DNA from: an uncultured Gemmatimonadaceae bacterium | GTDB lineage: Bacteria > Gemmatimonadota > Gemmatimonadetes > Gemmatimonadales > Gemmatimonadaceae | Direction of reading: 5' to 3' | DNA length: 64,000 bases | Assembly: GCA_963829055.1 (NCBI GenBank) | Contig: CAWHHI010000018.1 | Span: forward strand, 38,786-102,785 | Shown here: piece by piece, positions 1 to 64,000 of the stretch | Layout: the number at the start of each line of letters is the position of its first letter | Numbering within the stretch: the first letter of the stretch is position 1 | The notes under the pieces: generated by a model | Told to the model about the DNA's origin: nothing | The model's input: the letters and a program-made list of their open reading frames with translations, nothing else | Databases searched by the model: none | Program-made: the position numbers and the translations under genes

Positions 1-2954
1 CAGATCGGCGGGACGCCTAACGAAAAAGGATGGGCCGTCGAGTGGACCGAACCTCCTGAAACGCCGTTCGAGTACGCGCCGTCGTATCAGTTCGGCATTC
101 GGTCCGGCCGTCCCGGCGGCGGTTCCGGGTCGGGTGAGGGCGGTCTTGGTGATGCGGCGTCCTCGGGACGCGGGGCAGGCGCGGGCGGCGGACAGGCGAA
201 GGACGGTGACAAGGAAGGCGGCGCGGGAGAGAAGGAAGGAGCCGGGACCGGCGCGTCCGAAGGCATTGAAGGGAGCGCTGGTGCCGGCACGCAGGGCGGC
301 GTGGGCAAGGCGGCGGGCACAGGGGCGGGCGACAAGGACGGGCTCAAGGGCGGCAACGCAGGCGCTGGCGGAGCGGGCGGGCAGGCCGACCCCAACGCGC
401 ACCGCCTAACGGCACGCGAGGAGGCGCTGTGGCGCGACCTGTACGAGAAGATGACGGGGGCGCCGCCGGAAACATCAACGATCCGCTCGAACTGATCCGG
501 CTCTACGAGATTCTGCGTGAGCGGGTGCAAGACCCGAAGTTCTCTACCAAGGGTGAGCCGTGGACCGAGTTCGCGAAGTTCCTCGACAAGAACCGCGACA
601 AAATCGAGGGCATCATCCAGAGCGGCCCCGGCGGGCTGACCGCGCCGAAGATGGAGGAGATCATCAAGGAGTACGGAAAGTTCATCGCCGGTGAGCCCGA
701 CCAGGACAACAGAGAGGCGCTCAAGAGCGTCGAAGACTTCGACAAGGAGTTTCAGTACGATCCCGGATGGGCACAGCTCTCTCGCGCTGACCGGAAGCTG
801 CTCCTCGAATACGCGAAGCTGACGCCCGACCAGGTGGGTCACAGGAAGGTCGAGTTCCCGCGCATCACGACGAGCATGAAGATCGTGATGGCGCTGAAGG
901 CATCGGTGAAGAGCTGGCCGGGGGAAATCGCTGACGCGGCGTTCCACGCGTTCACGGACCCGGGATTCATCATCACGCTCATCGTGATGATGGCGATCTA
1001 CGTCGGGCTGTGGCTCACCCCCGACCCGAGCTTCGTGACGAAGATCGCCGCGGGCACACTGACCGTCACGCTGCTCCTCCAGTTCGCGTGGGAGGACATC
1101 TACGGGCTCGCCGTGGCGTGGAGCAATCTGTCCGACGCGTGCGCGGCGGCCACGCAGATGTCCGAGCTCCAGGCCGCGGGAGACCGCTTCGCGAAGAAGG
1201 TCGGGCAGGTCGGCTTCGACATCATCTGCTTCATCGTGATGGGTCGCCTCGCGAAGCGCGTCGGTCCGAAAGTGCAGAAGATCGCCGGCGAGCGGCTGGT
1301 CGCGAACGCCAAGGCACAGGTGACGGCCGCGGAAGCGAAGCCGGGGTCCGGCGTCAAACCCGCGGAAACGGCCGCATCGCGCACGGCGCTGAGTGACGCG
1401 AAAGCGAAAGCCGCATCCGACACGCCGACGGCGACGCTCGATGCGTTAGGCGATTCGCTACCCAAGTCGGCGAAGGATGGACTCGCCTCGCTTCGCAAAG
1501 CACAAGGCGACGCGAAGGCGTTGGCCGAGGTGGAAGCCGACGTGGCGGCGGGACGCGATCTCTCGCATGCGCTCGCCGAGCGTGGCATGTCGGCCGAGGC
1601 AAGGGCGGCGGCACGAGCGGACGTGTCAGCCGCGAACGAAGCCGTGGGGCGGGCGGACGCGAAGCTCGCGATGGCGAAAGCTAAGGCCGACATCGCCACC
1701 GCCGAACGCGCCGCCGCCGCGCAGGCGGAAGTGCTGGCGGCGGCCGGTGAGCTGGCGAAAGCACGCGGAGCGCTCACCGCTGCCGAAGCGAAACCGGGGA
1801 GCGGCGTGGCCAAGGCCGCACCGGCCGGAGCCGGCACCACGCTTCTCGACACCGCGAAGGCGACCGCGAAGTCCAAGACACCATCCGCGGTGCTCGACGA
1901 GCTCGCGGCGAAACTTCCCAAGGATGCGCGCCAGGGGCTCGCCGCGTCCCGCAAGTCCGGGAACGACGCGAACGTGCTTCGTACGCTCGAGGCGGAGGCC
2001 GCGAAGGGTCTCGACATCACGCGGTTGCTCGTCGAGAAGGGGACGACACCGGCGCAGCAAACCGCGGCGAAGGCCGACCTGCTGGCGGCAGAAGCGAAGC
2101 TCGCGCGCGCGGAGATGATCAAGGCGGAGACGTTCAAGGATCCGGCCGTTCGCGCAGAGGCGCGCACGAACGCGATGCGGCGTCTGAAAGCACGGCTCCA
2201 CGAAGCCGGGATCCTCGACAATCCGAAGGTCGCGAAGGCAATGAAGGGCGGCGACGTCACCGAGCTCCGCGGCGCGATCGGCGAAGCGCTCGGCCGCGCG
2301 CAACTCGCGGCCGAGTACCCGGCGAGCAAGGGTTACCGCATCCTCGCGAACATCGGCGTCGCGCGCGAGATCCCCGGGTACAAGACCATCGCCGAATGGC
2401 AGGCCGCCGACATCAAGGCGGGAGGCAAAGGCAACACCGCGAAGCTCGTGCAGCACAAGGGCAAGGTGTACGAGATGATCGGTGAGGTGGATTCCCTCGT
2501 GGTGAAGGGGGGCGGCAAAGGGAAGAAGTCGACCATCGTCGCGGCGGAGGAAGTGAAGAGCGGCGGGGAGACCGCCGGCAGCGCGACGAAACAGGTCAAG
2601 CAGGTCATCAAGGGGCTCGCCGACATTCAGGCTGGAGCGACGGACGTGAAGGTGTTCGAGCGTCCAGGGAAACATAAATTCGGCAAGGAGCTGACCGATA
2701 CGCTCGACCTGTCATCGTTAGGCACGGTGGACAAATTCGCGCGCGGGCCAAGAGGGAGAGAAGGCTACGGCACCAGGCAGCTCGGCTACACCACGGATGT
2801 CCTCGAAGCGGTTGCCAGGAACATCGTGAAGGAAGGCCTGCCTCCCAAGGGTCCGCAGAAGGTCGTTCCGCAGGCCTTCCCGAAAGGCGAGGAAGAGGAA
2901 GGCGAGAACGCCGTGGAGGAAGAAGCGAAGGAACCGGCCGGCGCGTCGCGCTGA
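1..2954 (+). CDS. Large polymorphic-toxin-like eCIS effector, 5'-truncated by the window, frameshift near 465; TM/pre-toxin region, internal repeat, C-terminal PD-(D/E)xK nuclease-like domain
   Basis: Frame 1 is open from base 1 (Gly-rich linker) to 495 and continues in ORF 429..2954. Hydrophobic segment FIITLIVMMAIYVGLWL. C-terminal motifs GAIGE...IGEVDSLVV...EEVKSG. Confidence 0.7.
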
Positions 2955-2996
2955 GGTGTAGTCCACGCGCTGAATCCTTTTGGGTTCTCTCGATTC

Positions 2997-3428
2997 ATGT
3001 CGCGCGCGTGGCGCGGCGGGCACCTTGGGCGCGCACTGCTCTCGGAGTCCACTCTGTCGCCGATCAGGATTCTGCTCGCTGCCATGCCAGGCATGATGCG
3101 CGACATCGTCGAGATGGCCATCCGCTCACAGCCCGACATGGTCATCGTCGGCCTGCTGAGCGTAGTCGCCGCGCGCGACGCGTTGACCGATGCCGTGCGC
3201 CGGGGACGACCCGACGTGGTCATCGTGGGCCTGGAGGCGGACACGGAGCCGCACGCGTGTGAGGCCCTGCTCTACGACCACCCGCGCGTTCGCCTCCTCG
3301 AGGTCATCGACGGCGGCCGGGCCGCAACGCTCTGCGAGCTGCGGCCGCATCGCGTGCCGATCGACAACGTGTCACCGGAAGGTCTCGTTGGCGCGATCCG
3401 CGCCGCGACCAGGGTCGGGATGTCCTGA
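2997..3428 (+). CDS. Degenerate response-regulator receiver-like protein (start uncertain)
   Basis: IRILLAAMPGMMRDIVEMAIRSQPDMVIVG...PDVVIVG resembles a NarL-type REC domain but lacks the acidic residues. TGATG overlap with the next gene. Confidence 0.55.
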   Translation: MSRAWRGGHLGRALLSESTLSPIRILLAAMPGMMRDIVEMAIRSQPDMVIVGLLSVVAARDALTDAVRRGRPDVVIVGLEADTEPHACEALLYDHPRVRLLEVIDGGRAATLCELRPHRVPIDNVSPEGLVGAIRAATRVGMS

Positions 3429-4345
3429 TGCTGCGATTGCTCGACATCATGATCCGCGACCTGCTGGTGGCCGAGTTGCCCGCGCTGGTCACCGACCAGC
3501 AAGTGCGCTTCCAGCCGCCGGACGCGCAGTTGCGCACGGACGTCGCGAACCTGGCCGCCGTCGCGCTCGACATCTATCTGGTGGATCTGCGCGAGAACCG
3601 GAAACTTCGCTCCAACGAACGCGTGCGGTCGACGAACGGCGATGGCTTCGTCACCACGGAGCGGTTGCCCGATCGCGTGGACTGCCACTATCTGATCAGT
3701 GCGTGGAGCCCCGCGCAGCTCGCGTTGCCGATCGTCGATCCGACGCTCGACGAGCACGCCCTCCTGTACGAGACGGCTGCGGTGCTGATGCGGGCGGGCG
3801 CGCTCAATCCGTCGCGCGTCTACCTGCCCGGCGCGCCGGCACTCGCCGCGTGGCCAGCGCGCTTTCGGGATATCGACCTCGGCTCGACGGTGCTTCCGCC
3901 TGAAGGATTCGGGCGGCTCTCCGAGTTCTGGACGACGATGGGGCAGGATATACGCTGGAAGCCGTGCCTCTACCTCATTGTCACGCTACCCGTGGCGCTG
4001 GTGCAGGAGGTGGCCGGTCCGATGGTGACGACGACGTTCACTGACCTGCGCGTTACCGCGGCCGCGGCGACGAGCGAGATGTGGCTGGGCATCGGCGGCC
4101 AGGTGATCGATGCGCGCACTGACCCTGGCAATCCCGTGCCGGTACCTAACGCCTGGGTGCGGCTCGAGACGCTCGCCGGCACGCCGGTGGGACTGGCGCA
4201 GGCGAGCGAGACCGGCCGGTTCACGTTCGAGCGACTGCGGGCCAGCCAGTACCGGATCCGCGGCGTCGCGACGGGGCTCGCCGAACAGACACGGACGGTG
4301 GACGTGCCGAGCGAGACGGGCGAGTACGACCTGCGGTTCACATGA
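3428..4345 (+). CDS. DUF4255 / Pvc16(Afp16)-like eCIS cap protein with C-terminal carboxypeptidase-regulatory-like domain
   Basis: LDIYLVDLRENRKLRSNE...VDCHYLISAW...FWTTMG...KPCLYLIVTLPV. C-terminal beta-sandwich GQVID...PVPNAWV...GRFTF. Lies directly upstream of the sheath gene. Confidence 0.85.
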   Translation: MLRLLDIMIRDLLVAELPALVTDQQVRFQPPDAQLRTDVANLAAVALDIYLVDLRENRKLRSNERVRSTNGDGFVTTERLPDRVDCHYLISAWSPAQLALPIVDPTLDEHALLYETAAVLMRAGALNPSRVYLPGAPALAAWPARFRDIDLGSTVLPPEGFGRLSEFWTTMGQDIRWKPCLYLIVTLPVALVQEVAGPMVTTTFTDLRVTAAAATSEMWLGIGGQVIDARTDPGNPVPVPNAWVRLETLAGTPVGLAQASETGRFTFERLRASQYRIRGVATGLAEQTRTVDVPSETGEYDLRFT

Positions 4346-4368
4346 GCGCAATCCGCGAGGAGTGGACA

Positions 4369-6353
4369 ATGGCGGTTCAGACTTCGTATCCCGGCGTCTA
4401 CATCCATGAGTTCACCCCCGGCGCACCAATCCAGGGCGTGGGGACAAGCACGGCGGCGTTCCTCGGCATCGCCGCACGCGGCGAACTCGACACGCCGACG
4501 AAGGTCACGAGCTGGGACCAGTTCCGACAGACGTTCGGCGAGCTGCCGGCGGCCGGATTCTTTCTCTGGTACGCGGTGCGCGGGTTCTTCGAGAACGGTG
4601 GGCAGGTGTGTTACGTCGTCCGCGTGAGCAACGGCGACTACCAGGAACTCGCGCTGGTGGACCGGAGCGCCGCCGGCAATGACATCATCCGCGTCCGCGC
4701 GCGACAGCCCGGAATTCCGGCGACGGCCATCCAGATCACCGTCGCCGACCACCACGAGCTCACGACCGCTGACACGTCCGTCTTCCAGCCGCAGGGCACG
4801 CTCTCGGCCGCGGTGGCCACCCGCACCATCGCGTTAGGTGTCGGGGAGGGCGCGCGCTTTCGGCCGGGCGACGAGGTGACCGTGGCCGGCGGTGGGCAAC
4901 GTGCGACAGTCGTCCGAGTGACCGGCGACTCGTTGCGAGTCGACCGCGACATTACCGGGGCGATTGGGGACACGCTGCAGCTCGCCAATGCCGCACCGGG
5001 GACGCGGGTCATCCGCCTGTCGTCGACAGCGCCGACCATCTCGACCGGCCTCATTCCGGGGGCGATGCTCACGATCGACGACGGCACGAATGCCGACTCG
5101 CAGATCGTCGAGTCCGTGCAGACGGAATTCCTCGGTGGCGGTACAGTGACGTATCGGGTGACGTTCCGCGAGGGGATTCGCATCCCGCTCTCGCTCGACC
5201 CGGCGACGCCGGCCACCGTGCAGTCGGAGGAGTTCGACCTGACGGTGGCGCAGGGCGCGGGAACGACGCTACAGTGCGCTTGGCACGGACGCGACGCACC
5301 CGCGCTTCTTCCTGCGCGTGGTGAACGGCGACCCGAACGCGCTCGTTAGGCTCGAGCTGGTCGAGCCTCCGCCGCCGGCGATGGCGCCCGACAACCTCCC
5401 GCTCGCGGGCGGTCCGACCGCGCTGACGGGCGGCGCGGCCGAGGACCTGACGACGCTGGCGAGCCAGGACTACCTGGACGCGCTCGATACGCTGCGCGGG
5501 ATCGACGACGTGAACCTCGTCGCGATCCCGGATGCGTGCGGTCGCGAGACGCCGAACGGGACCCGGTGACCGTGCAGCAGGCGATCATCGCGCATTGCGA
5601 GCAGCTGGCGGACCGCTTCGCCGTGCTCGACCCGCAGCCCGGGCTCGACCTGTTCGGCGCGGACGTCGATCGAGGTGCAGCGCGCGCGGGCTCGACTCCA
5701 CGCGCGGCTACGCGGCGCTCTACTACCCATGGCTGCGCGTCCGGCCGGCCGGACCGGGGGACGCCGGTCCTGGTGCCGCCGTCCGGCCACGTGTGCGGCG
5801 TCATCGCGCGCAGCGATCTGACGCGCGGCGTGCACAAGGCGCCGGCGAACGAGATCGTCAACGGCGCGTTGGGCGTCGAGCGCACGATGAGCGACGTCGA
5901 CCAGGGGCAGCTCAACCTGCAGGGCATCAACGTCATCCGCGTCTTCCGGTGGGCGGCGCGGCCGATCGTGTGGGGTGCGCGCACGACGGCCGACGCGACA
6001 CGAACTGGCAGTACGTCAACATCCGGCGCCTGTTCCTCTTCCTCGAGGAGTCGATCGCAGGAAGGGCATCAGGTGGGCGGTGTTCGAGCCGAACAACCTG
6101 TCGCTCTGGCAGAAGCTTCGAAGCGCACGATCACCGAGTTCCTCACGCGCGTCTGGCGCGACGGCGCGCTGTTCGGCGAGACAGCCCGAGGATGCGTTCT
6201 ACGTGCGCATCGACGAGGTGCTGAATCCGTTCTCGGAGCAGGCGCTGGGCCGGCTGCACATCGAGATCGGCGTCCGCCCGACCTATCCCGGCGGAGTTCA
6301 TCATCGTCCGCATCGGCATCTGGGCGGGCGGATCCGAGGTCAGCGAGGGCTGA
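4369..6353 (+). CDS. Contractile tail sheath protein (several frameshifts)
   Basis: N-terminus SYPGVYIHEFTPGAPIQGVGTSTAAFLG. Later fragments AIIAHCEQLADRFAVLD, YAALYYPWL, PPSGHVCGVIARSDLTRGVHKAPANE, WQYVNIRRLFLFLEESI, WAVFEPN. Confidence 0.93.
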
Positions 6354-6374
6354 GCGCGTCGAGGAGGAACGACC

Positions 6375-6819
6375 ATGGCGCACCGGAGTCACGCATCGAC
6401 CCGTATCGTCAACTTCAACTTCCTCGTCGAGATCGACGGCATCACGCGCGCCGCCTTCCAGCGAGGTGCAGCGGCTTCGATTCGACGATCGACGTCATCG
6501 AGCATCGCGAGGGTGGTGACAACACGACGCCGCGCAAGCTCCCCGGGCATGACCAAGTACAGCAACATCGTCGCTCAAGTGGGGCATGACCGACGACCAC
6601 GAGCTGTACGACGTGGCATCGCGGACGCGGTGCAACGGCGACGATGCAGCGCAAGAACGGCTCGATCGTCCTGCTCGATCGCCGCGGGCAGGAGGTGGCG
6701 CGGTGGAACTTCTTCAGGCGTGGCCGGCGAAGTGGACGGGGCCCCGACTTACGGCAGAGGGCACCGACGTGGCGATCGAGCCGCTCGAGCTGGCGCACGA
6801 GGGCGTCGAGCGGGCGTGA
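6375..6819 (+). CDS. Tail tube protein (T4 gp19-like), frameshifted
   Basis: Fragments NFNFLVEIDGI, CSGFDSTIDVIEHREGGDN..PRKLPG, RKNGSIVLLDR.GQEVARWNF, AWPAKWTGP, VAIEPLELAHEGVERA. GAGGAGG RBS at 6361. Confidence 0.9.
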
Positions 6820-6884
6820 GGCACGATCGTGGCCCGCTAACGCCATCCGACGTCGGCCCTCGACGATGACAAGGGAGAGACGGC

Positions 6885-7250
6885 ATGTTCCAGACCGAGC
6901 ACGAGTTCACGCTGCCCATGGGGCTATCTCGACGAGGACGGCACGCTCCACCGCGACGGCGTGATGCGACTGGCGACCGCGGCCGACGAGATCCTGCCGC
7001 TCAAGGACCCGCGGGTGCAGAAGAACCCGGCCTACCTGATGGTGATCCTGCTCGTCGCGCGTGGTGACGCGCATCGGGTGCGGTGGACCCGGTGACCCCG
7101 AAGGTGATCGAGGGTCTGTTCGCGGCCGACCTGGCGTATCTGCAGGACCTCTACAACGAGATCAATCGCGGCGGACGAGCGCGCCGACGCGTGGTCTGCC
7201 CGCAGTGCCAGCACGCGTTCGCGCCGGAGGACGCACTCGCGGGGGGATCG
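6885..7250 (+). CDS. Tail assembly chaperone-like protein (frameshifted; 3' end approximate)
   Basis: MFQTEHEFTLPMG(Y)LDEDGTLHRDGVMRLATAADEILPLKDPRVQKNPAYL...IEGLFAADLAYLQDLYNEIN...CPQC. This is the typical eCIS gene after the tube. Confidence 0.8.
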
Positions 7251-7251
7251 T

Positions 7252-7404
7252 GGCTACCCCCTCGACCAGCTCCACGAGGAGGTAGCCTTCGTCGCCTATC
7301 ACTTCCACTGGCCCCAGGAGGAGGTCATGGCGCTGGAGCACGCTGATCGCCGGCGCTGGGTGCAGGAGATCTCGGCGATCAACCGGCAGGTGAACGGCGA
7401 ATGA
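7252..7404 (+). CDS. DUF6760-like small chaperone extension (no start codon of its own)
   Basis: GYPLDQLHEEVAFVAYHFHWPQEEVMALEHADRRRWVQEISAIN, following the G-run at 7241-7246. Confidence 0.75.
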   Translation, partial: GYPLDQLHEEVAFVAYHFHWPQEEVMALEHADRRRWVQEISAINRQVNGE

Positions 7405-8064
7405 GGGAGACACGCGGCTCGGCCGGGGCGTGGGCGCCGTGGGGTGCGAACGTGCGATTCGCCGAGCGGGTCGCGTCGCGGCACGCGCGCGTGGCGTCGT
7501 GGCGCGACGTCGCGGGTCGCGTGATGGCGCGGGCAGCGCGCGGCGTCGGGCGGATGACGGCGCGGCACGAGTGGCGGGTGGTGCGCCTCGAGCTGCGCGT
7601 GCGAGTGGACGGCGGGGGAGCTGGCGGTAACGCTCGGCGGCCCATGGTGGTGGCGTGGGCTCCCCCCCCCGCTTTCGATGTACGACCGCTCGAGCAGTTC
7701 GTCGTCATCCATCCGCCGCGACAATGAGCGACGCGTCGCCAGTCCCGACCGCATCGAGCGTGTGCCCGTGGGAAGATCTACATCCCCTGCCGCATCCGCC
7801 TCGCCGTACGCTCGCGCGTTCCCCGCCGTCCCCCGCGTCCTCCGCCGTGGCGCGCCTAACAATGTACCGACCGACGTCGACGCGCGGGACGTCGCGCGGC
7901 CGGCGCGGCACTCGTCTGGCTCCGTCGCCCCGTATGTCATTAGGCGCGCCGAGCGCACCGTTCTCCGCGTTCACGCCGCCGGAGCTGGACCGCTTGACCG
8001 ACGCAGGTCGTCGACGCGATCGACCGGCGGCTCGCTGCCTACCGCGAACGCCAGGGGAGAGTGA
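7401..8064 (+). CDS. Low-complexity eCIS hypothetical protein (frameshifted; boundaries approximate)
   Basis: Fills the gap between chaperone and LysM gene. C-terminal helix ELDRLTD-QVVDAIDRRLAAYRERQGR is of the type seen at this position in eCIS loci. Confidence 0.5.
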
Positions 8065-8066
8065 CG

Positions 8067-8722
8067 ATGGCGCTCGAGAAGGCCATCCTGCTCAATACCG
8101 TCACTGGGCGACGCGTCGAGGTGCAGTTCAACCCCGAGGAGTACACGCTCGATCGCGAAGCCGTGTGCGCACAGGCCGCCGTGCCTGGACTCGGCGCCCC
8201 TCTCGTGCAGTTCGCGAACGGCAAGCTGCAGACGCTGGAGCTCGAGCTGCTGGTGGACACCTACGAGGCCCGGCGGTGCCGGTGCCGACGTCCGTGAAGC
8301 AGGTCACCTCGCTCATGGACATCGACCCGACGATCCACGCGCCACCAGTCGTACTGTTCGCCTGGGGATCGCTGACGTTCACCTGCGTCCTCGCGCGGGC
8401 GAACCAGAAGTTCATCCTGTTCCGTCCCGACGGCACCCCCGTCCGCGCGCGCGTCACCGTCACGCTCAGCGAGTACCGGAACATCGAGCTCGAGGCCAAG
8501 GAGGTCAAGCGCGAGACCGTCGACTACACGAAGCTCTACACAGTCTCCCAAGGTGAGACGCTGAGCACGATCGCGGCGCACGTCTACGGCGCAAGCGCAA
8601 CCTGGCGCCCCATCGCCATTCACAACGGGATCGACGACCCGCGGGCGCTCGACATCGGGCAACGGCTCGAGATCCCGCGCCTTCCGTTCCGCGACCCGGA
8701 AACGGGCGAGGTGATGCGCTGA
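8067..8722 (+). CDS. CIS tube-initiator / LysM-domain protein (Afp7-like), frameshift near 8275
   Basis: VEVQFNPEEYTL...HAPPVVLFAWG...FRPDGTPVRARVTVTLSEY. LysM YTVSQGETLSTIAAHVYG...WRPIAIHNGIDDP. Confidence 0.9.
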
Positions 8723-8723
8723 T

Positions 8724-9904
8724 ATGACCGCGCCCGCACTCCGCCACATCCCCGAGTTCCGCGTCGCTATCAGTGGGCACGACATCCCCGCCGCGCTCCG
8801 CAACTCCATCACCAGCGTGAGGTACGAGGACGGCACCGGCGCCGCCGACCGGGTGGAGCTGGGCGTCGCCAACGTCGATCTGCGCTGGCTCCAGGAGCAC
8901 ATCCGAGGGCTCGGTTTCCAGCCGTTTCCCACGGGCATCCGCCTCGGTCCCACGCGGGTGACGCCAAGCGACGGACTGTTCGACGTGGACAACAAGCTGA
9001 CGCCTCGCGATGGGCTACGGACCTGGCGCGCTCGACCAGATGCCGAGGGCGAGATCACCGGCGTCCAGGCGAGCTTCCCGAGCGGCGGCGTGCCGGGAAT
9101 GACGATCGTCGCGCACGACTACCTGCATCGCCTCACGGTGGCCGCACGCGCGCGGCTTCGGGCCGCTTCCGGATGCGCTGATCGCCCGCATCCTGAGCAT
9201 CGAGAACTTCCTCGTCCCGCTCATCGATCCGGTGGTCGACGTCGCGTCGACGGCGCTAGCGGTCGTCAACTACATCTTCAGCCGGAGCGGGCGGAAGCAA
9301 AAGGCGCAGAGCGACTTCGAGCTCATGCAGGAGCTCGCCGCCGCCCGACGCCGACTTCTGGGTGGAAGGGGACGTGCTGTTCGTTTCCCGACTGTTCCCC
9401 AAGGAGTATTCGCCGCGCCTAACGCTGAGGTGGGGCGAGTCGCTCATGGACTTCTCGCCGTCGGTCAACACCGTCGGTCAGGTGGCCGCCGCGGCAATGA
9501 AGTTCACACTGCGCGAGCTCAAGGTCAGCTTTCTCGTGACCGTCTTCTGGGACTTCGACCGTGAGGCCGCAGGCATCACCGTCGAGCCGGGAGAAGCCGT
9601 GGCCGGCGCGAAGAAACGGAGCAAGCCGGCGTACACGATCGTCGACCAGCCGATCGCGAGCCCGGCTGACATCCCCACGAGCGCGCTCGCCATCTACCAC
9701 GAGCTGCGCAAGCGCCTCAACAACCGCCTAACGGCAAGCGGTACGTGCGTGGGCGATCCACGCGTTCGCGCTGGTGCCGTCGTCCGCTTCGACGGACTCG
9801 GCCCCGATTTCAGCGGCGACTATCGCATCGCGAGCGCCACCCACACGATCGACAGCGGCGGCTACCGCACGAGCTTCAAGGCGCGAAAGGAGATTCTTCC
9901 ATGA
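8724..9904 (+). CDS. Baseplate hub / phage late control D (gp27-like), frameshifted
   Basis: GEITGVQASFPSGGVPGMTIVAHDYLHRL, QSDFELMQELA, LTLRWGESLMDFSP, GDPRVRAGAVVRFDGLGPDFSGDYRIASATHTIDSGGYRTSF. Confidence 0.85.
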
Positions 9905-10596
9905 TCGAGTCGCTGTTCGAGACAATCGAGCAATCGATCGAGGACGTGAAGCGGAAGTTCTACGGCGTGGCAAGCGGCATCGTCGCGTCGACCGACGATC
10001 CGGAGATGCTGGGCCGAGTCCAGGTGAAGCTGCCGTTTCTCGACGCCGTGGATCAGGCCCCGTGGGCGCGCGTCGCCGTTCCGCTCGCCGGGCGACTGCA
10101 CGGCCACTACTTCATCCCTCGGGTGGACGACGAGGTGCTCGTGGCGTTCGAGCACGGCGACACGCTCGTGCCATACGTCATTGGCTCGCTCTGGAACGCG
10201 TTCGCGCCGCCGCCGCGTCAGTCGCCGACGCCGGAGATCCACGTCATCCGCACGCAGGCCGGCAACCAGATCGCGATCGCCGAGAATCCGGCGTCGATCA
10301 CGATCCAGACCGAGGCGGCGTCGCCGATACCCATGCCGATGCCGGCGTCGCCCACCGGACCGCACCAGACGATCGCGCTCGATACGAAAGGGATCTCCGC
10401 GATGACGCCGACGAAGATCACGCTGCAGGTCAGCACGACGAGCGTGGTCATCGCACCGGACAGCATCACGCTGCGAGTCGGCGGGAATACCGTGTCCATC
10501 GGCACGAGCGGTGTGGACATCACCGCGTCCGGCACGATCAACATCAAGGCCAGCGGCAACTGCACCGTGCAGGCGTCCCTGGTCCAGATCAACTGA
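9901..10596 (+). CDS. Spike protein (baseplate assembly protein V / gp5 OB-fold plus beta-helix)
   Basis: FYGVASGIV..TDDPEMLGRVQVKLP...WARVAVPLAG...YFIPRVDDEVLVAFEHGD..PYVIGSLWN. Beta-repeat tail ending VQIN. Confidence 0.92.
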   Translation: MIESLFETIEQSIEDVKRKFYGVASGIVASTDDPEMLGRVQVKLPFLDAVDQAPWARVAVPLAGRLHGHYFIPRVDDEVLVAFEHGDTLVPYVIGSLWNAFAPPPRQSPTPEIHVIRTQAGNQIAIAENPASITIQTEAASPIPMPMPASPTGPHQTIALDTKGISAMTPTKITLQVSTTSVVIAPDSITLRVGGNTVSIGTSGVDITASGTINIKASGNCTVQASLVQIN

Positions 10597-10605
10597 GCAT
10601 CGACC

Positions 10606-10887
10606 ATGCCGCCCGCCGCGCGCCTCACAGAACAGACTGGCCATCCAGGCCTCGTTGCCGGTCCCGGGGTGCCTAACGTCATCATCGCCGGGCTCCCGTC
10701 AGCCGTCGTGGGCGACACGCACATCTGCCTCATGCCGCCTACCGCCGGGCCACACCCGCCGGCGCCGTTTCCATCGGGGAGCACGACTGTTCTCATCGGC
10801 GGGCGGCCGGCGCTTCGCATGGGCGATGTGTCATCGTGCGGCGCACCCATCGTCAGCGGCGCCCCAACCGTGCTCCTCGGAGGGTAG
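10606..10887 (+). CDS. PAAR-domain spike tip
   Basis: MPPAARL..., GSTTVLIGGRPALRMGD..SCGAPIVSGAPTVLLGG. Confidence 0.93.
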   Translation: MPPAARLTEQTGHPGLVAGPGVPNVIIAGLPSAVVGDTHICLMPPTAGPHPPAPFPSGSTTVLIGGRPALRMGDVSSCGAPIVSGAPTVLLGG

Positions 10888-10889
10888 GC

Positions 10890-11303
10890 ATGGCGACCGA
10901 CGCGATCGATCGCGCATTCCTCGGTGTCGGGTGGGCGTTCCCACTCGCCGCTGCTGCCGTCGGCGACGTGCAGCTCGCCGCGGCCGAGGAGGACATCCGC
11001 CAGTCGGTGCGGATCATACTCGGCACGGCTCCGGGCGAGCGCGTGATGCGGCCGGACTTTGGGGCGGGTCTGCAGGCACTCGTGTTCGAGCCGATCAGTG
11101 CGACGCTCGTCGCCCTCGTCAAACACCGAGTGGAGGAAGCGCTCATCACCTGGGAGCCGCGCATCGACACGATCACGGTGGACGTCGCCGCTGACGGTCC
11201 GCGCGGGCGACTGCTGATCACGGTCAACTATCGCGTCCGCGCCACGAACACGTTCTACAATCTCGTTTACCCCTTCTACCTGATGGAGGGGCGAGAACCG
11301 TGA
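10890..11303 (+). CDS. GPW/gp25 family baseplate protein
   Basis: FLGVGWAFP...EDIRQSVRIILGTAPGERVMRPDFGAGL...WEPRI...NLVYPFYL. Confidence 0.95.
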   Translation: MATDAIDRAFLGVGWAFPLAAAAVGDVQLAAAEEDIRQSVRIILGTAPGERVMRPDFGAGLQALVFEPISATLVALVKHRVEEALITWEPRIDTITVDVAADGPRGRLLITVNYRVRATNTFYNLVYPFYLMEGREP

Positions 11304-14300
11304 GCGACGTCCCTCTCCCGACGCCGGTGCTCGACCCGCGCGAGCCCGACGCGGTCGCGCAGGAAACCGCGGCTCGTCTCGAGGCCTACGTGCCCGGTCT
11401 CCGCGTCGCTCCGGATGGTGTCGGGGCAGGCACGGCGCTCGTGCAAGCGTACTCGCGTCAGGTAAAGGCGCTCGCCGACCGCATCAATCAGGCGCCGGAC
11501 AAGAACACGCTCGCGTTCTTCGACCTGCTCGGAATCGAACTGCTGCCGGCGCAGGCCGCGCGCGCGCCGGTGGTGTTCACGCCGATGCCGCTCGTCGGCG
11601 ACTCACGAGTGCCAGCGGGAACACGAATCGGCGCGACGGTCCAGGGGCGGCCCGATCCACTCGTGTTCGAGACGGAGCGCGGGATTGCTCTCGCCTCGGC
11701 GAGCCTGGTGCAGGTCGCGACCGTGTGGCCCGGACGCGATGCGTGGGCGGATCACAGCGCCGCTGTCGCGAGCGGGACGCCGTTCACGCTCTTCGAGCCG
11801 CTCGTGCCAGTCGCCCACGAGATGTACCTCGCCCACGATATCTGCTTCGCTCTCGCCGGTCGCAGCGCGGTCGAGGTGCGCGTGGAGCTCGTCACCGCCG
11901 CGAGCCGTCCGCTTCGATTGGCGTGGGAGTACTGGGACGGCGAGCAGTGGCGTGCCTTCAAGCCGTTCGTCGCTGCATCGCTCGCGACCGACGCCGACTC
12001 GCTCGACGGCACGGTTGGCTTGACGAGAAGTGGCATCGTGCGCCTAACGACCGACTGCGGCTCGAGTGCGCGTACGACCGTGCACGCGATCGAGTCGCGG
12101 TGGATCCGCGCGCGTGTCGACGCACCGCTGCTCCCGCCGCCAAACGACGATCTCCCCGAGATCGACCGCCTCACGGCGCGGTCGGTGGTCGACCGCTCGC
12201 TTCCGGCGATGGCATGTGCGCAGTTGCCGGAGGGCGCGGGGATCATCGCCGACCAGGCGTTCGCGGGCGAGACGTCACTCGACCTCACGAAAGCGGTCCA
12301 GCCGTTAGGCATCCTGCCAGTGGCCGGGAGCATCTTTCTCCTGTCCTGTGAGGAGATCTTCGCAAAGCCGGGCGCCGAGGTCACGCTCTGCTTCCACAAG
12401 CTGACGACCCCCGAGGAGGCGACGGATCAGCAGAGCGCCGATCTCGCGCTCGACGTCGACGCCGCCAAGGCGCTGGTCGTGACCGCCGCGCGCGAGTCGG
12501 CCAACGCGCTGCTGGACGCGCACGACGCGCTCGTCGAGCTCACGCGGCCCCCGCTGATTCCGCCGCTCCTCCCGCAGCGACGTCAGGCGGTGGTCGATGC
12601 GCGCAATGCGCTCGCGTCGCAGGGCATTGCGGGCATCGCTGCCCTCGACACCGCGGCGGAGTCGCTCATTCAGCTGCTCAACGCGCTTCCCGTGGGGCTC
12701 GCCACGCCGGCCGGAACGATCTGGGATTTCATCTCCAACCCGGGGATTCTCGCCGGGCTCGACATCCTGAACAGCTTCACATCGTTCAGGAATCTGAACC
12801 AGCAGCGCATCACCACGGCGGGCGGTCAGATCAAGTCGAGCGCTCAGAATAGCGAGGACGCGCTCGAATGCGCTGGAGGACCTAACGCCATTCAGCGCCG
12901 CGATGGCGGCCGGCGCCACGCTTCCCACCATGTCGGCGCCGGTCGTGACGTGGGAGTACTGGAACGGCAAGCGGTGGCGCGGCCTGGCGGTCACCGGAAC
13001 GGCGGCTGCGCGCACGTTCCGGGGCGACGGCCCGATCACGTTCACGGTGCCCGACGACATGGAGCGTGTGAAGGCCTCCGGCGTAGAGGCGAAGTGGATT
13101 CGCGCCCGTCTCGTGAGCGGCGGCTACGGCATCGTGCGCACGGTGACGTGGAAGGACGCCGACTCGGGCAAGACGAATGCGATCCCCGTCATCTCGCACC
13201 GGCCGCCGACGCTCGAAGCGGTGCGCTTAGGATACCGGTGGCGCAGCGCCGAAACGGCGATCGAGCACGTCATCACACGCAACGACTTCATCGAGGCCGA
13301 CGAGACGGAGCGGGCCCGATTCCGCGCCGACGCCTTCGCACCATTCGTCGTGGTCGCCGACCCTTCGCCGGCGCTCTACCTGGGATTCGACAAGCCGCTG
13401 CCCGCCGACCTCATCGGCCTCTGGCTCGACATCGAGGAGCGACTTGGCGAGACGAAGGGCCCGGCGCTCGAGTGGGAGTCGTTCGACGGCAGTGACTGGC
13501 GCCCAATGCGCGTCGAGGATGACACGCACGCGCTCGCGCTGCCCGGCGTGGTGGCCGCGCTCTCGTCAGGCAACGCGATGCCCTTCGCGCGCTTCGGCCA
13601 GCCGCGCGTGTGGATCCGCGCTCGGCTCGCTCACGATGGATCGCCCCGCAAGAGCCGCGTGCGCGCAATGCATCTGAACGCCGTGTGGGCCGCGCAGCTC
13701 ACCACGAACGAGAACGAGGTGCTGGGCTCGAGCAACGGCCAGTCCGGTCAGGTGTTCTTTGCTCGGCAGTTACCAGTCCTGGAAGGCGAGGTGCTCGAGG
13801 TGCGGGAGCTCGCGGGCGCACGCGCGCATGTGGAGGAGCCCATCCTCCGTGCCGAGCTCGCGCGCGCCGGAATAGCGGAGAGCGACATTCGTGTCGTACA
13901 GGATCCGCGCACCGGACGCACGGCAGAGCTGTGGGTGCGGTGGCGTCCGCGGGCGAACCTGCTGTTCGCCGACCCGGGAGCACGCGAGTACGCGGTGGAG
14001 CGGACGCGCGGCCGCGTCCTGTTCGGCGGCGGCGCACACGGGCTCGTCCCACCCGCGGGCCGGGACAACATCCGTCTGCGCCAGTATCGGTCTGGCGGTG
14101 GCATGATCGGGAATGTGTCACGCGGCGCCGTCACGCAACTGCTCGCGGGCGTCCTCGCGCAGAGCGTCACCAATCCGCGGGCCGCCGAAGGCGGGGCGGA
14201 CGGTGAGTCGCTAGCGCGCGTTAGGCGCCGAGCGCCGCGAATGATCCGGCATAGGCGGCAGGCGATCTCGTTCGGGGATTATGAGGCGCTGGCACTCGAA

Positions 14301-14834
14301 GCGTCGCCGGCCGTCGCCGTCGCGCGTGCGCTGCCAACGACGCACCCCAGTGGCCGATTCGCCCCGGGCTACGTGACGGTGCGCATCGTGCCGCAGAGCA
14401 CCGACGTCCGGCCAATGCCGTCGTTCGAGTTGCGCGAGCAGGTGCGCCGCTTCATCGCTGCGCGCGCGCCGGCCGCGATCTCGCATCGCATCGCGGTCAT
14501 CCCGCCGGTGTACCTGCCGGTGACGGTGGAGGCGGTGGTGAACCCCGCGAACCTGAGCGGCGCTGGAGACGTGCTCGCGCGCGTCGGGCAGGCACTGGCC
14601 ACGTTCCTTCATCCGCTCACGGGCGGCCCGTGGGGACTGGGGTGGCCGTTCGGTCGCGACGTGTACCTCTCCGACGTCGCGGCACTCCTCGAGTCGCTCG
14701 ACGGCGTCGACTACATCGAGACGCTGGCCCTCCTCGTGGACGGCAAGCACATGGGCGAGCGCGTGGACGTGCCGACGGATCGGCTGGTGGTCGCCGGCCC
14801 GCAGCGCATCACGCTCTCCGGCCGTGTGAGGTGA
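11300..14834 (+). CDS. Baseplate J-like (gp6/gp47) wedge protein 1, frameshift near 12870
   Basis: RINQAPDKNTLAFFDLLGIELLPAQAARAPVVF, LGSSNGQSGQVF, YRSGGGMIGNV, NPRAAEGGADGES, DYEALALEA, FLHPLTGGPWGLGWPFGRDVY. Confidence 0.9.
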
Positions 14835-14838
14835 CGCG

Positions 14839-17210
14839 ATGCCACTGCCACTTCCCACGCTCGACACGCGCCGGTGGGCTGACCTCGTGGACGAAGGCCG
14901 GGCGGTCATCCCGCGTTACGCGCCGGAGTGGACCGACCACAACGTTCATGATCCGGGAATCACGCTGCTCGAGCTGTTCGCCTGGCTCACGGAGCAGCTC
15001 ATCTATCGCGCGAACCGCGTTCCCGAGCGACACCTCCGCAAATTCCTCGCGCTCGCCGGCTTCGTGCCCGAGCCGCCGCTTCCGGCGCGCGCCGTCATTG
15101 CTGTGCAGCCCGCGGGCGGAACGGGATCACTCACGATTCCCCAGGGCACTCCGTTCACGACTGCGGCCGAGGATGGGCGCGTGATCTGGTTTCGCACCAC
15201 CGAACCACTCACGGCCGTCGATTCACAGCTCGTCGCCGTGCAGACGTGGGATGGCACCCGGTTCATCGACCGGAGTCTCGGCCTTCGTGACCGCGCGAAC
15301 ATCCCGCTCCTGGGGCTCGACCCGCGTACGCCAGTGCCGTACGATCCGGATCGCGCGCCTGCGTGCTATTTCGGTTTCGATCGCACGCTCCCAGTGGCGA
15401 CGCGAGTCACGCTCTGGTTCCAGTTCGCCGGCGCCATGCGGGACGAACGCGAGCGGATCGAGCGCGAGGCCGTGGATTCAGCGTTAGGCTGCGCGCGCCC
15501 GCCGAAGAAATGTCGGGGCGCCGACGCGGAGCCAGACGCGCGGCACGGACGCTGGGGCTGCGTCGCGCCACCACCACTCGGCGCGGACGGTCTGGGAGTA
15601 TCTCACGTCCACTGGGTGGCAGCGGCTCGACGCGGATGCCGGCGAGATCGACGACCGAACCCGCGCGCTCACGCTCAATGGGCCCGTGTACCTTCGTCTC
15701 CCGACGACGATGGCGCAGCAACAGATCGGTGCAGTAGGCTCGCCGCTGTTCTGGATCCGCTGTCGCCTCGTCCGCGGTGCGTTCGACGCGACGCCAATGC
15801 TGGTGGACGCGACCTTCAACGGCGCGCCGGCCGAACAGGCGCGTCAGGCCTGGCGGCGGCTGACGATCGCGGCGGGAGTCGTGGTGTCGGGGACTATCAC
15901 GGTCGGCCAACCGGCTCGGATCACCGTACGCATAGACGACCGCGGTGTCGTGCAAACGACTCGCGGTCGAGCCGCCGACGTCCTCGGCTCCCGAGCTGCT
16001 GGTGCTCGACTACGTTGCACCCACCGCCTCGACGGCAGGATCGATCGCGCTGCCGCTCGTCCCGTTAGGCATCGGCACCGGCCTTCCCGAGCAGCACCCT
16101 GTTCTGGAAAACGCGCCGGTGTCACGCGGCGAGGCGTCGGTCTTCTCACTCGAGAACGCTGCTGGCTCGATCGCGTGGCGGCCGTGGGAGGTACGGCGCG
16201 ATCTCGACGCGTCGGGGGAGCTGGACGCGCACGTCTCGCTCGACGCTGCGACTGGCACGCTGCGCTTCGGCAATGGCGTACGCGGTCGCACTCCTCCCGA
16301 CGGCGCACCGCTCGTCGCCACGTACCGCACGACGCTCGGAGCGAACGGCAACGTCGTGGGCGGCCGTGCCTGGCAGCTCGCCAATGACGTCTTCGCACGC
16401 GCTGTGCTTGGCGTCGGCTACGCCGCGGCGTCTCAGGCGACTGCGGCCTCACGCGGTGGGGCACGTTTTGGCGCGGACGCCGAGGATGTAGGACACGCGG
16501 CGGCGCGAGCGGCGGCTTTCCTGTGGGCCCACGAGCGGCTCGTGGATCTCTGTCCGTCCGACGAGTGCGACACGCTCGACCAACTCGACCGCGACGTCGT
16601 GCTCTCGCGACCGGCGCCGTCGCGGGCCACGACCGCGCTCGACGTCGAGCGGATCGCCGTGGACGTGGCAGGGACACGCGTGAGGCGCGCCCGTGCGTGG
16701 CCGGGTCTCGACGCCACCGATCCGTGCCTGGAAGCACCAGGCACGATCACACTCATCATCGTCCCGGAGCTTCCCCTCGCACGCCCGATGCCGAGCGCGG
16801 GGCTCATCCGCGTGGTGCGCCGGTGGCTCGACCGCCGCCGGGTCCTCTGCACGCGACTCGTTGTCGTCGGGCCCACCTATCTCGACGTCGGCGTGACAGC
16901 GACGGTGCGTGCCCTTCCGTCGGCGGACCCGACGCGCGTGCAGCGCGCCGTGATCACTGCGCTCACGGCGTTCCTCGACCCGCTGACCGGCGGACCGGCT
17001 GGACGCGGATGGCCGTTCGGGCGCGACGTGTACCGGAGCGAGATCTTGCAGACGATCGACGCCGTCCCCGGCGTGGATCACGTATTGAGCATGTCGTTAG
17101 GCGCTCACGCCGGGGACACCGTACGCGCATCCACGTGCGACAACCTCTGCGTCCCACCGACGTGGCTCGTCGCGTCGGCGACACACACTGTTCAGGTGCT
17201 CCGCGCATGA
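14839..17210 (+). CDS. Baseplate J-like wedge protein 2, frameshifts near 15540 and 15960
   Basis: MPLPLPTLDTRRWADLVDEGRAVIPRYAPEWTDHNVHDPGITLLELFAWL, LRFGNGVRGRTPP, FLDPLTGGPAGRGWPFGRDVYRSE. Confidence 0.9.
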
Positions 17211-18199
17211 CGCGCCCGCCGCGTCCACCTCAGCGGGTAGCCTGGTTCGATGGCGCGCCTCTGCGCCGCCGCGACCTTGGCGACGCGATCGCGCACGAGG
17301 CGCGGATGCTCGGCCTGCACGTGAGCGCCACGCATCGCACGTGGGGAGTGGCGCTCGGCTACACCATCGCCCTCGGCGACGACCGTCGACAGATCGTCGT
17401 CGGGCCAGGCCTCGCGTACACCTGTCGTGGCGAGGCACTCACGCTCGCGCAGGGGGTGCGGCTCAATGCTCCACCCTCAGCACCGGGTGTTACCGGGCCG
17501 CAGGCGTTCGACCTCGTCGTGGCGGCGGCTCCACGCGGCGAGGCCCGGCCATGCGAGCGCGTCTTCGCGTGCGACGGGCGGGACCCCGTTAGGCGCGTTG
17601 GCCTTCGATGGGAGTTCGCTGGGCAAGTCGGTTCTGGTGCGCTCGAGCCGCCGCTCGCCGCGGGGGTGCGTATTGGCGAGGACGTTCCGCTCGCCCGGTT
17701 CTTCCGGTTCGCCGACGGACTGCTCGGAAGACCTGACTACGCCATACGACGCATCGCGCGAGGACTCACTCGCCCGCACGTGGCGTTCGGCGTCACCGGT
17801 TCTGGTGCGCTCACCTGGCAGGTGCAGGGGCATCGCCTCGTCGCGACCGTCGACACGAGCGAGCACGGGTTCACGACGATTCCGCGCTACTTCGTGTCGC
17901 TCGCCAAGTCGCCACTCATCAGTGGCAGCGTCGTCGGCGCGTTCCTGCAGCTCGAGGTCGCCAGCGCGACGTGGTTCAAGGTCGGCCTCGCGTTCGCCGC
18001 GCGCCCGCAGAACGCACCGACTGCCGCCGCGCTGCTCGCCAGCAGCAATGCCGCCAGCGTTATGTGGGTTGGCGTCGAGACGGCGCGCGGATGTCCGCCC
18101 AGCCTGGTCGGCGGACAGATCACTACGATTGCCGGCGCGGTGATCGACCCCGCGCCGTGGCTCACGTCGCTCGCGCTGCTCGGAGTGCTCGACCCATGA
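17207..18199 (+). CDS. eCIS fibre-like paralogue A
   Basis: N-terminal motif RVAWFDGAPL..RDL...HRTWGVALG...VVGPGLAYTCRGEAL, shared with three downstream genes. ATGA coupling. Confidence 0.65.
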   Translation: MTRPPRPPQRVAWFDGAPLRRRDLGDAIAHEARMLGLHVSATHRTWGVALGYTIALGDDRRQIVVGPGLAYTCRGEALTLAQGVRLNAPPSAPGVTGPQAFDLVVAAAPRGEARPCERVFACDGRDPVRRVGLRWEFAGQVGSGALEPPLAAGVRIGEDVPLARFFRFADGLLGRPDYAIRRIARGLTRPHVAFGVTGSGALTWQVQGHRLVATVDTSEHGFTTIPRYFVSLAKSPLISGSVVGAFLQLEVASATWFKVGLAFAARPQNAPTAAALLASSNAASVMWVGVETARGCPPSLVGGQITTIAGAVIDPAPWLTSLALLGVLDP

Positions 18200-19128
18200 C
18201 GACACCGCTCGGCATCCCTGATCTCACGCGGCCCGACTTCTTCGACGGGCAACTGCTCGACGCGGAGGACCTATCGAGCATCTACGATTTCCACCGGTCG
18301 CTTCGCTGGCTTCACAACCGCGCGCTTCACGACTGGGGAATCGCCGCCGGGTTCGGGGTGACCGGCGAGAAGCGGAAAGCGGCAATCGTCGTCGCTCCGG
18401 GATACGGCATCGACTGCGCGGGGCGCGACATCGTGTTGGCAGAGCAGACCACCCTCATGGTTCCCGCGGTGGCGGGGGCTCCGACCGGCGGTCCCGTCCA
18501 GTACTTCCTCACGGCGTCGTGGCAAGCCGACGACGCGATCGCACCGGCCGAGACGCGGAGCGGTGTATGCGTGCCGGGCGGTGCCGTTAGGCGTCCCGAC
18601 CAGCCGCTGCTCCGCTTCCAGAATCCGCGAGACCCGAGCGCGGGCGCGGACCGGTTTCGCCGCGGGTTCGACATCGTGCTGGCGTCGGTGCTCGTGGAGG
18701 ATTGCTCCCTCGCCGCCGTCCCGTCGCTTGCCGAGCGTCGCGACGCGCATCCGGCGTCGCAACCGTATGTCTACGCGGCGAGCACCTCATCCCTCGAGAC
18801 CGGCTGGCGTTTCTTTCCGGCTGTCGGTGCGCCGCAGGGTGTGGAGACCGTCGTCGACACCTCGGCGGCGGGGTTCGTCAAATCGCCCACGTACACCGCG
18901 CAAGTGATCGGCAACCGCGCGCTCGCGGCGAACGGGCCCATTGTCGACGGGTTCGTGTCTATTGTGCAGCCGACGGCGACGAGCTTCACGCTGCGACTTC
19001 TGCTTCCGCGGAATCTCGTAATGGGGAACCTGCCACTCAATCCTGATGCGATCTTCGTCCCCGCGACGCTGGCCGCGCTTCAGAAGACGCTCGGCTGGAG
19101 CGTGGCGTGGATGGGGATCGAGGGGTAG
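18196..19128 (+). CDS. eCIS fibre-like paralogue B
   Basis: RPDFFDGQLLDAEDL...LHNRALHDWGIAAG...VVAPGYGIDCAGRDIVL. C-terminal VDTSAAGFVKSPTY matches VDTSEHGFTTIPRY in paralogue A. Confidence 0.7.
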   Translation: MTTPLGIPDLTRPDFFDGQLLDAEDLSSIYDFHRSLRWLHNRALHDWGIAAGFGVTGEKRKAAIVVAPGYGIDCAGRDIVLAEQTTLMVPAVAGAPTGGPVQYFLTASWQADDAIAPAETRSGVCVPGGAVRRPDQPLLRFQNPRDPSAGADRFRRGFDIVLASVLVEDCSLAAVPSLAERRDAHPASQPYVYAASTSSLETGWRFFPAVGAPQGVETVVDTSAAGFVKSPTYTAQVIGNRALAANGPIVDGFVSIVQPTATSFTLRLLLPRNLVMGNLPLNPDAIFVPATLAALQKTLGWSVAWMGIEG

Positions 19129-19133
19129 GCGCG

Positions 19134-21365
19134 ATGACCCACATGCCCACGTACCGGTATCTGCGGCTGGAGCGCGACTGGCCTACGCTCGAGGGAGTGG
19201 GCGTCGAGGTCGGGGACGACGGGGCGGTGACTCTCGCCCGGCTCCCGGCGCTCGCGGAGCCGTTAGGCGATCCGCTGCCACCGCTGCCGGGTCTCGACGG
19301 GCCTGCCGGCATCGGAGTTCACCCGTGCGGTGACGTGTACGTATCCGACCTCGTTCGGCACCGCGTGATCCGCATCGACGCGTGCGACGACTCGGCCACG
19401 CCACTGCCGTGCCTAACGGGTCCGGGGAGCGAGCCGGGACAGCTGCTCGCCCCGCGCGGGCTCCTCGTCGGGCCGCATGACGCGCTCTACATCGCGGACA
19501 GCGGCAATCGGCGCGTCGTGATCGTGGACCTCGCAACCGGGCAGCTGAGGGGAATCTGGGGTGGCGAGGAAGATCCTGTGCACGCGTTCGTGCAGCCGTG
19601 GGACCTCGCCGCCGATTCTCGCGGCGCAATCTACGTCGCTGACCCGGGAGCGATGAATCCCGATGGCCAGTGGGCTGGCGGACGCCTCTGGAAGCTCGAC
19701 GTCAGTGGCCGCGTTGACGGCGCGTTCGACGCGCGGCTGCGCGCACAGCCCGAGGTGCCGGGAGCGCCCGCGAGCGTCGCGATCGCGTTGCTCGACGCGC
19801 GCGATGCATCCAGCGAGCGGCTCATCGTGCTCGACCGACGGCCGCCGCGGCTCCTGGCGTACATGCTGGACGGCACGCTCGACACCGAGACGACGCTGCA
19901 ATGGTCGCGCGCGCTCGGTGGGGACACGCGGCCGACATCCGTCGCGCTGACGTCAGGCACACTCTACGTCTCGGATGCGGCCGGCCGCCGCGTGCTCGTC
20001 TTCGGCGTCGACGGCGCGTTCCGTGGCGTGGCTCGCACCCCTAACGCGAACAGCCTCGGCCTGGGCGTCGACTGCCGAGGGCGACTCATCGTTCATCCCG
20101 GGAGCGGCAATGCGGTCCGCCGCGCTCTGGGGCTCCCAGTGTTCGCCGAGTGCGGCACGCTGCTGCTCGGACCGTACGAGGCGGGGAGCGAGCCGACGCG
20201 GTGGCAGCGGCTTCAGCTCATCGCGGAGCCCATTCCCGAAGGCGCGCATCTGCGCCTGTTCACGTTGACGAGCGACACGCTCGACGGGACAGCTGGCCGG
20301 CGTCCCGTCATGCCGGTCGTGTGCGATGGGACGACGGGACCCTCGTTGGTAGCGGAAAGCGAGTGGCCGCCCGCACCTCGCGACCAATGGCGTGCCGCGC
20401 CGCGGGATGCGACCGACGTGCTCGCGCTCAACGCGCCTGCTCGGTTCCTGTGGATCGCCGCCCAGCTCCAGAGCGACGGGAACGCTACGCCAGCGCTTCG
20501 ACAGCTCCGTCTCACGCACGATGAAGACGGGTGGATTCAGTTCCTTCCCGCGCTCTACCGGCGGGACGAGACGAGCCGCGTGTTCCTCGAGCGTGCGCTC
20601 GCCGCGTTCGAGAGCGTGCTCAATGAGGATGAGTCGCTGATCGACGCTCTGCCGCGGCACTTCGACGCGTTCGCCGTGCCGGACGTGGGTGACCGGCCGA
20701 CGTGGCTCGACTGGCTCGCCGACTGGGTAGACGCAGGGCTCAGTGAGACGTGGAACGACGCGACGCGGCGCCAGGTTACCGCCGACGCGTTTCGGATGCA
20801 CGCACGTCGCGGAACGATCGAGAGTCTGCGCCGCCTCGTGCGACTCTACACCGGCGCGACGCCGTTCATCGAGGAGAGCTTCGTCCCCGGTCTCTGGTCG
20901 CTCGGTGCCAGCGGGCGTCTGGGCGTCAGCACGATGCTCGCCGACGCGAGCCCCGATGGGGCGGTGCTCGGCGCCACCGCACGTGTGAATCGGTCGAGCC
21001 TCATCCACGAGGAGGACCGGGGCGCGCCGGTGTTCGACGAGCGGGCGCACCGCTTCACTGTGCGCGTCTACGCCGCGGAGCTCTCGGGCACTGACGGGCT
21101 GGATCGCGTGCGCGGAGTGATTGATCGGGAGAAACCCGCTCACACCACGTACCACCTGTGCGCGATCGAGGCCAGGGCGCGCGCGGGTGCTCAGGCGCGG
21201 CTCGGAATCGACGCCATCGTCGCCGGTCCGCCGCTCGCGTCGTCGTTAGGCGGAAGCGCCCGGCTCGGCAACGACATGGCCCTCGGGGACACACCGGGCG
21301 GCAAGCACGTGGGGAGTGCGTTGGGGAAGGGAGCCCGTGTTGGGATCCAGGCTACGGTGAGATGA
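19134..21365 (+). CDS. NHL-repeat beta-propeller fused to phage tail protein I (P2 gpI-like) domain
   Basis: NHL repeats LDGPAGIGV..GDVYVSD, LLAPRGLLV..LYIADSGNRRV, FVQPWDLAADSRGAIYVAD. Tail-I motifs FLPALYR..FLERALAAFE, LDWLADWV, RRGT, VIDREKPAHT. Confidence 0.85.
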   Translation: MTHMPTYRYLRLERDWPTLEGVGVEVGDDGAVTLARLPALAEPLGDPLPPLPGLDGPAGIGVHPCGDVYVSDLVRHRVIRIDACDDSATPLPCLTGPGSEPGQLLAPRGLLVGPHDALYIADSGNRRVVIVDLATGQLRGIWGGEEDPVHAFVQPWDLAADSRGAIYVADPGAMNPDGQWAGGRLWKLDVSGRVDGAFDARLRAQPEVPGAPASVAIALLDARDASSERLIVLDRRPPRLLAYMLDGTLDTETTLQWSRALGGDTRPTSVALTSGTLYVSDAAGRRVLVFGVDGAFRGVARTPNANSLGLGVDCRGRLIVHPGSGNAVRRALGLPVFAECGTLLLGPYEAGSEPTRWQRLQLIAEPIPEGAHLRLFTLTSDTLDGTAGRRPVMPVVCDGTTGPSLVAESEWPPAPRDQWRAAPRDATDVLALNAPARFLWIAAQLQSDGNATPALRQLRLTHDEDGWIQFLPALYRRDETSRVFLERALAAFESVLNEDESLIDALPRHFDAFAVPDVGDRPTWLDWLADWVDAGLSETWNDATRRQVTADAFRMHARRGTIESLRRLVRLYTGATPFIEESFVPGLWSLGASGRLGVSTMLADASPDGAVLGATARVNRSSLIHEEDRGAPVFDERAHRFTVRVYAAELSGTDGLDRVRGVIDREKPAHTTYHLCAIEARARAGAQARLGIDAIVAGPPLASSLGGSARLGNDMALGDTPGGKHVGSALGKGARVGIQATVR

Positions 21366-21409
21366 GGGACGCGGCGCGCGGCCGCGAAACGCCAAGGACC
21401 GAGGGACTG

Positions 21410-23233
21410 ATGGGAACTTCGATAGCCGATTGCGGACCAGAGGCACGCGCACTCCTCGCGCGGCTCGCCACGCCATCCCGCAACCGATACTTCTACGGCA
21501 AGATGCTCGACGCGTACCACCTCGAGCTCGAGCAGCGCTACGGAAACACCAAGCGATGGTTGATCAACCGGCTCTCGCTCGGCTCGGGAATCCTGTGCGG
21601 GCTCGACGTCGTTGCCTCGTCCGACAACACGCGGCTGCGCGTGACATCGGGTGTGGCGATCGACGGGTTGGGGCGCGAGATCATCGTTCCGCAGGCAACC
21701 GCGCCGATCGATCCCAGTCAGCCGACGGACGACTGTGGCCGCCCGGACGGCGTCCCCATTCGCGGTGACGAGCGCGTCACTCTCGCTGTCTGTTACCACG
21801 AGTGCGAAGCCGAGCCGAGCCCGGTGATGATCTCCGAGTGCGGGCCGGAGCAGAGCTGTGAGAACGGACTCGTTCGCGAGCGGTATCGGCTGCGCATCAT
21901 ACGAGGAGACCCGGCGCCGCCCGGGTTCATCACGCCGGAGCAGTGCGCGCGGATCTTCGCGCAGCCGCCGCAGGGAGTGAGCCGCCGCGAGGTGGTGTGC
22001 GACACGCTCGACATCGACTGCGCCCCGCCCAATGAAACGTGTGTGCCACTTGCCGTCATCACGCTCGACGGGCGTGGCGGCATCGCGAGCATTCAGCGCT
22101 GTGCGTTCCGGCGCACCCTCTACAGCAACGCCGTGCTGCTCGACCTGATCCTCTGTCTCGCCTCACGCGTCGACCAATGCTGCGGCGGGCTCACGGTGCA
22201 GGCGATCATGATCGTCTCCGGGAACAACCAGAGCGGGAACGTGGGCCAGCCCCTCGCGCAGGCGCTGGTCGTGCGCGTGGTCGATGGCGGAAACCCCGTC
22301 CCGAACGAGCCAGTGACGTTCGAGGTCGTGCCTAACAACGGACTGGTCGGAGCCGCGGTCAACTCGCTGGCGACGTCCTTTACGACGAATACCGACGCCG
22401 GCGGGATCGCCGTCTGTCCGGTGTGGCAGCTGGGACCCGCGCCCGGGCCCCAGGCGGTCACCGCGCGAATCGCCGCGGGGACGCCGTCGCTCGTCACGTT
22501 CAACGCGCGGGCCGCGAGGGCGGTGGTCGATCTCCCCGTGGTGCGTGCGCTCTGGCCCACGAGCTCGGTGGCGCTGTCGGCAGCGAGCCCGGATCCGATC
22601 GTTAGGCAGTGGCTCACGACCTTCCTGGCGTCGCCGCGGTTCGAGATCACGTTCAACCACAAGATGCTCGAGGCCCAACTGCAGAAGCCCGACCCGTGGC
22701 TTCGCGTCTTCGTCCTGCGGCGACTGGCGGAGAATCAGGTCGATGTGCTGCGGATGCCGATCACCTACGCCGGGCCGGCCGCGCTGCCGATCCTCGGGCA
22801 GCCTGGATTCACCGAGGTCTACTCGCTCGGCCAGGCGAACACGCCGGCGGCAGGTGGCGGACTGTCGAGCGTCGGAGCCGGTGCCGGCGGAGCGTCCGGC
22901 GTCGCCGCCGCGATGGCATCGCTCGCCACTCCGGCCGTCGGGGCGGTTGCGGGGCCGCCAGAGATCCGGCTCCTCGTCCTCATGCGCGCCGAGTCGGGCA
23001 ACATCGTCGACACGTCGACACCGACCGCGCTCCTGCTCGACGCCGAGTTCCCCGGTACGCGCCTAACGTCGGTGCAGCGCGACCAGATCTGGCCCGTTAC
23101 CGCGGCGCAGCCGTTCCCGCAGACGGTGTGGGACGCACTGGTCGACACCGGCGCACGCCTCCCGCAGTCCGGAGACAACGTCGAAGGCGGACAATTCCAT
23201 GGTTGGTTCTCGATCGTGCTGCGGCAGGGCTAG
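21410..23233 (+). CDS. eCIS fibre-like paralogue C with bacterial Ig-like domain
   Basis: RNRYFYGKMLDAYHLELEQRY...LINRLSLGSGILCGLDV...VTSGVAIDGLGREIIV. Ig-like IVSGNNQSGNVGQPLAQALVVRVVD..NPVPNEPVTF...TDAGGIA..WQLG. Confidence 0.7.
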   Translation: MGTSIADCGPEARALLARLATPSRNRYFYGKMLDAYHLELEQRYGNTKRWLINRLSLGSGILCGLDVVASSDNTRLRVTSGVAIDGLGREIIVPQATAPIDPSQPTDDCGRPDGVPIRGDERVTLAVCYHECEAEPSPVMISECGPEQSCENGLVRERYRLRIIRGDPAPPGFITPEQCARIFAQPPQGVSRREVVCDTLDIDCAPPNETCVPLAVITLDGRGGIASIQRCAFRRTLYSNAVLLDLILCLASRVDQCCGGLTVQAIMIVSGNNQSGNVGQPLAQALVVRVVDGGNPVPNEPVTFEVVPNNGLVGAAVNSLATSFTTNTDAGGIAVCPVWQLGPAPGPQAVTARIAAGTPSLVTFNARAARAVVDLPVVRALWPTSSVALSAASPDPIVRQWLTTFLASPRFEITFNHKMLEAQLQKPDPWLRVFVLRRLAENQVDVLRMPITYAGPAALPILGQPGFTEVYSLGQANTPAAGGGLSSVGAGAGGASGVAAAMASLATPAVGAVAGPPEIRLLVLMRAESGNIVDTSTPTALLLDAEFPGTRLTSVQRDQIWPVTAAQPFPQTVWDALVDTGARLPQSGDNVEGGQFHGWFSIVLRQG

Positions 23234-23245
23234 GAGATCTCACTT

Positions 23246-24730
23246 ATGACGACAAGTCTTTGCGGATGCGGACAGAGCGCTGCCTCTCCCTGCGACGCCG
23301 CGAGCACCACCGCGCTGGAGCGAACGCGGTTCTTCGCCGGGCAGATCCTCGGCCCCGACGATCTGACGCAGGACCAGATGTACTTCCGCGAGAAGCATCG
23401 CCGCCACAACCGCATGCTCCACGGATGGGGCGTCGTGTGCGGCGCGTGTGTGCGGCGCGGGCAGACGAACTGCGAGGTGATCGTCGAGCCGGGGTATATC
23501 ATCGGGCCGTGGGGCGATGAGATCGTGATCGACCGCGATGTCGTCGTCGACCTCTGCCGCCAGGGCGCCGGTGAGCAGCTCGGCTGCTGTGGTGAGTCGC
23601 TCGACCCGTGGTGCAACGACACGCGGGCCGAGTGCCGCGAAGGGACGATGTACCTGGCCGTTCGTTATGCAGAATGCCAGGCGCGCCCCGTACGGTCGAC
23701 CGGTGGCGGGTGCGGGTGCGGGTGCGATGACGACGGCTGCGAGTACAGCCGCATTCGCGACAGCTTTGCGATCAAGGTCCTCCGCGAGCTGCCGAGCAGC
23801 TATGCCAATCCATTCCGGCAACCGCCGGTGTCCGACTTGATCCCGTGTCAGCGCGGCCGTGCGCGCACGTGTCCGCCGTGCCCAGCGGAGCCGTGGGTGA
23901 TCCTCGCCGACATCACGGTGGGGCCGGACTGTCAGGTGCGTGCGGTCAACTGCTTCGCGCACCGGCGGAACGTCGTGTCGTTCGCAAACTTCTTCTTCGT
24001 GTGCCCGCCGACTGGCGGAGGCAGCGCCCCGCCGGTCGGCATCACGCGCCCGTCCGGACTGAGTGAGACGCTGGCACGCATGTCGGGCGGGTCCGAGCTC
24101 GTCGACCTGCGCGGCGCATTCTCGGCCGAGGGTCCGCGTGCAACCGTGGCGCTCCGCAGGGAGGACGGCACAGCGGTGACGTTCCCGATGTTCTTCACCG
24201 TGACCGCCGGCGAAACGGTGGCGGATCTCCTCGAACGCGAAGGAGAACGCGAGTTCTACGACGCGGTGACGGACCGGACGCTCACGTTGCGCAATGTCTA
24301 CGTCGCCGCGCGCGTCGAGCCGAGCACAAAGCTCCACAGTTCGCTTGATGCGTTAGGCCAGCTCGAGGGGAAGACGCTCAACGTCGTGCTGCCGGGAGTG
24401 CCGGGTGCGCGCGAGACGCTTTCGACGCTACTCGACCCGAGTGGGTTGGAACGCCTCGATCAGGAGCATCAGGGTGATCCGGCGCGGGCGGGCCTGCTCG
24501 AGGCGACGTTGCTCGCTGGTGTGTCGTCCAAGTCGGAACTGGGGCGGCGGCTCGGAAGCCGGACCGTGGCCGAGGTGGCGGAGATGTCTCGGGCCGCTTT
24601 TCTGGACGAGGTAGTGAAGTTGGAGAAGATCCCGGAGAAGCGGCGGAAGGACGTCGAGAATCAGGCGGTGACGGTGTGGGCGGCGGCTCGCCGAGTGGTC
24701 GATGCAACGGGGAGTTCAGGAAGCCGATGA
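23246..24730 (+). CDS. eCIS fibre-like paralogue D, Cys-rich
   Basis: LERTRFFAGQILGPDDLTQDQMYFREKHRRHNRMLHGWGVVCG...VEPGYIIGPWGDEIVI. Many Cys residues. Confidence 0.7.
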   Translation: MTTSLCGCGQSAASPCDAASTTALERTRFFAGQILGPDDLTQDQMYFREKHRRHNRMLHGWGVVCGACVRRGQTNCEVIVEPGYIIGPWGDEIVIDRDVVVDLCRQGAGEQLGCCGESLDPWCNDTRAECREGTMYLAVRYAECQARPVRSTGGGCGCGCDDDGCEYSRIRDSFAIKVLRELPSSYANPFRQPPVSDLIPCQRGRARTCPPCPAEPWVILADITVGPDCQVRAVNCFAHRRNVVSFANFFFVCPPTGGGSAPPVGITRPSGLSETLARMSGGSELVDLRGAFSAEGPRATVALRREDGTAVTFPMFFTVTAGETVADLLEREGEREFYDAVTDRTLTLRNVYVAARVEPSTKLHSSLDALGQLEGKTLNVVLPGVPGARETLSTLLDPSGLERLDQEHQGDPARAGLLEATLLAGVSSKSELGRRLGSRTVAEVAEMSRAAFLDEVVKLEKIPEKRRKDVENQAVTVWAAARRVVDATGSSGSR

Positions 24731-25383
24731 GCAAGCTCGAGCCTCACGGCGGACCGGTCGGGCGAACGCGTTGACATCGTCGCGTTGTCACACGTTAGGC
24801 ACCGTGAACGCGCCGACATGACCGTTCGTCGGGGCCGCCACACTGCGTCTGTCGGGGCCGTCACTCGGTAGGACCAAAGGGCAATGTCGACGGAGAGCCG
24901 GAGTTGGCACTGTGCGTGCGAACTCGTTCACCGACAGCTGACTGGGTTTCATCCGCTGCGTTTCGTGTGAGGCCATCCCACGCTGGGAGGCACGTGTTCT
25001 TTCGTCAAACGGCGGTGCTGAGGTGGGCGCGGTGTCGCTCGCCGCCTCAGGTGACATACCCGTCCTGAGTGTCTCACGCCGGGCGGTGAGCAGAGGGACG
25101 CCGCGAGCAGCGTTCGGCCTCGTACATGGCCGACATGCTCCAGCAGCTGTCAGCGGTGACGCTCTCGCCCACGGACTGGGCTCGGGTAGCAGATGCCGAG
25201 TCCAGTCCGTCTGCGGGCTCCTGCCAGGCGCGGTGCGCAGTGGCTGGCGCTCCATCCAACGATTCGGGGGCAACCACGCAGCTGGTCGAGTAGTCGTTAG
25301 GCGCGATGTCCAAACGCACCAGGACGGCGCAGTCGAAGCGATTTGCAGATCCCGATCGGCCACTTCTACGTTGAGGGCTAACC

Positions 25384-26664
25384 ATGGCCGCTCTGTCGGA
25401 TTCGCTCGCGGCGTTCGTCACGCCCGACGCAGTACGCACCGTCGCTACTCGACTGGGGGAATCGGAGGCCGCGGTAGCGTATGGGCTCGACGCCAGCCTC
25501 AGTTCTGTTCTTGCCGGCCTCGTCACCGGCGACGCGGGAGTGATTCGTCGGGCGTTCACCCTGATTACGAGCCGCGACGCCGGCGCCGGGCCGAGCGATA
25601 TCGGCGAGCTGGCGCGGGGGATGTCGAGCGAGCCCCTCACGGCCGGCCTGTCCCGCGACTTCCTGTCCGCGCTCTTCGGTGGGCGCACGAGTCAGGTAGC
25701 CGATGTCATCGGTCGCACGGCCGGCCTCACGCGTCCTTCATCGAGCACGTCGATTCTCGGGCTGGCCGCACCGATCGTGCTCGGATTCCTGAGCAAGCGA
25801 GTCAACGGCAGTGGCATGGGAATCGGGGCCTTCACCAAGACGCTCGCCGCGGAGCGAGCGGACGTCCTTGTGCGCGCGCCTATCGGATTACGGAGCATCC
25901 TCGACGTCCCACCGGCGATAGTGTTTCAGGGCGCTCCACCGGCGTCGCGGCGTGGTGCGCAGGCGGCGGCGTCGGTGCGACCACCCGAATCGAGCGGGCA
26001 GCGTCGATGGGTGTGGCCGCTGGTCGCAATGAGCGCGATCGCGCTGCTATGGGTCTTGCTCGGGCGGGATCGCTCGCCGCAGCCAGTCGCGGTGGCCATC
26101 GACTCCGCGGTGATGTCCGCCGCCGGCCCGGATTCGATCTTGGCCCCTGCGGCACTCACGGTGGATACGGCAGCCGGCCTGGTCGCCACCTCGGCCCGTG
26201 ATCTCGGCACGATCGCCAAGCGGACGTTGGCGTCTGGCGTGGTGCTCAACGTAACGGAACGCGGAATCGAATCGAGTCTCATCGCCTTCATCGAGGATTC
26301 GTCGCGTCCGGTGAACGATACCACGTGGTTCGAGTTCGATCGACTCAACTTCGCGACATCGTCGGCGACGATTCTCCCAGAGTCACAGGAGCAGCTCGGC
26401 AATATCGCGGCCATACTGGACGCCTATCCTAACGTGACGGTCAAGATCGGCGGATACACCGACAACAGCGGAGACAGGGCGGCGAACAAGCGTCTCTCGC
26501 AACAGCGCGCCCAATCGGTACGACGCGCGCTGGTCGACAAGGGAATCGCTCCGTCGCGGATGGTCGCAGAGGGGTATGGGGACGCGCATCCGGTGGCTGA
26601 CAACGCCTCGGAGGACGGACGCGCCCGCAACCGGCGCATCGCGGTGAGAGTTACCTCGAAGTAG
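25384..26664 (+). CDS. DUF937-TM-OmpA family peptidoglycan-binding protein
   Basis: N-terminal DUF937-like helices, TM WVWPLVAMSAIALLWVLL, OmpA motifs LNFATSSATI, IGGYTDNSG..NKRLSQQRAQSV, GRARNRRI. Confidence 0.9.
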   Translation: MAALSDSLAAFVTPDAVRTVATRLGESEAAVAYGLDASLSSVLAGLVTGDAGVIRRAFTLITSRDAGAGPSDIGELARGMSSEPLTAGLSRDFLSALFGGRTSQVADVIGRTAGLTRPSSSTSILGLAAPIVLGFLSKRVNGSGMGIGAFTKTLAAERADVLVRAPIGLRSILDVPPAIVFQGAPPASRRGAQAAASVRPPESSGQRRWVWPLVAMSAIALLWVLLGRDRSPQPVAVAIDSAVMSAAGPDSILAPAALTVDTAAGLVATSARDLGTIAKRTLASGVVLNVTERGIESSLIAFIEDSSRPVNDTTWFEFDRLNFATSSATILPESQEQLGNIAAILDAYPNVTVKIGGYTDNSGDRAANKRLSQQRAQSVRRALVDKGIAPSRMVAEGYGDAHPVADNASEDGRARNRRIAVRVTSK

Positions 26665-26709
26665 GCGATGCCCGTCTACGAAGGCGCTGAGATGCCTGCT
26701 GGCGCAACC

Positions 26710-27700
26710 ATGTCTACAATCCTCGAAGGTCTCACAAAGGCACTTTCATCCTCGGCAACGCGAGACATTGCCAAGGCAGTCGGACTCAAGCCTGAGCTGG
26801 TTACACAAGGCATGGGGGTCGTCGGGCCGTTGATCGCAACTGCTCTGGCCAATAAGGCATCAACGGCCGGCGGAGCGGTCGATCTGATGCAGCTTCTCCC
26901 CGAAGGCGGCACGAGCGCGTTGCTCGGAAATCCTGCGAATCTGGTCGACGGCGGCATCGGTGATACGGCCGTCTCGTCGATCCTCGGCAGTGGTGCCGGC
27001 GCGATCGGTGCGACGCTGGACCGAGCGCTTGGCTTCAAAGCGAGCTCCCTGCTCGGCTTCGCCGCGCCACTCGTCCTCGGCTTGATCGGCAAGATCGCGG
27101 GCGAGAAGAAGCTGGACCCGGCGGGCCTGGCGCAGCTACTCGCCGGCGACGCGGCTGACTTCGAGAAAACGGGCGGCGAGACCGCACGCCTTGTTCGACT
27201 AGCGGTCGACGCAGGTCACCAGGCAGCAAACGTCAAGGCCAAGTACACGCCGGTGCAATGGGAGCGTGTCCGACTCGCGCCAGTCGCCGCGGCGTACGTC
27301 GTGATGATGGCAGACAAGTCGGGACCTGTTGGCGCAATGAACGGAGATGCGCGCTGCGAACGGTGCGATCGACGATGCCAAGAAGGTCGCATCGCCGACC
27401 TCGGTGCTCAGCCTCGCGTTCGACAGCGACTTTTCGGTCGAGGAGCTGAGCAAGTTCGCGAGGGGACGAACCAACGCCGACGCACTGCGAACCGTGCGTG
27501 AAGCGATGGAAGTTGTGACGCGGAATAGTCCGGCGGACGTATCGACGTATCGCCGACTGGTCGCGGACGTCGCGAGTCAGGTCGCGAGTGCGTCCAGGGA
27601 GGGCGGCGTCCTCAGGTTCGGCGGCACGCACGCAAGCGCGTCGGAGCGGGCGGCGCTGGACCAGTTACGAAGCGTGATTGGCGACCGCTACGGACGTTAG
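26710..27700 (+). CDS. DUF937-like protein (frameshift near 27345)
   Basis: Similar to the N-terminus of the preceding gene (SSLLGFAAPLVLGLIGK). C-terminal VASASREGGVLRFGGTHASASERAAL. Confidence 0.65.
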
Positions 27701-27754
27701 GTCGGCCGAACGTCCACATGGACACGCGATGAACGGCGATCTTGACGCCAATCA

Positions 27755-28462
27755 TCATTTCGTCCGATGACGATCGCGCCGCACGTCGGGTCGCCCGTAA
27801 ACCGCAGCGGACGATTCTGTTCGGACATGTAGACCTCGACGCCCTTCACGTTCGTGGGCGTGTACGGTCCCTCGGCTGGCCGACCCGGCGTTAGGTCGGT
27901 CGGCGCTCCCATTTTCGTGTTCCACTCGAAGCCGTCCACGAAGAACGTGGGCTGACAGTATGCGGGCGGGCTCGGCGGGCTGCTGCTCCAACTGCTCGTT
28001 GCGTATGCACGTGACGGACGCGGATCGACATCGTTCATCGAATCCATCCCAGCGTCCGGCGTCGCGATCGATGCGGTACCTGGCCGTCGTCACGACACGC
28101 GGAAGCGTGACGACGGGTTCCATCACCTCGGTGATCGGCGTGGTATCGGCGCGGTTCACGACGATCTGCTTCAGCTGGTAGCCGAGGCGGCGCAGCTCGA
28201 TGAATGCGGCCGCGCCGCGGAACGTCAGGTAGTCGAGACGGACCGTGCCCGTGGCTGTCGTCACCGCATACGTGCCACTGAACACGTCGCGAACCTGAAC
28301 GTCGGGCAAAGGCGCGCCCGTTCGCGAATCGAATACGCCGATGAGCCGAGGCGCCGGGGCACGACTGGAATCGGCCGTCTGTGCCACGCTCCTCACGCTG
28401 ATCACCGCGACGAGTGGAACGGCGGCGAGAAGATGTGGCAGAACGGCGCGGGATCGCTTCAT
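27755..28462 (-). CDS. Exported carboxypeptidase-regulatory-like / TonB-plug-like protein (frameshifted)
   Basis: Signal peptide, GVFDSRTGAPLPDVQV, RRLGY. C-terminal CQPTFFVDG...VKGVEVY...CGAIVI(W)TK. Confidence 0.6.
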   Translation of the reverse strand: MKRSRAVLPHLLAAVPLVAVISVRSVAQTADSSRAPAPRLIGVFDSRTGAPLPDVQVRDVFSGTYAVTTATGTVRLDYLTFRGAAAFIELRRLGYQLKQIVVNRADTTPITEVMEPVVTLPRVVTTARYRIDRDAGRWDGFDERCRSASVTCIRNEQLEQQPAEPARILSAHVLRGRLRVEHENGSADRPNAGSASRGTVHAHEREGRRGLHVRTESSAAVYGRPDVRRDRHRTK

Positions 28463-28484
28463 GCGGCGACCAGCCGGCGGCCGC

Positions 28485-31172
28485 TCATTCCGATCGAATC
28501 ACGGACATGGGATTGACACGTCTGGCGCGCAGCGCCGGCCCCACGCTCGCGGCCACAGCCACGAACAGCATACCTAACGCGACCGCCGCATAGACCGGCA
28601 GCGATCGCGCGGACTCGTGAAAGAGCAGAGGTTGGACGAGCGGGGACAGGATGGCGGCACCCCCGATCGCGATGGTCACGCCTACCACACCGAGGATGGC
28701 GCCCTGTGTGCCAACGAGCGAGAAGATGTGTCGTGTCTGCGCGCCGAGCGCGATCCGAATTCCGATCTCGCGTGTTCGCTGTGTGACGCTGTACGCGACG
28801 ACACTGTACACGCCCAGTGCGGCGAGCACGAGCGCCAGCGAACCAAACACGCCGAACATGGTGGCTCCAAGCTTCCACGGCCGCTGCTCGGGCGCGAGGC
28901 GCGACTGCATGGTCCAGACGGTGGCGGTCGGCGCGCTGGCATCGCTTCCCTGTATGACCGTGCGAATCCGCGCAAGCGTGGATGCCGTCGGCGCCGGGAC
29001 GCGTGCGAGCACGACGCGAGCGACGATGGCGCGGCGTCCCTGACTGAGCGGAACGTACACACGCGGAATAGGCGGCCCCTCGTCGTCGATCGCCGACTCA
29101 CGCGTGTCCTCGGCTACTCCGATAATGCGAAGGCATGGCATTGAGTCCGCACCGAGCCGGAGGCAATGACCGATCGCGTCGCCCGCTGGCCAGAACGTTC
29201 GTGCGACAGTCGTCGGCACGACGATCACGCGCTCGGCCGTTGTATGATCGTCGGCGTCGGTGAACTCTCGCCCCTGCACGATCCGCGTTCCGATCGTCGA
29301 GAAGTACGAGCGCGTCGCTCCGCTGACGTTCACGACCGAAATTCTCGAGGAGTCGTCCAGGTGGTCGGGCACCCGCAGCGGCGCGCGCATGTGCCAGTCG
29401 AACGGAACACCGTCGGCGACGACCGCACTCGAGACGCCGGGAAGTTGCGCGACTCTCGCCGCTAGATCGGCGAACAGAGCGTCCGCGGTAGCGTCGGACG
29501 CGCGAAGCGTCCTGGAATCGAGCGACACGACTACTGTCCGTTCGGGATCGAAGCCGAGTGGCACCCCGCGGATGTTCGTTAGGCTTTTCACGAATAGCAA
29601 CGTTCCGATCAGCAGCAACGCGGACAGCACTGTCTGTGTCACGACCAGCGCCGAGAGCAGCCGCTGTCGGTGCAGGCCGCCCGTCTGACGTCCTTCGCCC
29701 AGTGTATGCGCGACGTCCACTCGGCGGAGCAGGGAAAGGGCCGGCACGAGCCCGGTGGTCGCACCCGCAAGGACCGCTGCGGCGGTAATGAAGCCGGCGG
29801 TCCGCACGTCGACCAGACTGCCATCCCAGACGAAGCCTTCGAGGAGCACGCTTCGCATGAGTGCCCCTCCGGCTGTCGCGACGAGGAGTGCAGCCGCGCC
29901 GGCGAGCAGCGACAGCAGTATCGATTCGGTGAGCACCTGCGCAACGAGGCGTGATCTCGAGACGCCGAGCGCCATGCGGATCGCGATCTCCCGTTGGCGC
30001 CTAACGGTGCGCGCCAGCACGAGATTCGCGGCGTTGGAGCACGCGATCAGCAGCACCAGGAGTGAGACCGCGCCAAGGAGTGACGCGACCCGCGCTTCGG
30101 GAGAGAGCGACTCCTCCTTGTAGGGAATAATCGAATGCATCTCGATGTTCATGGCCGCCGTATCCGCGTTCACGCGTTGCGATTCGGCGGTGCGGACGAT
30201 CGTGGCGGCGCGGCTCGCCACCAGATCACGAGATGCGCCTGGTGAGACGCGAACTACGGCGAACAGCCAGCGAGCCGCCGTCGTTGCCCACCGCGGGCCC
30301 AGGAATGTCAAGCGGCCGCCAAGGGTCAGCGGTAGCCAGAGGTCCAGCGGGCGTGTACCCGGGCCGTTGAATCCTTCGGGCGCAACGCCGACGACGCGCA
30401 CACGTTCCGACGCGACGCTGACTTCGCGCCCGATGACTGTCGAGTCGCCGCCGAACTGACGTTGCCAGAATCCGAAGCCGATCACCGCGGCGAGCTGACC
30501 GTCAGGCAACCGAGCGTCATCGTCGGAGAGCAGGCGACCCAGGGCGGGTCGAACGCCTAACGTGCGGAAGTATGACCCATCCACGAACACGGACCGGGCG
30601 GTTGCAGCATCGCTACCACGGCCCACGTTCAGCTGCGTGGTGAAGCTCTGCATGGCGACGGACGCCACCGGCGACAGATTGTCGCGCAGCGCAACGACCG
30701 TCGCGAGCGACATGTTCTCTGTTGTTCGAGGGCGAACGGTGTACACCGCTTCCGGTGCCGAGATCTGCGCCGGCGCGCGGAGCAGGAGTCGGTCGAGCAC
30801 ACTGAACATCGTCGCGTTCGCGCCGATGCCGAGCGCGAGCGCGGCGACCGTTCCGAACGCGAAGCTCGGCGACTGACGGAACTGTCGCACGGCGACCGCG
30901 AGATCGGTCCGGATCGCGTCGAAGCGTTCGAGCATCCCGAGGCGTCGCTCACGGTGCCGTGCCGCGGCGAACAGCGCGTCTCGTTCGGTCGTGGCATCGC
31001 CGAATCGGCGCTTGGCTTCTTCGGTGGCGTCGTGCAGCGACCAGCCACGTTCAACCAAGGCGTCGATTCGTTCCTGCAGATGGAACGCGATCTCGTCGTC
31101 GACTTCTCCGGCGACGAGGTCCGACCGTCGCAACGCGAGGCGGAATGCTGCGCGGACCTTTGGCGGCAGCAT
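28485..31172 (-). CDS. ADOP-family duplicated ABC permease (MacB_PCD/FtsX x2)
   Basis: EVDDEIAFHLQER, LALGIGANATMFS, LLIACSNAANL..RQREIAIRMALG, YSVTQRTREIGIRIALGA. Confidence 0.93.
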   Translation of the reverse strand: MLPPKVRAAFRLALRRSDLVAGEVDDEIAFHLQERIDALVERGWSLHDATEEAKRRFGDATTERDALFAAARHRERRLGMLERFDAIRTDLAVAVRQFRQSPSFAFGTVAALALGIGANATMFSVLDRLLLRAPAQISAPEAVYTVRPRTTENMSLATVVALRDNLSPVASVAMQSFTTQLNVGRGSDAATARSVFVDGSYFRTLGVRPALGRLLSDDDARLPDGQLAAVIGFGFWQRQFGGDSTVIGREVSVASERVRVVGVAPEGFNGPGTRPLDLWLPLTLGGRLTFLGPRWATTAARWLFAVVRVSPGASRDLVASRAATIVRTAESQRVNADTAAMNIEMHSIIPYKEESLSPEARVASLLGAVSLLVLLIACSNAANLVLARTVRRQREIAIRMALGVSRSRLVAQVLTESILLSLLAGAAALLVATAGGALMRSVLLEGFVWDGSLVDVRTAGFITAAAVLAGATTGLVPALSLLRRVDVAHTLGEGRQTGGLHRQRLLSALVVTQTVLSALLLIGTLLFVKSLTNIRGVPLGFDPERTVVVSLDSRTLRASDATADALFADLAARVAQLPGVSSAVVADGVPFDWHMRAPLRVPDHLDDSSRISVVNVSGATRSYFSTIGTRIVQGREFTDADDHTTAERVIVVPTTVARTFWPAGDAIGHCLRLGADSMPCLRIIGVAEDTRESAIDDEGPPIPRVYVPLSQGRRAIVARVVLARVPAPTASTLARIRTVIQGSDASAPTATVWTMQSRLAPEQRPWKLGATMFGVFGSLALVLAALGVYSVVAYSVTQRTREIGIRIALGAQTRHIFSLVGTQGAILGVVGVTIAIGGAAILSPLVQPLLFHESARSLPVYAAVALGMLFVAVAASVGPALRARRVNPMSVIRSE

Positions 31173-31173
31173 G

Positions 31174-31500
31174 CTAGGCAGTCGCCGGGGCGCCGAGGAT
31201 TGCGGTCACCGTTGCGGCGTATCGGTTCCACCGAGCGGCTTCCGCGCGGAGCTCGGCCTGGCCGGCTTCGGTGAGATGATAGAACCGCGCACGCCGATTC
31301 TTCTCCGTGATTCCCCACGCCGGCTTGACCAGGCGTCGTGCCTCTAGTCGGTACAACGCCTGGTACAGGGCGCTGTCGACCAGCTCGAGGTTGCCCTTCG
31401 CCTGTCGCTCGAGCCAGTCGGTGATGGCGTAGCCGTGCATCGGCCCGCTCGTGAGCGCTTTGAGCACGAGGACCTCGAGGTTGCCTCGAAGGATGGGCAT
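31174..31500 (-). CDS. PadR-family transcriptional regulator
   Basis: LRGNLEVLVLKAL..GPMHGYAI...LYQALYRLE...WGITEKNRRARFYHLT. Confidence 0.93.
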   Translation of the reverse strand: MPILRGNLEVLVLKALTSGPMHGYAITDWLERQAKGNLELVDSALYQALYRLEARRLVKPAWGITEKNRRARFYHLTEAGQAELRAEAARWNRYAATVTAILGAPATA

Positions 31501-31525
31501 GGGATCGAACACGTGATCAGAACCC

Positions 31526-31546
31526 TCTATACAGGTACTGTACAGA
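31526..31546. promoter_or_regulatory. Candidate PadR operator (imperfect palindrome)
   Basis: TCTATACAG-gta-CTGTACAGA, AT-rich, just upstream of the padR-like gene. Confidence 0.35.
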
Positions 31547-31775
31547 ACGACTCCACGCGCGCGTTGTCAAGTGCGATGAGGCTTTAAGCCAATGGCGAAC
31601 ACCGTCGGGCCACGCGGCGTTAGGTGCCCGCAGCCGAGTGCCGCGACATGCTCCATTGAGGAAGCACACACCTTCCTTTCGGCATCGCTCTTCACCGTGC
31701 TTGCCCCGTCGGCGACATTTCATGGCTGGTCGCATCTGGTTACGCTATCTCAGCCGTTCTGGTCCTCATTTCCGC

Positions 31776-32925
31776 ATGTCCAGCTCGCCCACGCGCCGTG
31801 CCGCGTTCGCTCTTGTGGCGCTGTTCGCCGCCTGCGACAAGGCGCCCGCCAAGCCGTTCGTGCCGCCCCCCGCCCAAGTCGGCATTGTGACCGTTGCGCC
31901 GACGAACGATCGCGGAGGCGTACGAGTTCGTCGGTCAGGTCTCGCCGTACCGCCGAGTCGAGGTCCGCTCGCGGGTCGAAGGGATCGTCACCGCCCGCCC
32001 GTTCGTCGAGGGCAGCGTCGTCCAGAAGGGTCAGGTGCTGTACAAGCTCGACGTCGTTAGGTACGACGCGGCGTACCGCGCCGCCGTGGCTCGACTCGAC
32101 AACGCGAAGCGAACGGTCGCTCGCCTCGAGCCGCTCGTGCCCAAGCGCGCGGTCGCGCAGCAGGACGTGGACAACGCACGCTCGGAGCTCGAGTCGGCGC
32201 AGGCCGCGGCCGATGCCGCGAAGCAGGACCTCGACGACACGGTCATCCGGGCCGAGATCTCGGGGCAGGTCGGACGCGCGCGCCTGGAGCTCGGCGCACG
32301 CGTCACGGGACCCGCGCGATCTGCTCACGACGATCGATGAGCTGAACCCGATCTACGTCACCTTTCACCCGTCCTCGCAGCAGTTGCTCGCCTGGCAGCA
32401 GGACAGCCAGGCGCGCGCGCTGCTGGCGGGGCGCGCGGCGAATGCGACCGCCGGCGCCGGCGGCAGTAACGGCGTCGCGGTGCGCGTCATCCTTCCCGAC
32501 GGCTCGCTCCTCCCGCGCGTGGGCCACATCAACTTCATGGCGCCGTCGCTCGACTCGGCCAGCGGCACGCAGGAGTTCCGCGCGCCAGTTCGCGAATGCC
32601 GATCGCCGCTTGCTGCCAGGCCAGTTCGTCCGCGTGCGGCTCGAAGGCTTCTCGCGCGCGAGTGCGCTCGCCGTCCCGCAGCGCGCCGTGCAGCAGGGGC
32701 TCGGACGTCAGTTCGTCTACGTCGTCGGGGTCGGGGACACGGTCACAGCGCGGGACGTCAATCCGGGTCCAGTGGAGCGGCAACCTCTGGATCATCGACT
32801 CTGGCCTCGCGACGGGCGATCGCGTTGTCGTCGACGGAATCCAGAAGATCGCGCCCGGGCGAGTCGTGAAGCCCGTGCCCGTCGTCGACTCGTCATCGAC
32901 CGCAGGAGCAGGAGCGAAGTCGTGA
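31776..32925 (+). CDS. RND efflux periplasmic adaptor (AcrA/MexA-like), frameshifted
   Basis: Lipobox FAAC, VEVRSRVEGIVTARPFVEGSVVQKGQVLY, LLPGQFVRVRL, SGLATGDRVVVDGIQK. Confidence 0.9.
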
Positions 32926-35900
32926 GCGTCATCGATATCGAAACCGTAGAGGAGAGCGACGGTACCGGTTCGACCGAGCCGTCTGCGGCCGACGAGCGAC
33001 AGCCCGAGATCAAGTACTTCTTCATTCGCCGCCCGGTGCTGGGCGCGGTCATCTCGATCGTCATCACGCTGCTCGGCCTGTTCGCGATCCAGCTCCTGCC
33101 GATCGCGCGCTATCCGCAGATCACGCCGCCGGCGGTGCGCATTCAGGCGAACTATCCGGGCGCATCGTCGGAGGACGCAGCGCAGGCCGTCGCCGCGCCG
33201 ATCGAGGAACAGCTCGCGGGGCTGCAAGGCCTACTGTACTACGCGTCCTCGAACTCGAGCGACGGATCGACGAACATCACGGTCACGTTCGACGTCTCGC
33301 GCAATCAGGATCTCGCGGCGGTGGACGTTCAGAACGCGGTCAAGCTCGCGGAGCCGCAGCTGCCTGACGCGGTGCGGACGAACGGCATCACGATCCTCAA
33401 GGCGAACACGGACATCCTGTGCGTCGTCGCGGTCCAATCGGACGATCCGCGGTACGACGCGACGTATCTCGCGAACTATCTCAAGCTCAACGTCCTCGAC
33501 GAGATCAAGCGCATTGCCGGGCGTGGGCGACGCGACGCCGTTTCCGACGCGCGACTTCGCCATGCGCCTCGAGCTCGATCCGGAGAAGATGGCGCAGCTC
33601 GGGATCACGGTCAGCGACGTCGCCGCCGCGGTGCGCGAACAGAACGCGACGAATCCCGCCGGCCGACTTGGGCGCCGAGCCGTCACCGCCGGGGACGCAG
33701 CTCACGCTGCCGATCACGACGCTCGGTCGCCTGACGACCCCGAAGGAGTTCGACGACATCATCGTCCGGGCGCGGGCGGACGGCTCGGTCGTCCGCCTGT
33801 CGGACATCGGCAAGGCGAAGCTCGGCGCACGCAGCTACGACCTCGTTGGTCGGCTGAACGGCGTGCATACAGCCAACGCGCTGATCTACACGCGGCCCGG
33901 CGCCAATGCGCTGAACGTGAAGGCAGGCCGTCGAAGGCGCGCATGGACGAGCTGCAGCCGACGTTCCCGCGGGGGATCAGGTACGCGATCCCGTTCGACA
34001 CCACGCCGTTCGTGAGCGCTTCCATCAAGGAAGTGGCGATCACGCTGGTCGAGGCGATGGTGCTCGTGACGCTCGTCGTGTTCCTGTTCCTGCAGAGCTG
34101 GCGCGCGACACTGATCCCGATGCTCGCCGTTCCGGTGAGCGTCATCGGGACGTTTCTCGGGCTGCTCACGTTCGGCATGTCGATCAACGTGCTGACGCTG
34201 TTCGGGCTCGTGCTCGCGATCGGCATCGTCGTCGACGACGCCATCGTCGTGATCGAGAACGTCGAGCGCATCATGGCGACGGAGGGCCTGCCACCTCGGC
34301 TCGCCGCCGACAAAGCCATCCGTCAGGTGGGCAGCGCGCTCGTCGCGATCGTGCTCGTGTTGTGCTCGGTGTTCGTGCCGGTCGCGTTCATCGGCGGCGT
34401 CACTGGCGCGTTCTTCAAGCAGTTCGCGATGACGATCGTGATCGCCGTCGTGCTGTCGGGCCTCGTGGCGCTCACGCTCACGCCCGGCGCTCTGCGCGCT
34501 GCTCCTCAAGGACACGAACGAGACGCACACGACGGGCTTCTTCGGCTGGTTCAATCGCGTCTTCGCTCGCGGGACGAACCCATTATGTCGGCGCTGTCGA
34601 CTCGGTACTCGGTCGACCGTCGGCGTGGCTCGGCGCGTTCGCGGTGCTTCATCGCACTCGCCGGGCTGCTGTGGACGCGGATCCCGACCGCGTTCATCCC
34701 GACGGAAGACAAGGGCTACATGGCGATGTCGATCCAGCTGCCTGACGCGGCATCGCTGCAGCGGACCGAGGCGGTCGTCGCCAACGTCGAGAAGATCATC
34801 CGCACCGAGCCGGCCGTGCAGAACATCGTCGCGCTCGTGGGGCTCGACCTGCTGAGCCAATCGAATTCGACCAATGGCGCGACGGTGTTTCTCAATCTCA
34901 AGCCGTGGGAGGAGCGCTCGAAGCACGACGCGCTCGACTCGATCGCCACGCGCATCAACGGCAAGCTGTTCGCGATGAAGGACGCGATGGCGTTCGGCTT
35001 CAACCTGCCCGAGGTGCCGGGACTCGGCGTCACGGCAGGCGTCGAGGTGAACCTGCAGAATCGGCAGCGGGCAGGATATTCGCGAGTTCGCCGGACACGT
35101 GAACGAGTTCCGCCAGTCGGTGAACCAGCTGTCGGCGTCGGGCGGGCTCAACTCGACGTTCCGCGCGAGCGTGCCGCAGGTGTACGTCACGGTCGATCGC
35201 ACCGCCGCCAAGGCGCGCGGCGTGAACCTCACGGACCTGTTCGCGACGCTGCAGGCGTTTCTCTCGTCGCTGTACATCAACGACTTCAATCTGTTCGGCA
35301 AGACGTACCGCGTGCAGGCGAACGCGGCCGAGGAGTACCGGCAGTCGCCTAGCGACATCGGACGGCTGTACGTGCGCGGAACGAACAACGCAGATGGTCC
35401 CCGTGTCGGCGCTGACGTCGACGGCATTCCGAAGTGCGCCGACCGTCGTCACGCGATTCAACGGCTTCACGTCGACGCAGTTCACGGGTCCGTCGAAAGC
35501 CGGGACACTCGAGCGGCGAGCTTCTCTCCGAGGTCGACCAGCTCATTCAGACCCAGTTCGCGTCGGCCGGGCTCGGCGTGTCGTACTCGGGTCAGTCGTT
35601 CCAGGAACGCGCGTCGAGCGGAGCGGCCGCGCTGGTGTTCGTGCTCGGTCTGATCATGGTGTTCCTGGTGCTCGCGGCGCAGTTCGAGAGCTGGTCGGTG
35701 CCGTTCGCGGTGCTGCTCGGCGTTCCGTTCGGCGTGCTCGGGGCGCTGCTCGGCATCTGGATCCGCGGACAGCCTAACGACATCTACTTCCAGGTCGGCC
35801 TCATCACGGTCGTGGGGCTGGCGGCGAAGAACGCGATCCTGATCGTGGAGTTCGCGACGCACCTGCGGCGAGCAGGGGCTCAGCATCCGCGAAGCCGCGA

Positions 35901-36168
35901 CCGAGGCGGCGCGCGAACGACTGCGTCCGATTCTCATGACGTCGTTCGCGTTCATTCTCGGCGTGCTGCCGCTGATGCTCGCGTCGGGAGCCGGCGCGGC
36001 CAGTCGTCACTCGATCGGCACGGGCGTCTTCGCCGGGATGCTGTTCGCGACGACGATCGGGATCTTCTTCATCCCGTTGTTCTTTCGGCTGATTCGCGGA
36101 GTGGCTGAGCGTCGCGCGAGGAAGAAGCCAACACCTGCGCCTGGCGCGCCGCGCCGGAGCACGCCTGA
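32922..36168 (+). CDS. RND efflux permease (HAE1, AcrB-like), frameshifted
   Basis: [73 protein letters not shown]. Confidence 0.93.
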
Positions 36169-37671
36169 TGCGCCGCCTCGCGCTTCTCGGCGTGGGACTG
36201 GGCACGGCCATGGCTGCGTCCTGCACGGTAGGACCGAAGTACGAGCCCGTAGCCTGTCATCGCTGCCGGAACGCATCGGGGTGCCGCAACTGAGCGACTC
36301 GTCGCGCCACTTCTTCGACTCGCTCGCGGTGGAGCGAGCGCGCGACAGCGTCCCGGCACAAGCCGGACCGCCTAACGCCGCGCGTCCGACGCTCAACGCG
36401 GCGACGGTGAGCGCGGCGGCGTGGCTCGACATCATTCAGGACACGACGCTCGTATCGCTCGTTGACATCGCATTGCGGCAGAATCGCGATCTCCGCGTCA
36501 CGCTCGCGCGCATCAACGAGTTCCGCGCAGACGTCGGCATCGCGCGCAGTCCGCAGCTGCCGAGCGTGAGCCTCAACGGCGTTCAGAGCACGAATCAGAG
36601 TCGCGTTTGGCTCGTTGGCGCCGCAGGCCTTTCGCGTCACGCGCGTCACCGGCGACCTGGCGTGGGAGCTCGACTTCTGGGGGCGCGTGCGTCGGGGCGT
36701 CGAGGCCGCGAACGCGGATCTGGGCGCGCAGGAAGCGGCGCAACGGGCGACCGCGCTGTCGCTCGTCAGCGACGTAGCGTCGGGTTACCTGCAGCTGCTC
36801 GAGCTGGACCAGGAGCGCGCGATCGCCGAGCGGACGTTGAGCTACGCGCAAGGTGACGCTGGACATCGCGCGGCAGCGCTTCGCGCAGGGCCTGACGTCG
36901 GAGCTCGACGTGAGGCAGTTCGAGGCGCAGGTGGCGGGACCGGCGGTAACGCTCGCGCAGGCCGAGCGTGCGCGGGCGCAGACGGAGCACAATCTGAACG
37001 TGTTGTTAGGCGAAGGCGCCGTCGCGATTCCGCGCGGCACGTCGCTCGGCGCCGCGGTGTCGGCGCTCACGGTGCCTGATTCGATTCCCGCGTCGCTGCT
37101 CGCGCGCCGCCCCGACGTCGTGCAAGCCGAACGGGAGTACGCGGCGTCAGTGGCGCGCGTCGGCATCGCGGACGCCGCTCGCTGGCCGACGTTCAACATC
37201 GTCGGGTCGGTCGGGACGCAGTCCGGCCTGCCGGACAATCTCTTCAACTCGAACACGCAGGTGTACCAGGCGCAGGTCGGCGTGTCGTTTCCGCTGTTCG
37301 ACAACAAGCGTCTCGCGAGCGTGTCCGCGGCGGCGAGGGCGCGTGCGGAGCAGGCGCGGGCCTCGTACGAGGGCGTGGCGCTCAACGCGGTGCGCGAGGC
37401 GAACGATGCGCTGATCGTCGTTCGCACGGCGCGCGACGAAGCGGTGGCGCAGGCGACGCAGGCCAATGCGCTCCGCGCGGCGCTCGAGTTGGCGACGGTG
37501 CGGTACGAGGCCGGCCTGTCGACCTATCTCGATCTGCTCGACGCGCAGCGCAGCCTGTTCTTCGCCGAGCTCGCGGCGAGCCAGGCGCAACTCGGAGAGT
37601 TGAGGGCCGCGGTGCAGCTCTACAAGGCGCTCGGCGGGAGCTGGAGGGAAGAAACGTCGAGGCCCAGGTAG
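36168..37671 (+). CDS. Outer membrane efflux lipoprotein (NodT/OprM-like), frameshifted
   Basis: Lipobox [51 protein letters not shown]. Confidence 0.92.
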
Positions 37672-37680
37672 CAGTCAGGT

Positions 37681-37889
37681 GGGGACTGGGGACTGGGGAC
37701 TGGGGACTTAACTGCAGCTGGTTGCTGGGTGCTCGTGCTTGTTGCTGGGTGACGCTGAGTGCGGCTGCGCGCAGCGAGCAGCGCGTGGGTGACCGGGCGC
37801 TAATAGCAGCAGCGGGCAGCGTGCGGCCGCAGCATGCAGCCGTCGGCAGATGTGCCCAGCGTGCAGCCCCAGTCCCCAGTCCCCAGTCC
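37681..37889. repeat. Intergenic element bounded by inverted heptamer arrays (GGGGACT)x4 ... (AGTCCCC)x~3
   Basis: GGGGACT x4 at 37681-37708 and its reverse complement at 37865-37889. Confidence 0.8.
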
Positions 37890-38001
37890 GCTCATGCAGC
37901 AGCGCATCTGAAGGCCAGGGCGAGCGGTCTCCACGTCGCTCGCCGTCTACTTACGACTCGCGGCGAAGCTCATACATTCGACGTCTCCGGACTGAGGATC
38001 T

Positions 38002-39051
38002 ATGCGCTCCCACCTCACTCGACACGCCCGCGCCCTGCGCTTCGTTCTCCTTGGCGCCCTGTTGCTTCGGCCAGCCGCACTCGTAGCGCAGGCGAAGGAG
38101 TACCTCTACCTCGGCAACAGTCTGGGTGGGGACATCTCCATCATCTCGATCCCTGCGCACAAGGTTGTCGGCACAATCCCCGCGACCGTGGTCGGCAACC
38201 ATCCCGACGACGTGATCTCGTCGCGGAATGGCGACGTGCTCTACATCAGCCGGCTCGACGTCAACGATGTCATCGCCGTGAGCACCGCCACGGAGCAGGT
38301 GCTGTGGCGCGCGGAAGTGCCCGGGGTGCCTAACCACCTCACGCTCTCGCCAGACGAGCAGTTCCTCTACGTCCCGATCTACGACAAAGGGGTACTCGCG
38401 GTGATCGACACGAAGACGCACCAGGTCGTCGCCAGCGTCGACGTGGGCAAGGGCCCACACGGGACGCAGCTCGGCCCGACGGGGAAGCACCTCTACGTCG
38501 GCGACATGGAGTCGAACGAGGTCGCGGTGGTGGAGGTCGGGACCAATCGGCTCGAGAAGAAGATCGTGATGCCCGAGGGCGTGCGGCCGTTCCAGCTGTC
38601 GCGAGACGAGAAGTATCTCTACGCGCAGCTCTCGAAGCTGCACGGCTTCGTCGTGGTGGACCTGACGACGGACAGCATCGTCCGCACCGTCACGCTGCCA
38701 ACCGGTGGGCGGACGCTTCCGGCGGCGACGCTCGAGGCGTCGCACTACGTGATGAACCACGGCCTCGGCATCTCGCCGGACGGGAAGTACATGGTGGCAA
38801 ACGGCTCGCTCATCGGCATCACTGCCATCTACTCGATGCCGGACCTGCAATTGCTCGGCACCGTGCCCGTGGGCCGGGAGCCCAACTGGGTGACATTCAG
38901 CCGAGACTCGAAGTACGCCTATGTGAGCAACCGTCGCGACAATACGCTGTCGGTCATCTCGATTCCCGAGCGGAAAGAGGTCGCGAGGCTCAAGGTCGGT
39001 GAGTTCCCGCAGCGGATGACGACGACGATGGTCGCTCGCCGCCCGAATTGA
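38002..39051 (+). CDS. Exported YVTN/YncE-type beta-propeller protein
   Basis: Signal peptide. Repeats such as VGKGPHGTQLGPTGKHLYV and VGREPNWVTFSRDSKYAYVSN..DNTLSVI. Confidence 0.85.
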   Translation: MRSHLTRHARALRFVLLGALLLRPAALVAQAKEYLYLGNSLGGDISIISIPAHKVVGTIPATVVGNHPDDVISSRNGDVLYISRLDVNDVIAVSTATEQVLWRAEVPGVPNHLTLSPDEQFLYVPIYDKGVLAVIDTKTHQVVASVDVGKGPHGTQLGPTGKHLYVGDMESNEVAVVEVGTNRLEKKIVMPEGVRPFQLSRDEKYLYAQLSKLHGFVVVDLTTDSIVRTVTLPTGGRTLPAATLEASHYVMNHGLGISPDGKYMVANGSLIGITAIYSMPDLQLLGTVPVGREPNWVTFSRDSKYAYVSNRRDNTLSVISIPERKEVARLKVGEFPQRMTTTMVARRPN

Positions 39052-39521
39052 GTTCGTCCGAACCGACTCATTCGAGCGACGGTCGATCGATGGATGCCAG
39101 GGAGCCGCCGTCTCGCCGCCGCGCGCTCGTGACGCTGCTTCGGCTGCCACTGTGGTGCAACGCGGCGGCGACTGCCGCGCTGGCCGGATGCGCTTCCGCG
39201 CTCGGCCGATTGAGGGGCCGCCCTGGCACCGCGGTTGGAACACTCGACCGGCTGCCGCCAGGCGGCGGTCTGCGCGCCTCGTTAGGCGATGACGAGTCCG
39301 CCATCGTCGTGAACGTCGATGGCGTCGTTCGGGCATTCCGCGCCGTGTGCACGCACGAAGGGTGTCCGCTCGGTTGGAATGCGCAGCAGCATCTCATCCG
39401 ATGCCCGTGTCACGGCGGTGCGTACGACACTGGCGGGAAGGTCGTGTCCGGCCCTCCGCCAGCGCCGCTCACGGAGCTGCGGGCGGTCGTCGAGCACGGA
39501 ACGATCTACATCGTGCGTTGA
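39048..39521 (+). CDS. Small Rieske [2Fe-2S] protein with Tat-like N-terminus
   Basis: SRRRAL, CTHEGC...CPCHGG.YD..G.VVSGPPPAPL. Confidence 0.88.
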   Translation: MSSSEPTHSSDGRSMDAREPPSRRRALVTLLRLPLWCNAAATAALAGCASALGRLRGRPGTAVGTLDRLPPGGGLRASLGDDESAIVVNVDGVVRAFRAVCTHEGCPLGWNAQQHLIRCPCHGGAYDTGGKVVSGPPPAPLTELRAVVEHGTIYIVR

Positions 39522-39543
39522 AGCACCGAGTGGTGGTTCCGCG

Positions 39544-40923
39544 TTAGGGCTCGGGTGTGATGTTCTGGTTGAGCCGGAACAGGTTGGTCGGATCGTACTT
39601 CCGCTTGATGCTGGCGAGCCGGTCCCAGGTCGACGCTGGATACGCCGCACGAGTACGCGCGACGCCCTCGTCGCTGAGGAAGCCAACGTAGGCGCTCAGG
39701 TCGTTAGGCTGGAGCGCTTTGGCGAACTCGGTGACCCAGGCGGCACGAACCGGACGATCGTCGGGGCCAGTGTAGAACGCCGCGACGTTCACGAGCATCG
39801 GCCTGGAGCGGTGCGCATACGCCGTCGCGTCGGCGGGCACACGTGCCGCGGCGCCGCCGAGCGCCCGAAGCTGGGCGACGCGCATCGACGCATCCGAGTC
39901 GGACAGAAATCGGAAGATCGTCTCCGCCGCCGCGCGGTCGATCGTATCGACGAACATCGTCCGGGCGATGGCGGTCGGATGTGCGTTCGGGTCCTCCGGC
40001 GGATACATCCCGGCATACGGCATCGGCTTGACCATGTCCGCGAGCGGTGTCGCGATCGTTCGGAACGGCGCGATCGCGCGCGATGCGGAGTCGGGGTCAC
40101 CCGCATACGCGATCATCCCCAGGATCACCAGCCGTCCGTGCACTGATTGCGGCAGGAATGGCATCGGCGGTGCGGGCATGATGTTGGCGATCGTCGACAG
40201 CTCGTCAGGCGCTGCAAGCGCCGCCGCCGAAAAGCCAGCGATGGTTTCTGGAGTGGCGGGCAGGACGAGTATGCCGCCGGTGAATTGCGGCAGCTCGTGC
40301 AGGCGGAACTGGAGGCGCGTCACTACACCGAAGTTTCCGCCGCCGCCGCGAATGGCCCAGAACAGGTCCGGGTGGTGGTTGGCGTCAACGTGGAGGTGAC
40401 GGCCATCCGCGGTCACCAGTTCGGCCGCGAGTAGCGAATCGATCGTCAGTCCGTATTTCCGGACGAGAAAGCCGATGCCGCCGCCGAGCGTGATGCCTCC
40501 GATGCCGACCGACCCGGAATCACCGAAGCCGACGACCAGGCCATGCTTGCCCGCCGCTTCCGTGAGCTGCAAGGCTGTCGCGCCGGTCTCGGCCCACGCG
40601 GTTCGCTCGTTAGGATCGATCTCGATCCTCGACATCGCGCGCAGGTCCAACACGATGCCGCCATTCGTCGTGCTATGGCCGGCGACGCTGTGGCCGCCGC
40701 TGCGTACGGCGAGCTCGAGCGCTTCGTTACGAGCGATCGAGACGACGCGCTGCACGTCGGCGACGTTGGCGACCTGGACGATCGTCGCCGGTCGCTTGTC
40801 GATCCCGCCATAGTAGACGGCGCGTGCGGCGTCATAGGCGGGATCCTCAGGCGTGAGAACGCGTCCTTTGATGCCAGCGAAGCCGCTTGGTGATTGCCGT
40901 GTCTGTCGAGTCAATGAGTGCAT
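39544..40923 (-). CDS. FAD-binding oxidoreductase (BBE/VAO-type)
   Basis: VRSGGHS, SVGIGGITLGGGIG, DLFWAIRGGGGNFGVVT, KRKYDPTNLFRLNQNI. Confidence 0.93.
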   Translation of the reverse strand: MHSLTRQTRQSPSGFAGIKGRVLTPEDPAYDAARAVYYGGIDKRPATIVQVANVADVQRVVSIARNEALELAVRSGGHSVAGHSTTNGGIVLDLRAMSRIEIDPNERTAWAETGATALQLTEAAGKHGLVVGFGDSGSVGIGGITLGGGIGFLVRKYGLTIDSLLAAELVTADGRHLHVDANHHPDLFWAIRGGGGNFGVVTRLQFRLHELPQFTGGILVLPATPETIAGFSAAALAAPDELSTIANIMPAPPMPFLPQSVHGRLVILGMIAYAGDPDSASRAIAPFRTIATPLADMVKPMPYAGMYPPEDPNAHPTAIARTMFVDTIDRAAAETIFRFLSDSDASMRVAQLRALGGAAARVPADATAYAHRSRPMLVNVAAFYTGPDDRPVRAAWVTEFAKALQPNDLSAYVGFLSDEGVARTRAAYPASTWDRLASIKRKYDPTNLFRLNQNITPEP

Positions 40924-41035
40924 GGTAGTCCTGTCGGAAATTCGGGTCTGGTGTTGCCGAGCCGGCTGTACACGGCTCGGGACGTCCTGTATATGACGTC
41001 GATCGACGCGACTCGAATTCGACATGCTGCTTCCT

Positions 41036-41188
41036 GTCATTCCGAGCGAACGAAGTGAGTCGAGGAATCGCGATTATGATCGGTAGACGGCCCTCTATCG
41101 AGAGCAGCGGTCTCGATTCCTATGCGCCTGGCCAGCGCGACTCTCGCGGCCGCTTGGCGGCGAGGCTCGGATGCCCGCTCGGAATGAC
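41036..41188. repeat. REP/REPIN-like palindromic element with GTCATTCCGAGCG terminal inverted repeats
   Basis: Perfect 13-bp IR at 41036-41048 and 41176-41188, inner IR GGAATCG/CGATTCC, related half-copies at 50096 and 50151. Confidence 0.75.
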
Positions 41189-41742
41189 GACACCGGCTCA
41201 GAATGACGCTCACTTCCGCTCGTCGTCGGCGGGCGCTCGAGCGGCTTGTTCGGACGGCGGATCTTCCAACGATGCAGGAGGACTGCCCACCGGCATCCGG
41301 CCCGTTAGGGCGTGAACGAACGTGCCGGAAGCATGGATCGGGCGGATCGGCGATGCGCGCGATGTCGCCCGGGCGAGAGCGTCGAGACGCGACGGTGCCG
41401 TGAGCATGGTACCTCCGTCGTCCCCTCCTTAAACGGGCCGCGTTCCACGGTCTGTCAGGGACGCGATCGCATCGGGCCGTTTCAGTTGTTTCCGTCCAAT
41501 CAGTTCACACCCGGTTCTGGATGTCGTGTCGAAGCGGTTCGTACGGATGGTTGCCGGACAGCCCTCCGCGCTGAATAGCAGTTGCCGTGGCCGTTGCAGT
41601 TTCTGCGTCCTGCTGCGTTGCGGCCGCGAAGTGGCCGCCTGCGTCCTTCTGCGTCGCTGTTGGACCTACGGACCGAACTGTGTTGAAGCAGTCCTCGGCG
41701 CCAAGCGAATGGAATCTCGTGGTTCGCCCTGCTGGCCAGCGC

Positions 41743-42570
41743 CTAACGTGACAAGACGCCAGTCGACCGGGAGGTGGGCCGATTGGTAAACAGCCCACCC
41801 GCCAGTCCCGCCTCGTACGCCACGAACACGCCGAACACCAGACTGAGTGCGCCGGACGCCAGGCGCAGTCCACGCTGCGCCCGCGCGAATCGCCGTCCCG
41901 TCGCCGCGAACGGAACTCCGATCGCCGCCGTGATCACCATCATCCCCGCAACGGTGCCGAAGCCGAACACGAGCAGATAGAGCATCGCCCAGCGCGACCG
42001 ATCGATCGTCGCCAGTACGATGAGCGCGACCGCCGCCGATCCAGCGAGTCCGTGGACCACCCCCACGACTAGCGGCCTAACGATCTGGTAAACGCCCACG
42101 CGACCGAAGTGACGATCCATCCAGCTGACAGGTGTCTGCTGCGGGTCGTGCGGATGCGACTCCGGCTCGTGCCCATGTACGTGCGTGTGGACGTAGTCGC
42201 CATGTCCGTGCGCATGCGAATGCACGTGGTGCGATGGGCCCCGACGCATCTCGTCCACCGTCTCGCGGAGCCAACCGGTCACGCCCCGCAGGTTGATGAG
42301 ACCAAGAATGCACAGCATGGCTCCCACGGCCATCTCCATCGACATCCCGACGCGCGGCGGGATCACCCAGCCGAGCAGTATGATGGCGCCGCCCACGACC
42401 AGGATCGTGAGGGTGTGGCCAACGCCCCACGCCGCCCCGATCACCGCAGCGGAGCGCGCGTTGCGCTCACGAGCGACGATCGTGGCGACGGCGATCACGT
42501 GGTCGGCGTCCGTCGCGTGACGCATGCCGAGGAAGAAGCCAAGCGCGAGGATGCTCAGGAGGCTCGTCAT
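41743..42570 (-). CDS. High-affinity nickel/cobalt transporter (NiCoT/HoxN-like)
   Basis: GMRHATDADHVIAV, WGVGH, His-rich loop, GVVHGLAGS. Confidence 0.85.
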   Translation of the reverse strand: MTSLLSILALGFFLGMRHATDADHVIAVATIVARERNARSAAVIGAAWGVGHTLTILVVGGAIILLGWVIPPRVGMSMEMAVGAMLCILGLINLRGVTGWLRETVDEMRRGPSHHVHSHAHGHGDYVHTHVHGHEPESHPHDPQQTPVSWMDRHFGRVGVYQIVRPLVVGVVHGLAGSAAVALIVLATIDRSRWAMLYLLVFGFGTVAGMMVITAAIGVPFAATGRRFARAQRGLRLASGALSLVFGVFVAYEAGLAGGLFTNRPTSRSTGVLSR

Positions 42571-42577
42571 GACATCG

Positions 42578-43144
42578 TCAGCGGCGCGCGGAGATATCGA
42601 ACGTGCATTTGAGCTCGTCTTTGACCTTGAGCATGCTACCCGCGATCGTCACCGGCTTGATGTTGTAGTCGGTCTGCCGGACAGTGAACTCTCCAGAAGC
42701 GCGGAGCAGACTGCCAGTCGCTGACAACGTCGCGGTGATCGCCTGCGGGAACGTCACGCCGTGCAACGTGAGCTGACCGTTCAGCGCGACCTTGAACTGT
42801 CCAGATCCGATCGGCCGCGCTGCCGCGCTCGCGCAGTCGTAGATGATCTCCGGGAAGCGCGAATCCTCCAGCACCTGCTCGTGCATGGTCCGTTCAATGG
42901 TGCGACGATCGCTGTCGCTCACGTCATCGACAAGGGTGAGCGACGCCGCGGGCATCGTCATCCTGAGCGACGCCTCTTCCGGTGCGTCGAGGTCGAACGA
43001 AACCTCACCGGTGAAATCGCGCGCGACGAACTTGGGATTGTGACCGAGAGCAGACAGCATCCCGCCGGCGAAGGCCTGAACGGTGAACCGACTGACCTCT
43101 GGATCGATGATGTAGCGCGGGCGCGCGCTCAGGTTCGCTTCCAT
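42578..43144 (-). CDS. YceI-like (polyisoprenoid-binding fold) protein
   Basis: YIIDPEVSRFTV, VLEDSRFPEI, GQLTLHGVT, TDYNIKP...KVKDEL. Confidence 0.85.
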   Translation of the reverse strand: MEANLSARPRYIIDPEVSRFTVQAFAGGMLSALGHNPKFVARDFTGEVSFDLDAPEEASLRMTMPAASLTLVDDVSDSDRRTIERTMHEQVLEDSRFPEIIYDCASAAARPIGSGQFKVALNGQLTLHGVTFPQAITATLSATGSLLRASGEFTVRQTDYNIKPVTIAGSMLKVKDELKCTFDISARR

Positions 43145-43200
43145 TCATAGTTATCGCTCCCGCGCGTCTCGTGCACCAGCGGGGAGATGCCGGATCTCCA

Positions 43201-44617
43201 TCAGGCTTCTACGCGCTCGACTTCTCGGCCTCCGGGAGGCCACCGCCCCGGCCATCCGGGGAGCAGGAGTCCCAGCGCGAGCCCGCCGATCGCCAGGGCG
43301 AAAGTGAGTAAGTAGGCGCGACGGAGCCCGGCCAGCGGCGTTGCTGCCGCGAGAAGCGTTGCCAGAACGGCAATGCCGTAGGCTTGCACGAGGTACCGCG
43401 ACGACGAGACGAGTGAAGTCGCCCGCGGAAGCGCCGCGTGAGTGACATCGGCCAGTGCAGCGGTGAACGGCGTCTGTCACCGTGAGGCCTAACGCGATTC
43501 CGCGGATCGCGGTCAGCATGACGATGAAGGCGAGCGAAGTCGTTTCGCTCAGGTTCGCCAGCTGCCACGTATTGTAGATCAGCAGCGCAAACCCGCCGAC
43601 TACGAGCGTGCGCGGCCCGATGCGATCGTAAACCGCTCCCGCGATCGGCAGAAGCAGCCCGGCACCGAGGGCCAGCGGGAGCATCACCAGGCCGACGCGT
43701 CGCGCCGGCTCGTGTCGCACGACCTGGAGATACACGGGCAGCAGAAATTCGGCGCCGAAGAACGCGATCACGGTCACGTAGCCGACGAGCGTCGCGATGC
43801 GAAAGACAGGACGGCGGAAGAGCCGCAGATCGAGCAGCGGGTCGCGCGCAAGGCGAAGCTCGACGACCGCGAACGAGCCGAGGCCGACAGCACCGATCGC
43901 GAGCCACGCGAGCGTCCACGGAGCCGTCCATCCCAGCGTAGCAACGAGCGACGTCGCGTACAGCGACGCGCCGAAACCGCTGATCGCGGTGACGAGGCCC
44001 CAGGCATCCCAGCGTGCCGTCGATGAACCCGGCTGCACGACGAGAAAGCGGCGCGCAACGAGCACGCCGAGCACGCCGATCGGGACGTTGACGAAGAAGA
44101 TCATCCGCCACATGCCATGGTCGACGAACCAGCCCCCGAGCACGGGACCTAACGCGGGAGCAAACAGCAGCGCAAGTCCGAACACGCCGAGGGCAAGCCC
44201 GAGCTCCGACTTGCTGAAGCCGCGGAACGAGGATGGCTGTGCCCGTCGGAACCGCGAGCCCGCCGCCGATGCCCTTGATCGCGCGTGCGAACACCAGCGC
44301 CGGCAACGTCGGCGCTAGACCGGCGAGCAGCGACCCGGCGGCGAAGATGATGAGGCCGGCGATGTAGATTCGCGTGAGCCCGAAACGGTCGCCGAGAAAG
44401 CCAGCGACCGGCGTGGTAATCCCGAGCGCGAGCACGTAGATCGACACGATCCATTGGGCGCTGTGCAGCGACGCGCCGAATTCCGCGCGGAGTGTCGGGA
44501 ACGCGACGTTCACCGCGGTGGTGTCGAGCGTGACCAGAAGATGCCGAAGACCACCGCTGCGACCACCCGCCATTTCGACATTCGCGACGCTGGCGGTGAC
44601 GTGGTCGACGCTGTCAT
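43201..44617 (-). CDS. DHA2/EmrB-like MFS exporter (frameshifted)
   Basis: LDTTAVNVAFP, QWIVSIYVLA, GDRFG, PALGPVLGGW, WRMIFFVNVPIG, PLLDLRLF. Confidence 0.9.
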
Positions 44618-45011
44618 GCGAGGCTGGCGGCGAGGACGGCGACTTCCGCCAGGAGCACCGCGATCATGATCGCGTTCTGCCGCGGCGGGACGCCGAGGCG
44701 TCACGGAGAGTCCTCGTGCGGGCAACGCGCGTTGCGGCGCGAAGGAACTGGAGCAACGCCAGGCCACCTACGATGGCGCGGTTCCGTACCGGGTCGACGG
44801 CCGCAACGGCAGCCAGTACGCCGATCGCCACCGCCTGCGCTCCGATCATCGCTACCACATAGTCCATCTGCCCGTTCTCGCGAAGGTCAGCCGAATAGAG
44901 CGCGCGTGCGAATCGCCGAGCGCCCGCCGGAGCGATCAGCGCGAGCAGCCCGGTGCCAAGGTGATACGCCGCGAGCAGTGCCAGCACGGCCTGCGCCGCC
45001 AGCATGATCAT
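44614..45011 (-). CDS. Small membrane protein (about 4 TM), frameshift near the 3' end
   Basis: Hydrophobic helices. ATGA coupling at both ends. Confidence 0.6.
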
Positions 45012-47815
45012 CGTGTCAGCTGGTGCGTACGGTTCGGCGGTAGCGAGTAGTCACGCCACTCTGCGCCGCACCACCGGACGCGTACGGGGACCGGGCCTGT
45101 CCACGCGCCGAGCCCAACGTGAACGGTGCCGCTGTTCTGGGCCGCGAAGCCGTTGGCATGCTGCGTCTCCTGAACGATCGGCGGTTGCCCGGGCAGCTGC
45201 ACCACCACGGTGGAACCAGTGGCGTCCCGCGAGCACTGAGGCCCACCGCCGACGAGACGAAGCTCGATCCACGCCGTGCGCGCCGCGGCAGTCGCCTCGT
45301 TATGCAGGAGCACCGGTGTCGCGTGCTGGTTCGCGATGAGAACGTCGAGCCGTCCATCGCCGTCGAAATCGGCGAGCGCGGCACCCCGAGAATTGTCTGA
45401 CGCCGTGAAGCCCGCCGCTTCCGCAACGTCGACGAATTCCGGACGCGCCTTGGCGCCTCGATTGAGGTAGACGCGTCGCCGCTCGTTAGGGTAGATGCAG
45501 CGCCCACGTAGATCGCCCCACATGTCGGCGTAGACGTGAATGGCGCGCGGCGACTGCATCAGCTTGTGGTTCACGTACCAGTAGTCGGGGCAGCCCTCGT
45601 AGCGGCGGTCGAGCCGGTCGTCGACCATGCCGTTCGTCTGCACGATATCGAGCCAGCCGTCGCCGTCGAGATCTCCAACAGCCGCTCCCCAGCCGAAGCG
45701 GTCCTCGTTGAGCGCGCCGCGCCGGCTCGCTTCGTCCGTGAACTGTGGACGACTCTTCGCGTCTGTACCGCGATTCATCCACAGCAGCGAGCCCTCGGCC
45801 TGCAGCGCGTGATGGACGTTCGACACGTAGATGTCCAGGCGCCCGTCGCGATCGAAGTCCGAGATCGAGCTGTTCATGCCCTTGTACGTGTCCATGCCGA
45901 TGTCGCCGAACATGGTACCGGCAATGCGCTCGAAGCGTCCGTGCCGATTCATGTAGAGGTCATCGCGGCCGAAGTCGCTCGCGATGTACAGGTCGGTCCA
46001 GCCATCGCGATCGAGGTCGCCCGTGCCGACCGAGATCGACCAGTGCGTCTCCGGCATTCCTAACGCGGCCGCGTCGAGCGGCTCGAACGTCCCGTCGCCG
46101 CGGTTTTCGAGCACGAGGTTGCGACCACCATTGGCGGCGTCGTGCCAGCCGTCGTGCATGAAGGCGAACATGCGGCGGTCGCCCGGGTACGCCGGTGCCG
46201 GGAGGCGGAAGATCGAGAGACGCGTCGAGTCCTGATACTGCCTGAGGTGTGAGTCGAGGACGTTGCCGACGATGATGTCGAGATCTCCGTCGCGATCGAA
46301 GTCGATCGCGTTCGCGCTGACACTGATCGCGTAACGGCCGACGCCGGAGTGCTCGGTGACGTCCTCGAACGCCAGCGTCCCGGACTCGGTCAGCATGTTC
46401 CTGAGGAGTCGGATCGAGCCGAAGCTCACGACAACCATGATGTCCTGGTCGCCGTCATTATCGTAGTCGAGCAGCAGCGAGCCTGACGCGAGACCGACTT
46501 GCGCTGGGTCGCCACCGAAGCGTGACAACGCCGGGACGTCGACGCGCTCGAATCGCATGTCGCCGCGGTTGAGCCAGACTCCCACGCGATCCGTCGGTAT
46601 CGCGAGTGGTGCCGTGAGCACGACGTCGGGCCGGCCGTCACCGTTCAAATCGGCGACCGACGCACTCGCGCCAACCGAAAGCAGCCACTTGGCGATGTGG
46701 CGGAGTCGCGCATCGACGAGATCGTATGCGCTCGGGTCCATCGTGACCCGGAGTCCGCTGCGCGACGCCGGCACCTCGGCGAGGCGAAACCCAGGATCAT
46801 CGATCGCCACGTGAGGGCGAATCACGCCGGCGTACGCGACGGACCCGAGTACGCCGATGAGCCCCACGATACCGACGCGCCGAGCCAACGCCGGGTCGAG
46901 AAGCGTTAGGCGCGCGTACCGTCCCGGTCCTGCAGCCCGGGCCCGCTTGAAGTGCAGCCAGAAGAAGCGCACGGTCGCGACGATGAACGCGGCGTAGAAG
47001 AACGTGAACACCGATTGGAAGCGGTGCAGCACGAGGTCCACGAGCGCGATCGAGATTCCGACTGCGATCTGGTTCCCGCGCGTGTCCGGAGACGTGCGCG
47101 GGTCGGTGAGCATGAAGAAGGTGAAGAGGAAGAACGGCGGCGCGGTCATCGTTCCGAGAAAGAGCATCTCGGGCGGAAGGTGCGCTCGCATGAGGTAGGC
47201 GCGCAGCGCGGTCTGCAGCGCGTAGGTCACGAGGAAGGACGCGATGAGCCAGCCTCTCCCGATCCGGAATACGAAGCCTGCCAGCGCCAGCGTGATGATG
47301 AACGCCGACATCGCCAGTGTCCCGCCCCACTGGTACGCTGGAGCCGCGGTGATGAGGTGTCCGGCAAAGAGCAGTGTCGTCGCGACGCCGAAGAGCGACG
47401 GGTTGTAGTGGTGCTTCCCGTCCACGGTGAACACGTACTTCGATGCGATCGACAGGAAGACCGGCACCGCCAGCAGGAAGTAGTCGTGAGCGTAGTTGAG
47501 TAGAATGGCCAGCGAGAGCCCAGTGATGAGCGCGCTGAGCGGAACGAGCAGCTCGCGTTTGCGGAGCAACGCATGAAGCCCGACCTCGAGCACGCACGCC
47601 GTCCCGACCGTGAGCAGGATCTGGGACGGTGAGCGATTGAAGCCAAGAACCGTGCAGCCGAGGATGAGGTAGATCGCCAGGATGGCGGCGAACGCGAGCC
47701 GCGGATCGCGCCACGTCGGAAGTCCTACGATCGGAGCTCGCCGGCGCCCGACCGGCGCGGTAGAAGGCGTTAGGCCGCCTTCGTACGCGCGCGCGACGCG
47801 CGGCGGAGCCGTCAT
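45008..47815 (-). CDS. Fusion of RnfD/NqrB-like (UnbU-type) membrane domain and FG-GAP/ASPIC-UnbV (CRTAC1-like) domain
   Basis: N-terminal DPRL, SALITGLSL, SKYVF..GKHHYNPS.FG, FFMLTDPRTSP. C-terminal repeats ADLNGDGRPD, DYDNDGDQD, DFDRDGDLD, DLDGDGWLD and an ASPIC/UnbV tail GFAAQN..VHVGLG. Confidence 0.85.
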   Translation of the reverse strand: MTAPPRVARAYEGGLTPSTAPVGRRRAPIVGLPTWRDPRLAFAAILAIYLILGCTVLGFNRSPSQILLTVGTACVLEVGLHALLRKRELLVPLSALITGLSLAILLNYAHDYFLLAVPVFLSIASKYVFTVDGKHHYNPSLFGVATTLLFAGHLITAAPAYQWGGTLAMSAFIITLALAGFVFRIGRGWLIASFLVTYALQTALRAYLMRAHLPPEMLFLGTMTAPPFFLFTFFMLTDPRTSPDTRGNQIAVGISIALVDLVLHRFQSVFTFFYAAFIVATVRFFWLHFKRARAAGPGRYARLTLLDPALARRVGIVGLIGVLGSVAYAGVIRPHVAIDDPGFRLAEVPASRSGLRVTMDPSAYDLVDARLRHIAKWLLSVGASASVADLNGDGRPDVVLTAPLAIPTDRVGVWLNRGDMRFERVDVPALSRFGGDPAQVGLASGSLLLDYDNDGDQDIMVVVSFGSIRLLRNMLTESGTLAFEDVTEHSGVGRYAISVSANAIDFDRDGDLDIIVGNVLDSHLRQYQDSTRLSIFRLPAPAYPGDRRMFAFMHDGWHDAANGGRNLVLENRGDGTFEPLDAAALGMPETHWSISVGTGDLDRDGWTDLYIASDFGRDDLYMNRHGRFERIAGTMFGDIGMDTYKGMNSSISDFDRDGRLDIYVSNVHHALQAEGSLLWMNRGTDAKSRPQFTDEASRRGALNEDRFGWGAAVGDLDGDGWLDIVQTNGMVDDRLDRRYEGCPDYWYVNHKLMQSPRAIHVYADMWGDLRGRCIYPNERRRVYLNRGAKARPEFVDVAEAAGFTASDNSRGAALADFDGDGRLDVLIANQHATPVLLHNEATAAARTAWIELRLVGGGPQCSRDATGSTVVVQLPGQPPIVQETQHANGFAAQNSGTVHVGLGAWTGPVPVRVRWCGAEWRDYSLPPNRTHQLTR

Positions 47816-48971
47816 ACGAGCGCCATCTCGAGCCCCGGCATCGGCGAAGTCGGGGGGATCAACGGGAGCGCGACGCCAGGTAGCGTCACGAGATGCAGCT
47901 CGGCGCGAAGGTTGGTGACGACCATTCCGCGATACGCCGTGTCGTTTGCGTCGCCGACCGGCGCGCAGGCGCTGATGAAATGAAATCCGGCAGCGCGTGC
48001 CCGCCGGTATGCCGCGCGAAGGAGCGCCCGCAGCAGCGACGGTTCTGCAGGCGGAACAGCGACGTGCGTTGCGTAGACGTAGCGCAGCGGCGCTCCGGGT
48101 TCCGGTAGATGCGGACGTCTGAGCACGGTCGCCATGATGTCGTGGATCATGCGCACCCGGCGCATCGATCCCGAGTACGACGCGACGACGGTCTCCTTCA
48201 CCGGGGCCGCGTCCCAGAGCGCGAGCGTGCCTACCGGTGTGCCATCGGCGCCAGTCGCGACGAGGAAAGAGTCGATCGTTAGGCCCGGCCAGGTCGCCAG
48301 CCGCCGTCGCAATTCCGCCTCGTCCACGACGTAGCCGAACGGACGGGAGCGGCCATCGGCGTCGAGCAGCCGCGCGATCGCGGGGATGTCGGCCTCGGTC
48401 GCACGCCGCACGTGCCACTCACTCCGCTCCGGCACGAGCGGCAGAACGAGCTGAATCGCGCGGATGTCGAACTCACGAAGCACGGTGTAGCGCGGTCGGC
48501 CAGCGCGCTCCGCACGCGCGGGTCGCGCAACGAGCGCGCGCCTGGCGCGGAGGTTGGACCCGATGATGGCCGTCACGAAGTACTCGCAGGTCCATTCGTC
48601 AGCAGCGTCACGCAGAATGGGCCCGTAGAACCGATCCAGTAGTAGCCGGCCTTGAACTACAGGCGCGAGGCGGAGGTCGCCGAGGTATCCGACCGGCACC
48701 CGGCGCCCGTCGAGCCAGCCGTCTCGCACCAGCACCGAGCCCGTTCCTACCACCGCGGCGTCACGCTCCACGACCCACTCACGCCAGTCGCGCGCGTGGA
48801 GTGCATACAACGCCGACATCGTCGGCGAGCGTCGCACGGAAAGCGCGAGCTCGGCGTCCATCGGCACCGCGGACATCAACGCGCGGCGTGCCGCGTCATC
48901 GCTCGCAGTCGCGAGGCGAACGACCGTCGACGTCGTCGCGCGCAGGGAATCCGTGGCGGTGGCGGTCATCA

Positions 48972-48975
<4 letters not shown>
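47812..48975 (-). CDS. Tandem GNAT-fold acyltransferase-like protein
   Basis: VRLATASDD, VGYLGDLRLAPVVQG. A second module begins VRRATEADIPAI. Confidence 0.65.
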
Positions 48976-50006
<1,031 letters not shown>

Positions 50007-50129
50007 CGTTCCAGCGCATGACGTCCCGGCGCTCGACCGCGTGCTGCCGCTCGGTGCGGCTCGCGTGCGATAGCGCGGCCTGCGTGTCGGTGATTGTCAT
50101 TCCGAGGAGCCGCGAGCGCTCGGGTAGAC

Positions 50130-51812
50130 TCAGCGAGTCGAGAACGGTTTGTCATTCCGAGCGGCGGCGCGAGAGGAATCGATCGTTCGGCATTCGAAAT
50201 ACCGTTCCCAACCTAACGCCGGATCGAGCGCGGGCGGCTTGATCGTGCCGGCACGTTGGCCACGCTCAGCGCACGCGAGCTCGTACGAGCGCTCGCCATC
50301 GCGGACGGCGACACCGCACACCGGCTCGAGCTGGCCGAGCCCGCGGCAGAGCGCGTAGTGATGGGCGGCCAGCAACTCACGCTCGACCGCGGCCGCGAGC
50401 CGCTCGGCCTGCTCACGAGACGTATCGACGTAGAGCATGTACCGATGCTGCGGTTCCACACTCGGCACGAGCATCGCGAAGGTGGAGCGCATTCCTGTCG
50501 CGCCTAACGCCGTCGAGAGGACCTGCTCGACGAAGGCGGGTGTCAACTTCTCGCCCGCGAGGTCGCTCGCCCGATCGGCTCGTCCGCGAAACGAAAGCAT
50601 CGGCGTGCGTCGCACGAAGCCTTCGACGCGCACCAGATCGCGGAGCCTGTAGCGATACAGTCCGCCGCTGGTGGTCAGCACGACTTCGTAGGTCGCACCG
50701 TATTCGAGGCGATCGACGCCTGTCGCGCGCGTAGTCTCGCCCTCGGGCAGGAACTCGAGATAGTGAGATGTGACCGCGGCGACGGGATGCGCGCATCCGA
50801 GGAACGGAATGGACACGACGCCTTCAGTGGCGAGCAGTCCCTTCGGTTGGATCTCCACGTGCGGGAAGCGGCGTCGCACTCCGTCCAGCGCGCGCGCGGC
50901 GTGCCCGTCAGCCCAGCACGAGATGAGCGCGAGGCGTTCCCATATCTCACCGAGGTCCTCAGGCGGCCGACTTCCAAAGCGGCGACGAAGCGCGCGGGCA
51001 CGGGCAGGACGCGCCGGCATTTCACGCTTCACATGAGCCGAGAGATCCGGCGCGAGCGGCGTGCGAACTTCACCATCCTCCAGATCGCGCAGCAAATCGC
51101 CGAACGTCATATCGAGATCGCTGGCGAGCAGCGCGAGAAAGCTCGGGCTCCAGACGGGAGATGAGCCGCAGGTCGGGGGCCGCGAGCAGCGCGCGCAACG
51201 TCAGGTACCGACATGTCGCGATGTCCGGGGCGCGCGCTACGATTCCTGGTACGGCGAGCGACCGCTCGAGGAGCGCGCGCAGGGGGGCGGGGAAGTAGTC
51301 GCTGTCGTGCTCCATGCCGATCGCGATGCCTCCCGCTGTACGCGTCGGGCGCCTGCCGGGCGGTGAGACGGCCCAGTAGGCTCGCCCGCCACGAAGCGCG
51401 CCACGCGACGCAAGCAGATCGTACACCCACGCCATCGTCGCTCGCGAGAACTCGGCGAGCAGCGCATCGGTATAGGGAACGAGCTTGAGCGCACCTGACG
51501 AGCCACCGGTCGGCTCCATGAACTTCACCGGCGCGGTTGTGAGAACGCCGGCCTCGCCGTCGCCGACGCGACGGACCCAGGCGCGAGCTCGCCGGAGTCG
51601 AGGAATCGCACACTCTCGTTGTAGTACGAGGCGATTGGATGCTCGCGAACCCGTGCGCGCGGCCATAGGCCGTCCCGGCATTCTCGCGGACGATGCGGCC
51701 AGGATGCTCGCCTCCGCGGCATGCGGCGCTCTAACGCTTTCCGGAATCGAAGACGCGCTGGAACGGCCCCGGCGCGGGTGGCGCTATTCGCGAGTCGCGC
51801 GACGACGGTCAT
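50130..51812 (-). CDS. GH3-family acyl-acid amido synthetase (frameshifted)
   Basis: EPTGGSSGALKLVPYT, GLLATEG, HYLEFLP, YEVVLTTSGGLYRYRLRDLV, DLAGEKL. Confidence 0.88.
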
Positions 51813-52618
51813 CCGACGAAGCGCCCCGCGCCAAGGCCGACCGTGCGCAATGCGCGACGGACGAGGAAGCGGGCCATCACGCGCACGAGGTCGCGGATAC
51901 GGACGACGGCCAGGCACGCGAGCTCGTCGCCGGCGCTATGACCCGGATTCCGCTCTACGAAGTATCGAACGTGGCGGTTGCGCAGCGCCGCGGGCGTGAG
52001 CGGCGCGATGCCATCGCGGACGTACTCGTGTGGCGTGGCGTAGCGGATGATCCCGGTGTCCGAGTCGTACTCATCCCCGAATCGCTCACCTGCGACCGTG
52101 TCCAACATGTCGCGCAACTCGCGGTCGTCGAGCTCTCCCTCGCGCGGGATCGATCGCGGGAAGGCGTTGGCAAGAATCAGGTAGGTTCGATACCCCTTCG
52201 AGATCAGGAACCAGTAGAGCGGCCGCCTCGGCTGCCGGAGCTTGAGCGAGAGGAGAAGCCGCGCAACGGCGATCTGGAGCTCCTTCTGCCCCCAGTATGC
52301 TCGATCGACGACGGTATCGCCGGAAAAGAAAAGCGTCGCCGGCCCACTCGAAGTCGCGATGTCCGTGAGAAGCACCGTTGAAAAACCCTTCAACGCCCCA
52401 GTCTCGCGATCGTGAAGCAGGATCACCCGCTGCTTCTCCGCGAGATCGGTCGCGAATCGAGCACGATTGGTTCCCGCGTAGGTCGCAGCAAACAGCGCGT
52501 ACGCGTCGTCCACCGTAGCGGTAGAAAGCGTGCACGGCGTGACCACGCTCGCGACGAGTCTGCCCGTGACACGCCGGCCCTTGCTTACCTCGTCGAGTGA
52601 GATCGCGGCCCCGGTCAT
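51809..52618 (-). CDS. Conserved hypothetical protein, probable GNAT fold
   Basis: FATDLAEKQRVIL..LKGFST, FSGDTVVDRAYWGQ, YWFLISKGYRTY. ATGA-coupled to the GH3 gene. Confidence 0.6.
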   Translation of the reverse strand: MTGAAISLDEVSKGRRVTGRLVASVVTPCTLSTATVDDAYALFAATYAGTNRARFATDLAEKQRVILLHDRETGALKGFSTVLLTDIATSSGPATLFFSGDTVVDRAYWGQKELQIAVARLLLSLKLRQPRRPLYWFLISKGYRTYLILANAFPRSIPREGELDDRELRDMLDTVAGERFGDEYDSDTGIIRYATPHEYVRDGIAPLTPAALRNRHVRYFVERNPGHSAGDELACLAVVRIRDLVRVMARFLVRRALRTVGLGAGRFVG

Positions 52619-52700
52619 GGAACTCCGTGTGGATTCGAGGTGCAGAGTAGCGCCCGGTGCGGCAAGTCGGAGATACGTCGTGTGACGTAGCCGTCGGCCG

Positions 52701-53321
52701 TCAGCGATCGAGATTGGTGTAGCGGCCGAGCTGAAACCGCTCGCGCCAGGCGCGTGGGATGCTGCGCGCGTCCGACGGTGATGGTCCCGAGAAAGTCCTG
52801 ATCGTAGGCAACGTCCGTAGCGACGACCCTGATGCGCGGAAAGGCACGGGTCGAGATACGTACCGAACAGGCGGTCCCAGAGCGTGGTGAAATTGCCGTA
52901 GTTCCCCCGCAGATCCACGGAGTGGTGGAGCACGTGCTCGTGCGGGGTCGTCAAGGCGAACACACGCAGCACGCGGTGTGCGAGCCAGCCGCGGCGGAGA
53001 AACGAGGAGTGGCTCGTCACGAGCAAAGTGCTCGACGCCAGCAGCGGGATCTGAAACACGAGTCCAGCGCCACATGGGACGCCCGCCAATGCGCAGCGCG
53101 AGGTACGTCAGGATCGCCGTGAACGCGATTGTCGGCACGACGGTGAAAACCGCGAACGGCCGCACGCCGAACCCGGGCATCCCGACGAACACCTGACTTG
53201 GGAGGTGGTGACTCTCGTGGGTGAACCAGAACCACCGATGATGACTGAAGCAGCGGTGCCACGCGTAATCCACGAGGCCTGCGAGGTGGAACAGCGCGAC
53301 CGCGACGACCGCCAGCCGCAC
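52701..53321 (-). CDS. Sterol desaturase / fatty acid hydroxylase family (frameshifted, N-terminus apparently missing)
   Basis: His boxes YAWHRCFSH, THESHH, HEHVLHH. NYGNFTTLWDRLFGTY. Confidence 0.85.
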   Translation of the reverse strand: MRLAVVAVALFHLAGLVDYAWHRCFSHHRWFWFTHESHHLPSQVFVGMPGFGVRPFAVFTVVPTIAFTAILTYLALRIGGRPMWRWTRVSDPAAGVEHFARDEPLLVSPPRLARTPRAACVRLDDPARARAPPLRGSAGELRQFHHALGPPVRYVSRPVPFRASGSSLRTLPTIRTFSGPSPSDARSIPRAWRERFQLGRYTNLDR

Positions 53322-53466
53322 CCAACTGCGGCGTCCAGTCCACCGTCGCTCCGTAGCCTCGGGCGATAGCCTGCGTCAGCGATGCCGAGACGTTGACCGC
53401 GATGCCGACGACGAGGTGGAACGCGGCGATGAACCAGAGGTAGGCCTTGAGGATCTGGTAGGACAT
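53322..53466 (-). pseudogene. 5' fragment of a small membrane protein paralogous to 44614-45011
   Basis: LKAYLWFIAAFHLVVGIAVNVS...YGATVDWTPQ resembles AQAVLALLAAYHLGTGLLALIA...YSADLRENGQ. Similarity ends abruptly. Confidence 0.45.
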
Positions 53467-53610
53467 GGCGGGGATGGAGGCGGGATCTGCCGCGGCGGTC
53501 GCGCAGGATTATACCGCACGCTGCCGAGTGCGCCACACGTGCATGACACCCGGGGGGCCCGCTCGGGCGGTCCACCGACTAGATTTGGGCATCACCCTCG
53601 AGGTCAACGC

Positions 53611-53904
53611 ATGAAAGCGATGCAATTCGAAGACGTTGGGCGCACCTTCACGTGTGAGCCCGGCTCATCACCCGCTACCCCAGGAACACTCTGGTGGTGG
53701 GTCAGTGTGTCTGGCGAAACCCAGCGATACGCGGCATTCCGCGTTGAGCCCACCGATACTCCGGCGTCACTCAGACCTCGGGTGCTCGCCTATTACGCCC
53801 AGATCCTCGTCGATCGTGAGCGGCCGCGCATCACCCGGCCGACCTGGGCGCAGCGTAAACCGGCTCCCGCACCGGAAACGAGCGGGACCCCGACGACGAC
53901 CTGA
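53611..53904 (+). CDS. Small hypothetical protein
   Basis: GAGG RBS upstream. Coding-like sequence FEDVGRTFTCE...WWWVSV...YAAFR. Confidence 0.65.
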   Translation: MKAMQFEDVGRTFTCEPGSSPATPGTLWWWVSVSGETQRYAAFRVEPTDTPASLRPRVLAYYAQILVDRERPRITRPTWAQRKPAPAPETSGTPTTT

Positions 53905-54103
53905 TCGCGGCGGTATCGCGCAACCCGGCGGCTCATCTGCGAGCCCAGGGTTGCGCGAGCGCCCCGCGCGGGGCGCACAAGACCACAAAAAGCACCTGTC
54001 TATGTTGGGTCGCGTTTGGGTAGCTTGCGCTCGCCCACGAGGTGCGGTTGTATGACGCGCCAGGGTGTCGGTAACGCGTAGCCAGCCCACGAGAAACGGC
54101 GCC

Positions 54104-55072
54104 ATGACCCTGCCGCCCGCAGATACGCTCGCGAAAGTCGAAGTGCTCGCCGACCTGGAGCCGGTCGTGCACGAGCTGATGGAAGCCCACGAGGCCAAGC
54201 GCCTGCTCTGGTTTCCGAGCGAGCTGCTCGCCGCCCCGCCCGAGACGGACCCCGACCATCACCTGCAGGAGCTGCGCAAGCGAGCCGAGGGGATCAGTCT
54301 CCCCGCACGGGTCGCCGTCGCGCTCAATCTCCTCACGGAGGAAGGGCTCCCGCACTTCCACCGACTGCTCGCCGCATACCTCGGCGGCGATACGTTCTGG
54401 TCGAAGTGGACCAACCTCTGGACGGCCGAGGAGGATCGGCACGGCGCCATCCTGCACGACTACACGCGCGACAGCCGCATTCTCGATAATCCCGTACTCG
54501 AGCGTATGCAGTTCGAGTATCTGAAGGCGGGCTTCGAACCAGCCTGGGACAAGGATCCGTACCGCGTCTTCGTCTACACGACGCTCCAGGAGCGCGCGAC
54601 TCAGGTCAGCCACGCGAATACGGGGAAGCTCGCCAGCGAGTACGAGCCGACGATTGGCATGGTGCTCTCGAACGTGGCCAAGGAAGAGGCTCGGCACTAC
54701 ACGTTCTATCGCACCATCTTCAAGGAAGTGCTCGAGCGCGATCCCAATCGGGCACTCGCGTCTGCCGCCGAGGTCATGCCGTCCATCGACATGCCGGGCG
54801 TCAACATGCCGCACTTCCGCGAGTTGGCCGATGTGATCCGGAGGGCGGGCATCTACGGGCCTCGAGAGTACCTCAAGATCGTCGAGGAACAGATTCGCTT
54901 CTGGGCGATCGAGGACATTACCGGTCTCGACGAGGTGGGCGCCCGATCTCAGGAGTCGATCCTCGGCATTCCGAAACGGATCGAGCGGTTCGCCAACGCC
55001 CTCGAGGTTCGCAACCGCCCCAAGAGCTTCTCGTTCGCCGTCGCGTTCAGCCGCGAGTTCCAGATGGACTGA
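54104..55072 (+). CDS. Acyl-ACP desaturase (ferritin-like di-iron)
   Basis: NLLTEEGLPHF, WTAEEDRHG, YTTLQERAT, EEARHY. Confidence 0.93.
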   Translation: MTLPPADTLAKVEVLADLEPVVHELMEAHEAKRLLWFPSELLAAPPETDPDHHLQELRKRAEGISLPARVAVALNLLTEEGLPHFHRLLAAYLGGDTFWSKWTNLWTAEEDRHGAILHDYTRDSRILDNPVLERMQFEYLKAGFEPAWDKDPYRVFVYTTLQERATQVSHANTGKLASEYEPTIGMVLSNVAKEEARHYTFYRTIFKEVLERDPNRALASAAEVMPSIDMPGVNMPHFRELADVIRRAGIYGPREYLKIVEEQIRFWAIEDITGLDEVGARSQESILGIPKRIERFANALEVRNRPKSFSFAVAFSREFQMD

Positions 55073-55350
55073 CGTTGTCGCCGCGCGCGTTCCGGCGGCG
55101 CGATGTCCTTCATCGGTGCTGCGAGTACGTGTAGTAGACGTAACTGAAAGAACGGCAATCGCGTGGGCGTTCCCGCGCGCGACGACGCTGGCCAGTTGGG
55201 CCTGTTCAGGCGCGGCTCACCCTGCGGGCGCATCGGTTCGTCCCATGCGCCTTGGCGCTGCTCACAGCACCGCCTTTGATTGAGCGAGCGCGGTTTCTGG
55301 GACGAGCCGAATAACGTGCGTCCCGCGTTCGAGCACACCCACGGCCATCG

Positions 55351-57855
55351 ATGACGAGTAGCGCCGCCGCTCCATTCCTGCCTCATTTTCCGGAATCGGT
55401 TCCCGTCGGGGAGCCGGCGCGCAGGCGCTGGGTTCGATGGACCCTGATCTTCAGCGCCTGGACAGTCTACGGGTTGTCGCAAGGCCTTCTAATGAAGGTC
55501 ACCGACCCCAGCATGACCTGGCTGTGGGCACTGGAGATCTGCACCGGCGTCGCGTGGTTCTGGGCGCTCCTCACGCCGGGAATCGTCTGGATCCAGCGCC
55601 GCATCGAGGAAGCACACTTCGGCAAGCCGGGCTCGCTGCTGGCGCATGCGATCATCGCCCCGGCGGTCGCGTTGCTCGTCACGATGGTTCGGCAGCGGCT
55701 CACGGCGGCGATGTCGCCACTCGACATCGGCCCGCTGATCCCGAGCTACGTCTACTGGCTGGACGTGCATATCCTCACGTACGCGATGGTGGTCGCGGCG
55801 GCGTGGGCGTTAGGCCTGCATCGGCAGTACCGTGACCGAACGGTTCGCACGCACATGCTCGAGGTGCAGCTCGCGCGCGCGCAGCTCCAGTTTCTTGGGC
55901 TTCAGCTTCAGCCGCACTTCCTGTTCAACTGTCTGAACGCGATCTCGGAGCTCGCGCACGAGGCGCCAGTCGCCGCCGAGCGAATGCTGCGGCAGCTCCA
56001 TACGTTGCTTCGTCTGTCGCTGGAGCGCGCCGGGCAGGACGAGGTGACGCTCGACGAGGAGCTCGCGAGCCTCGACCCGTACTTCGACATCCAACGCGCG
56101 CGCTTCAGCGAGTGGCTCACGGTGCACCTCGAGGTCGAGCCTGGAGCTCGGCTGGCGCTCGTCCCGCACCTGATCCTGCAGCCGCTGGTGGAGAACGCCA
56201 TCCGACACGGACTCGCGGTCCGGTCCGCGCCAGGCAGCGTCGGCGTCCGCGCGTGGGTGACGGATTCGCGACTGCATCTCGAGGTGCTCGACAACGGCGT
56301 CGGTCTCTCGCCGACACGAACGTCATTCCGCCCGGGCATCGGGCTCAAGAACGCGAAGAATCGGCTGACGCAATTGTACGGCGACGACCACCGCTTCGAG
56401 CTGCGGTCGGCTGAGGATGGTGGCACCGTCGTGGCGTTCGAGATTCCGTATCGATCGCGCGCGCTGCTCGCGGACCAGCCGCCGCCGGACTGGAGCGCCA
56501 CCGGCGAGTGGTCGATGATGCCGCCGCAGCGCTTGTGGTCCACGCCTGCGGCCGGAACGCCCGCCGCCGGACAGTCGACGGCGGCGGCCGTCGCGCAATC
56601 ACGCTGGAACGGTCTCGAGGCCAACGAGGTCCTCGGCAACGATCCGCCATCGCTCGCGCGCACGGCGTCGGTGACGGAGCGCGCGAACGGCGCGACCGAG
56701 ACGTCGATGGGCGCCACGTTAGGCGACCCGCACGCCGTGAAGCCGGGACGCGAGTCGCCGCGAATCTCGGCCCGTGGCTGGCTCGCCGATCGCCGGCGTC
56801 TGGGCCGGCAGCGCGGTGTTGTGGTCGCTCCAGGTGTATTACTTCTCCGTCACGCGGGGCACGCCCGAGGCGGGGGAACAGATTCAGTACTTCCTCACGC
56901 ATCTCGTGTCGGCGGCGGCGTGGGCGCTGTTCACACCGCTGGTGCTCTTCCTCGCGCGTCGCCTGCGCATCGGCCGGCGTAATTGGCCGAGCCGTATCGC
57001 GGTGCACGCTGTGCTTGCTGTCGTCGTGGCGACTGCGCATGTCGCGATCGTGCGGGCGACGGGTCTCATGGGCGATTTCGGTCTCTTCTCGTCGCTCAGC
57101 TTCAATCAGATCTCGGGCAACGTCTTCATCTACTTCGGCGTTGCTGGCCTGGTCGCACGGGCGCGACTTCTACGCCTGGTATCGCGAGCGCGACGTCGCG
57201 GCGGTGCGACTCGAGGCCGCGATCGCGCGGTCGCGCTACCAGACGCTCTGCGTGCAGCTGCGGCCGCAGTTCCTGCTCGGTACCATCGAGCTGCTCGCGC
57301 GGCTCGTGCACGAGGACGTGAATCGTACGGAGCGGCTCATCGCCCGCTGGCGGACGTGCTTCGCCTCACGCTCGACGCGGCGAGTGAGCGCGAGACGTCG
57401 CTCCGCCGCGAGCTGGAGCTCGTGCGCGCCTACGTCGACGTGCACGACCTCGGCGTTCGGCCGGGGACGGCGCTCACGCTTCACGTCGCGCCGGAAACGT
57501 TGTCGGTGCGCTTGCCGAACCGGCTCCTCCGCACGTTGATCGACGACCTGCTCATGGGCAGCGGTGTGGCCTCGTTCCACCCGAGTCGATGTCGGTGACG
57601 GTGGAATCGGAGCGGCTGGTCGGTGGGACCACGCGGGTCCGCGTACATGCAGCAACCCCCGAGGGCGAGGCCGCGGAGACGGGCCGTCCGGGCGGTTGGG
57701 TGGAAGCGGTCGAGAAGGCGACGCTCGCCGAGCGCGACCGGAAGGTGTCGTTGTACTTCCCTGATTCGATGACCGCGATCGTCCTGCTGGCCGATCGTGA
57801 CGCGGAAGCATCCCGGGACTCGGCGCCCGCGCTGCTCTCCGCTCAACCTGCGTAG
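55351..57855 (+). CDS. LytS-type sensor histidine kinase with a tandem second TM plus degenerate kinase module (frameshifted)
   Basis: QLQPHFLFNCLNAI, LQPLVENAIRHG, DNGVG, GIGLKN. Second module QLRPQFLLGTIELL, SLRRELELVRAY. Confidence 0.8.
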
Positions 57856-57869
57856 CCCGAGGTACCGAC

Positions 57870-58706
57870 ATGTCGATTCGTGTGTTAGTGACGGACGACG
57901 AACCCATCGCACGACGACGCATCCGTCGTTTCCTGCGTGCGGAGAGCAACGTCGACGTCATCGGCGAAGCGTCGAACGGGCGCGAGGCCATCGAGGCGAT
58001 CCGCCAGCACAACCCCGACCTCGTCTTCCTCGACGTGCAGATGCCGGACGTCGATGGGTTCGGCGTCGTCCAGGCGTTAGGCCCCGACCAGATGCCAGCC
58101 GTGATCTTCGTGACGGCCTACGACGAGTACGCGCTCAAGGCGTTCGAGGTCAACGCGCTCGACTACCTGCTCAAGCCGTTCGACGCCGAGCGTTTCAAGA
58201 GCGCGTTCCAGCGCGCGCGCGAGCACATCGATCGCGTGACGACCGCGCAAGCCGGTCGCCGGCTCAAGACGTTGCTCGAGCAGGTTCTGCAGGACGACAA
58301 GGTCGATGTCAATACGGCCGCACAGGCGTTGTTAGGCGCCTCGGGCACGCACGCCGCTCCGAAGAACGGCTACCTCGATCGCCTGATGGTGAAGAGCGAC
58401 GGCCGCGTGTTTTTCGTGAAGGTCGCCGACGTCGATTGGTTCGAGGCGTCGGGGAACTATGTTCGCGTGCACGTCGGGAAGACGTCGCATCTGATTCGCG
58501 AGACGATGAACGGGATCGAGTCGTCGCTCAACCCGCAGATGTTCGCCCGCATCCATCGCGCTGTGACGGTGAACCTGGATCGGATCAAGGAACTGCAGCC
58601 GTGGTTCGCCGGCGACTACGTCGTCATCCTTCGCGACGGCCGACAGCTGAAGCTCAGTCGCACGTATCGCGAGCAGTTGCAGGCGCGCATGCACCGCATT
58701 CCCTGA
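57870..58706 (+). CDS. LytTR-family response regulator
   Basis: DDEPIAR, FLDVQMP, FVTAYDEYA, DYLLKP. LytTR FARIHR..VNLDRI, LSRTY. Confidence 0.95.
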   Translation: MSIRVLVTDDEPIARRRIRRFLRAESNVDVIGEASNGREAIEAIRQHNPDLVFLDVQMPDVDGFGVVQALGPDQMPAVIFVTAYDEYALKAFEVNALDYLLKPFDAERFKSAFQRAREHIDRVTTAQAGRRLKTLLEQVLQDDKVDVNTAAQALLGASGTHAAPKNGYLDRLMVKSDGRVFFVKVADVDWFEASGNYVRVHVGKTSHLIRETMNGIESSLNPQMFARIHRAVTVNLDRIKELQPWFAGDYVVILRDGRQLKLSRTYREQLQARMHRIP

Positions 58707-58708
58707 GC

Positions 58709-58763
58709 GCCTAACGAAACAGCCCCGCCGTCGACGTCGACGGCGGGGGCTGTTTCGTTAGGC
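58709..58763. terminator. Near-perfect 55-bp palindrome between convergent genes (bidirectional terminator candidate)
   Basis: GCCTAACGAAACAGCCCCGCCGTCGAC / GTCGACGGCGGGGGCTGTTTCGTTAGGC, differing by one extra G. Confidence 0.8.
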
Positions 58764-58798
58764 CTCGCGCACGGGCAGGCCGACAGCGTACGAGGGCG

Positions 58799-59249
58799 TC
58801 AGTCGTGGCGCACCATGGTCACGAGGAGCGCGCCGTTGTTGTGCTTCGTCCCGTAGCGGGTGACTGATTCGACGGCGCTGATGCGATCGACCGACGCCAC
58901 TTCATGGGCGGGAAGGAGCTGTAGCACGTCTATCGATCCCGCGAAGCTGCCGTCGATGTAGACCGCGAGCGGGTCTGCGCGCCCTGTGAGCTCGAGCGAT
59001 GGATTGGGCCGCGGGCGGAGATAGATCGGTGCGCGGAGGCGGAGTACGTCGTAGAGCGTCTCGCCGCCGAAGTAGTCGACGCGGCTCGTTCCGGTGAGCA
59101 GCTGGCCGCGGGACGACGCCGTCCCGCCCGAACTGACAACGGTCGTGCGTGGTGGGGACGGCGGCGCCGGTGGATGACAGGCGCGCCGTGGAAGGAACGC
59201 TGGCGCACGCGAGTGCGCAAAGGAACACGGCCGAATAGGCGGATCGCAT
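58799..59249 (-). CDS. Small exported TonB-plug-like lipoprotein (frameshifted)
   Basis: ALAC lipobox-like sequence, TLYDVLRLRAPIYL, PLAVYIDG, RYGTKHNNGALLV. Confidence 0.6.
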
Positions 59250-59975
59250 ACGGATCTCCTGTCGCGAGTAGGCGGCGTGCGATTCGGCACGTCGCGCTTG
59301 CTAGATAGGAGTTCGGTCCGTCACCGACCAAACGGTCTGGGACGAGCCGCGCCACGTTGCAGACCAACCGCGCGTTCCTGACGACCGGATGGATGGCACG
59401 ACGGTCGAGTTCCGATGAGGGTCTAAGTGACACGCATAGAGCGGTTTACATGTCGCTCACAATTTCACCACCAGATGCGAACCGTTCGTCCGGCGGCGGT
59501 GTCGTACTTGGATTGGGCTGAGGGGCCCTGGCGCGTCGGGCGTCTCGATTCCGCTCTCTGCGAAGCACACTGGATCTCCGCCGCCACCGACGTGCGTGAC
59601 TCAGACCACATCGGACGAGCCCAGTCGCGGACCGTTCATCCCCGCTGAGTCGCCTGTCGACCCCGACGCGAGCCGAATTGGGACGCGCCTTCATAGCTTT
59701 GGCTCTGGCGCCAGGTACGCGGTGGTGCCAACCTGCACGCCAGATGCGAAGGCGCGACACCGCCTGTGGCGCTCGGCCTTTGATCCACTGGTCCGTATGC
59801 TTTCACTGCGCCAATGTGCCGTCTACCGCGGTTTGGCGACGGCTCCATTTGTGCGAACGGTCACACGAGCAACCGCGCCTTCGGGCGACGGACGACTGGG
59901 TTTGCCGCGGTACAGCGGTACAATGTTCACGCGAAGCGACGTGAGTAGGAGACCCGACCGCCGGGGAGGCGAGGA

Positions 59976-61569
59976 ATGAAGCGTTCGAGGATCGCGCTGA
60001 TGGGCACGGCCATTGTCGTGCTTCCGGTGGCGGTGGGCGGTTTCATGATGCAGCGACGGGAAGCGACTGATGCGGCCCGTCTCTTCGCCCAGGTGTTCGC
60101 TCGGGTCGCGGCCGACGCCGTCGACTCGGTTCCACCTGACGCGATGTACGAGAAGGCGGCGCGCGGTCTCGTGCGCAGCCTGAACGACCCGTACGCCGAC
60201 CTGTATTCGCCGCAGGAGCTCGCGAGCTTCTCTCGCAACTCGCTCGGCAACTCGTACGGCGGCGTCGGCATGCTGATCGAGGATCAGCAGGGCACGTTCA
60301 CGGTGGCCAAGGTCTACCCGCACACGCCGGCCGAAGCGGGCGGCGTGCAACTCGGCGATCACATCGTGTCCGTGAACGGTGTGGCGACGAAAGGGCTGAA
60401 GCTGGAAGGCGTCTCCGGCCGCCTAACGGGAACACCGGGCTCGAACGTCACCGTGACGTTCGCGCGTGGCGGTGTCACGCAGCCCATCGAGTCGCAGTTC
60501 ACGCGCGCGGTCGTTCACATTCCGGCGGTGCCGTTCGCGGTGATGCTCGACGACAGGATCGGCTACATCCCGGTCCAGAAGTTCAACGAGTCGTCCGGCA
60601 GCGAGGTCGAGTCGGCGCTTCGCCAGCTGGCAGGGCAGGGCGCGCGCTCGTTCGTGCTCGACCTCCGCGGCAACGGCGGTGGCGACTTCGATGAGTCGCT
60701 CCGCATGGCGAACCTGTTCCTCAAGCGTGGGCAGGACATCGTCACGGTGCGCACGCGGACAGCCACGCCGGTCGTGAGCCGCGCCGACGGAGCAGCCGAT
60801 CGTGCCTGACGCGCCGCTCGTCTTGCTGACGGACGGCTACACGGCGTCGGCGTCGGAGATCGTCGCCGGATCTCTGCAGGACCACGATCGCGGTGTCATC
60901 ATCGGCACGACGTCGTTCGGCAAGGGACTGGTGCAGACGCTGTTCACGCTCGACGGTGGGTGGGCGCTCAAGATGACGACCGGCAAGTGGTACACGCCGA
61001 GCGGCCGCTCAATCCAGCGCGAACGGAAGCTTCTCGACGATGGTCGTCTCGTGGAGGTCGTTCCGGATTCGCTCGAGACGGACTCGGTCCGCAAAGCGCG
61101 CCCGGCCTACAAGTCCGACGTTGGCCGCGTCGTGTACGGCGGCGGTGGCATCACGCCGGATGTGATCATCCCGTCGGATACCATCACCGACGCCGAGCAG
61201 ACGTTCCTCAAGGCGTTGGCGCCGAAGTCGCAGGAGAGCTACCTGGTGCTCTATCAGACGGCGCTCGAGCAGAAGGCGGCGGTGAAGTCGTCGTTCACCG
61301 TCACGCAGGCGTGGCGTGACTCCGTGTATGCGCGCCTGACGAGAGCGGGCGTCCAGATCTCTCGCCCGGAGTTCAACGCCGCGCAACAGCTGATCGACCG
61401 CGACCTCGAGCGCCGCGTGGCCTCGATGGCGTTCGGTGACTCGGCGGCGTTCCGGCGCACGATCTCGTACGACACGCAGCTGCGTCGCGCGATCGACCTG
61501 CTGCATGGTGCCGGCAACCAGCGCGAGCTGCTCGCCGCCGTTGCGCAGGCGCGTCCGCGTAGCGACTGA
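59976..61569 (+). CDS. S41 family C-terminal processing protease (frameshift near 60795)
   Basis: LNDPY, PDZ YGGVGM, LDLRGNGGG, TASASEIVAGSLQDHDR, SFGKGLVQ, WYTPSGRSIQ. Confidence 0.93.
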
Positions 61570-61597
61570 TCGCCGTCGCGCCTCTGTCAGCGACATC

Positions 61598-61638
61598 ACG
61601 CCGCCGTCTCGCCTAACAAGCGGACGGCGGCGTTTTTC
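61598..61638 (+). terminator. Rho-independent terminator
   Basis: ACGCCGCCGTC...GACGGCGGCGT followed by a T-run, after the S41 gene. Confidence 0.75.
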
Positions 61639-61877
61639 GCGGGGAACGTGGCGGGCCTCGCGGCAGGTATCGACCGGTCGGTGCTCGGCTCGAACCCAAG
61701 CACGTGACCGCAGGGCGAATCCGGCTCTCGGCGCTCACACGCGGCTCGCATAAGCGAGCGCGCGCTTCGTCACACGAAACGGGCGACGCCGCGTCGCGGC
61801 CTCCTACGTTGCCAACCACGGCACTAGCTAGGGCTCTCTTCGGCGAGGACCGTCCGTGATTCAGGTGGCCTCAAACC

Positions 61878-62792
61878 ATGAGCGCGACGATCGATTGTCG
61901 CCAGCTCACCAGCACGACGACCTGCGAGGGGTCGCCGCGGCATTCGAAACCGCGCAGGCCCAGCGGCTTCGCACCGGCGAACAGATCCGCGCGCTCGTTC
62001 AGACGCGCGGTGATACACGACCGCCGCATGCGCGCGGGACGGGCGACATCGAGGCGCTGCTCGCCCGCATTCGCGCCGGGGCGGCACCGGCGCCGCTCGC
62101 GTCGGTCGGTGACGTCTATCGCCGACAGTGGAACGAGGAACGTGAGCTCCTGCGCGAGCTCTCGGAGCGCATCGCTCGACACCCGGCGTGGCACTGGCTG
62201 GAACGGGTGCGCGGCATCGGCCCGTCGCTCGCGGCTCGTCTCCTCGCGCGTCTCGAGATCGATCGCGCGCCGACGCCGTCGTCGTTCTGGTCCTACTGCG
62301 GACTCGCGACCGTCGTGGCGCGAGGTGTACCGGTGTAGCGAGTGCGGCTACGAGTTGTCGTTGGCCGCGGGGCGCAGCGTTAGGTCCGCGCATCGCGTGC
62401 CGCGTTCGGGACAATCGTGCGCGGGCGCGCTGGCGCCGATCGGCGAGGGACCGCGTCGTGTGGCGCAACCGCGTCCGACGCGTGGCGAGAGCGCCCCGTA
62501 CGACCGTGAGGCGAAGAAGCTCTGCTACCTCATCGGCATCTCGTTCGTGCGGCAGGGCGACACGTACAAGCGCTACTATCAGGATCAGCGCGACCGACTG
62601 GATGCGGCGAAGCCCGACTGGATTCCGAGACGCCGGCACCTGACGGCGCTGCGGATGACGGAGAAGCTGTTCCTCGCGCATCTCTGGCTCGTGTGGCGCG
62701 AGCGGCTCGGGCTCCCGATCACGGCGCCGTACGCGGACGTTCGTGATGACGGTTCGGCGTCGCCGAGGCCGTGGGCTATGGTGGAAGCCTAA
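61878..62792 (+). CDS. IS110/Nop-domain protein lacking RuvC (TasA-like) with CCHC Zn-ribbon insert; frameshifts near 61895 and 62320
   Basis: Coiled-coil, then HPAWHWLERVRGIGPSLAARLLARLEIDRAPTPSSFWSYCGL, then CSEC..H..C, YDREAKK, HLTALRMTEKLFLAHLWLVWRERLGLPITAPY. Confidence 0.7.
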   Translation: MSATIDCRQLTSTTTCEGSPRHSKPRRPSGFAPANRSARSFRRAVIHDRRMRAGRATSRRCSPAFAPGRHRRRSRRSVTSIADSGTRNVSSCASSRSASLDTRRGTGWNGCAASARRSRLVSSRVSRSIARRRRRRSGPTADSRPSWREVYRCSECGYELSLAAGRSVRSAHRVPRSGQSCAGALAPIGEGPRRVAQPRPTRGESAPYDREAKKLCYLIGISFVRQGDTYKRYYQDQRDRLDAAKPDWIPRRRHLTALRMTEKLFLAHLWLVWRERLGLPITAPYADVRDDGSASPRPWAMVEA

Positions 62793-62934
62793 CGGTCAGC
62801 CGTTCGCACACGGCCGCGTGATCGGCGGCACAACGTGCCACTGCAGTTTCTGGTATGGTGTGCCGAGCCTAGAGGATGAATGCACGCCCGCCCCGGGCCG
62901 TCTCCTTGCTCGTCCGCTTTCGCCGCACTTGCCG

Positions 62935-63370
62935 ATGTCGCCTCAGCTGCAGGATCGTCCTTCCGCGAACGATCATGGTCCCTCCCGGTCCGTGTTGCTC
63001 GTCGACGACGAGGCGTTGGTCCGCACGGCGATGCATCGTTTTCTCGCGCGCCGTGGGTGGACCGTGAGTGAGGCTGTGGACGGCGAGCTGCGCACGGACG
63101 CTGCTCGACCCGATTGCCGGCATCGAGTTCGACCTCGTGATATGCGATCTGCAGATGCCTCGACTCTCGGGCCGTGAGTTCTACGGCTGGCTCGCCCGCA
63201 CCCGCCCGGACCTGGCGAGCCGGCTCGTATTCTCGAGCGGTGACCTGCTGTCCCCCGAGTTCGCAGCGTTCCTGACCGAGGCGGGGCGCCCCGTGCTGCC
63301 CAAGCCATTCGACCTGAGCGAGCTGGCGAGGATCGTCGAAGAGGTCTACGCCGACGCTCACGCCGCCTAG
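62935..63370 (+). CDS. Single-domain response regulator (frameshift near 63090)
   Basis: VLLVDDEALVR, FDLVICDLQMP, VFSSG, LPKPF. Confidence 0.88.
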
Positions 63371-63468
63371 GCGGGAGCGACTGAGACGCACTCCGCCGGG
63401 CTGAAACGCGCGAACCCGTGAGCCCCGTAGTGAGAACGGAGTTCGGACGTTCTCACCGGAGGCTCGTC

Positions 63469-63849
63469 ATGTTCGGCTTGGTGAAGTTCCTCTTCGTCAG
63501 TGCGATTTCGCTCGTGTTCCTCATTCCGGCGGCGCTGGTGCTCGCGGTCGTCGGGCTTCCGATAGCGGCGGTCCTCGGCGTCCTCGCGCTCCCCGTGTTG
63601 ATCGTCCTCTTCATCGTGGGTCTGCCGATCTTCCTCGTGCTGCTCGTGGTCGGCGCGGTGGCCTGTGTGCTGTTCGGAGTGCTGGGCGCGTTCGTAGGTC
63701 TGACGATTGGCGCGATCAAGCTGGTGTTGTTTGCGGTGTTGCCGGTGGCGCTCGTCGCGTGGGTGCTGATGCGGCTGATCGGAGGTCGTCGAGTGCAGCG
63801 CCGAGTACGTCTGACGGCCTTCGCGGTGATGGTTCAGCCCGAGTTGTAG
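63469..63849 (+). CDS. Hypothetical membrane protein
   Basis: GGAGG RBS. Almost entirely hydrophobic sequence. Confidence 0.65.
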   Translation: MFGLVKFLFVSAISLVFLIPAALVLAVVGLPIAAVLGVLALPVLIVLFIVGLPIFLVLLVVGAVACVLFGVLGAFVGLTIGAIKLVLFAVLPVALVAWVLMRLIGGRRVQRRVRLTAFAVMVQPEL

Positions 63850-63925
63850 GGGGGAGGGCGCGGGGTTACATTGCGCGTTCCGTTACGGCTCGGGTTCTGG
63901 ACGAGGAGCCGAGGCGGGAAGTAGA

Positions 63926-63999
63926 CGGGACGTAGCGCAGCCCGGTAGCGCACCTGAATGGGGTTCAGGGGGTCGCGGGTTCAAATCCCGCCGTCCCGA
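63926..63999 (+). tRNA. tRNA-Pro(GGG)
   Basis: Acceptor CGGGACG/CGTCCCG, D-arm GCGC, anticodon arm CCTGA-ATGGGGT-TCAGG, T-arm GCGGG-TTCAAAT-CCCGC. CCA is not encoded. Confidence 0.97.
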
Positions 64000-64000
64000 T

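Follow-up and report, generated by a model that had tools for sequence, protein, structure and literature searches.

A dispersed octamer in Gemmatimonadaceae: its spacing rule and its likeness to the integron attC core

The window (the whole 64-kb stretch of DNA analyzed here) holds a gene cluster for an extracellular contractile injection system (eCIS) and, dispersed along it in both orientations, the octamer GCCTAACG, hereafter "the word," which is built on a CCTAAC core.

15..62794, both orientations: dispersed word GCCTAACG/CGTTAGGC, 46 octamers among 70 CCTAAC cores, about 1.1 cores/kb
3428..24730, + strand: eCIS cluster (Pvc16_N, CIS tube, baseplate V, gp25, baseplate J, Tail_P2_I)
15..30562, + strand: octamers, part 1, starting at 15, 404, 9417, 9726, 10671, 12042, 19411, 23061, 29999, 30555
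35772..62794, + strand: octamers, part 2, starting at 35772, 36370, 41741, 42075, 43487, 50502, 58709, 60421, 62787
1444..29584, - strand: octamers, part 1, starting at 1444, 2716, 5344, 12303, 14219, 15482, 16063, 17095, 17587, 18585, 19261, 21244, 22600, 24351, 24793, 25295, 29577
39280..58763, - strand: octamers, part 2, starting at 39280, 39702, 46904, 47768, 48277, 49328, 55808, 56717, 58075, 58756
50509..55808, no strand: longest stretch without cores, 5.3 kb
62787..62794, + strand: copy of the word that gives the ORF at 62460-62792 its TAA stop

A sequence-only reading of this DNA had counted about 70 hexamers by eye, in both orientations and in every gene block. There are exactly 70 CCTAAC/GTTAGG cores, 31 on the + strand and 39 on the - strand, and all 14 of its example positions match listed sites to within one base. 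"Every gene block" is broadly right but slightly overstated, given core-free gaps at 32062-35772 and 50509-55808. The null expectation of that reading (about 20 hexamers and 2 to 3 octamers) was too high, as was its G+C estimate of about 69% (67.1% for the contig). Shuffled sequences contain a mean of 5.59 cores (maximum of 13 in 100 shuffles) and 1.05 octamers (maximum of 4), so that the enrichment, at 12.5-fold for cores and 44-fold for octamers, exceeds what had been claimed. Within the limits of gene calling that reaches 77% of the genome, the cores are read as G|TTA|GG (20 cases), CCT AAC (10), C|CTA|AC (9), and GTT AGG (8), with 1 forming the TAA stop and 22 of the 70 falling outside called genes.

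The eCIS cluster carries 1.13 cores/kb, and 16 of its free sites are filled compared to 11.3 expected. The word is thus at or above the genome average in the eCIS, but phage contigs also carry it, and its presence there is therefore no proof of the long residence that the sequence-only reading had suggested.

Genome-wide, there are 7,103 hexamers and 5,004 octamers (0.91 cores/kb). The octamer is the top-ranked 8-mer under both order-2 and order-3 Markov models (observed/expected ratios of 49 and 19, respectively), and it exceeds synonymous-codon shuffles, which preserve codon content, by 16.6-fold and 39.7-fold, one figure per orientation. The word contains 1,796 of the 2,520 TTA codons (71%) in the genome and, in confidently called genes, 261 of 695 TAA and 185 of 1,387 TAG stops. 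Of the free sites, 1,112 of 1,790 are filled at xPN[ADEGV] and 1,505 of 5,281 at [APST]LG. Tripeptides that the word can encode outnumber their reversed controls (ALG, 2,606 versus 1,680 GLA; PNA, 596 versus 355), the exception being PLG, which is not enriched over GLP (689 versus 812). Filling is lower in genes of low GC3 (0.67 to 0.83 versus 1.19) and is also reduced in cassette ORFs, and density is lowest between divergent genes (0.56/kb, versus 1.88/kb between convergent genes). The word spans 8 to 9 bases without a flanking consensus, and variants one mismatch away are also favored.

At four invariant [A/P]-L-G positions of RpoB, the codons are GCG/CCG TTA GGY in 42 of 57 cases from genomes rich in the word and in 0 of 45 from poor genomes. 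Congeners in which fourfold sites are saturated share 25 of 36 aligned sites, the same sites being counted up to five times. A strong force maintains the word where codon choice is silent, and the consensus is graded. Abundance, the codon-preserving null, RpoB, and filling agree with the earlier proposal of a genome-wide, actively kept signal like the DNA uptake sequences (DUS/USS) or HIP1. Among the 40 listed of about 1,070 within-species differences, an uninformative sample, none falls inside a site.

Genomes rich in the word number 48 of 160 in Gemmatimonadaceae, where an RpoB tree implies at least four to five switches between rich and poor, and 7 of 81 in Chthoniobacterales, where the word takes the form GCCTAACGA; eight of nine letters are common to both phyla. 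A finished plasmid of the cultured Gemmatirosa has 32 octamers in 50 kb, compared to 0.7 expected. Four partial tailed-phage contigs, which were chosen for word density and might be prophages of long residence, contain 31, 22, 16, and 11 octamers (about 0.3 expected), inside terminase, portal, and tail genes, and one of them, at 1.83 octamers/kb, is denser than every host counted (1.34/kb and 1.43/kb). Scans of viral sequences gave 122, 17, and 44 matches, most of them due to chance, integron arrays, or repeats, and phage L115 yielded no close relatives. Five poor sister genomes sampled at 67 to 122 kb showed no replacement dialect, and traces of decay (TTG/CTA) reached significance in none of eight sets from poor genomes. 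The literature searched contained no description of the word. Because the word stands evenly spaced and against codon preference in this genome and also occurs in some relatives, in part of an unrelated phylum, and in some phages, a protein system that reads it is predicted.

Sites avoid one another. A free site is filled only 3% of the time when it lies <50 bp from another site, rising to 38 to 41% at 400 to 1,200 bp. Below 100 bp, the density of site pairs is 0.03 to 0.7 of baseline in all three orientations, whereas four control words cluster instead. Inverted pairs within 20 bp number 1 and 9, compared to about 33 expected, and head-to-head pairs at the distance of a recombination site are the rarest (1 versus 9, P = 0.02). 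This rule is present in both phyla. Sites thus repel, with diminishing returns, one site serving about 300 to 500 bp on each side. There was no helical phasing of sites and, in 5-kb bins over four contigs (a comparison of low power), no clear long-range oscillation.

A basecalling or assembly artefact, the former named by the sequence-only reading as one finding that would overturn its proposal, or a neutral mutational bias has a negligible chance of accounting for these patterns and is refuted by the following results. The assembly does show single-base insertion errors relative to short-read contigs, but the word is found in short-read assemblies of other genomes, in the finished Gemmatirosa plasmid, and at orthologous codons across genera, and 96 kb of foreign-looking contig ends from the same assembly contain 0 sites. 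Nor could mutational bias make sites repel each other.

With the terminus placed by dif and skew, the word has almost no replichore skew (3,230 versus 3,374), and the skew correlation is weak (-0.20). An apparent strand polarity in genus g53 was an artefact, the stretches themselves being mixed. The word is read as double-stranded DNA, in either orientation and with little relation to the direction of replication or transcription. This near-evenness argues against the suggested analogy to Chi, the recombination hotspot read by AddAB/RecBCD, which is strand-biased as described in PMC5861425. The word resembles Chi as a nonpalindromic octamer over-represented in phages, and the source genome (G000) has an AddAB-like pair, but AddA of this type was recovered from only 1 of 42 rich and 3 of 38 poor genomes (with one query from one family, which divergent enzymes could escape), and the complete rich genome G056 gives only a weak PD-(D/E)XK match in a 430-amino-acid frame. 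The Chi reading is largely refuted and, as an explanation of the word, extremely unlikely.

Upkeep through methylation, also raised by the sequence-only reading, found no support. Under such a HIP1-like scheme, the word would be the target of a nonpalindromic N6-adenine methyltransferase, whose mark would maintain it via repair or recombination. Targets of MmeI/BREX-type enzymes carry a penultimate A, and the penultimate A of the word is invariant. In 70 of 71 Gemmatimonadaceae genomes, an SNF2 helicase adjoins a Type IIG-like methyltransferase that is kept in single copy and has a model similar to CamA, PglX, and MmeI, and HIP1 itself is described as acting partly via methylation (10.1101/2024.09.10.611283). 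Against this, the gene, the sole candidate, occurs in poor genomes as well and, with this query, was not found in 5 of 5 rich Chthoniobacterales. No residue of its C-terminal recognition region separates 9 rich from 13 poor loci (taken from records other than the sister pairs, the rich ones representing about three lineages), and a crude motif screen of G000, which is 86% complete, turned up no other clear DNA methyltransferase. We regard this scheme as distinctly unlikely. Binding by a nucleoid protein, which the sequence-only reading had also put forward, is possible.

None of eight candidate reader genes tracked the word across genomes. ComEC was present in 38 of 40 rich and 38 of 40 poor genomes and DprA in 70 of 70, rich and poor alike; NurA was found in 0 of 5. 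G000 has ComEC, DprA, and ComM together with a complete type IV pilus cluster, but the comEC neighborhood does not follow the rich/poor trait. The pilus cluster is syntenic in three rich and two poor genomes, the minor pilins of rich genomes are not more similar to each other, and among five genomes minor pilins occurred in rich and poor with none specific to the rich. Ku (36 of 41 rich versus 24 of 39 poor, P = 0.009) and a hypothetical protein found in both phyla (20 of 39 versus 6 of 37, P = 0.002) lean toward rich genomes, although kin are not independent. Both were rejected as readers, Ku being missing from all three genomes of one rich genus and the hypothetical protein from a complete rich genome, and their lean probably arises via habitat. 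A comparison of proteins across phyla, covering about a fifth of one Chthoniobacterales genome (0.79 of 3.8 Mb) and about 0.4 Mb of other loci, revealed no tracking gene.

The word is, letter for letter, the modal R' box of attC in the cassette arrays of this order and differs by a single base from the modal R'' box, the core consensus of integron attC sites being GTTRRRY (R') and RYYYAAC (R''). Neither this identity nor the mutual spacing rule nor the second phylum featured in the sequence-only reading. In motif-poor relatives, 47 of 54 array sites end in GTTAGGC, a sample biased by loci having been picked for the octamer. The array beside intI in G000 uses the word, and within that genome only this array has the paired R''/R' boxes with a foldable hairpin that define attC sites.

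The integron integrase could itself be the reader, if exchanges that it starts at core-like sites favored alleles with an optimal core. Beyond the identity with the R' box and its use beside intI, the word is strictest at the GT that belongs to the crossover triplet, and the scarcity of head-to-head pairs at the distance of a recombination site fits as well. However, IntI is found in 32 of 40 rich and 30 of 40 poor genomes and is catalytically normal in both, whereas that of G000 is degenerate at two catalytic positions; GTTAGAC serves in attC (7 of 54) yet shows no genomic enrichment (24 versus 5,002); and genomic insertion sites of IntI1 are described as showing a GWT consensus only (10.1101/2022.09.11.507474). 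A direct role for the integrase is very unlikely. An IntI-derived reader was also rejected, since apart from XerC/XerD-like genes G000 has just the degenerate intI and a single N-terminal fragment, as was a XerC half-site, the dif at C16:560810 carrying a different XerC arm.

A broader possibility, which we consider rather unlikely, is that one sequence-reading system, shared or convergent in Gemmatimonadaceae and Chthoniobacterales, recognizes the core of integron cassettes. Such a system might fish cassettes from soil DNA, the word filling the chromosome as a by-product, or might be a mobile self-marking device with a reach of 300 to 500 bp whose demands hosts and their phages have to meet. 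If true, either would for the first time connect integron sites with a code that spans the genome.

The main rival to the reading that we prefer is an intracellular mark of self: possible, though doubtful. A patchy and probably mobile protein would bind the word on any double-stranded DNA replicon and protect or license the surrounding 300 to 500 bp, for example, by stopping a nuclease or translocase or by limiting the extent of a nucleoid filament that silences; selection would act on hosts site by site, and phages would copy the word to replicate. The dense phage contigs favor this account, as Chi is likewise described as over-represented in phages that use host RecBCD (PMC3784561). The patchiness of the same word in both phyla suggests one transferable determinant, and the spacing rule common to them and the low density between divergent genes also fit. 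The lack of a tracking gene among the eight candidates or in the partial cross-phylum comparison counts against it, as do the selected and partial nature of those phage contigs and the absence of helical phasing or a clear long-range period.

We tentatively favor, by analogy with DUS/USS of Neisseria and Haemophilus, a DNA-level tag: GCCTAACG would promote the uptake and/or chromosomal recombination of fragments that bear it. Sequence-specific binding during DNA uptake or early recombination would give word-bearing alleles a transmission advantage, so that the word spreads by molecular drive. On a short fragment that already has one site, another would add little, which would produce the spacing rule, and lineages without the specificity, whether lost or never gained, would keep only background counts. 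The abundance, the excess over codon shuffles, the spacing, the RpoB codons, the sites shared with congeners, the encodable tripeptides, the lower filling in low-GC3 genes, and the competence genes favor this reading. Against it stand the failure of ComEC, DprA, and the pilus cluster to follow the word, with no receptor found among them, the avoidance of close inverted pairs, the sharing of one word by two phyla with no replacement dialect in the poor genomes sampled, the phage contig that exceeds every host counted, and the PLG count. More speculatively, the specificity may be tuned to the word because no other conserved end is as common among integron gene cassettes; the recurrence of the word in two phyla would then need no common reader gene.

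Genome-saturating recognition words are known in few groups (DUS, USS, and HIP1), and the cause of their accumulation is a long-standing question. This word adds features missing from those systems: in each of two phyla, sister genomes that are rich or poor, which serve as natural knockouts in the search for a reader, a sharp and measurable spacing law, phages that bear it, and a cultured species with the word on a plasmid. An uptake tag and a self-mark are therefore directly testable against each other. In soil bacteria that are abundant, the word reshapes codon usage and certain tripeptides; it is also a marker for binning and for pairing phages with hosts, and it may aid in rendering the lineages transformable.

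Compared to known systems, the dispersed copies differ from attC sites in being lone half-sites without the attC hairpin (a crude genome scan found about three distinct hairpin-like pairs), and the word is narrower than the tolerance of the integrase and unrelated to the presence of intI. Chi is also a nonpalindromic octamer over-represented in some phages, as PMC3784561 describes, but the word is about 3 to 5 times denser, is enriched 20- to 50-fold as opposed to 2- to 3-fold, has almost no strand skew, and has no AddAB/RecBCD common to rich genomes. HIP1 (GCGATCGC) of cyanobacteria is described as a hyper-abundant octamer of coding and noncoding DNA, conserved against codon preference and with one-mismatch variants favored (PMC5861425), and its sites also increase transformation (10.1101/2024.09.10.611283). 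The word shares the hyper-abundance, the override of codon preference, and the favored variants; unlike HIP1, it is nonpalindromic, patchy in two phyla, and without a cognate methyltransferase among those found or a clear long-range period in the bins analyzed.

The likeness to DUS of Neisseriaceae and USS of Pasteurellaceae extends further. The word, too, is nonpalindromic, occurs about once per kilobase on both strands, and lies within genes at permissive positions. DUS/USS enrich the tripeptides that they encode (PMC2817400), as does the word with the exception of PLG, and in both there is conservation beyond neutral sites. DUS are described as infrequent in genes that were acquired and as having a spacing similar to that of conversion tracts, 0.6 to 1.5 kb (PMC2397512); the word is scarcer in atypical (low-GC3) genes and cassette ORFs, yet dense in phage contigs, which is a difference. 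Competence machinery accompanies the word, although poor genomes have it too, and of the minor pilins in five genomes, the candidates for a ComP-type receptor, none was specific to rich genomes. The word is also shorter (8 to 9 bases) and has no flanking consensus, and it avoids the close inverted pairs that are typical of DUS/USS terminators (10.1101/2025.10.24.684340). Sister genera differ in whether they have it, no replacement dialect having appeared in the poor genomes sampled, and in contrast to the lineage-specific dialects of DUS, the same word recurs in two phyla.

The window holds exactly 70 copies of the hexamer CCTAAC/GTTAGG, against 5.59 expected and in line with the roughly 70 counted by eye in the sequence-only reading, and 46 copies of the octamer GCCTAACG, against 1.05 expected. 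The 7.78-Mb genome of G000, the assembly that carries the window, contains 7,103 hexamers and 5,004 octamers, and the octamer ranks first among 8-mers in both the order-2 (observed/expected, 49) and the order-3 (19) Markov model. The core is preceded by G in 79% of cases and followed by G in 90%, with no longer flanking consensus among 1,588 sites outside called genes. In the 5,404 confident genes (from our own gene caller) on which coding counts are based, the octamer exceeds synonymous-codon shuffles 16.6- and 39.7-fold in its two orientations and contains 1,796 of the 2,520 TTA codons, 261 of the 695 TAA stops and 185 of the 1,387 TAG stops. Enrichment of one-mismatch variants over these shuffles is graded, from 10- to 23-fold for ACCTAACG through 6- to 14-fold for GCCTAACA and 4- to 5-fold for GCATAACG to about 1-fold for GCCGAACG. 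The signal is real and strong. Among the checks suggested in the sequence-only reading, Markov and codon-aware nulls, strand polarity, spacing and conservation in orthologues were run.

Features discussed in the text
Window 3428-24730: extracellular contractile injection system (eCIS) gene cluster, called in the sequence-only reading, and Pfam confirms it; no Pfam family matched the 841-aa ORF at window 429-2954 or several of the tail-region ORFs
G000:C6:1-55000, C11:1-44000, C6:592000-623330 and C4:1-3000: word-free contig ends with foreign-looking housekeeping genes
G000:C20:199800-209000: integron, about ten cassette ends, array beside intI
G000:C8:73494-78400: Type IIG-like N6-adenine methyltransferase (1,066 aa), then SNF2 helicase (locus L253:8552 onward; intact homologue P0001)
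G000:C5:243031-243783: cross-phylum hypothetical protein, 200 aa, about 60% identity between two phyla, no Atlas family
G000:C15:9162-16049: AddAB-like pair, accessory region

Upkeep of the word at silent positions is strong. Occupancy, the fraction of protein-neutral positions able to hold the word that do hold it, is 62% (1,112/1,790) at xPN[ADEGV] and 28.5% (1,505/5,281) at [APST]LG. Pairs of sites less than 100 bp apart occur mostly at 0.2 to 0.4 of baseline density, a deficit that is gone by 300 to 800 bp in each of the three orientations; four control words, by contrast, cluster. Of the [APST]LG positions, 3% are filled when another site is less than 50 bp away and 38 to 41% when it is 400 to 1,200 bp away, and the reach of one site is 300 to 500 bp. 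Because even the closest class appears, from the codon-shuffle enrichment, to exceed the codon-use prediction, the spacing rule reads as a diminishing return rather than as damage by close pairs. Site positions show neither helical phasing nor a clear long-range period, and density is reduced in low-GC3 genes, minimal between divergent genes and zero in rRNA repeats.

The word is read on the double strand, its orientation being nearly neutral relative to the coding strand (1,987 vs 2,308) and to replication (3,230 vs 3,374; Spearman -0.20). A dif site lies at G000:C16:560810 (- strand), at the GC-skew maximum; a gene for a Xer recombinase is 20 kb away. The nearly neutral replication orientation tells against the Chi analogy drawn in the sequence-only reading, as does the AddA type of G000, present in 1 of 42 genomes dense in the octamer ("rich") versus 3 of 38 sparse in it ("poor"), making a Chi-type hotspot highly improbable. 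Since this AddA type occurs in only 4 of 80 genomes in total and NurA in 0 of 5, much of the Gemmatimonadaceae may lack a canonical end-resection helicase-nuclease.

The G000 assembly does carry single-base insertions relative to short-read contigs; several split efflux genes in window 32700-37000, where the apparent broken genes are likely assembly errors. The chance that basecalling or assembly created the word, the outcome named in the sequence-only reading as fatal to it, is nevertheless negligible: the octamer is also found in short-read assemblies, in the finished Gemmatirosa kalamazoonensis plasmid 2, 50 kb of which contain 32 copies against 0.7 expected, and at orthologous codons across genera. 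Three G000 contig ends hold no octamer in 96 kb; from their sequence, the genes there resemble housekeeping genes from other organisms, and the ends are probably chimeric joins. If foreign, they would form an internal control, and the word is usable as a contamination marker.

The names borne by close homologues place G000 in the Gemmatimonadaceae. All six congeners are rich. Among 160 Gemmatimonadaceae genomes (one, the unpublished G013, used solely as a motif-poor row), 48 have at least 100 octamers per Mb, 104 have fewer than 25 and 8 fall between. None of 92 genomes in the phylum outside this family exceeds 100 copies; 3 of 8 in a sister family have 177 to 561. On a FastTree phylogeny of RpoB (27 rows, two partial; G000 was added, and 4 of 30 genomes gave no match), the rich/poor label requires five changes, four of them forced by strong branches, and the poor G050 nests in a clade with the rich G056 and G086. 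RpoB has four invariant [A/P]-L-G positions, and there the word fills 42 of 57 cells from rich genomes and 0 of 45 from poor ones, a pattern that can be inheritance or convergence at few free sites.

The trait switches rapidly between lineages, and the word recurs in phages and in a second phylum. In a three-site scan, 185,579 species genomes yielded 39 matches: 10 Gemmatimonadota, 28 Verrucomicrobiota (Chthoniobacterales where named) and one 3.4-kb Tepidisphaeraceae contig (L365) with 8 octamers, which either belongs to a third phylum or was misbinned. In 0.79 Mb of Chthoniobacterales DNA, 619 of 679 octamers take the form GCCTAACGA and sites show the same short-range repulsion; all five genomes chosen for the word hold 2,766 to 4,562 copies, and 7 of 81 in the order are rich. 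Four tailed-phage contigs, from a search selecting for octamer density, contain 31, 22, 16 and 11 octamers versus about 0.3 expected (head or tail genes confirmed in three), and a fifth, small viral contig has 5 in 4.3 kb. In viral contigs L050 and L096, the octamers (14 and 9 copies) sit within longer co-oriented repeats, which are phage-specific and separate from the dispersed signal.

In poor relatives, the few clustered octamers form the termini of repeats about 550 bp long whose anatomy is R''...R', which we take to be attC sites from the attC consensus. Of 54 such sites, in loci picked for the octamer, 47 end in GTTAGGC and 7 in GTTAGAC, and 42 start with GCCTAACA. Despite this match to the octamer, the integron integrase is a distinctly unlikely reader, because intI is independent of the trait (32/40 rich vs 30/40 poor), GTTAGAC is unenriched in G000 (24 copies) and GWT suffices for integrase secondary sites (10.1101/2022.09.11.507474). 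In the G000 integrase, both the catalytic lysine and the first histidine are replaced, a change not seen in 30 others from the family.

HIP1-like maintenance by methylation is doubtful: the family methyltransferase, paired with its SNF2 helicase, occurs once per genome in 70 of 71 family members, and its recognition region has no rich-specific residue. The pair also occurs in sister families. The methyltransferase was not found in five Chthoniobacterales. Its predicted fold resembles CamA/PglX/MmeI, and the pairing is similar to DISARM DrmMI/DrmD; this restriction-like pair behaves like a core gene. Other candidates do not track the trait, including ComEC (38/40 rich vs 38/40 poor), DprA (70/70 genomes, rich and poor alike), a pilus cluster (found in three rich and two poor genomes) and Ku (36/41 vs 24/39). 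The cross-phylum hypothetical protein leans to rich genomes (20/39 vs 6/37) yet is not required. When G000 proteins were compared with Chthoniobacterales DNA totalling about 1.2 Mb, from a fifth of one genome plus about 0.4 Mb of other loci, 296 proteins matched and no obvious shared DNA-reading gene emerged.

We infer, rather than observe, the beneficiary of the word's upkeep. Its overall pattern is nearest to uptake sequences, one of several analogies offered in the sequence-only reading, but the analogy with DUS is incomplete. Lineage-specific dialects, a DUS feature and reportedly the topic of a published study, are missing. Close inverted terminator pairs, as in DUS/USS (10.1101/2025.10.24.684340), are missing as well, and for these two reasons we do not file the word as a DUS. 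Our tentative preference is for an uptake sequence that would be spread by molecular drive, the closest match by analogy with what PMC2817400 and PMC2397512 describe. An intracellular self-mark that phages copy is possible, if less favored, and would account better than uptake drive for how dense the word is in phages and for its identity across phyla; Chi is copied by phages (PMC3784561). Among the top-ranked papers on the word, or on uptake or iterated motifs in these lineages, none describes it. The word joins the highly iterated genome words (further compared using PMC5861425 and 10.1101/2024.09.10.611283), among which HIP1 varies in abundance with uptake-system genes (10.64898/2026.06.24.733823).

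Follow-up and report, generated by a model that had tools for sequence, protein, structure and literature searches.

A TasA-type Nop-domain gene, probably domesticated from phage, on Gemmatimonadota chromosomes, and a predicted single guide RNA in its sister subclade that matches susC-like genes

The window, as we call the whole stretch of 64,000 nucleotides analysed, carries near its right end a single tasA-type gene and, around it, the set of genes and signals listed in Table 1. The preliminary description had placed this gene among housekeeping-type genes, but the neighbours turned out to be a signalling and transport set, including the LytS/LytTR pair, the S41 peptidase and a receiver protein. 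The S41 peptidase was found upstream of tas in 22 of the 25 loci of the window's subclade with enough sequence, the orthologues being syntenic; in 7 of 25 loci of the same subclade, susC directly follows tas. Over all 47 chromosomal tas loci, a response regulator or kinase was identified in 37 (against 14.5% of random windows of the window's genome), and a SusC or plug-like gene in 30 (against 6%). The LytS/LytTR pair, lying 3-6 kb upstream, is a candidate controller of the tas promoter, a control that we infer. The direct repeats in front of tas are conserved in 28 upstream regions, with a spacing that we take to be the LytTR-type layout, and related single sites, both weak matches, stand before the LytS kinase gene (55235) and before the small minus-strand gene (59348).

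Table 1. Genes and sequence features around the tas gene of the window
Feature	Position	Strand	Remarks
LytS-type histidine kinase region and LytTR response regulator	55351..58706	+	Pfam His_kinase, Response_reg, LytTR
Small conserved protein	58799..59290	-	adjoins tas in relatives too; resembles stand-alone plug-like proteins
S41/CtpA-type peptidase	59976..61569	+	conserved upstream neighbour; extra base 60786 likely assembly error
Direct repeats in three imperfect copies, spaced by about 21 bp (61722, 61742, 61766)	61720..61775	+	predicted LytTR-type regulator site
-10-like CTACGTT (61804) and ribosome-binding GAGGA (61845)	61804..61849	+	conserved; predicted function
tasA-type gene	61856..62792	+	311 aa; Nop domain and coiled coil, no nuclease
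C-x2-C-x16-H-x8-C insert, wedge position, predicted zinc ribbon	62334..62420	+	marks the whole clade including phage members
Single-domain response regulator	62935..63370	+	extra base 63088 likely assembly error
tRNA-Pro(GGG)	63926..63999	+	within 1.5 kb downstream in 10/25 subclade loci

Some further observations were made on the surroundings of tas. The small minus-strand protein gave no Pfam match. Small stand-alone proteins lie beside tas in the window and at L010, L012-L014, L019, L042 and L054, that of L019 matching TonB Plug, and they are possibly periplasmic signal partners of the kinases. The tRNA-Pro gene is a possible old integration site; in genome G001 two frames past tRNA-Pro (L004:134-813), presumably excisionase-like and primase-like, fit an integration hotspot next to tas. 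No Rfam family besides tRNA was detected at four loci. The word GCCTAACG or its complement is present in 5002 copies in the window's genome (G000), against 193 for a permuted word, and behaves as a REP-like repeat often placed at gene ends; repeats of this type stand in the window at 61598-61633 and 62787-62794.

The tas gene starts at the GTG codon at 61856 (M-I-Q-V-A), preceded by GAGGA at 61845-61849; both the start and this element are common to the same-genus orthologues, and the ATG at 61878 was rejected as the start because these orthologues begin at the GTG. The N-terminal peptide M-I-Q-V/L-A is conserved at the protein level, with synonymous changes in some rows. The preliminary description had arrived at a protein of about 300 residues after repair of two frameshifts; only one frameshift is present, caused by one extra base near 62320. 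This extra base is missing from two metagenome short-read contigs, each 97% identical to the window, and both of these contigs also lack the extra bases at 60786 in the peptidase gene and 63088 in the receiver gene; a Logan contig from an independent run lacks all three. Because the extra base is absent from independent contigs, and because the same sources lack the extra bases of both neighbours, the break is very likely an assembly error and the tas gene itself likely intact. In each half of the broken gene 153 residues, out of 155 and 156 respectively, are those of an intact orthologue (L195). Between 58700 and 63800 many single-base insertions were noted relative to the near-identical contigs (for instance 60786, 62320 and 63088), so that the assembly is indel-prone and split genes in the window should be doubted.

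The gene is present in one copy in the genome, and intact orthologues, 304-325 aa in length, were identified in five of the six further genomes of the genus, in one of them as a partial gene at a contig end, and in 7 of 36 genomes of the family. One genome, G002, carries two near-identical copies (L002 and L009) on separate contigs, for which duplication or strain mixture is possible (5% contamination). The median dN/dS for 378 pairs of the window's subclade is 0.165, and the gene is under purifying selection. All the sequence marks pointed out before, namely the coiled-coil helices, GIG, SxxWxYxGL and the C-terminal A.R...KLFLAHLW..WR..LGLP...PY, are present. RNA runs gave only short contigs over the gene, which we do not take as evidence of expression.

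In a sequence search of solved structures with an intact orthologue, only TasR (5e-24) and TasH (2e-10) matched. A structure model was then compared (pLDDT 91), and the ten best Foldseek hits were all Tas proteins; the model superposes on TasR with Z 19.8 (rmsd 2.2 over 196 residues) and on TasH with Z 19.6, against 13.6-13.7 for the IS110 recombinases IS621 and ISCro4 and 7-8 for Nop5. The model begins with a coiled coil at residue 11, and among its elements there is no N-terminal DEDD/RuvC, HNH or other nuclease domain, and no N-terminal fibrillarin-binding domain of the box C/D Nop5 type; likewise no longer homologue was found among 8000 candidates, which is weak evidence. The gene product is a nuclease-free Nop-domain protein of TasA type. 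The lack of a DEDD RuvC domain, already remarked in the preliminary description, agrees with this, but the origin from a stripped IS110 protein proposed there gives way to direct descent from phage TasA, since Tas is closer than IS110 by both sequence and fold. That the gene is a decaying remnant of a truncated IS110 transposase is very improbable and already largely refuted: a Pfam Transposase_20 match (26 bits over 40 residues) and the broken frame of this assembly speak for it, against the closer match to TasR and TasH, a single copy with intact, syntenic orthologues at dN/dS 0.17, and the absence of the break from independent contigs. Multicopy full-length relatives, as expected of a recent IS110 truncation, were not what we found, and no terminal inverted repeats of note were detected, in keeping with the earlier remark that IS ends are not evident.

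The C-x2-C...H...C insert was found exactly where it had been described. Its four ligands are invariant in 47 of 47 aligned homologues and kept in 29/29 and 44/44 rows of later alignments; its dN/dS is 0.22, and its matches to zinc-ribbon profiles are weak and sub-threshold only. Among viral loci the insert is carried by 4 of 33, the other 29 being canonical TasA without it. In a quick tree built from the 117 proteins left after dereplication of 155, with poor resolution of the deep branches, the rows carrying the insert fall into a single clade (SH-aLRT 100); within it lie phage-type rows (98), the subclade of the window (99) and its sister subclade (99). Three of the phage rows of this clade (L059, L060 and L062) carry TIGR arrays. 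Since array-bearing phage TasA has the CCHC insert, the insert predates domestication, and it is therefore no sign of a new role; as judged from the sequences, the chromosomal genes descend from array-associated Tas.

The arrays of the phage members of the CCHC clade are of the dual-repeat kind, box C reading CCN and box D reading AG; with the strict boxes of the preprint (D = TG/CG), arrays were detected at only 5 canonical phage loci and the AG-box clade was missed. Many canonical phage TasA loci (L063-L091) also carry long dual-repeat arrays with box D AG and not TG. In two or three phage members (L060:4605-5891, L061, L062:4617-5894) the CCHC TasA is fused to an N-terminal alpha-CTD-like domain; RNA_pol_A_CTD scores above the Pfam cut-off, and arrays lie at several places in these viral contigs. 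Such a fused protein is possibly an RNA-guided recruiter or decoy of activators, and the fusions hint at further regulatory modes. The His of the C-terminal Tyr/His processing dyad, present in 18 of 18 canonical rows, is absent from both the window's subclade and the sister subclade.

A scan of genomes turned up 49 loci, almost all under Gemmatimonadota titles, and the gene was present in just 5 of 400 sampled genomes of the phylum, indicating a patchy distribution. The idea of a chromosomal branch is supported, and the CCHC chromosomal genes of Gemmatimonadota are not mentioned in the TIGR literature searched, the words 'zinc' and 'Gemmatimonad' being absent from three main texts; these proteins could well be among the 20,096 loci of the TIGR datasets. 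A preprint names CPR bacteria as the only known non-viral hosts with TIGR arrays (10.64898/2026.09.09.750476). Taken together, the Tas fold and family, the absence of a nuclease, the CCHC insert, the single copy, the synteny and the purifying selection form a description of which we are highly confident, and with equal confidence we regard the gene as a domesticated TasA, likely an intact, single-copy chromosomal descendant of phage TIGR TasA. A TasA-like, nuclease-free, non-mobile and domesticated protein, as first proposed, is supported.

For the sister subclade a predicted guide RNA was identified. One stem-loop tigRNA unit lies directly after the tas stop codon in 55 of 55 loci (54 of the sister clade plus L215, near-identical loci included, four too-short loci having been dropped), and reads in the order long stem, box C, spacer A, AG, four-base loop, box C, spacer B, AGCG, stem. 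The sister locus holds this single dual-spacer C/D unit and not an array. Across 39 sequences, 95% of the stem cells are paired, and 7 of the 13 pairs show compensatory changes. Spacer B is ATCAACCC in 45 of 55 loci; spacer A starts with ATGTC in 54 of 55 and is variable at its 3' end. A one-base insertion in spacer A in 10 loci indicates that the guide unit is not coding, and because the last spacer position is the repeat purine, the spacers are read as 8 bases. When 61 relatives were scanned with a covariance model of the unit, it was detected in one only, G017, where it lies beside tas; G017 is the sole tas-solo genome of the 61.

Further single tigRNA-like units stand after the stop codon in L016, L207, L208, L209 and L211, upstream in L019 and L210, and downstream in L042; the spacers of these solo units differ from the main sister guide and are shared among L208, L209 and L211. 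Three other solo guides yielded no convincing target, attempts to read guides 2 and 3 as further TonB motifs and the L042 guide included, and a resemblance of the sister guide to its own promoter is not kept across loci. About 100 nt upstream of tas in L026-L057 there is a portable promoter, marked by a palindrome of the TTTAC-N5-GTAAAC type and by TAGCGT as a -10-like box; this promoter is kept while the upstream genes vary and recurs as a second copy in L228 at +1858. The palindrome is likely the site of the linked OmpR-type regulator; as the mark of a wider regulon it was rejected, not being enriched in G017 (20 against 37 for the control).

In order to predict the target, we took spacer A followed by reverse-complemented spacer B, according to the cleavage rule given in PMC12045711, where gaps of 1-2 bp are tolerated. 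A free-gap search gave 19 matches, spread over 12 of the 25 genomes with a guide, and none for the reversed pattern, a control that ignores codon structure; 17 of the 19 share one spacing with a 1-bp gap, a length chosen after seeing the matches. These 17 comprise 11 sites in SusC-like genes at the I-N-P-x-D-I plug motif, 3 at a susC promoter and 3 elsewhere; Pfam Plug and CarboxypepD_reg were confirmed for two target genes. The three promoter sites stand just upstream of the TTGACA (-35) of a susC-like gene and are non-coding, so that codons cannot explain them. With a relaxed motif, 98 sites were identified in 25 of 25 genomes, and of 30 inspected 25 are plug motifs and 2 the promoter site. 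The 1-bp gap falls on the wobble base of Pro, the variable bases of spacer A fall on residue x, and the variation of the guide tracks the codon wobble of I-N-P-x-D-I. Targeting is also favoured by the rarity of such a copy number: only about 3 in 100,000 gapped 13-mers of the same G+C attain 9 copies in the window's genome, a figure to be multiplied by some tens for the choices made.

The match has its weak sides. Spacer A positions 7-8 mismatch the target, leaving 13-14 bp of pairing; under a stricter pattern 13 of the 25 genomes are without an exact 13-base site, and the canonical 18-bp target has no exact site in 5 genomes. The motif is also found without the guide: the guide-free genome G000 has 9 motif sites, 8 of them in plugs, and 29 guide-free genomes hold 65 sites (in 23 of the 29), 34 of them perfect. 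Perfect sites amount to 67% with a guide and 52% in guide-free genomes, a difference that is not significant, and since the motif is equally common without a guide, its abundance alone shows no targeting. The short pairing, the commonness of the plug motif, the genomes without an exact site and the late choice of gap length speak for a reading in which the guide is real but the SusC plug match a coincidence, the true target lying elsewhere (phage or unassembled sites). We consider this unlikely, in view of the covariation of the guide with codon wobble, the non-coding site at the susC promoter and the recoding of the linked susC described below. As for phage targets, an exact-pattern scan of viral contigs gave 26 matches, uninspected and about the number estimated by chance; a search for phage self-targets gave 2 weak matches, no more than shuffled spacers, so that the 1-bp gap is uncalibrated there.

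In the sister cassette, tas and the guide are followed by a small gene that may be absent, by an OmpR-type regulator and a kinase encoded on the opposite strand, and then by susC and a gene that we take to be susD-like. The linked susC is systematically anti-matched to its own guide: it mismatches, by the use of rare codons, in 24 of 24 loci reaching the motif, 22 of them by at least 2 bases and by several routes, and the mismatch switches with the guide allele, the Asn codon being AAT in 19 of 22 loci with guide AAC and AAC in 2 of 2 with guide AAT. In an unbiased codon-degenerate search, tallied by hand, 0 of 10 linked against 53 of 79 unlinked sites proved perfect (Fisher 5e-5), while gene-wide codon use is the same in both (expected 0.34); a non-ATC Ile codon occurs at 8 of 10 linked, 5 of 79 unlinked and 1 of 65 guide-free sites (29 genomes). 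Since the linked susC genes are orthologous to one another, and since all three promoter sites belong to close relatives, the p-values overstate the significance. By analogy with TldR and flagellin, this pattern of mismatches suggests a receptor-swap switch, and the sister clade probably encodes a susC receptor-swap repressor. Repression is preferred to activation because most sites are intragenic and because TasA represses transcription in E. coli, as reported for MbTasA (10.64898/2026.09.09.750476).

In contrast to the sister subclade, no guide was found for the window's subclade. No tigRNA or TIGR array was detected near tas in about 40 of its loci by a detector that does find arrays at phage loci. 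In the search for a guide in trans, a genome-wide profile of the window's genome gave at best 19 bits and no stems, a motif search of G001, G002, G004, G005 and G015 gave 30 matches against 20 for the control and no tigRNA, and the covariance model gave none in six genomes of the genus; the assemblies searched are 70-92% complete, and diverged motifs would be missed. Several candidates were rejected: a 3' hairpin (62715-62825) with z -2.8 here has a median of -0.3 over 27 relatives; the 5' leader and flanks yielded no accepted source; the conserved start region is conserved at the protein level, with synonymous changes in some rows; a match of guide to own promoter in the window's clade gave 62 chance-like matches; multi-target units (249 of 8940) gave nothing convincing; and three weak covariance-model matches are without intact boxes. 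With no array or tigRNA at the locus, it is classed as an orphan TasA-family gene, not a complete TIGR system. The RNA-guided regulator of the preliminary description, which had also called for a search for TIGR arrays in trans, is thus strongly suggested for the sister subclade, but for the window's own subclade no guide was detected in cis or trans.

The Nop core is kept in the window's subclade. All 28 of its full-length rows retain the positions (R247, W255, R266, K270 and R281) that correspond, by spacing only, to the box-C contacts of PlTasA, which are reported together with the long-stem contact in 10.64898/2026.08.11.744272. The predicted long-stem contact position is Arg in 44 of 44 sister rows and Ala in the window's subclade, which also shows the changes R43 to Q/E, K212 to S/N and K267 to M at positions mostly kept by guide-bearing relatives. 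At L208, L209 and L211 a related promoter site and a solo guide are apparently both present, suggesting that this was the ancestral chromosomal state and that the cis guide was lost in the window's lineage.

Two other roles have to be weighed for the window's protein. A guide-less decoy might bind tigRNA boxes or dimerise with phage TasA, bind DNA poorly and so neutralise phage TIGR repressors; an RNA-binding core kept where no guide is found, the loss of the basic residues R43, K212 and K267, and the existence of phages with the same CCHC clade and box motifs are all in line with it. The stable place of the gene in a signalling cluster with a regulator-type promoter, not in a defence island, speaks against the decoy, and the roles of the changed residues are inferred, not obtained by mapping on a structure; we regard it as improbable. 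A regulator that has left RNA guidance, and whose zinc ribbon or M-I-Q-V/L-A peptide would contact a host RNA leader, DNA or a partner protein, is equally improbable: it would account for the missing guide, the strong purifying selection that extends to the insert and the conservation of the N-terminal peptide despite synonymous changes, but the insert is older than domestication, being found in array-bearing phage TasA, and the box-C contact positions are fully kept.

The reading that we prefer for the window's protein, to which we give an even chance, is a dimeric RNA-guided repressor, predicted to be induced by a two-component system and to tune SusC-like transporter genes; since none was found at the locus, the proposed guide would lie elsewhere. 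The nearby two-component system is predicted to switch on the window's tas. In the sister subclade, spacer A together with reverse-complemented spacer B, separated by the 1-bp gap, would probably pair with the DNA that encodes the plug motif of SusC, and the pairing would block transcription of resident susC paralogues, from which the recoded susC-susD of the cassette would escape. The weakest step is that the window's orphan works likewise, with a guide in trans or too diverged to detect, a step that could fall either way. We lean slightly towards a course of events in which a phage TIGR-TasA was domesticated into a signal-controlled receptor-swap switch with one fixed guide, and the window's lineage later shed the cis guide.

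If this is true, the sites in susC-like genes would be the first natural targets put forward for a TIGR system within the literature searched, where no paper was found joining TIGR-Tas with Gemmatimonadota or TonB targets. It would also represent regulation of a paralogue family through coding DNA, a whole TonB-dependent transporter family being silenced at once. The clade offers a fixed guide, a named target family and a built-in negative control in the linked recoded susC, and displays a path leading from a phage array by way of a single guide to none, all of this testable in E. coli. The switch would be a third independent route, after TldR and dCas12f-sigmaE, to RNA-guided regulators of cell-surface genes, and such genes encode nutrient gates as well as common phage receptors.

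Compared with known systems, the window's protein is closest to TIGR-TasA (Faure 2025, PMC12045711; 10.64898/2026.09.09.750476), as far as described there, sharing the nuclease-free Nop domain with coiled coil and, in phage and sister-clade members, the C/D boxes and two spacers. It differs in that the window's clade is chromosomal in free-living Gemmatimonadota, carries the CCHC wedge insert and has no guide detected, while the sister clade has one fixed guide in place of a variable array and a candidate natural target family. The IS110 bridge recombinases (IS621, ISCro4) have a homologous C-terminal RNA-binding fold, but tas lacks the DEDD domain and a bridge RNA, is not multicopy and stays at a fixed locus. 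The Nop5/Nop56/58 box C/D proteins share a distant Nop fold (Z about 7-8), but tas lacks the N-terminal fibrillarin-recruiting domain, and the two spacers of the sister guide match opposite DNA strands and not one RNA. The dCas12f-sigmaE system (PMC13472631) is likewise a domesticated RNA-guided regulator, with susCD operons and two-component genes as predicted targets, but by the account given there it activates through a sigma factor, employs an unrelated protein and belongs to Bacteroidetes. The nearest likeness in action, predicted for the sister clade, is to TldR with the prophage flagellin FliCP, a nuclease-dead domesticated RNA-guided repressor that silences a resident surface-protein gene while the linked isoform takes over (PMC13418256). 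As described in that source, TldR is derived from TnpB and uses a single-spacer guide at the promoter of one gene, whereas the sister system would employ a Nop-domain dimer and dual spacers against a predicted coding motif in many paralogues, with escape of the linked receptor by codon choice.
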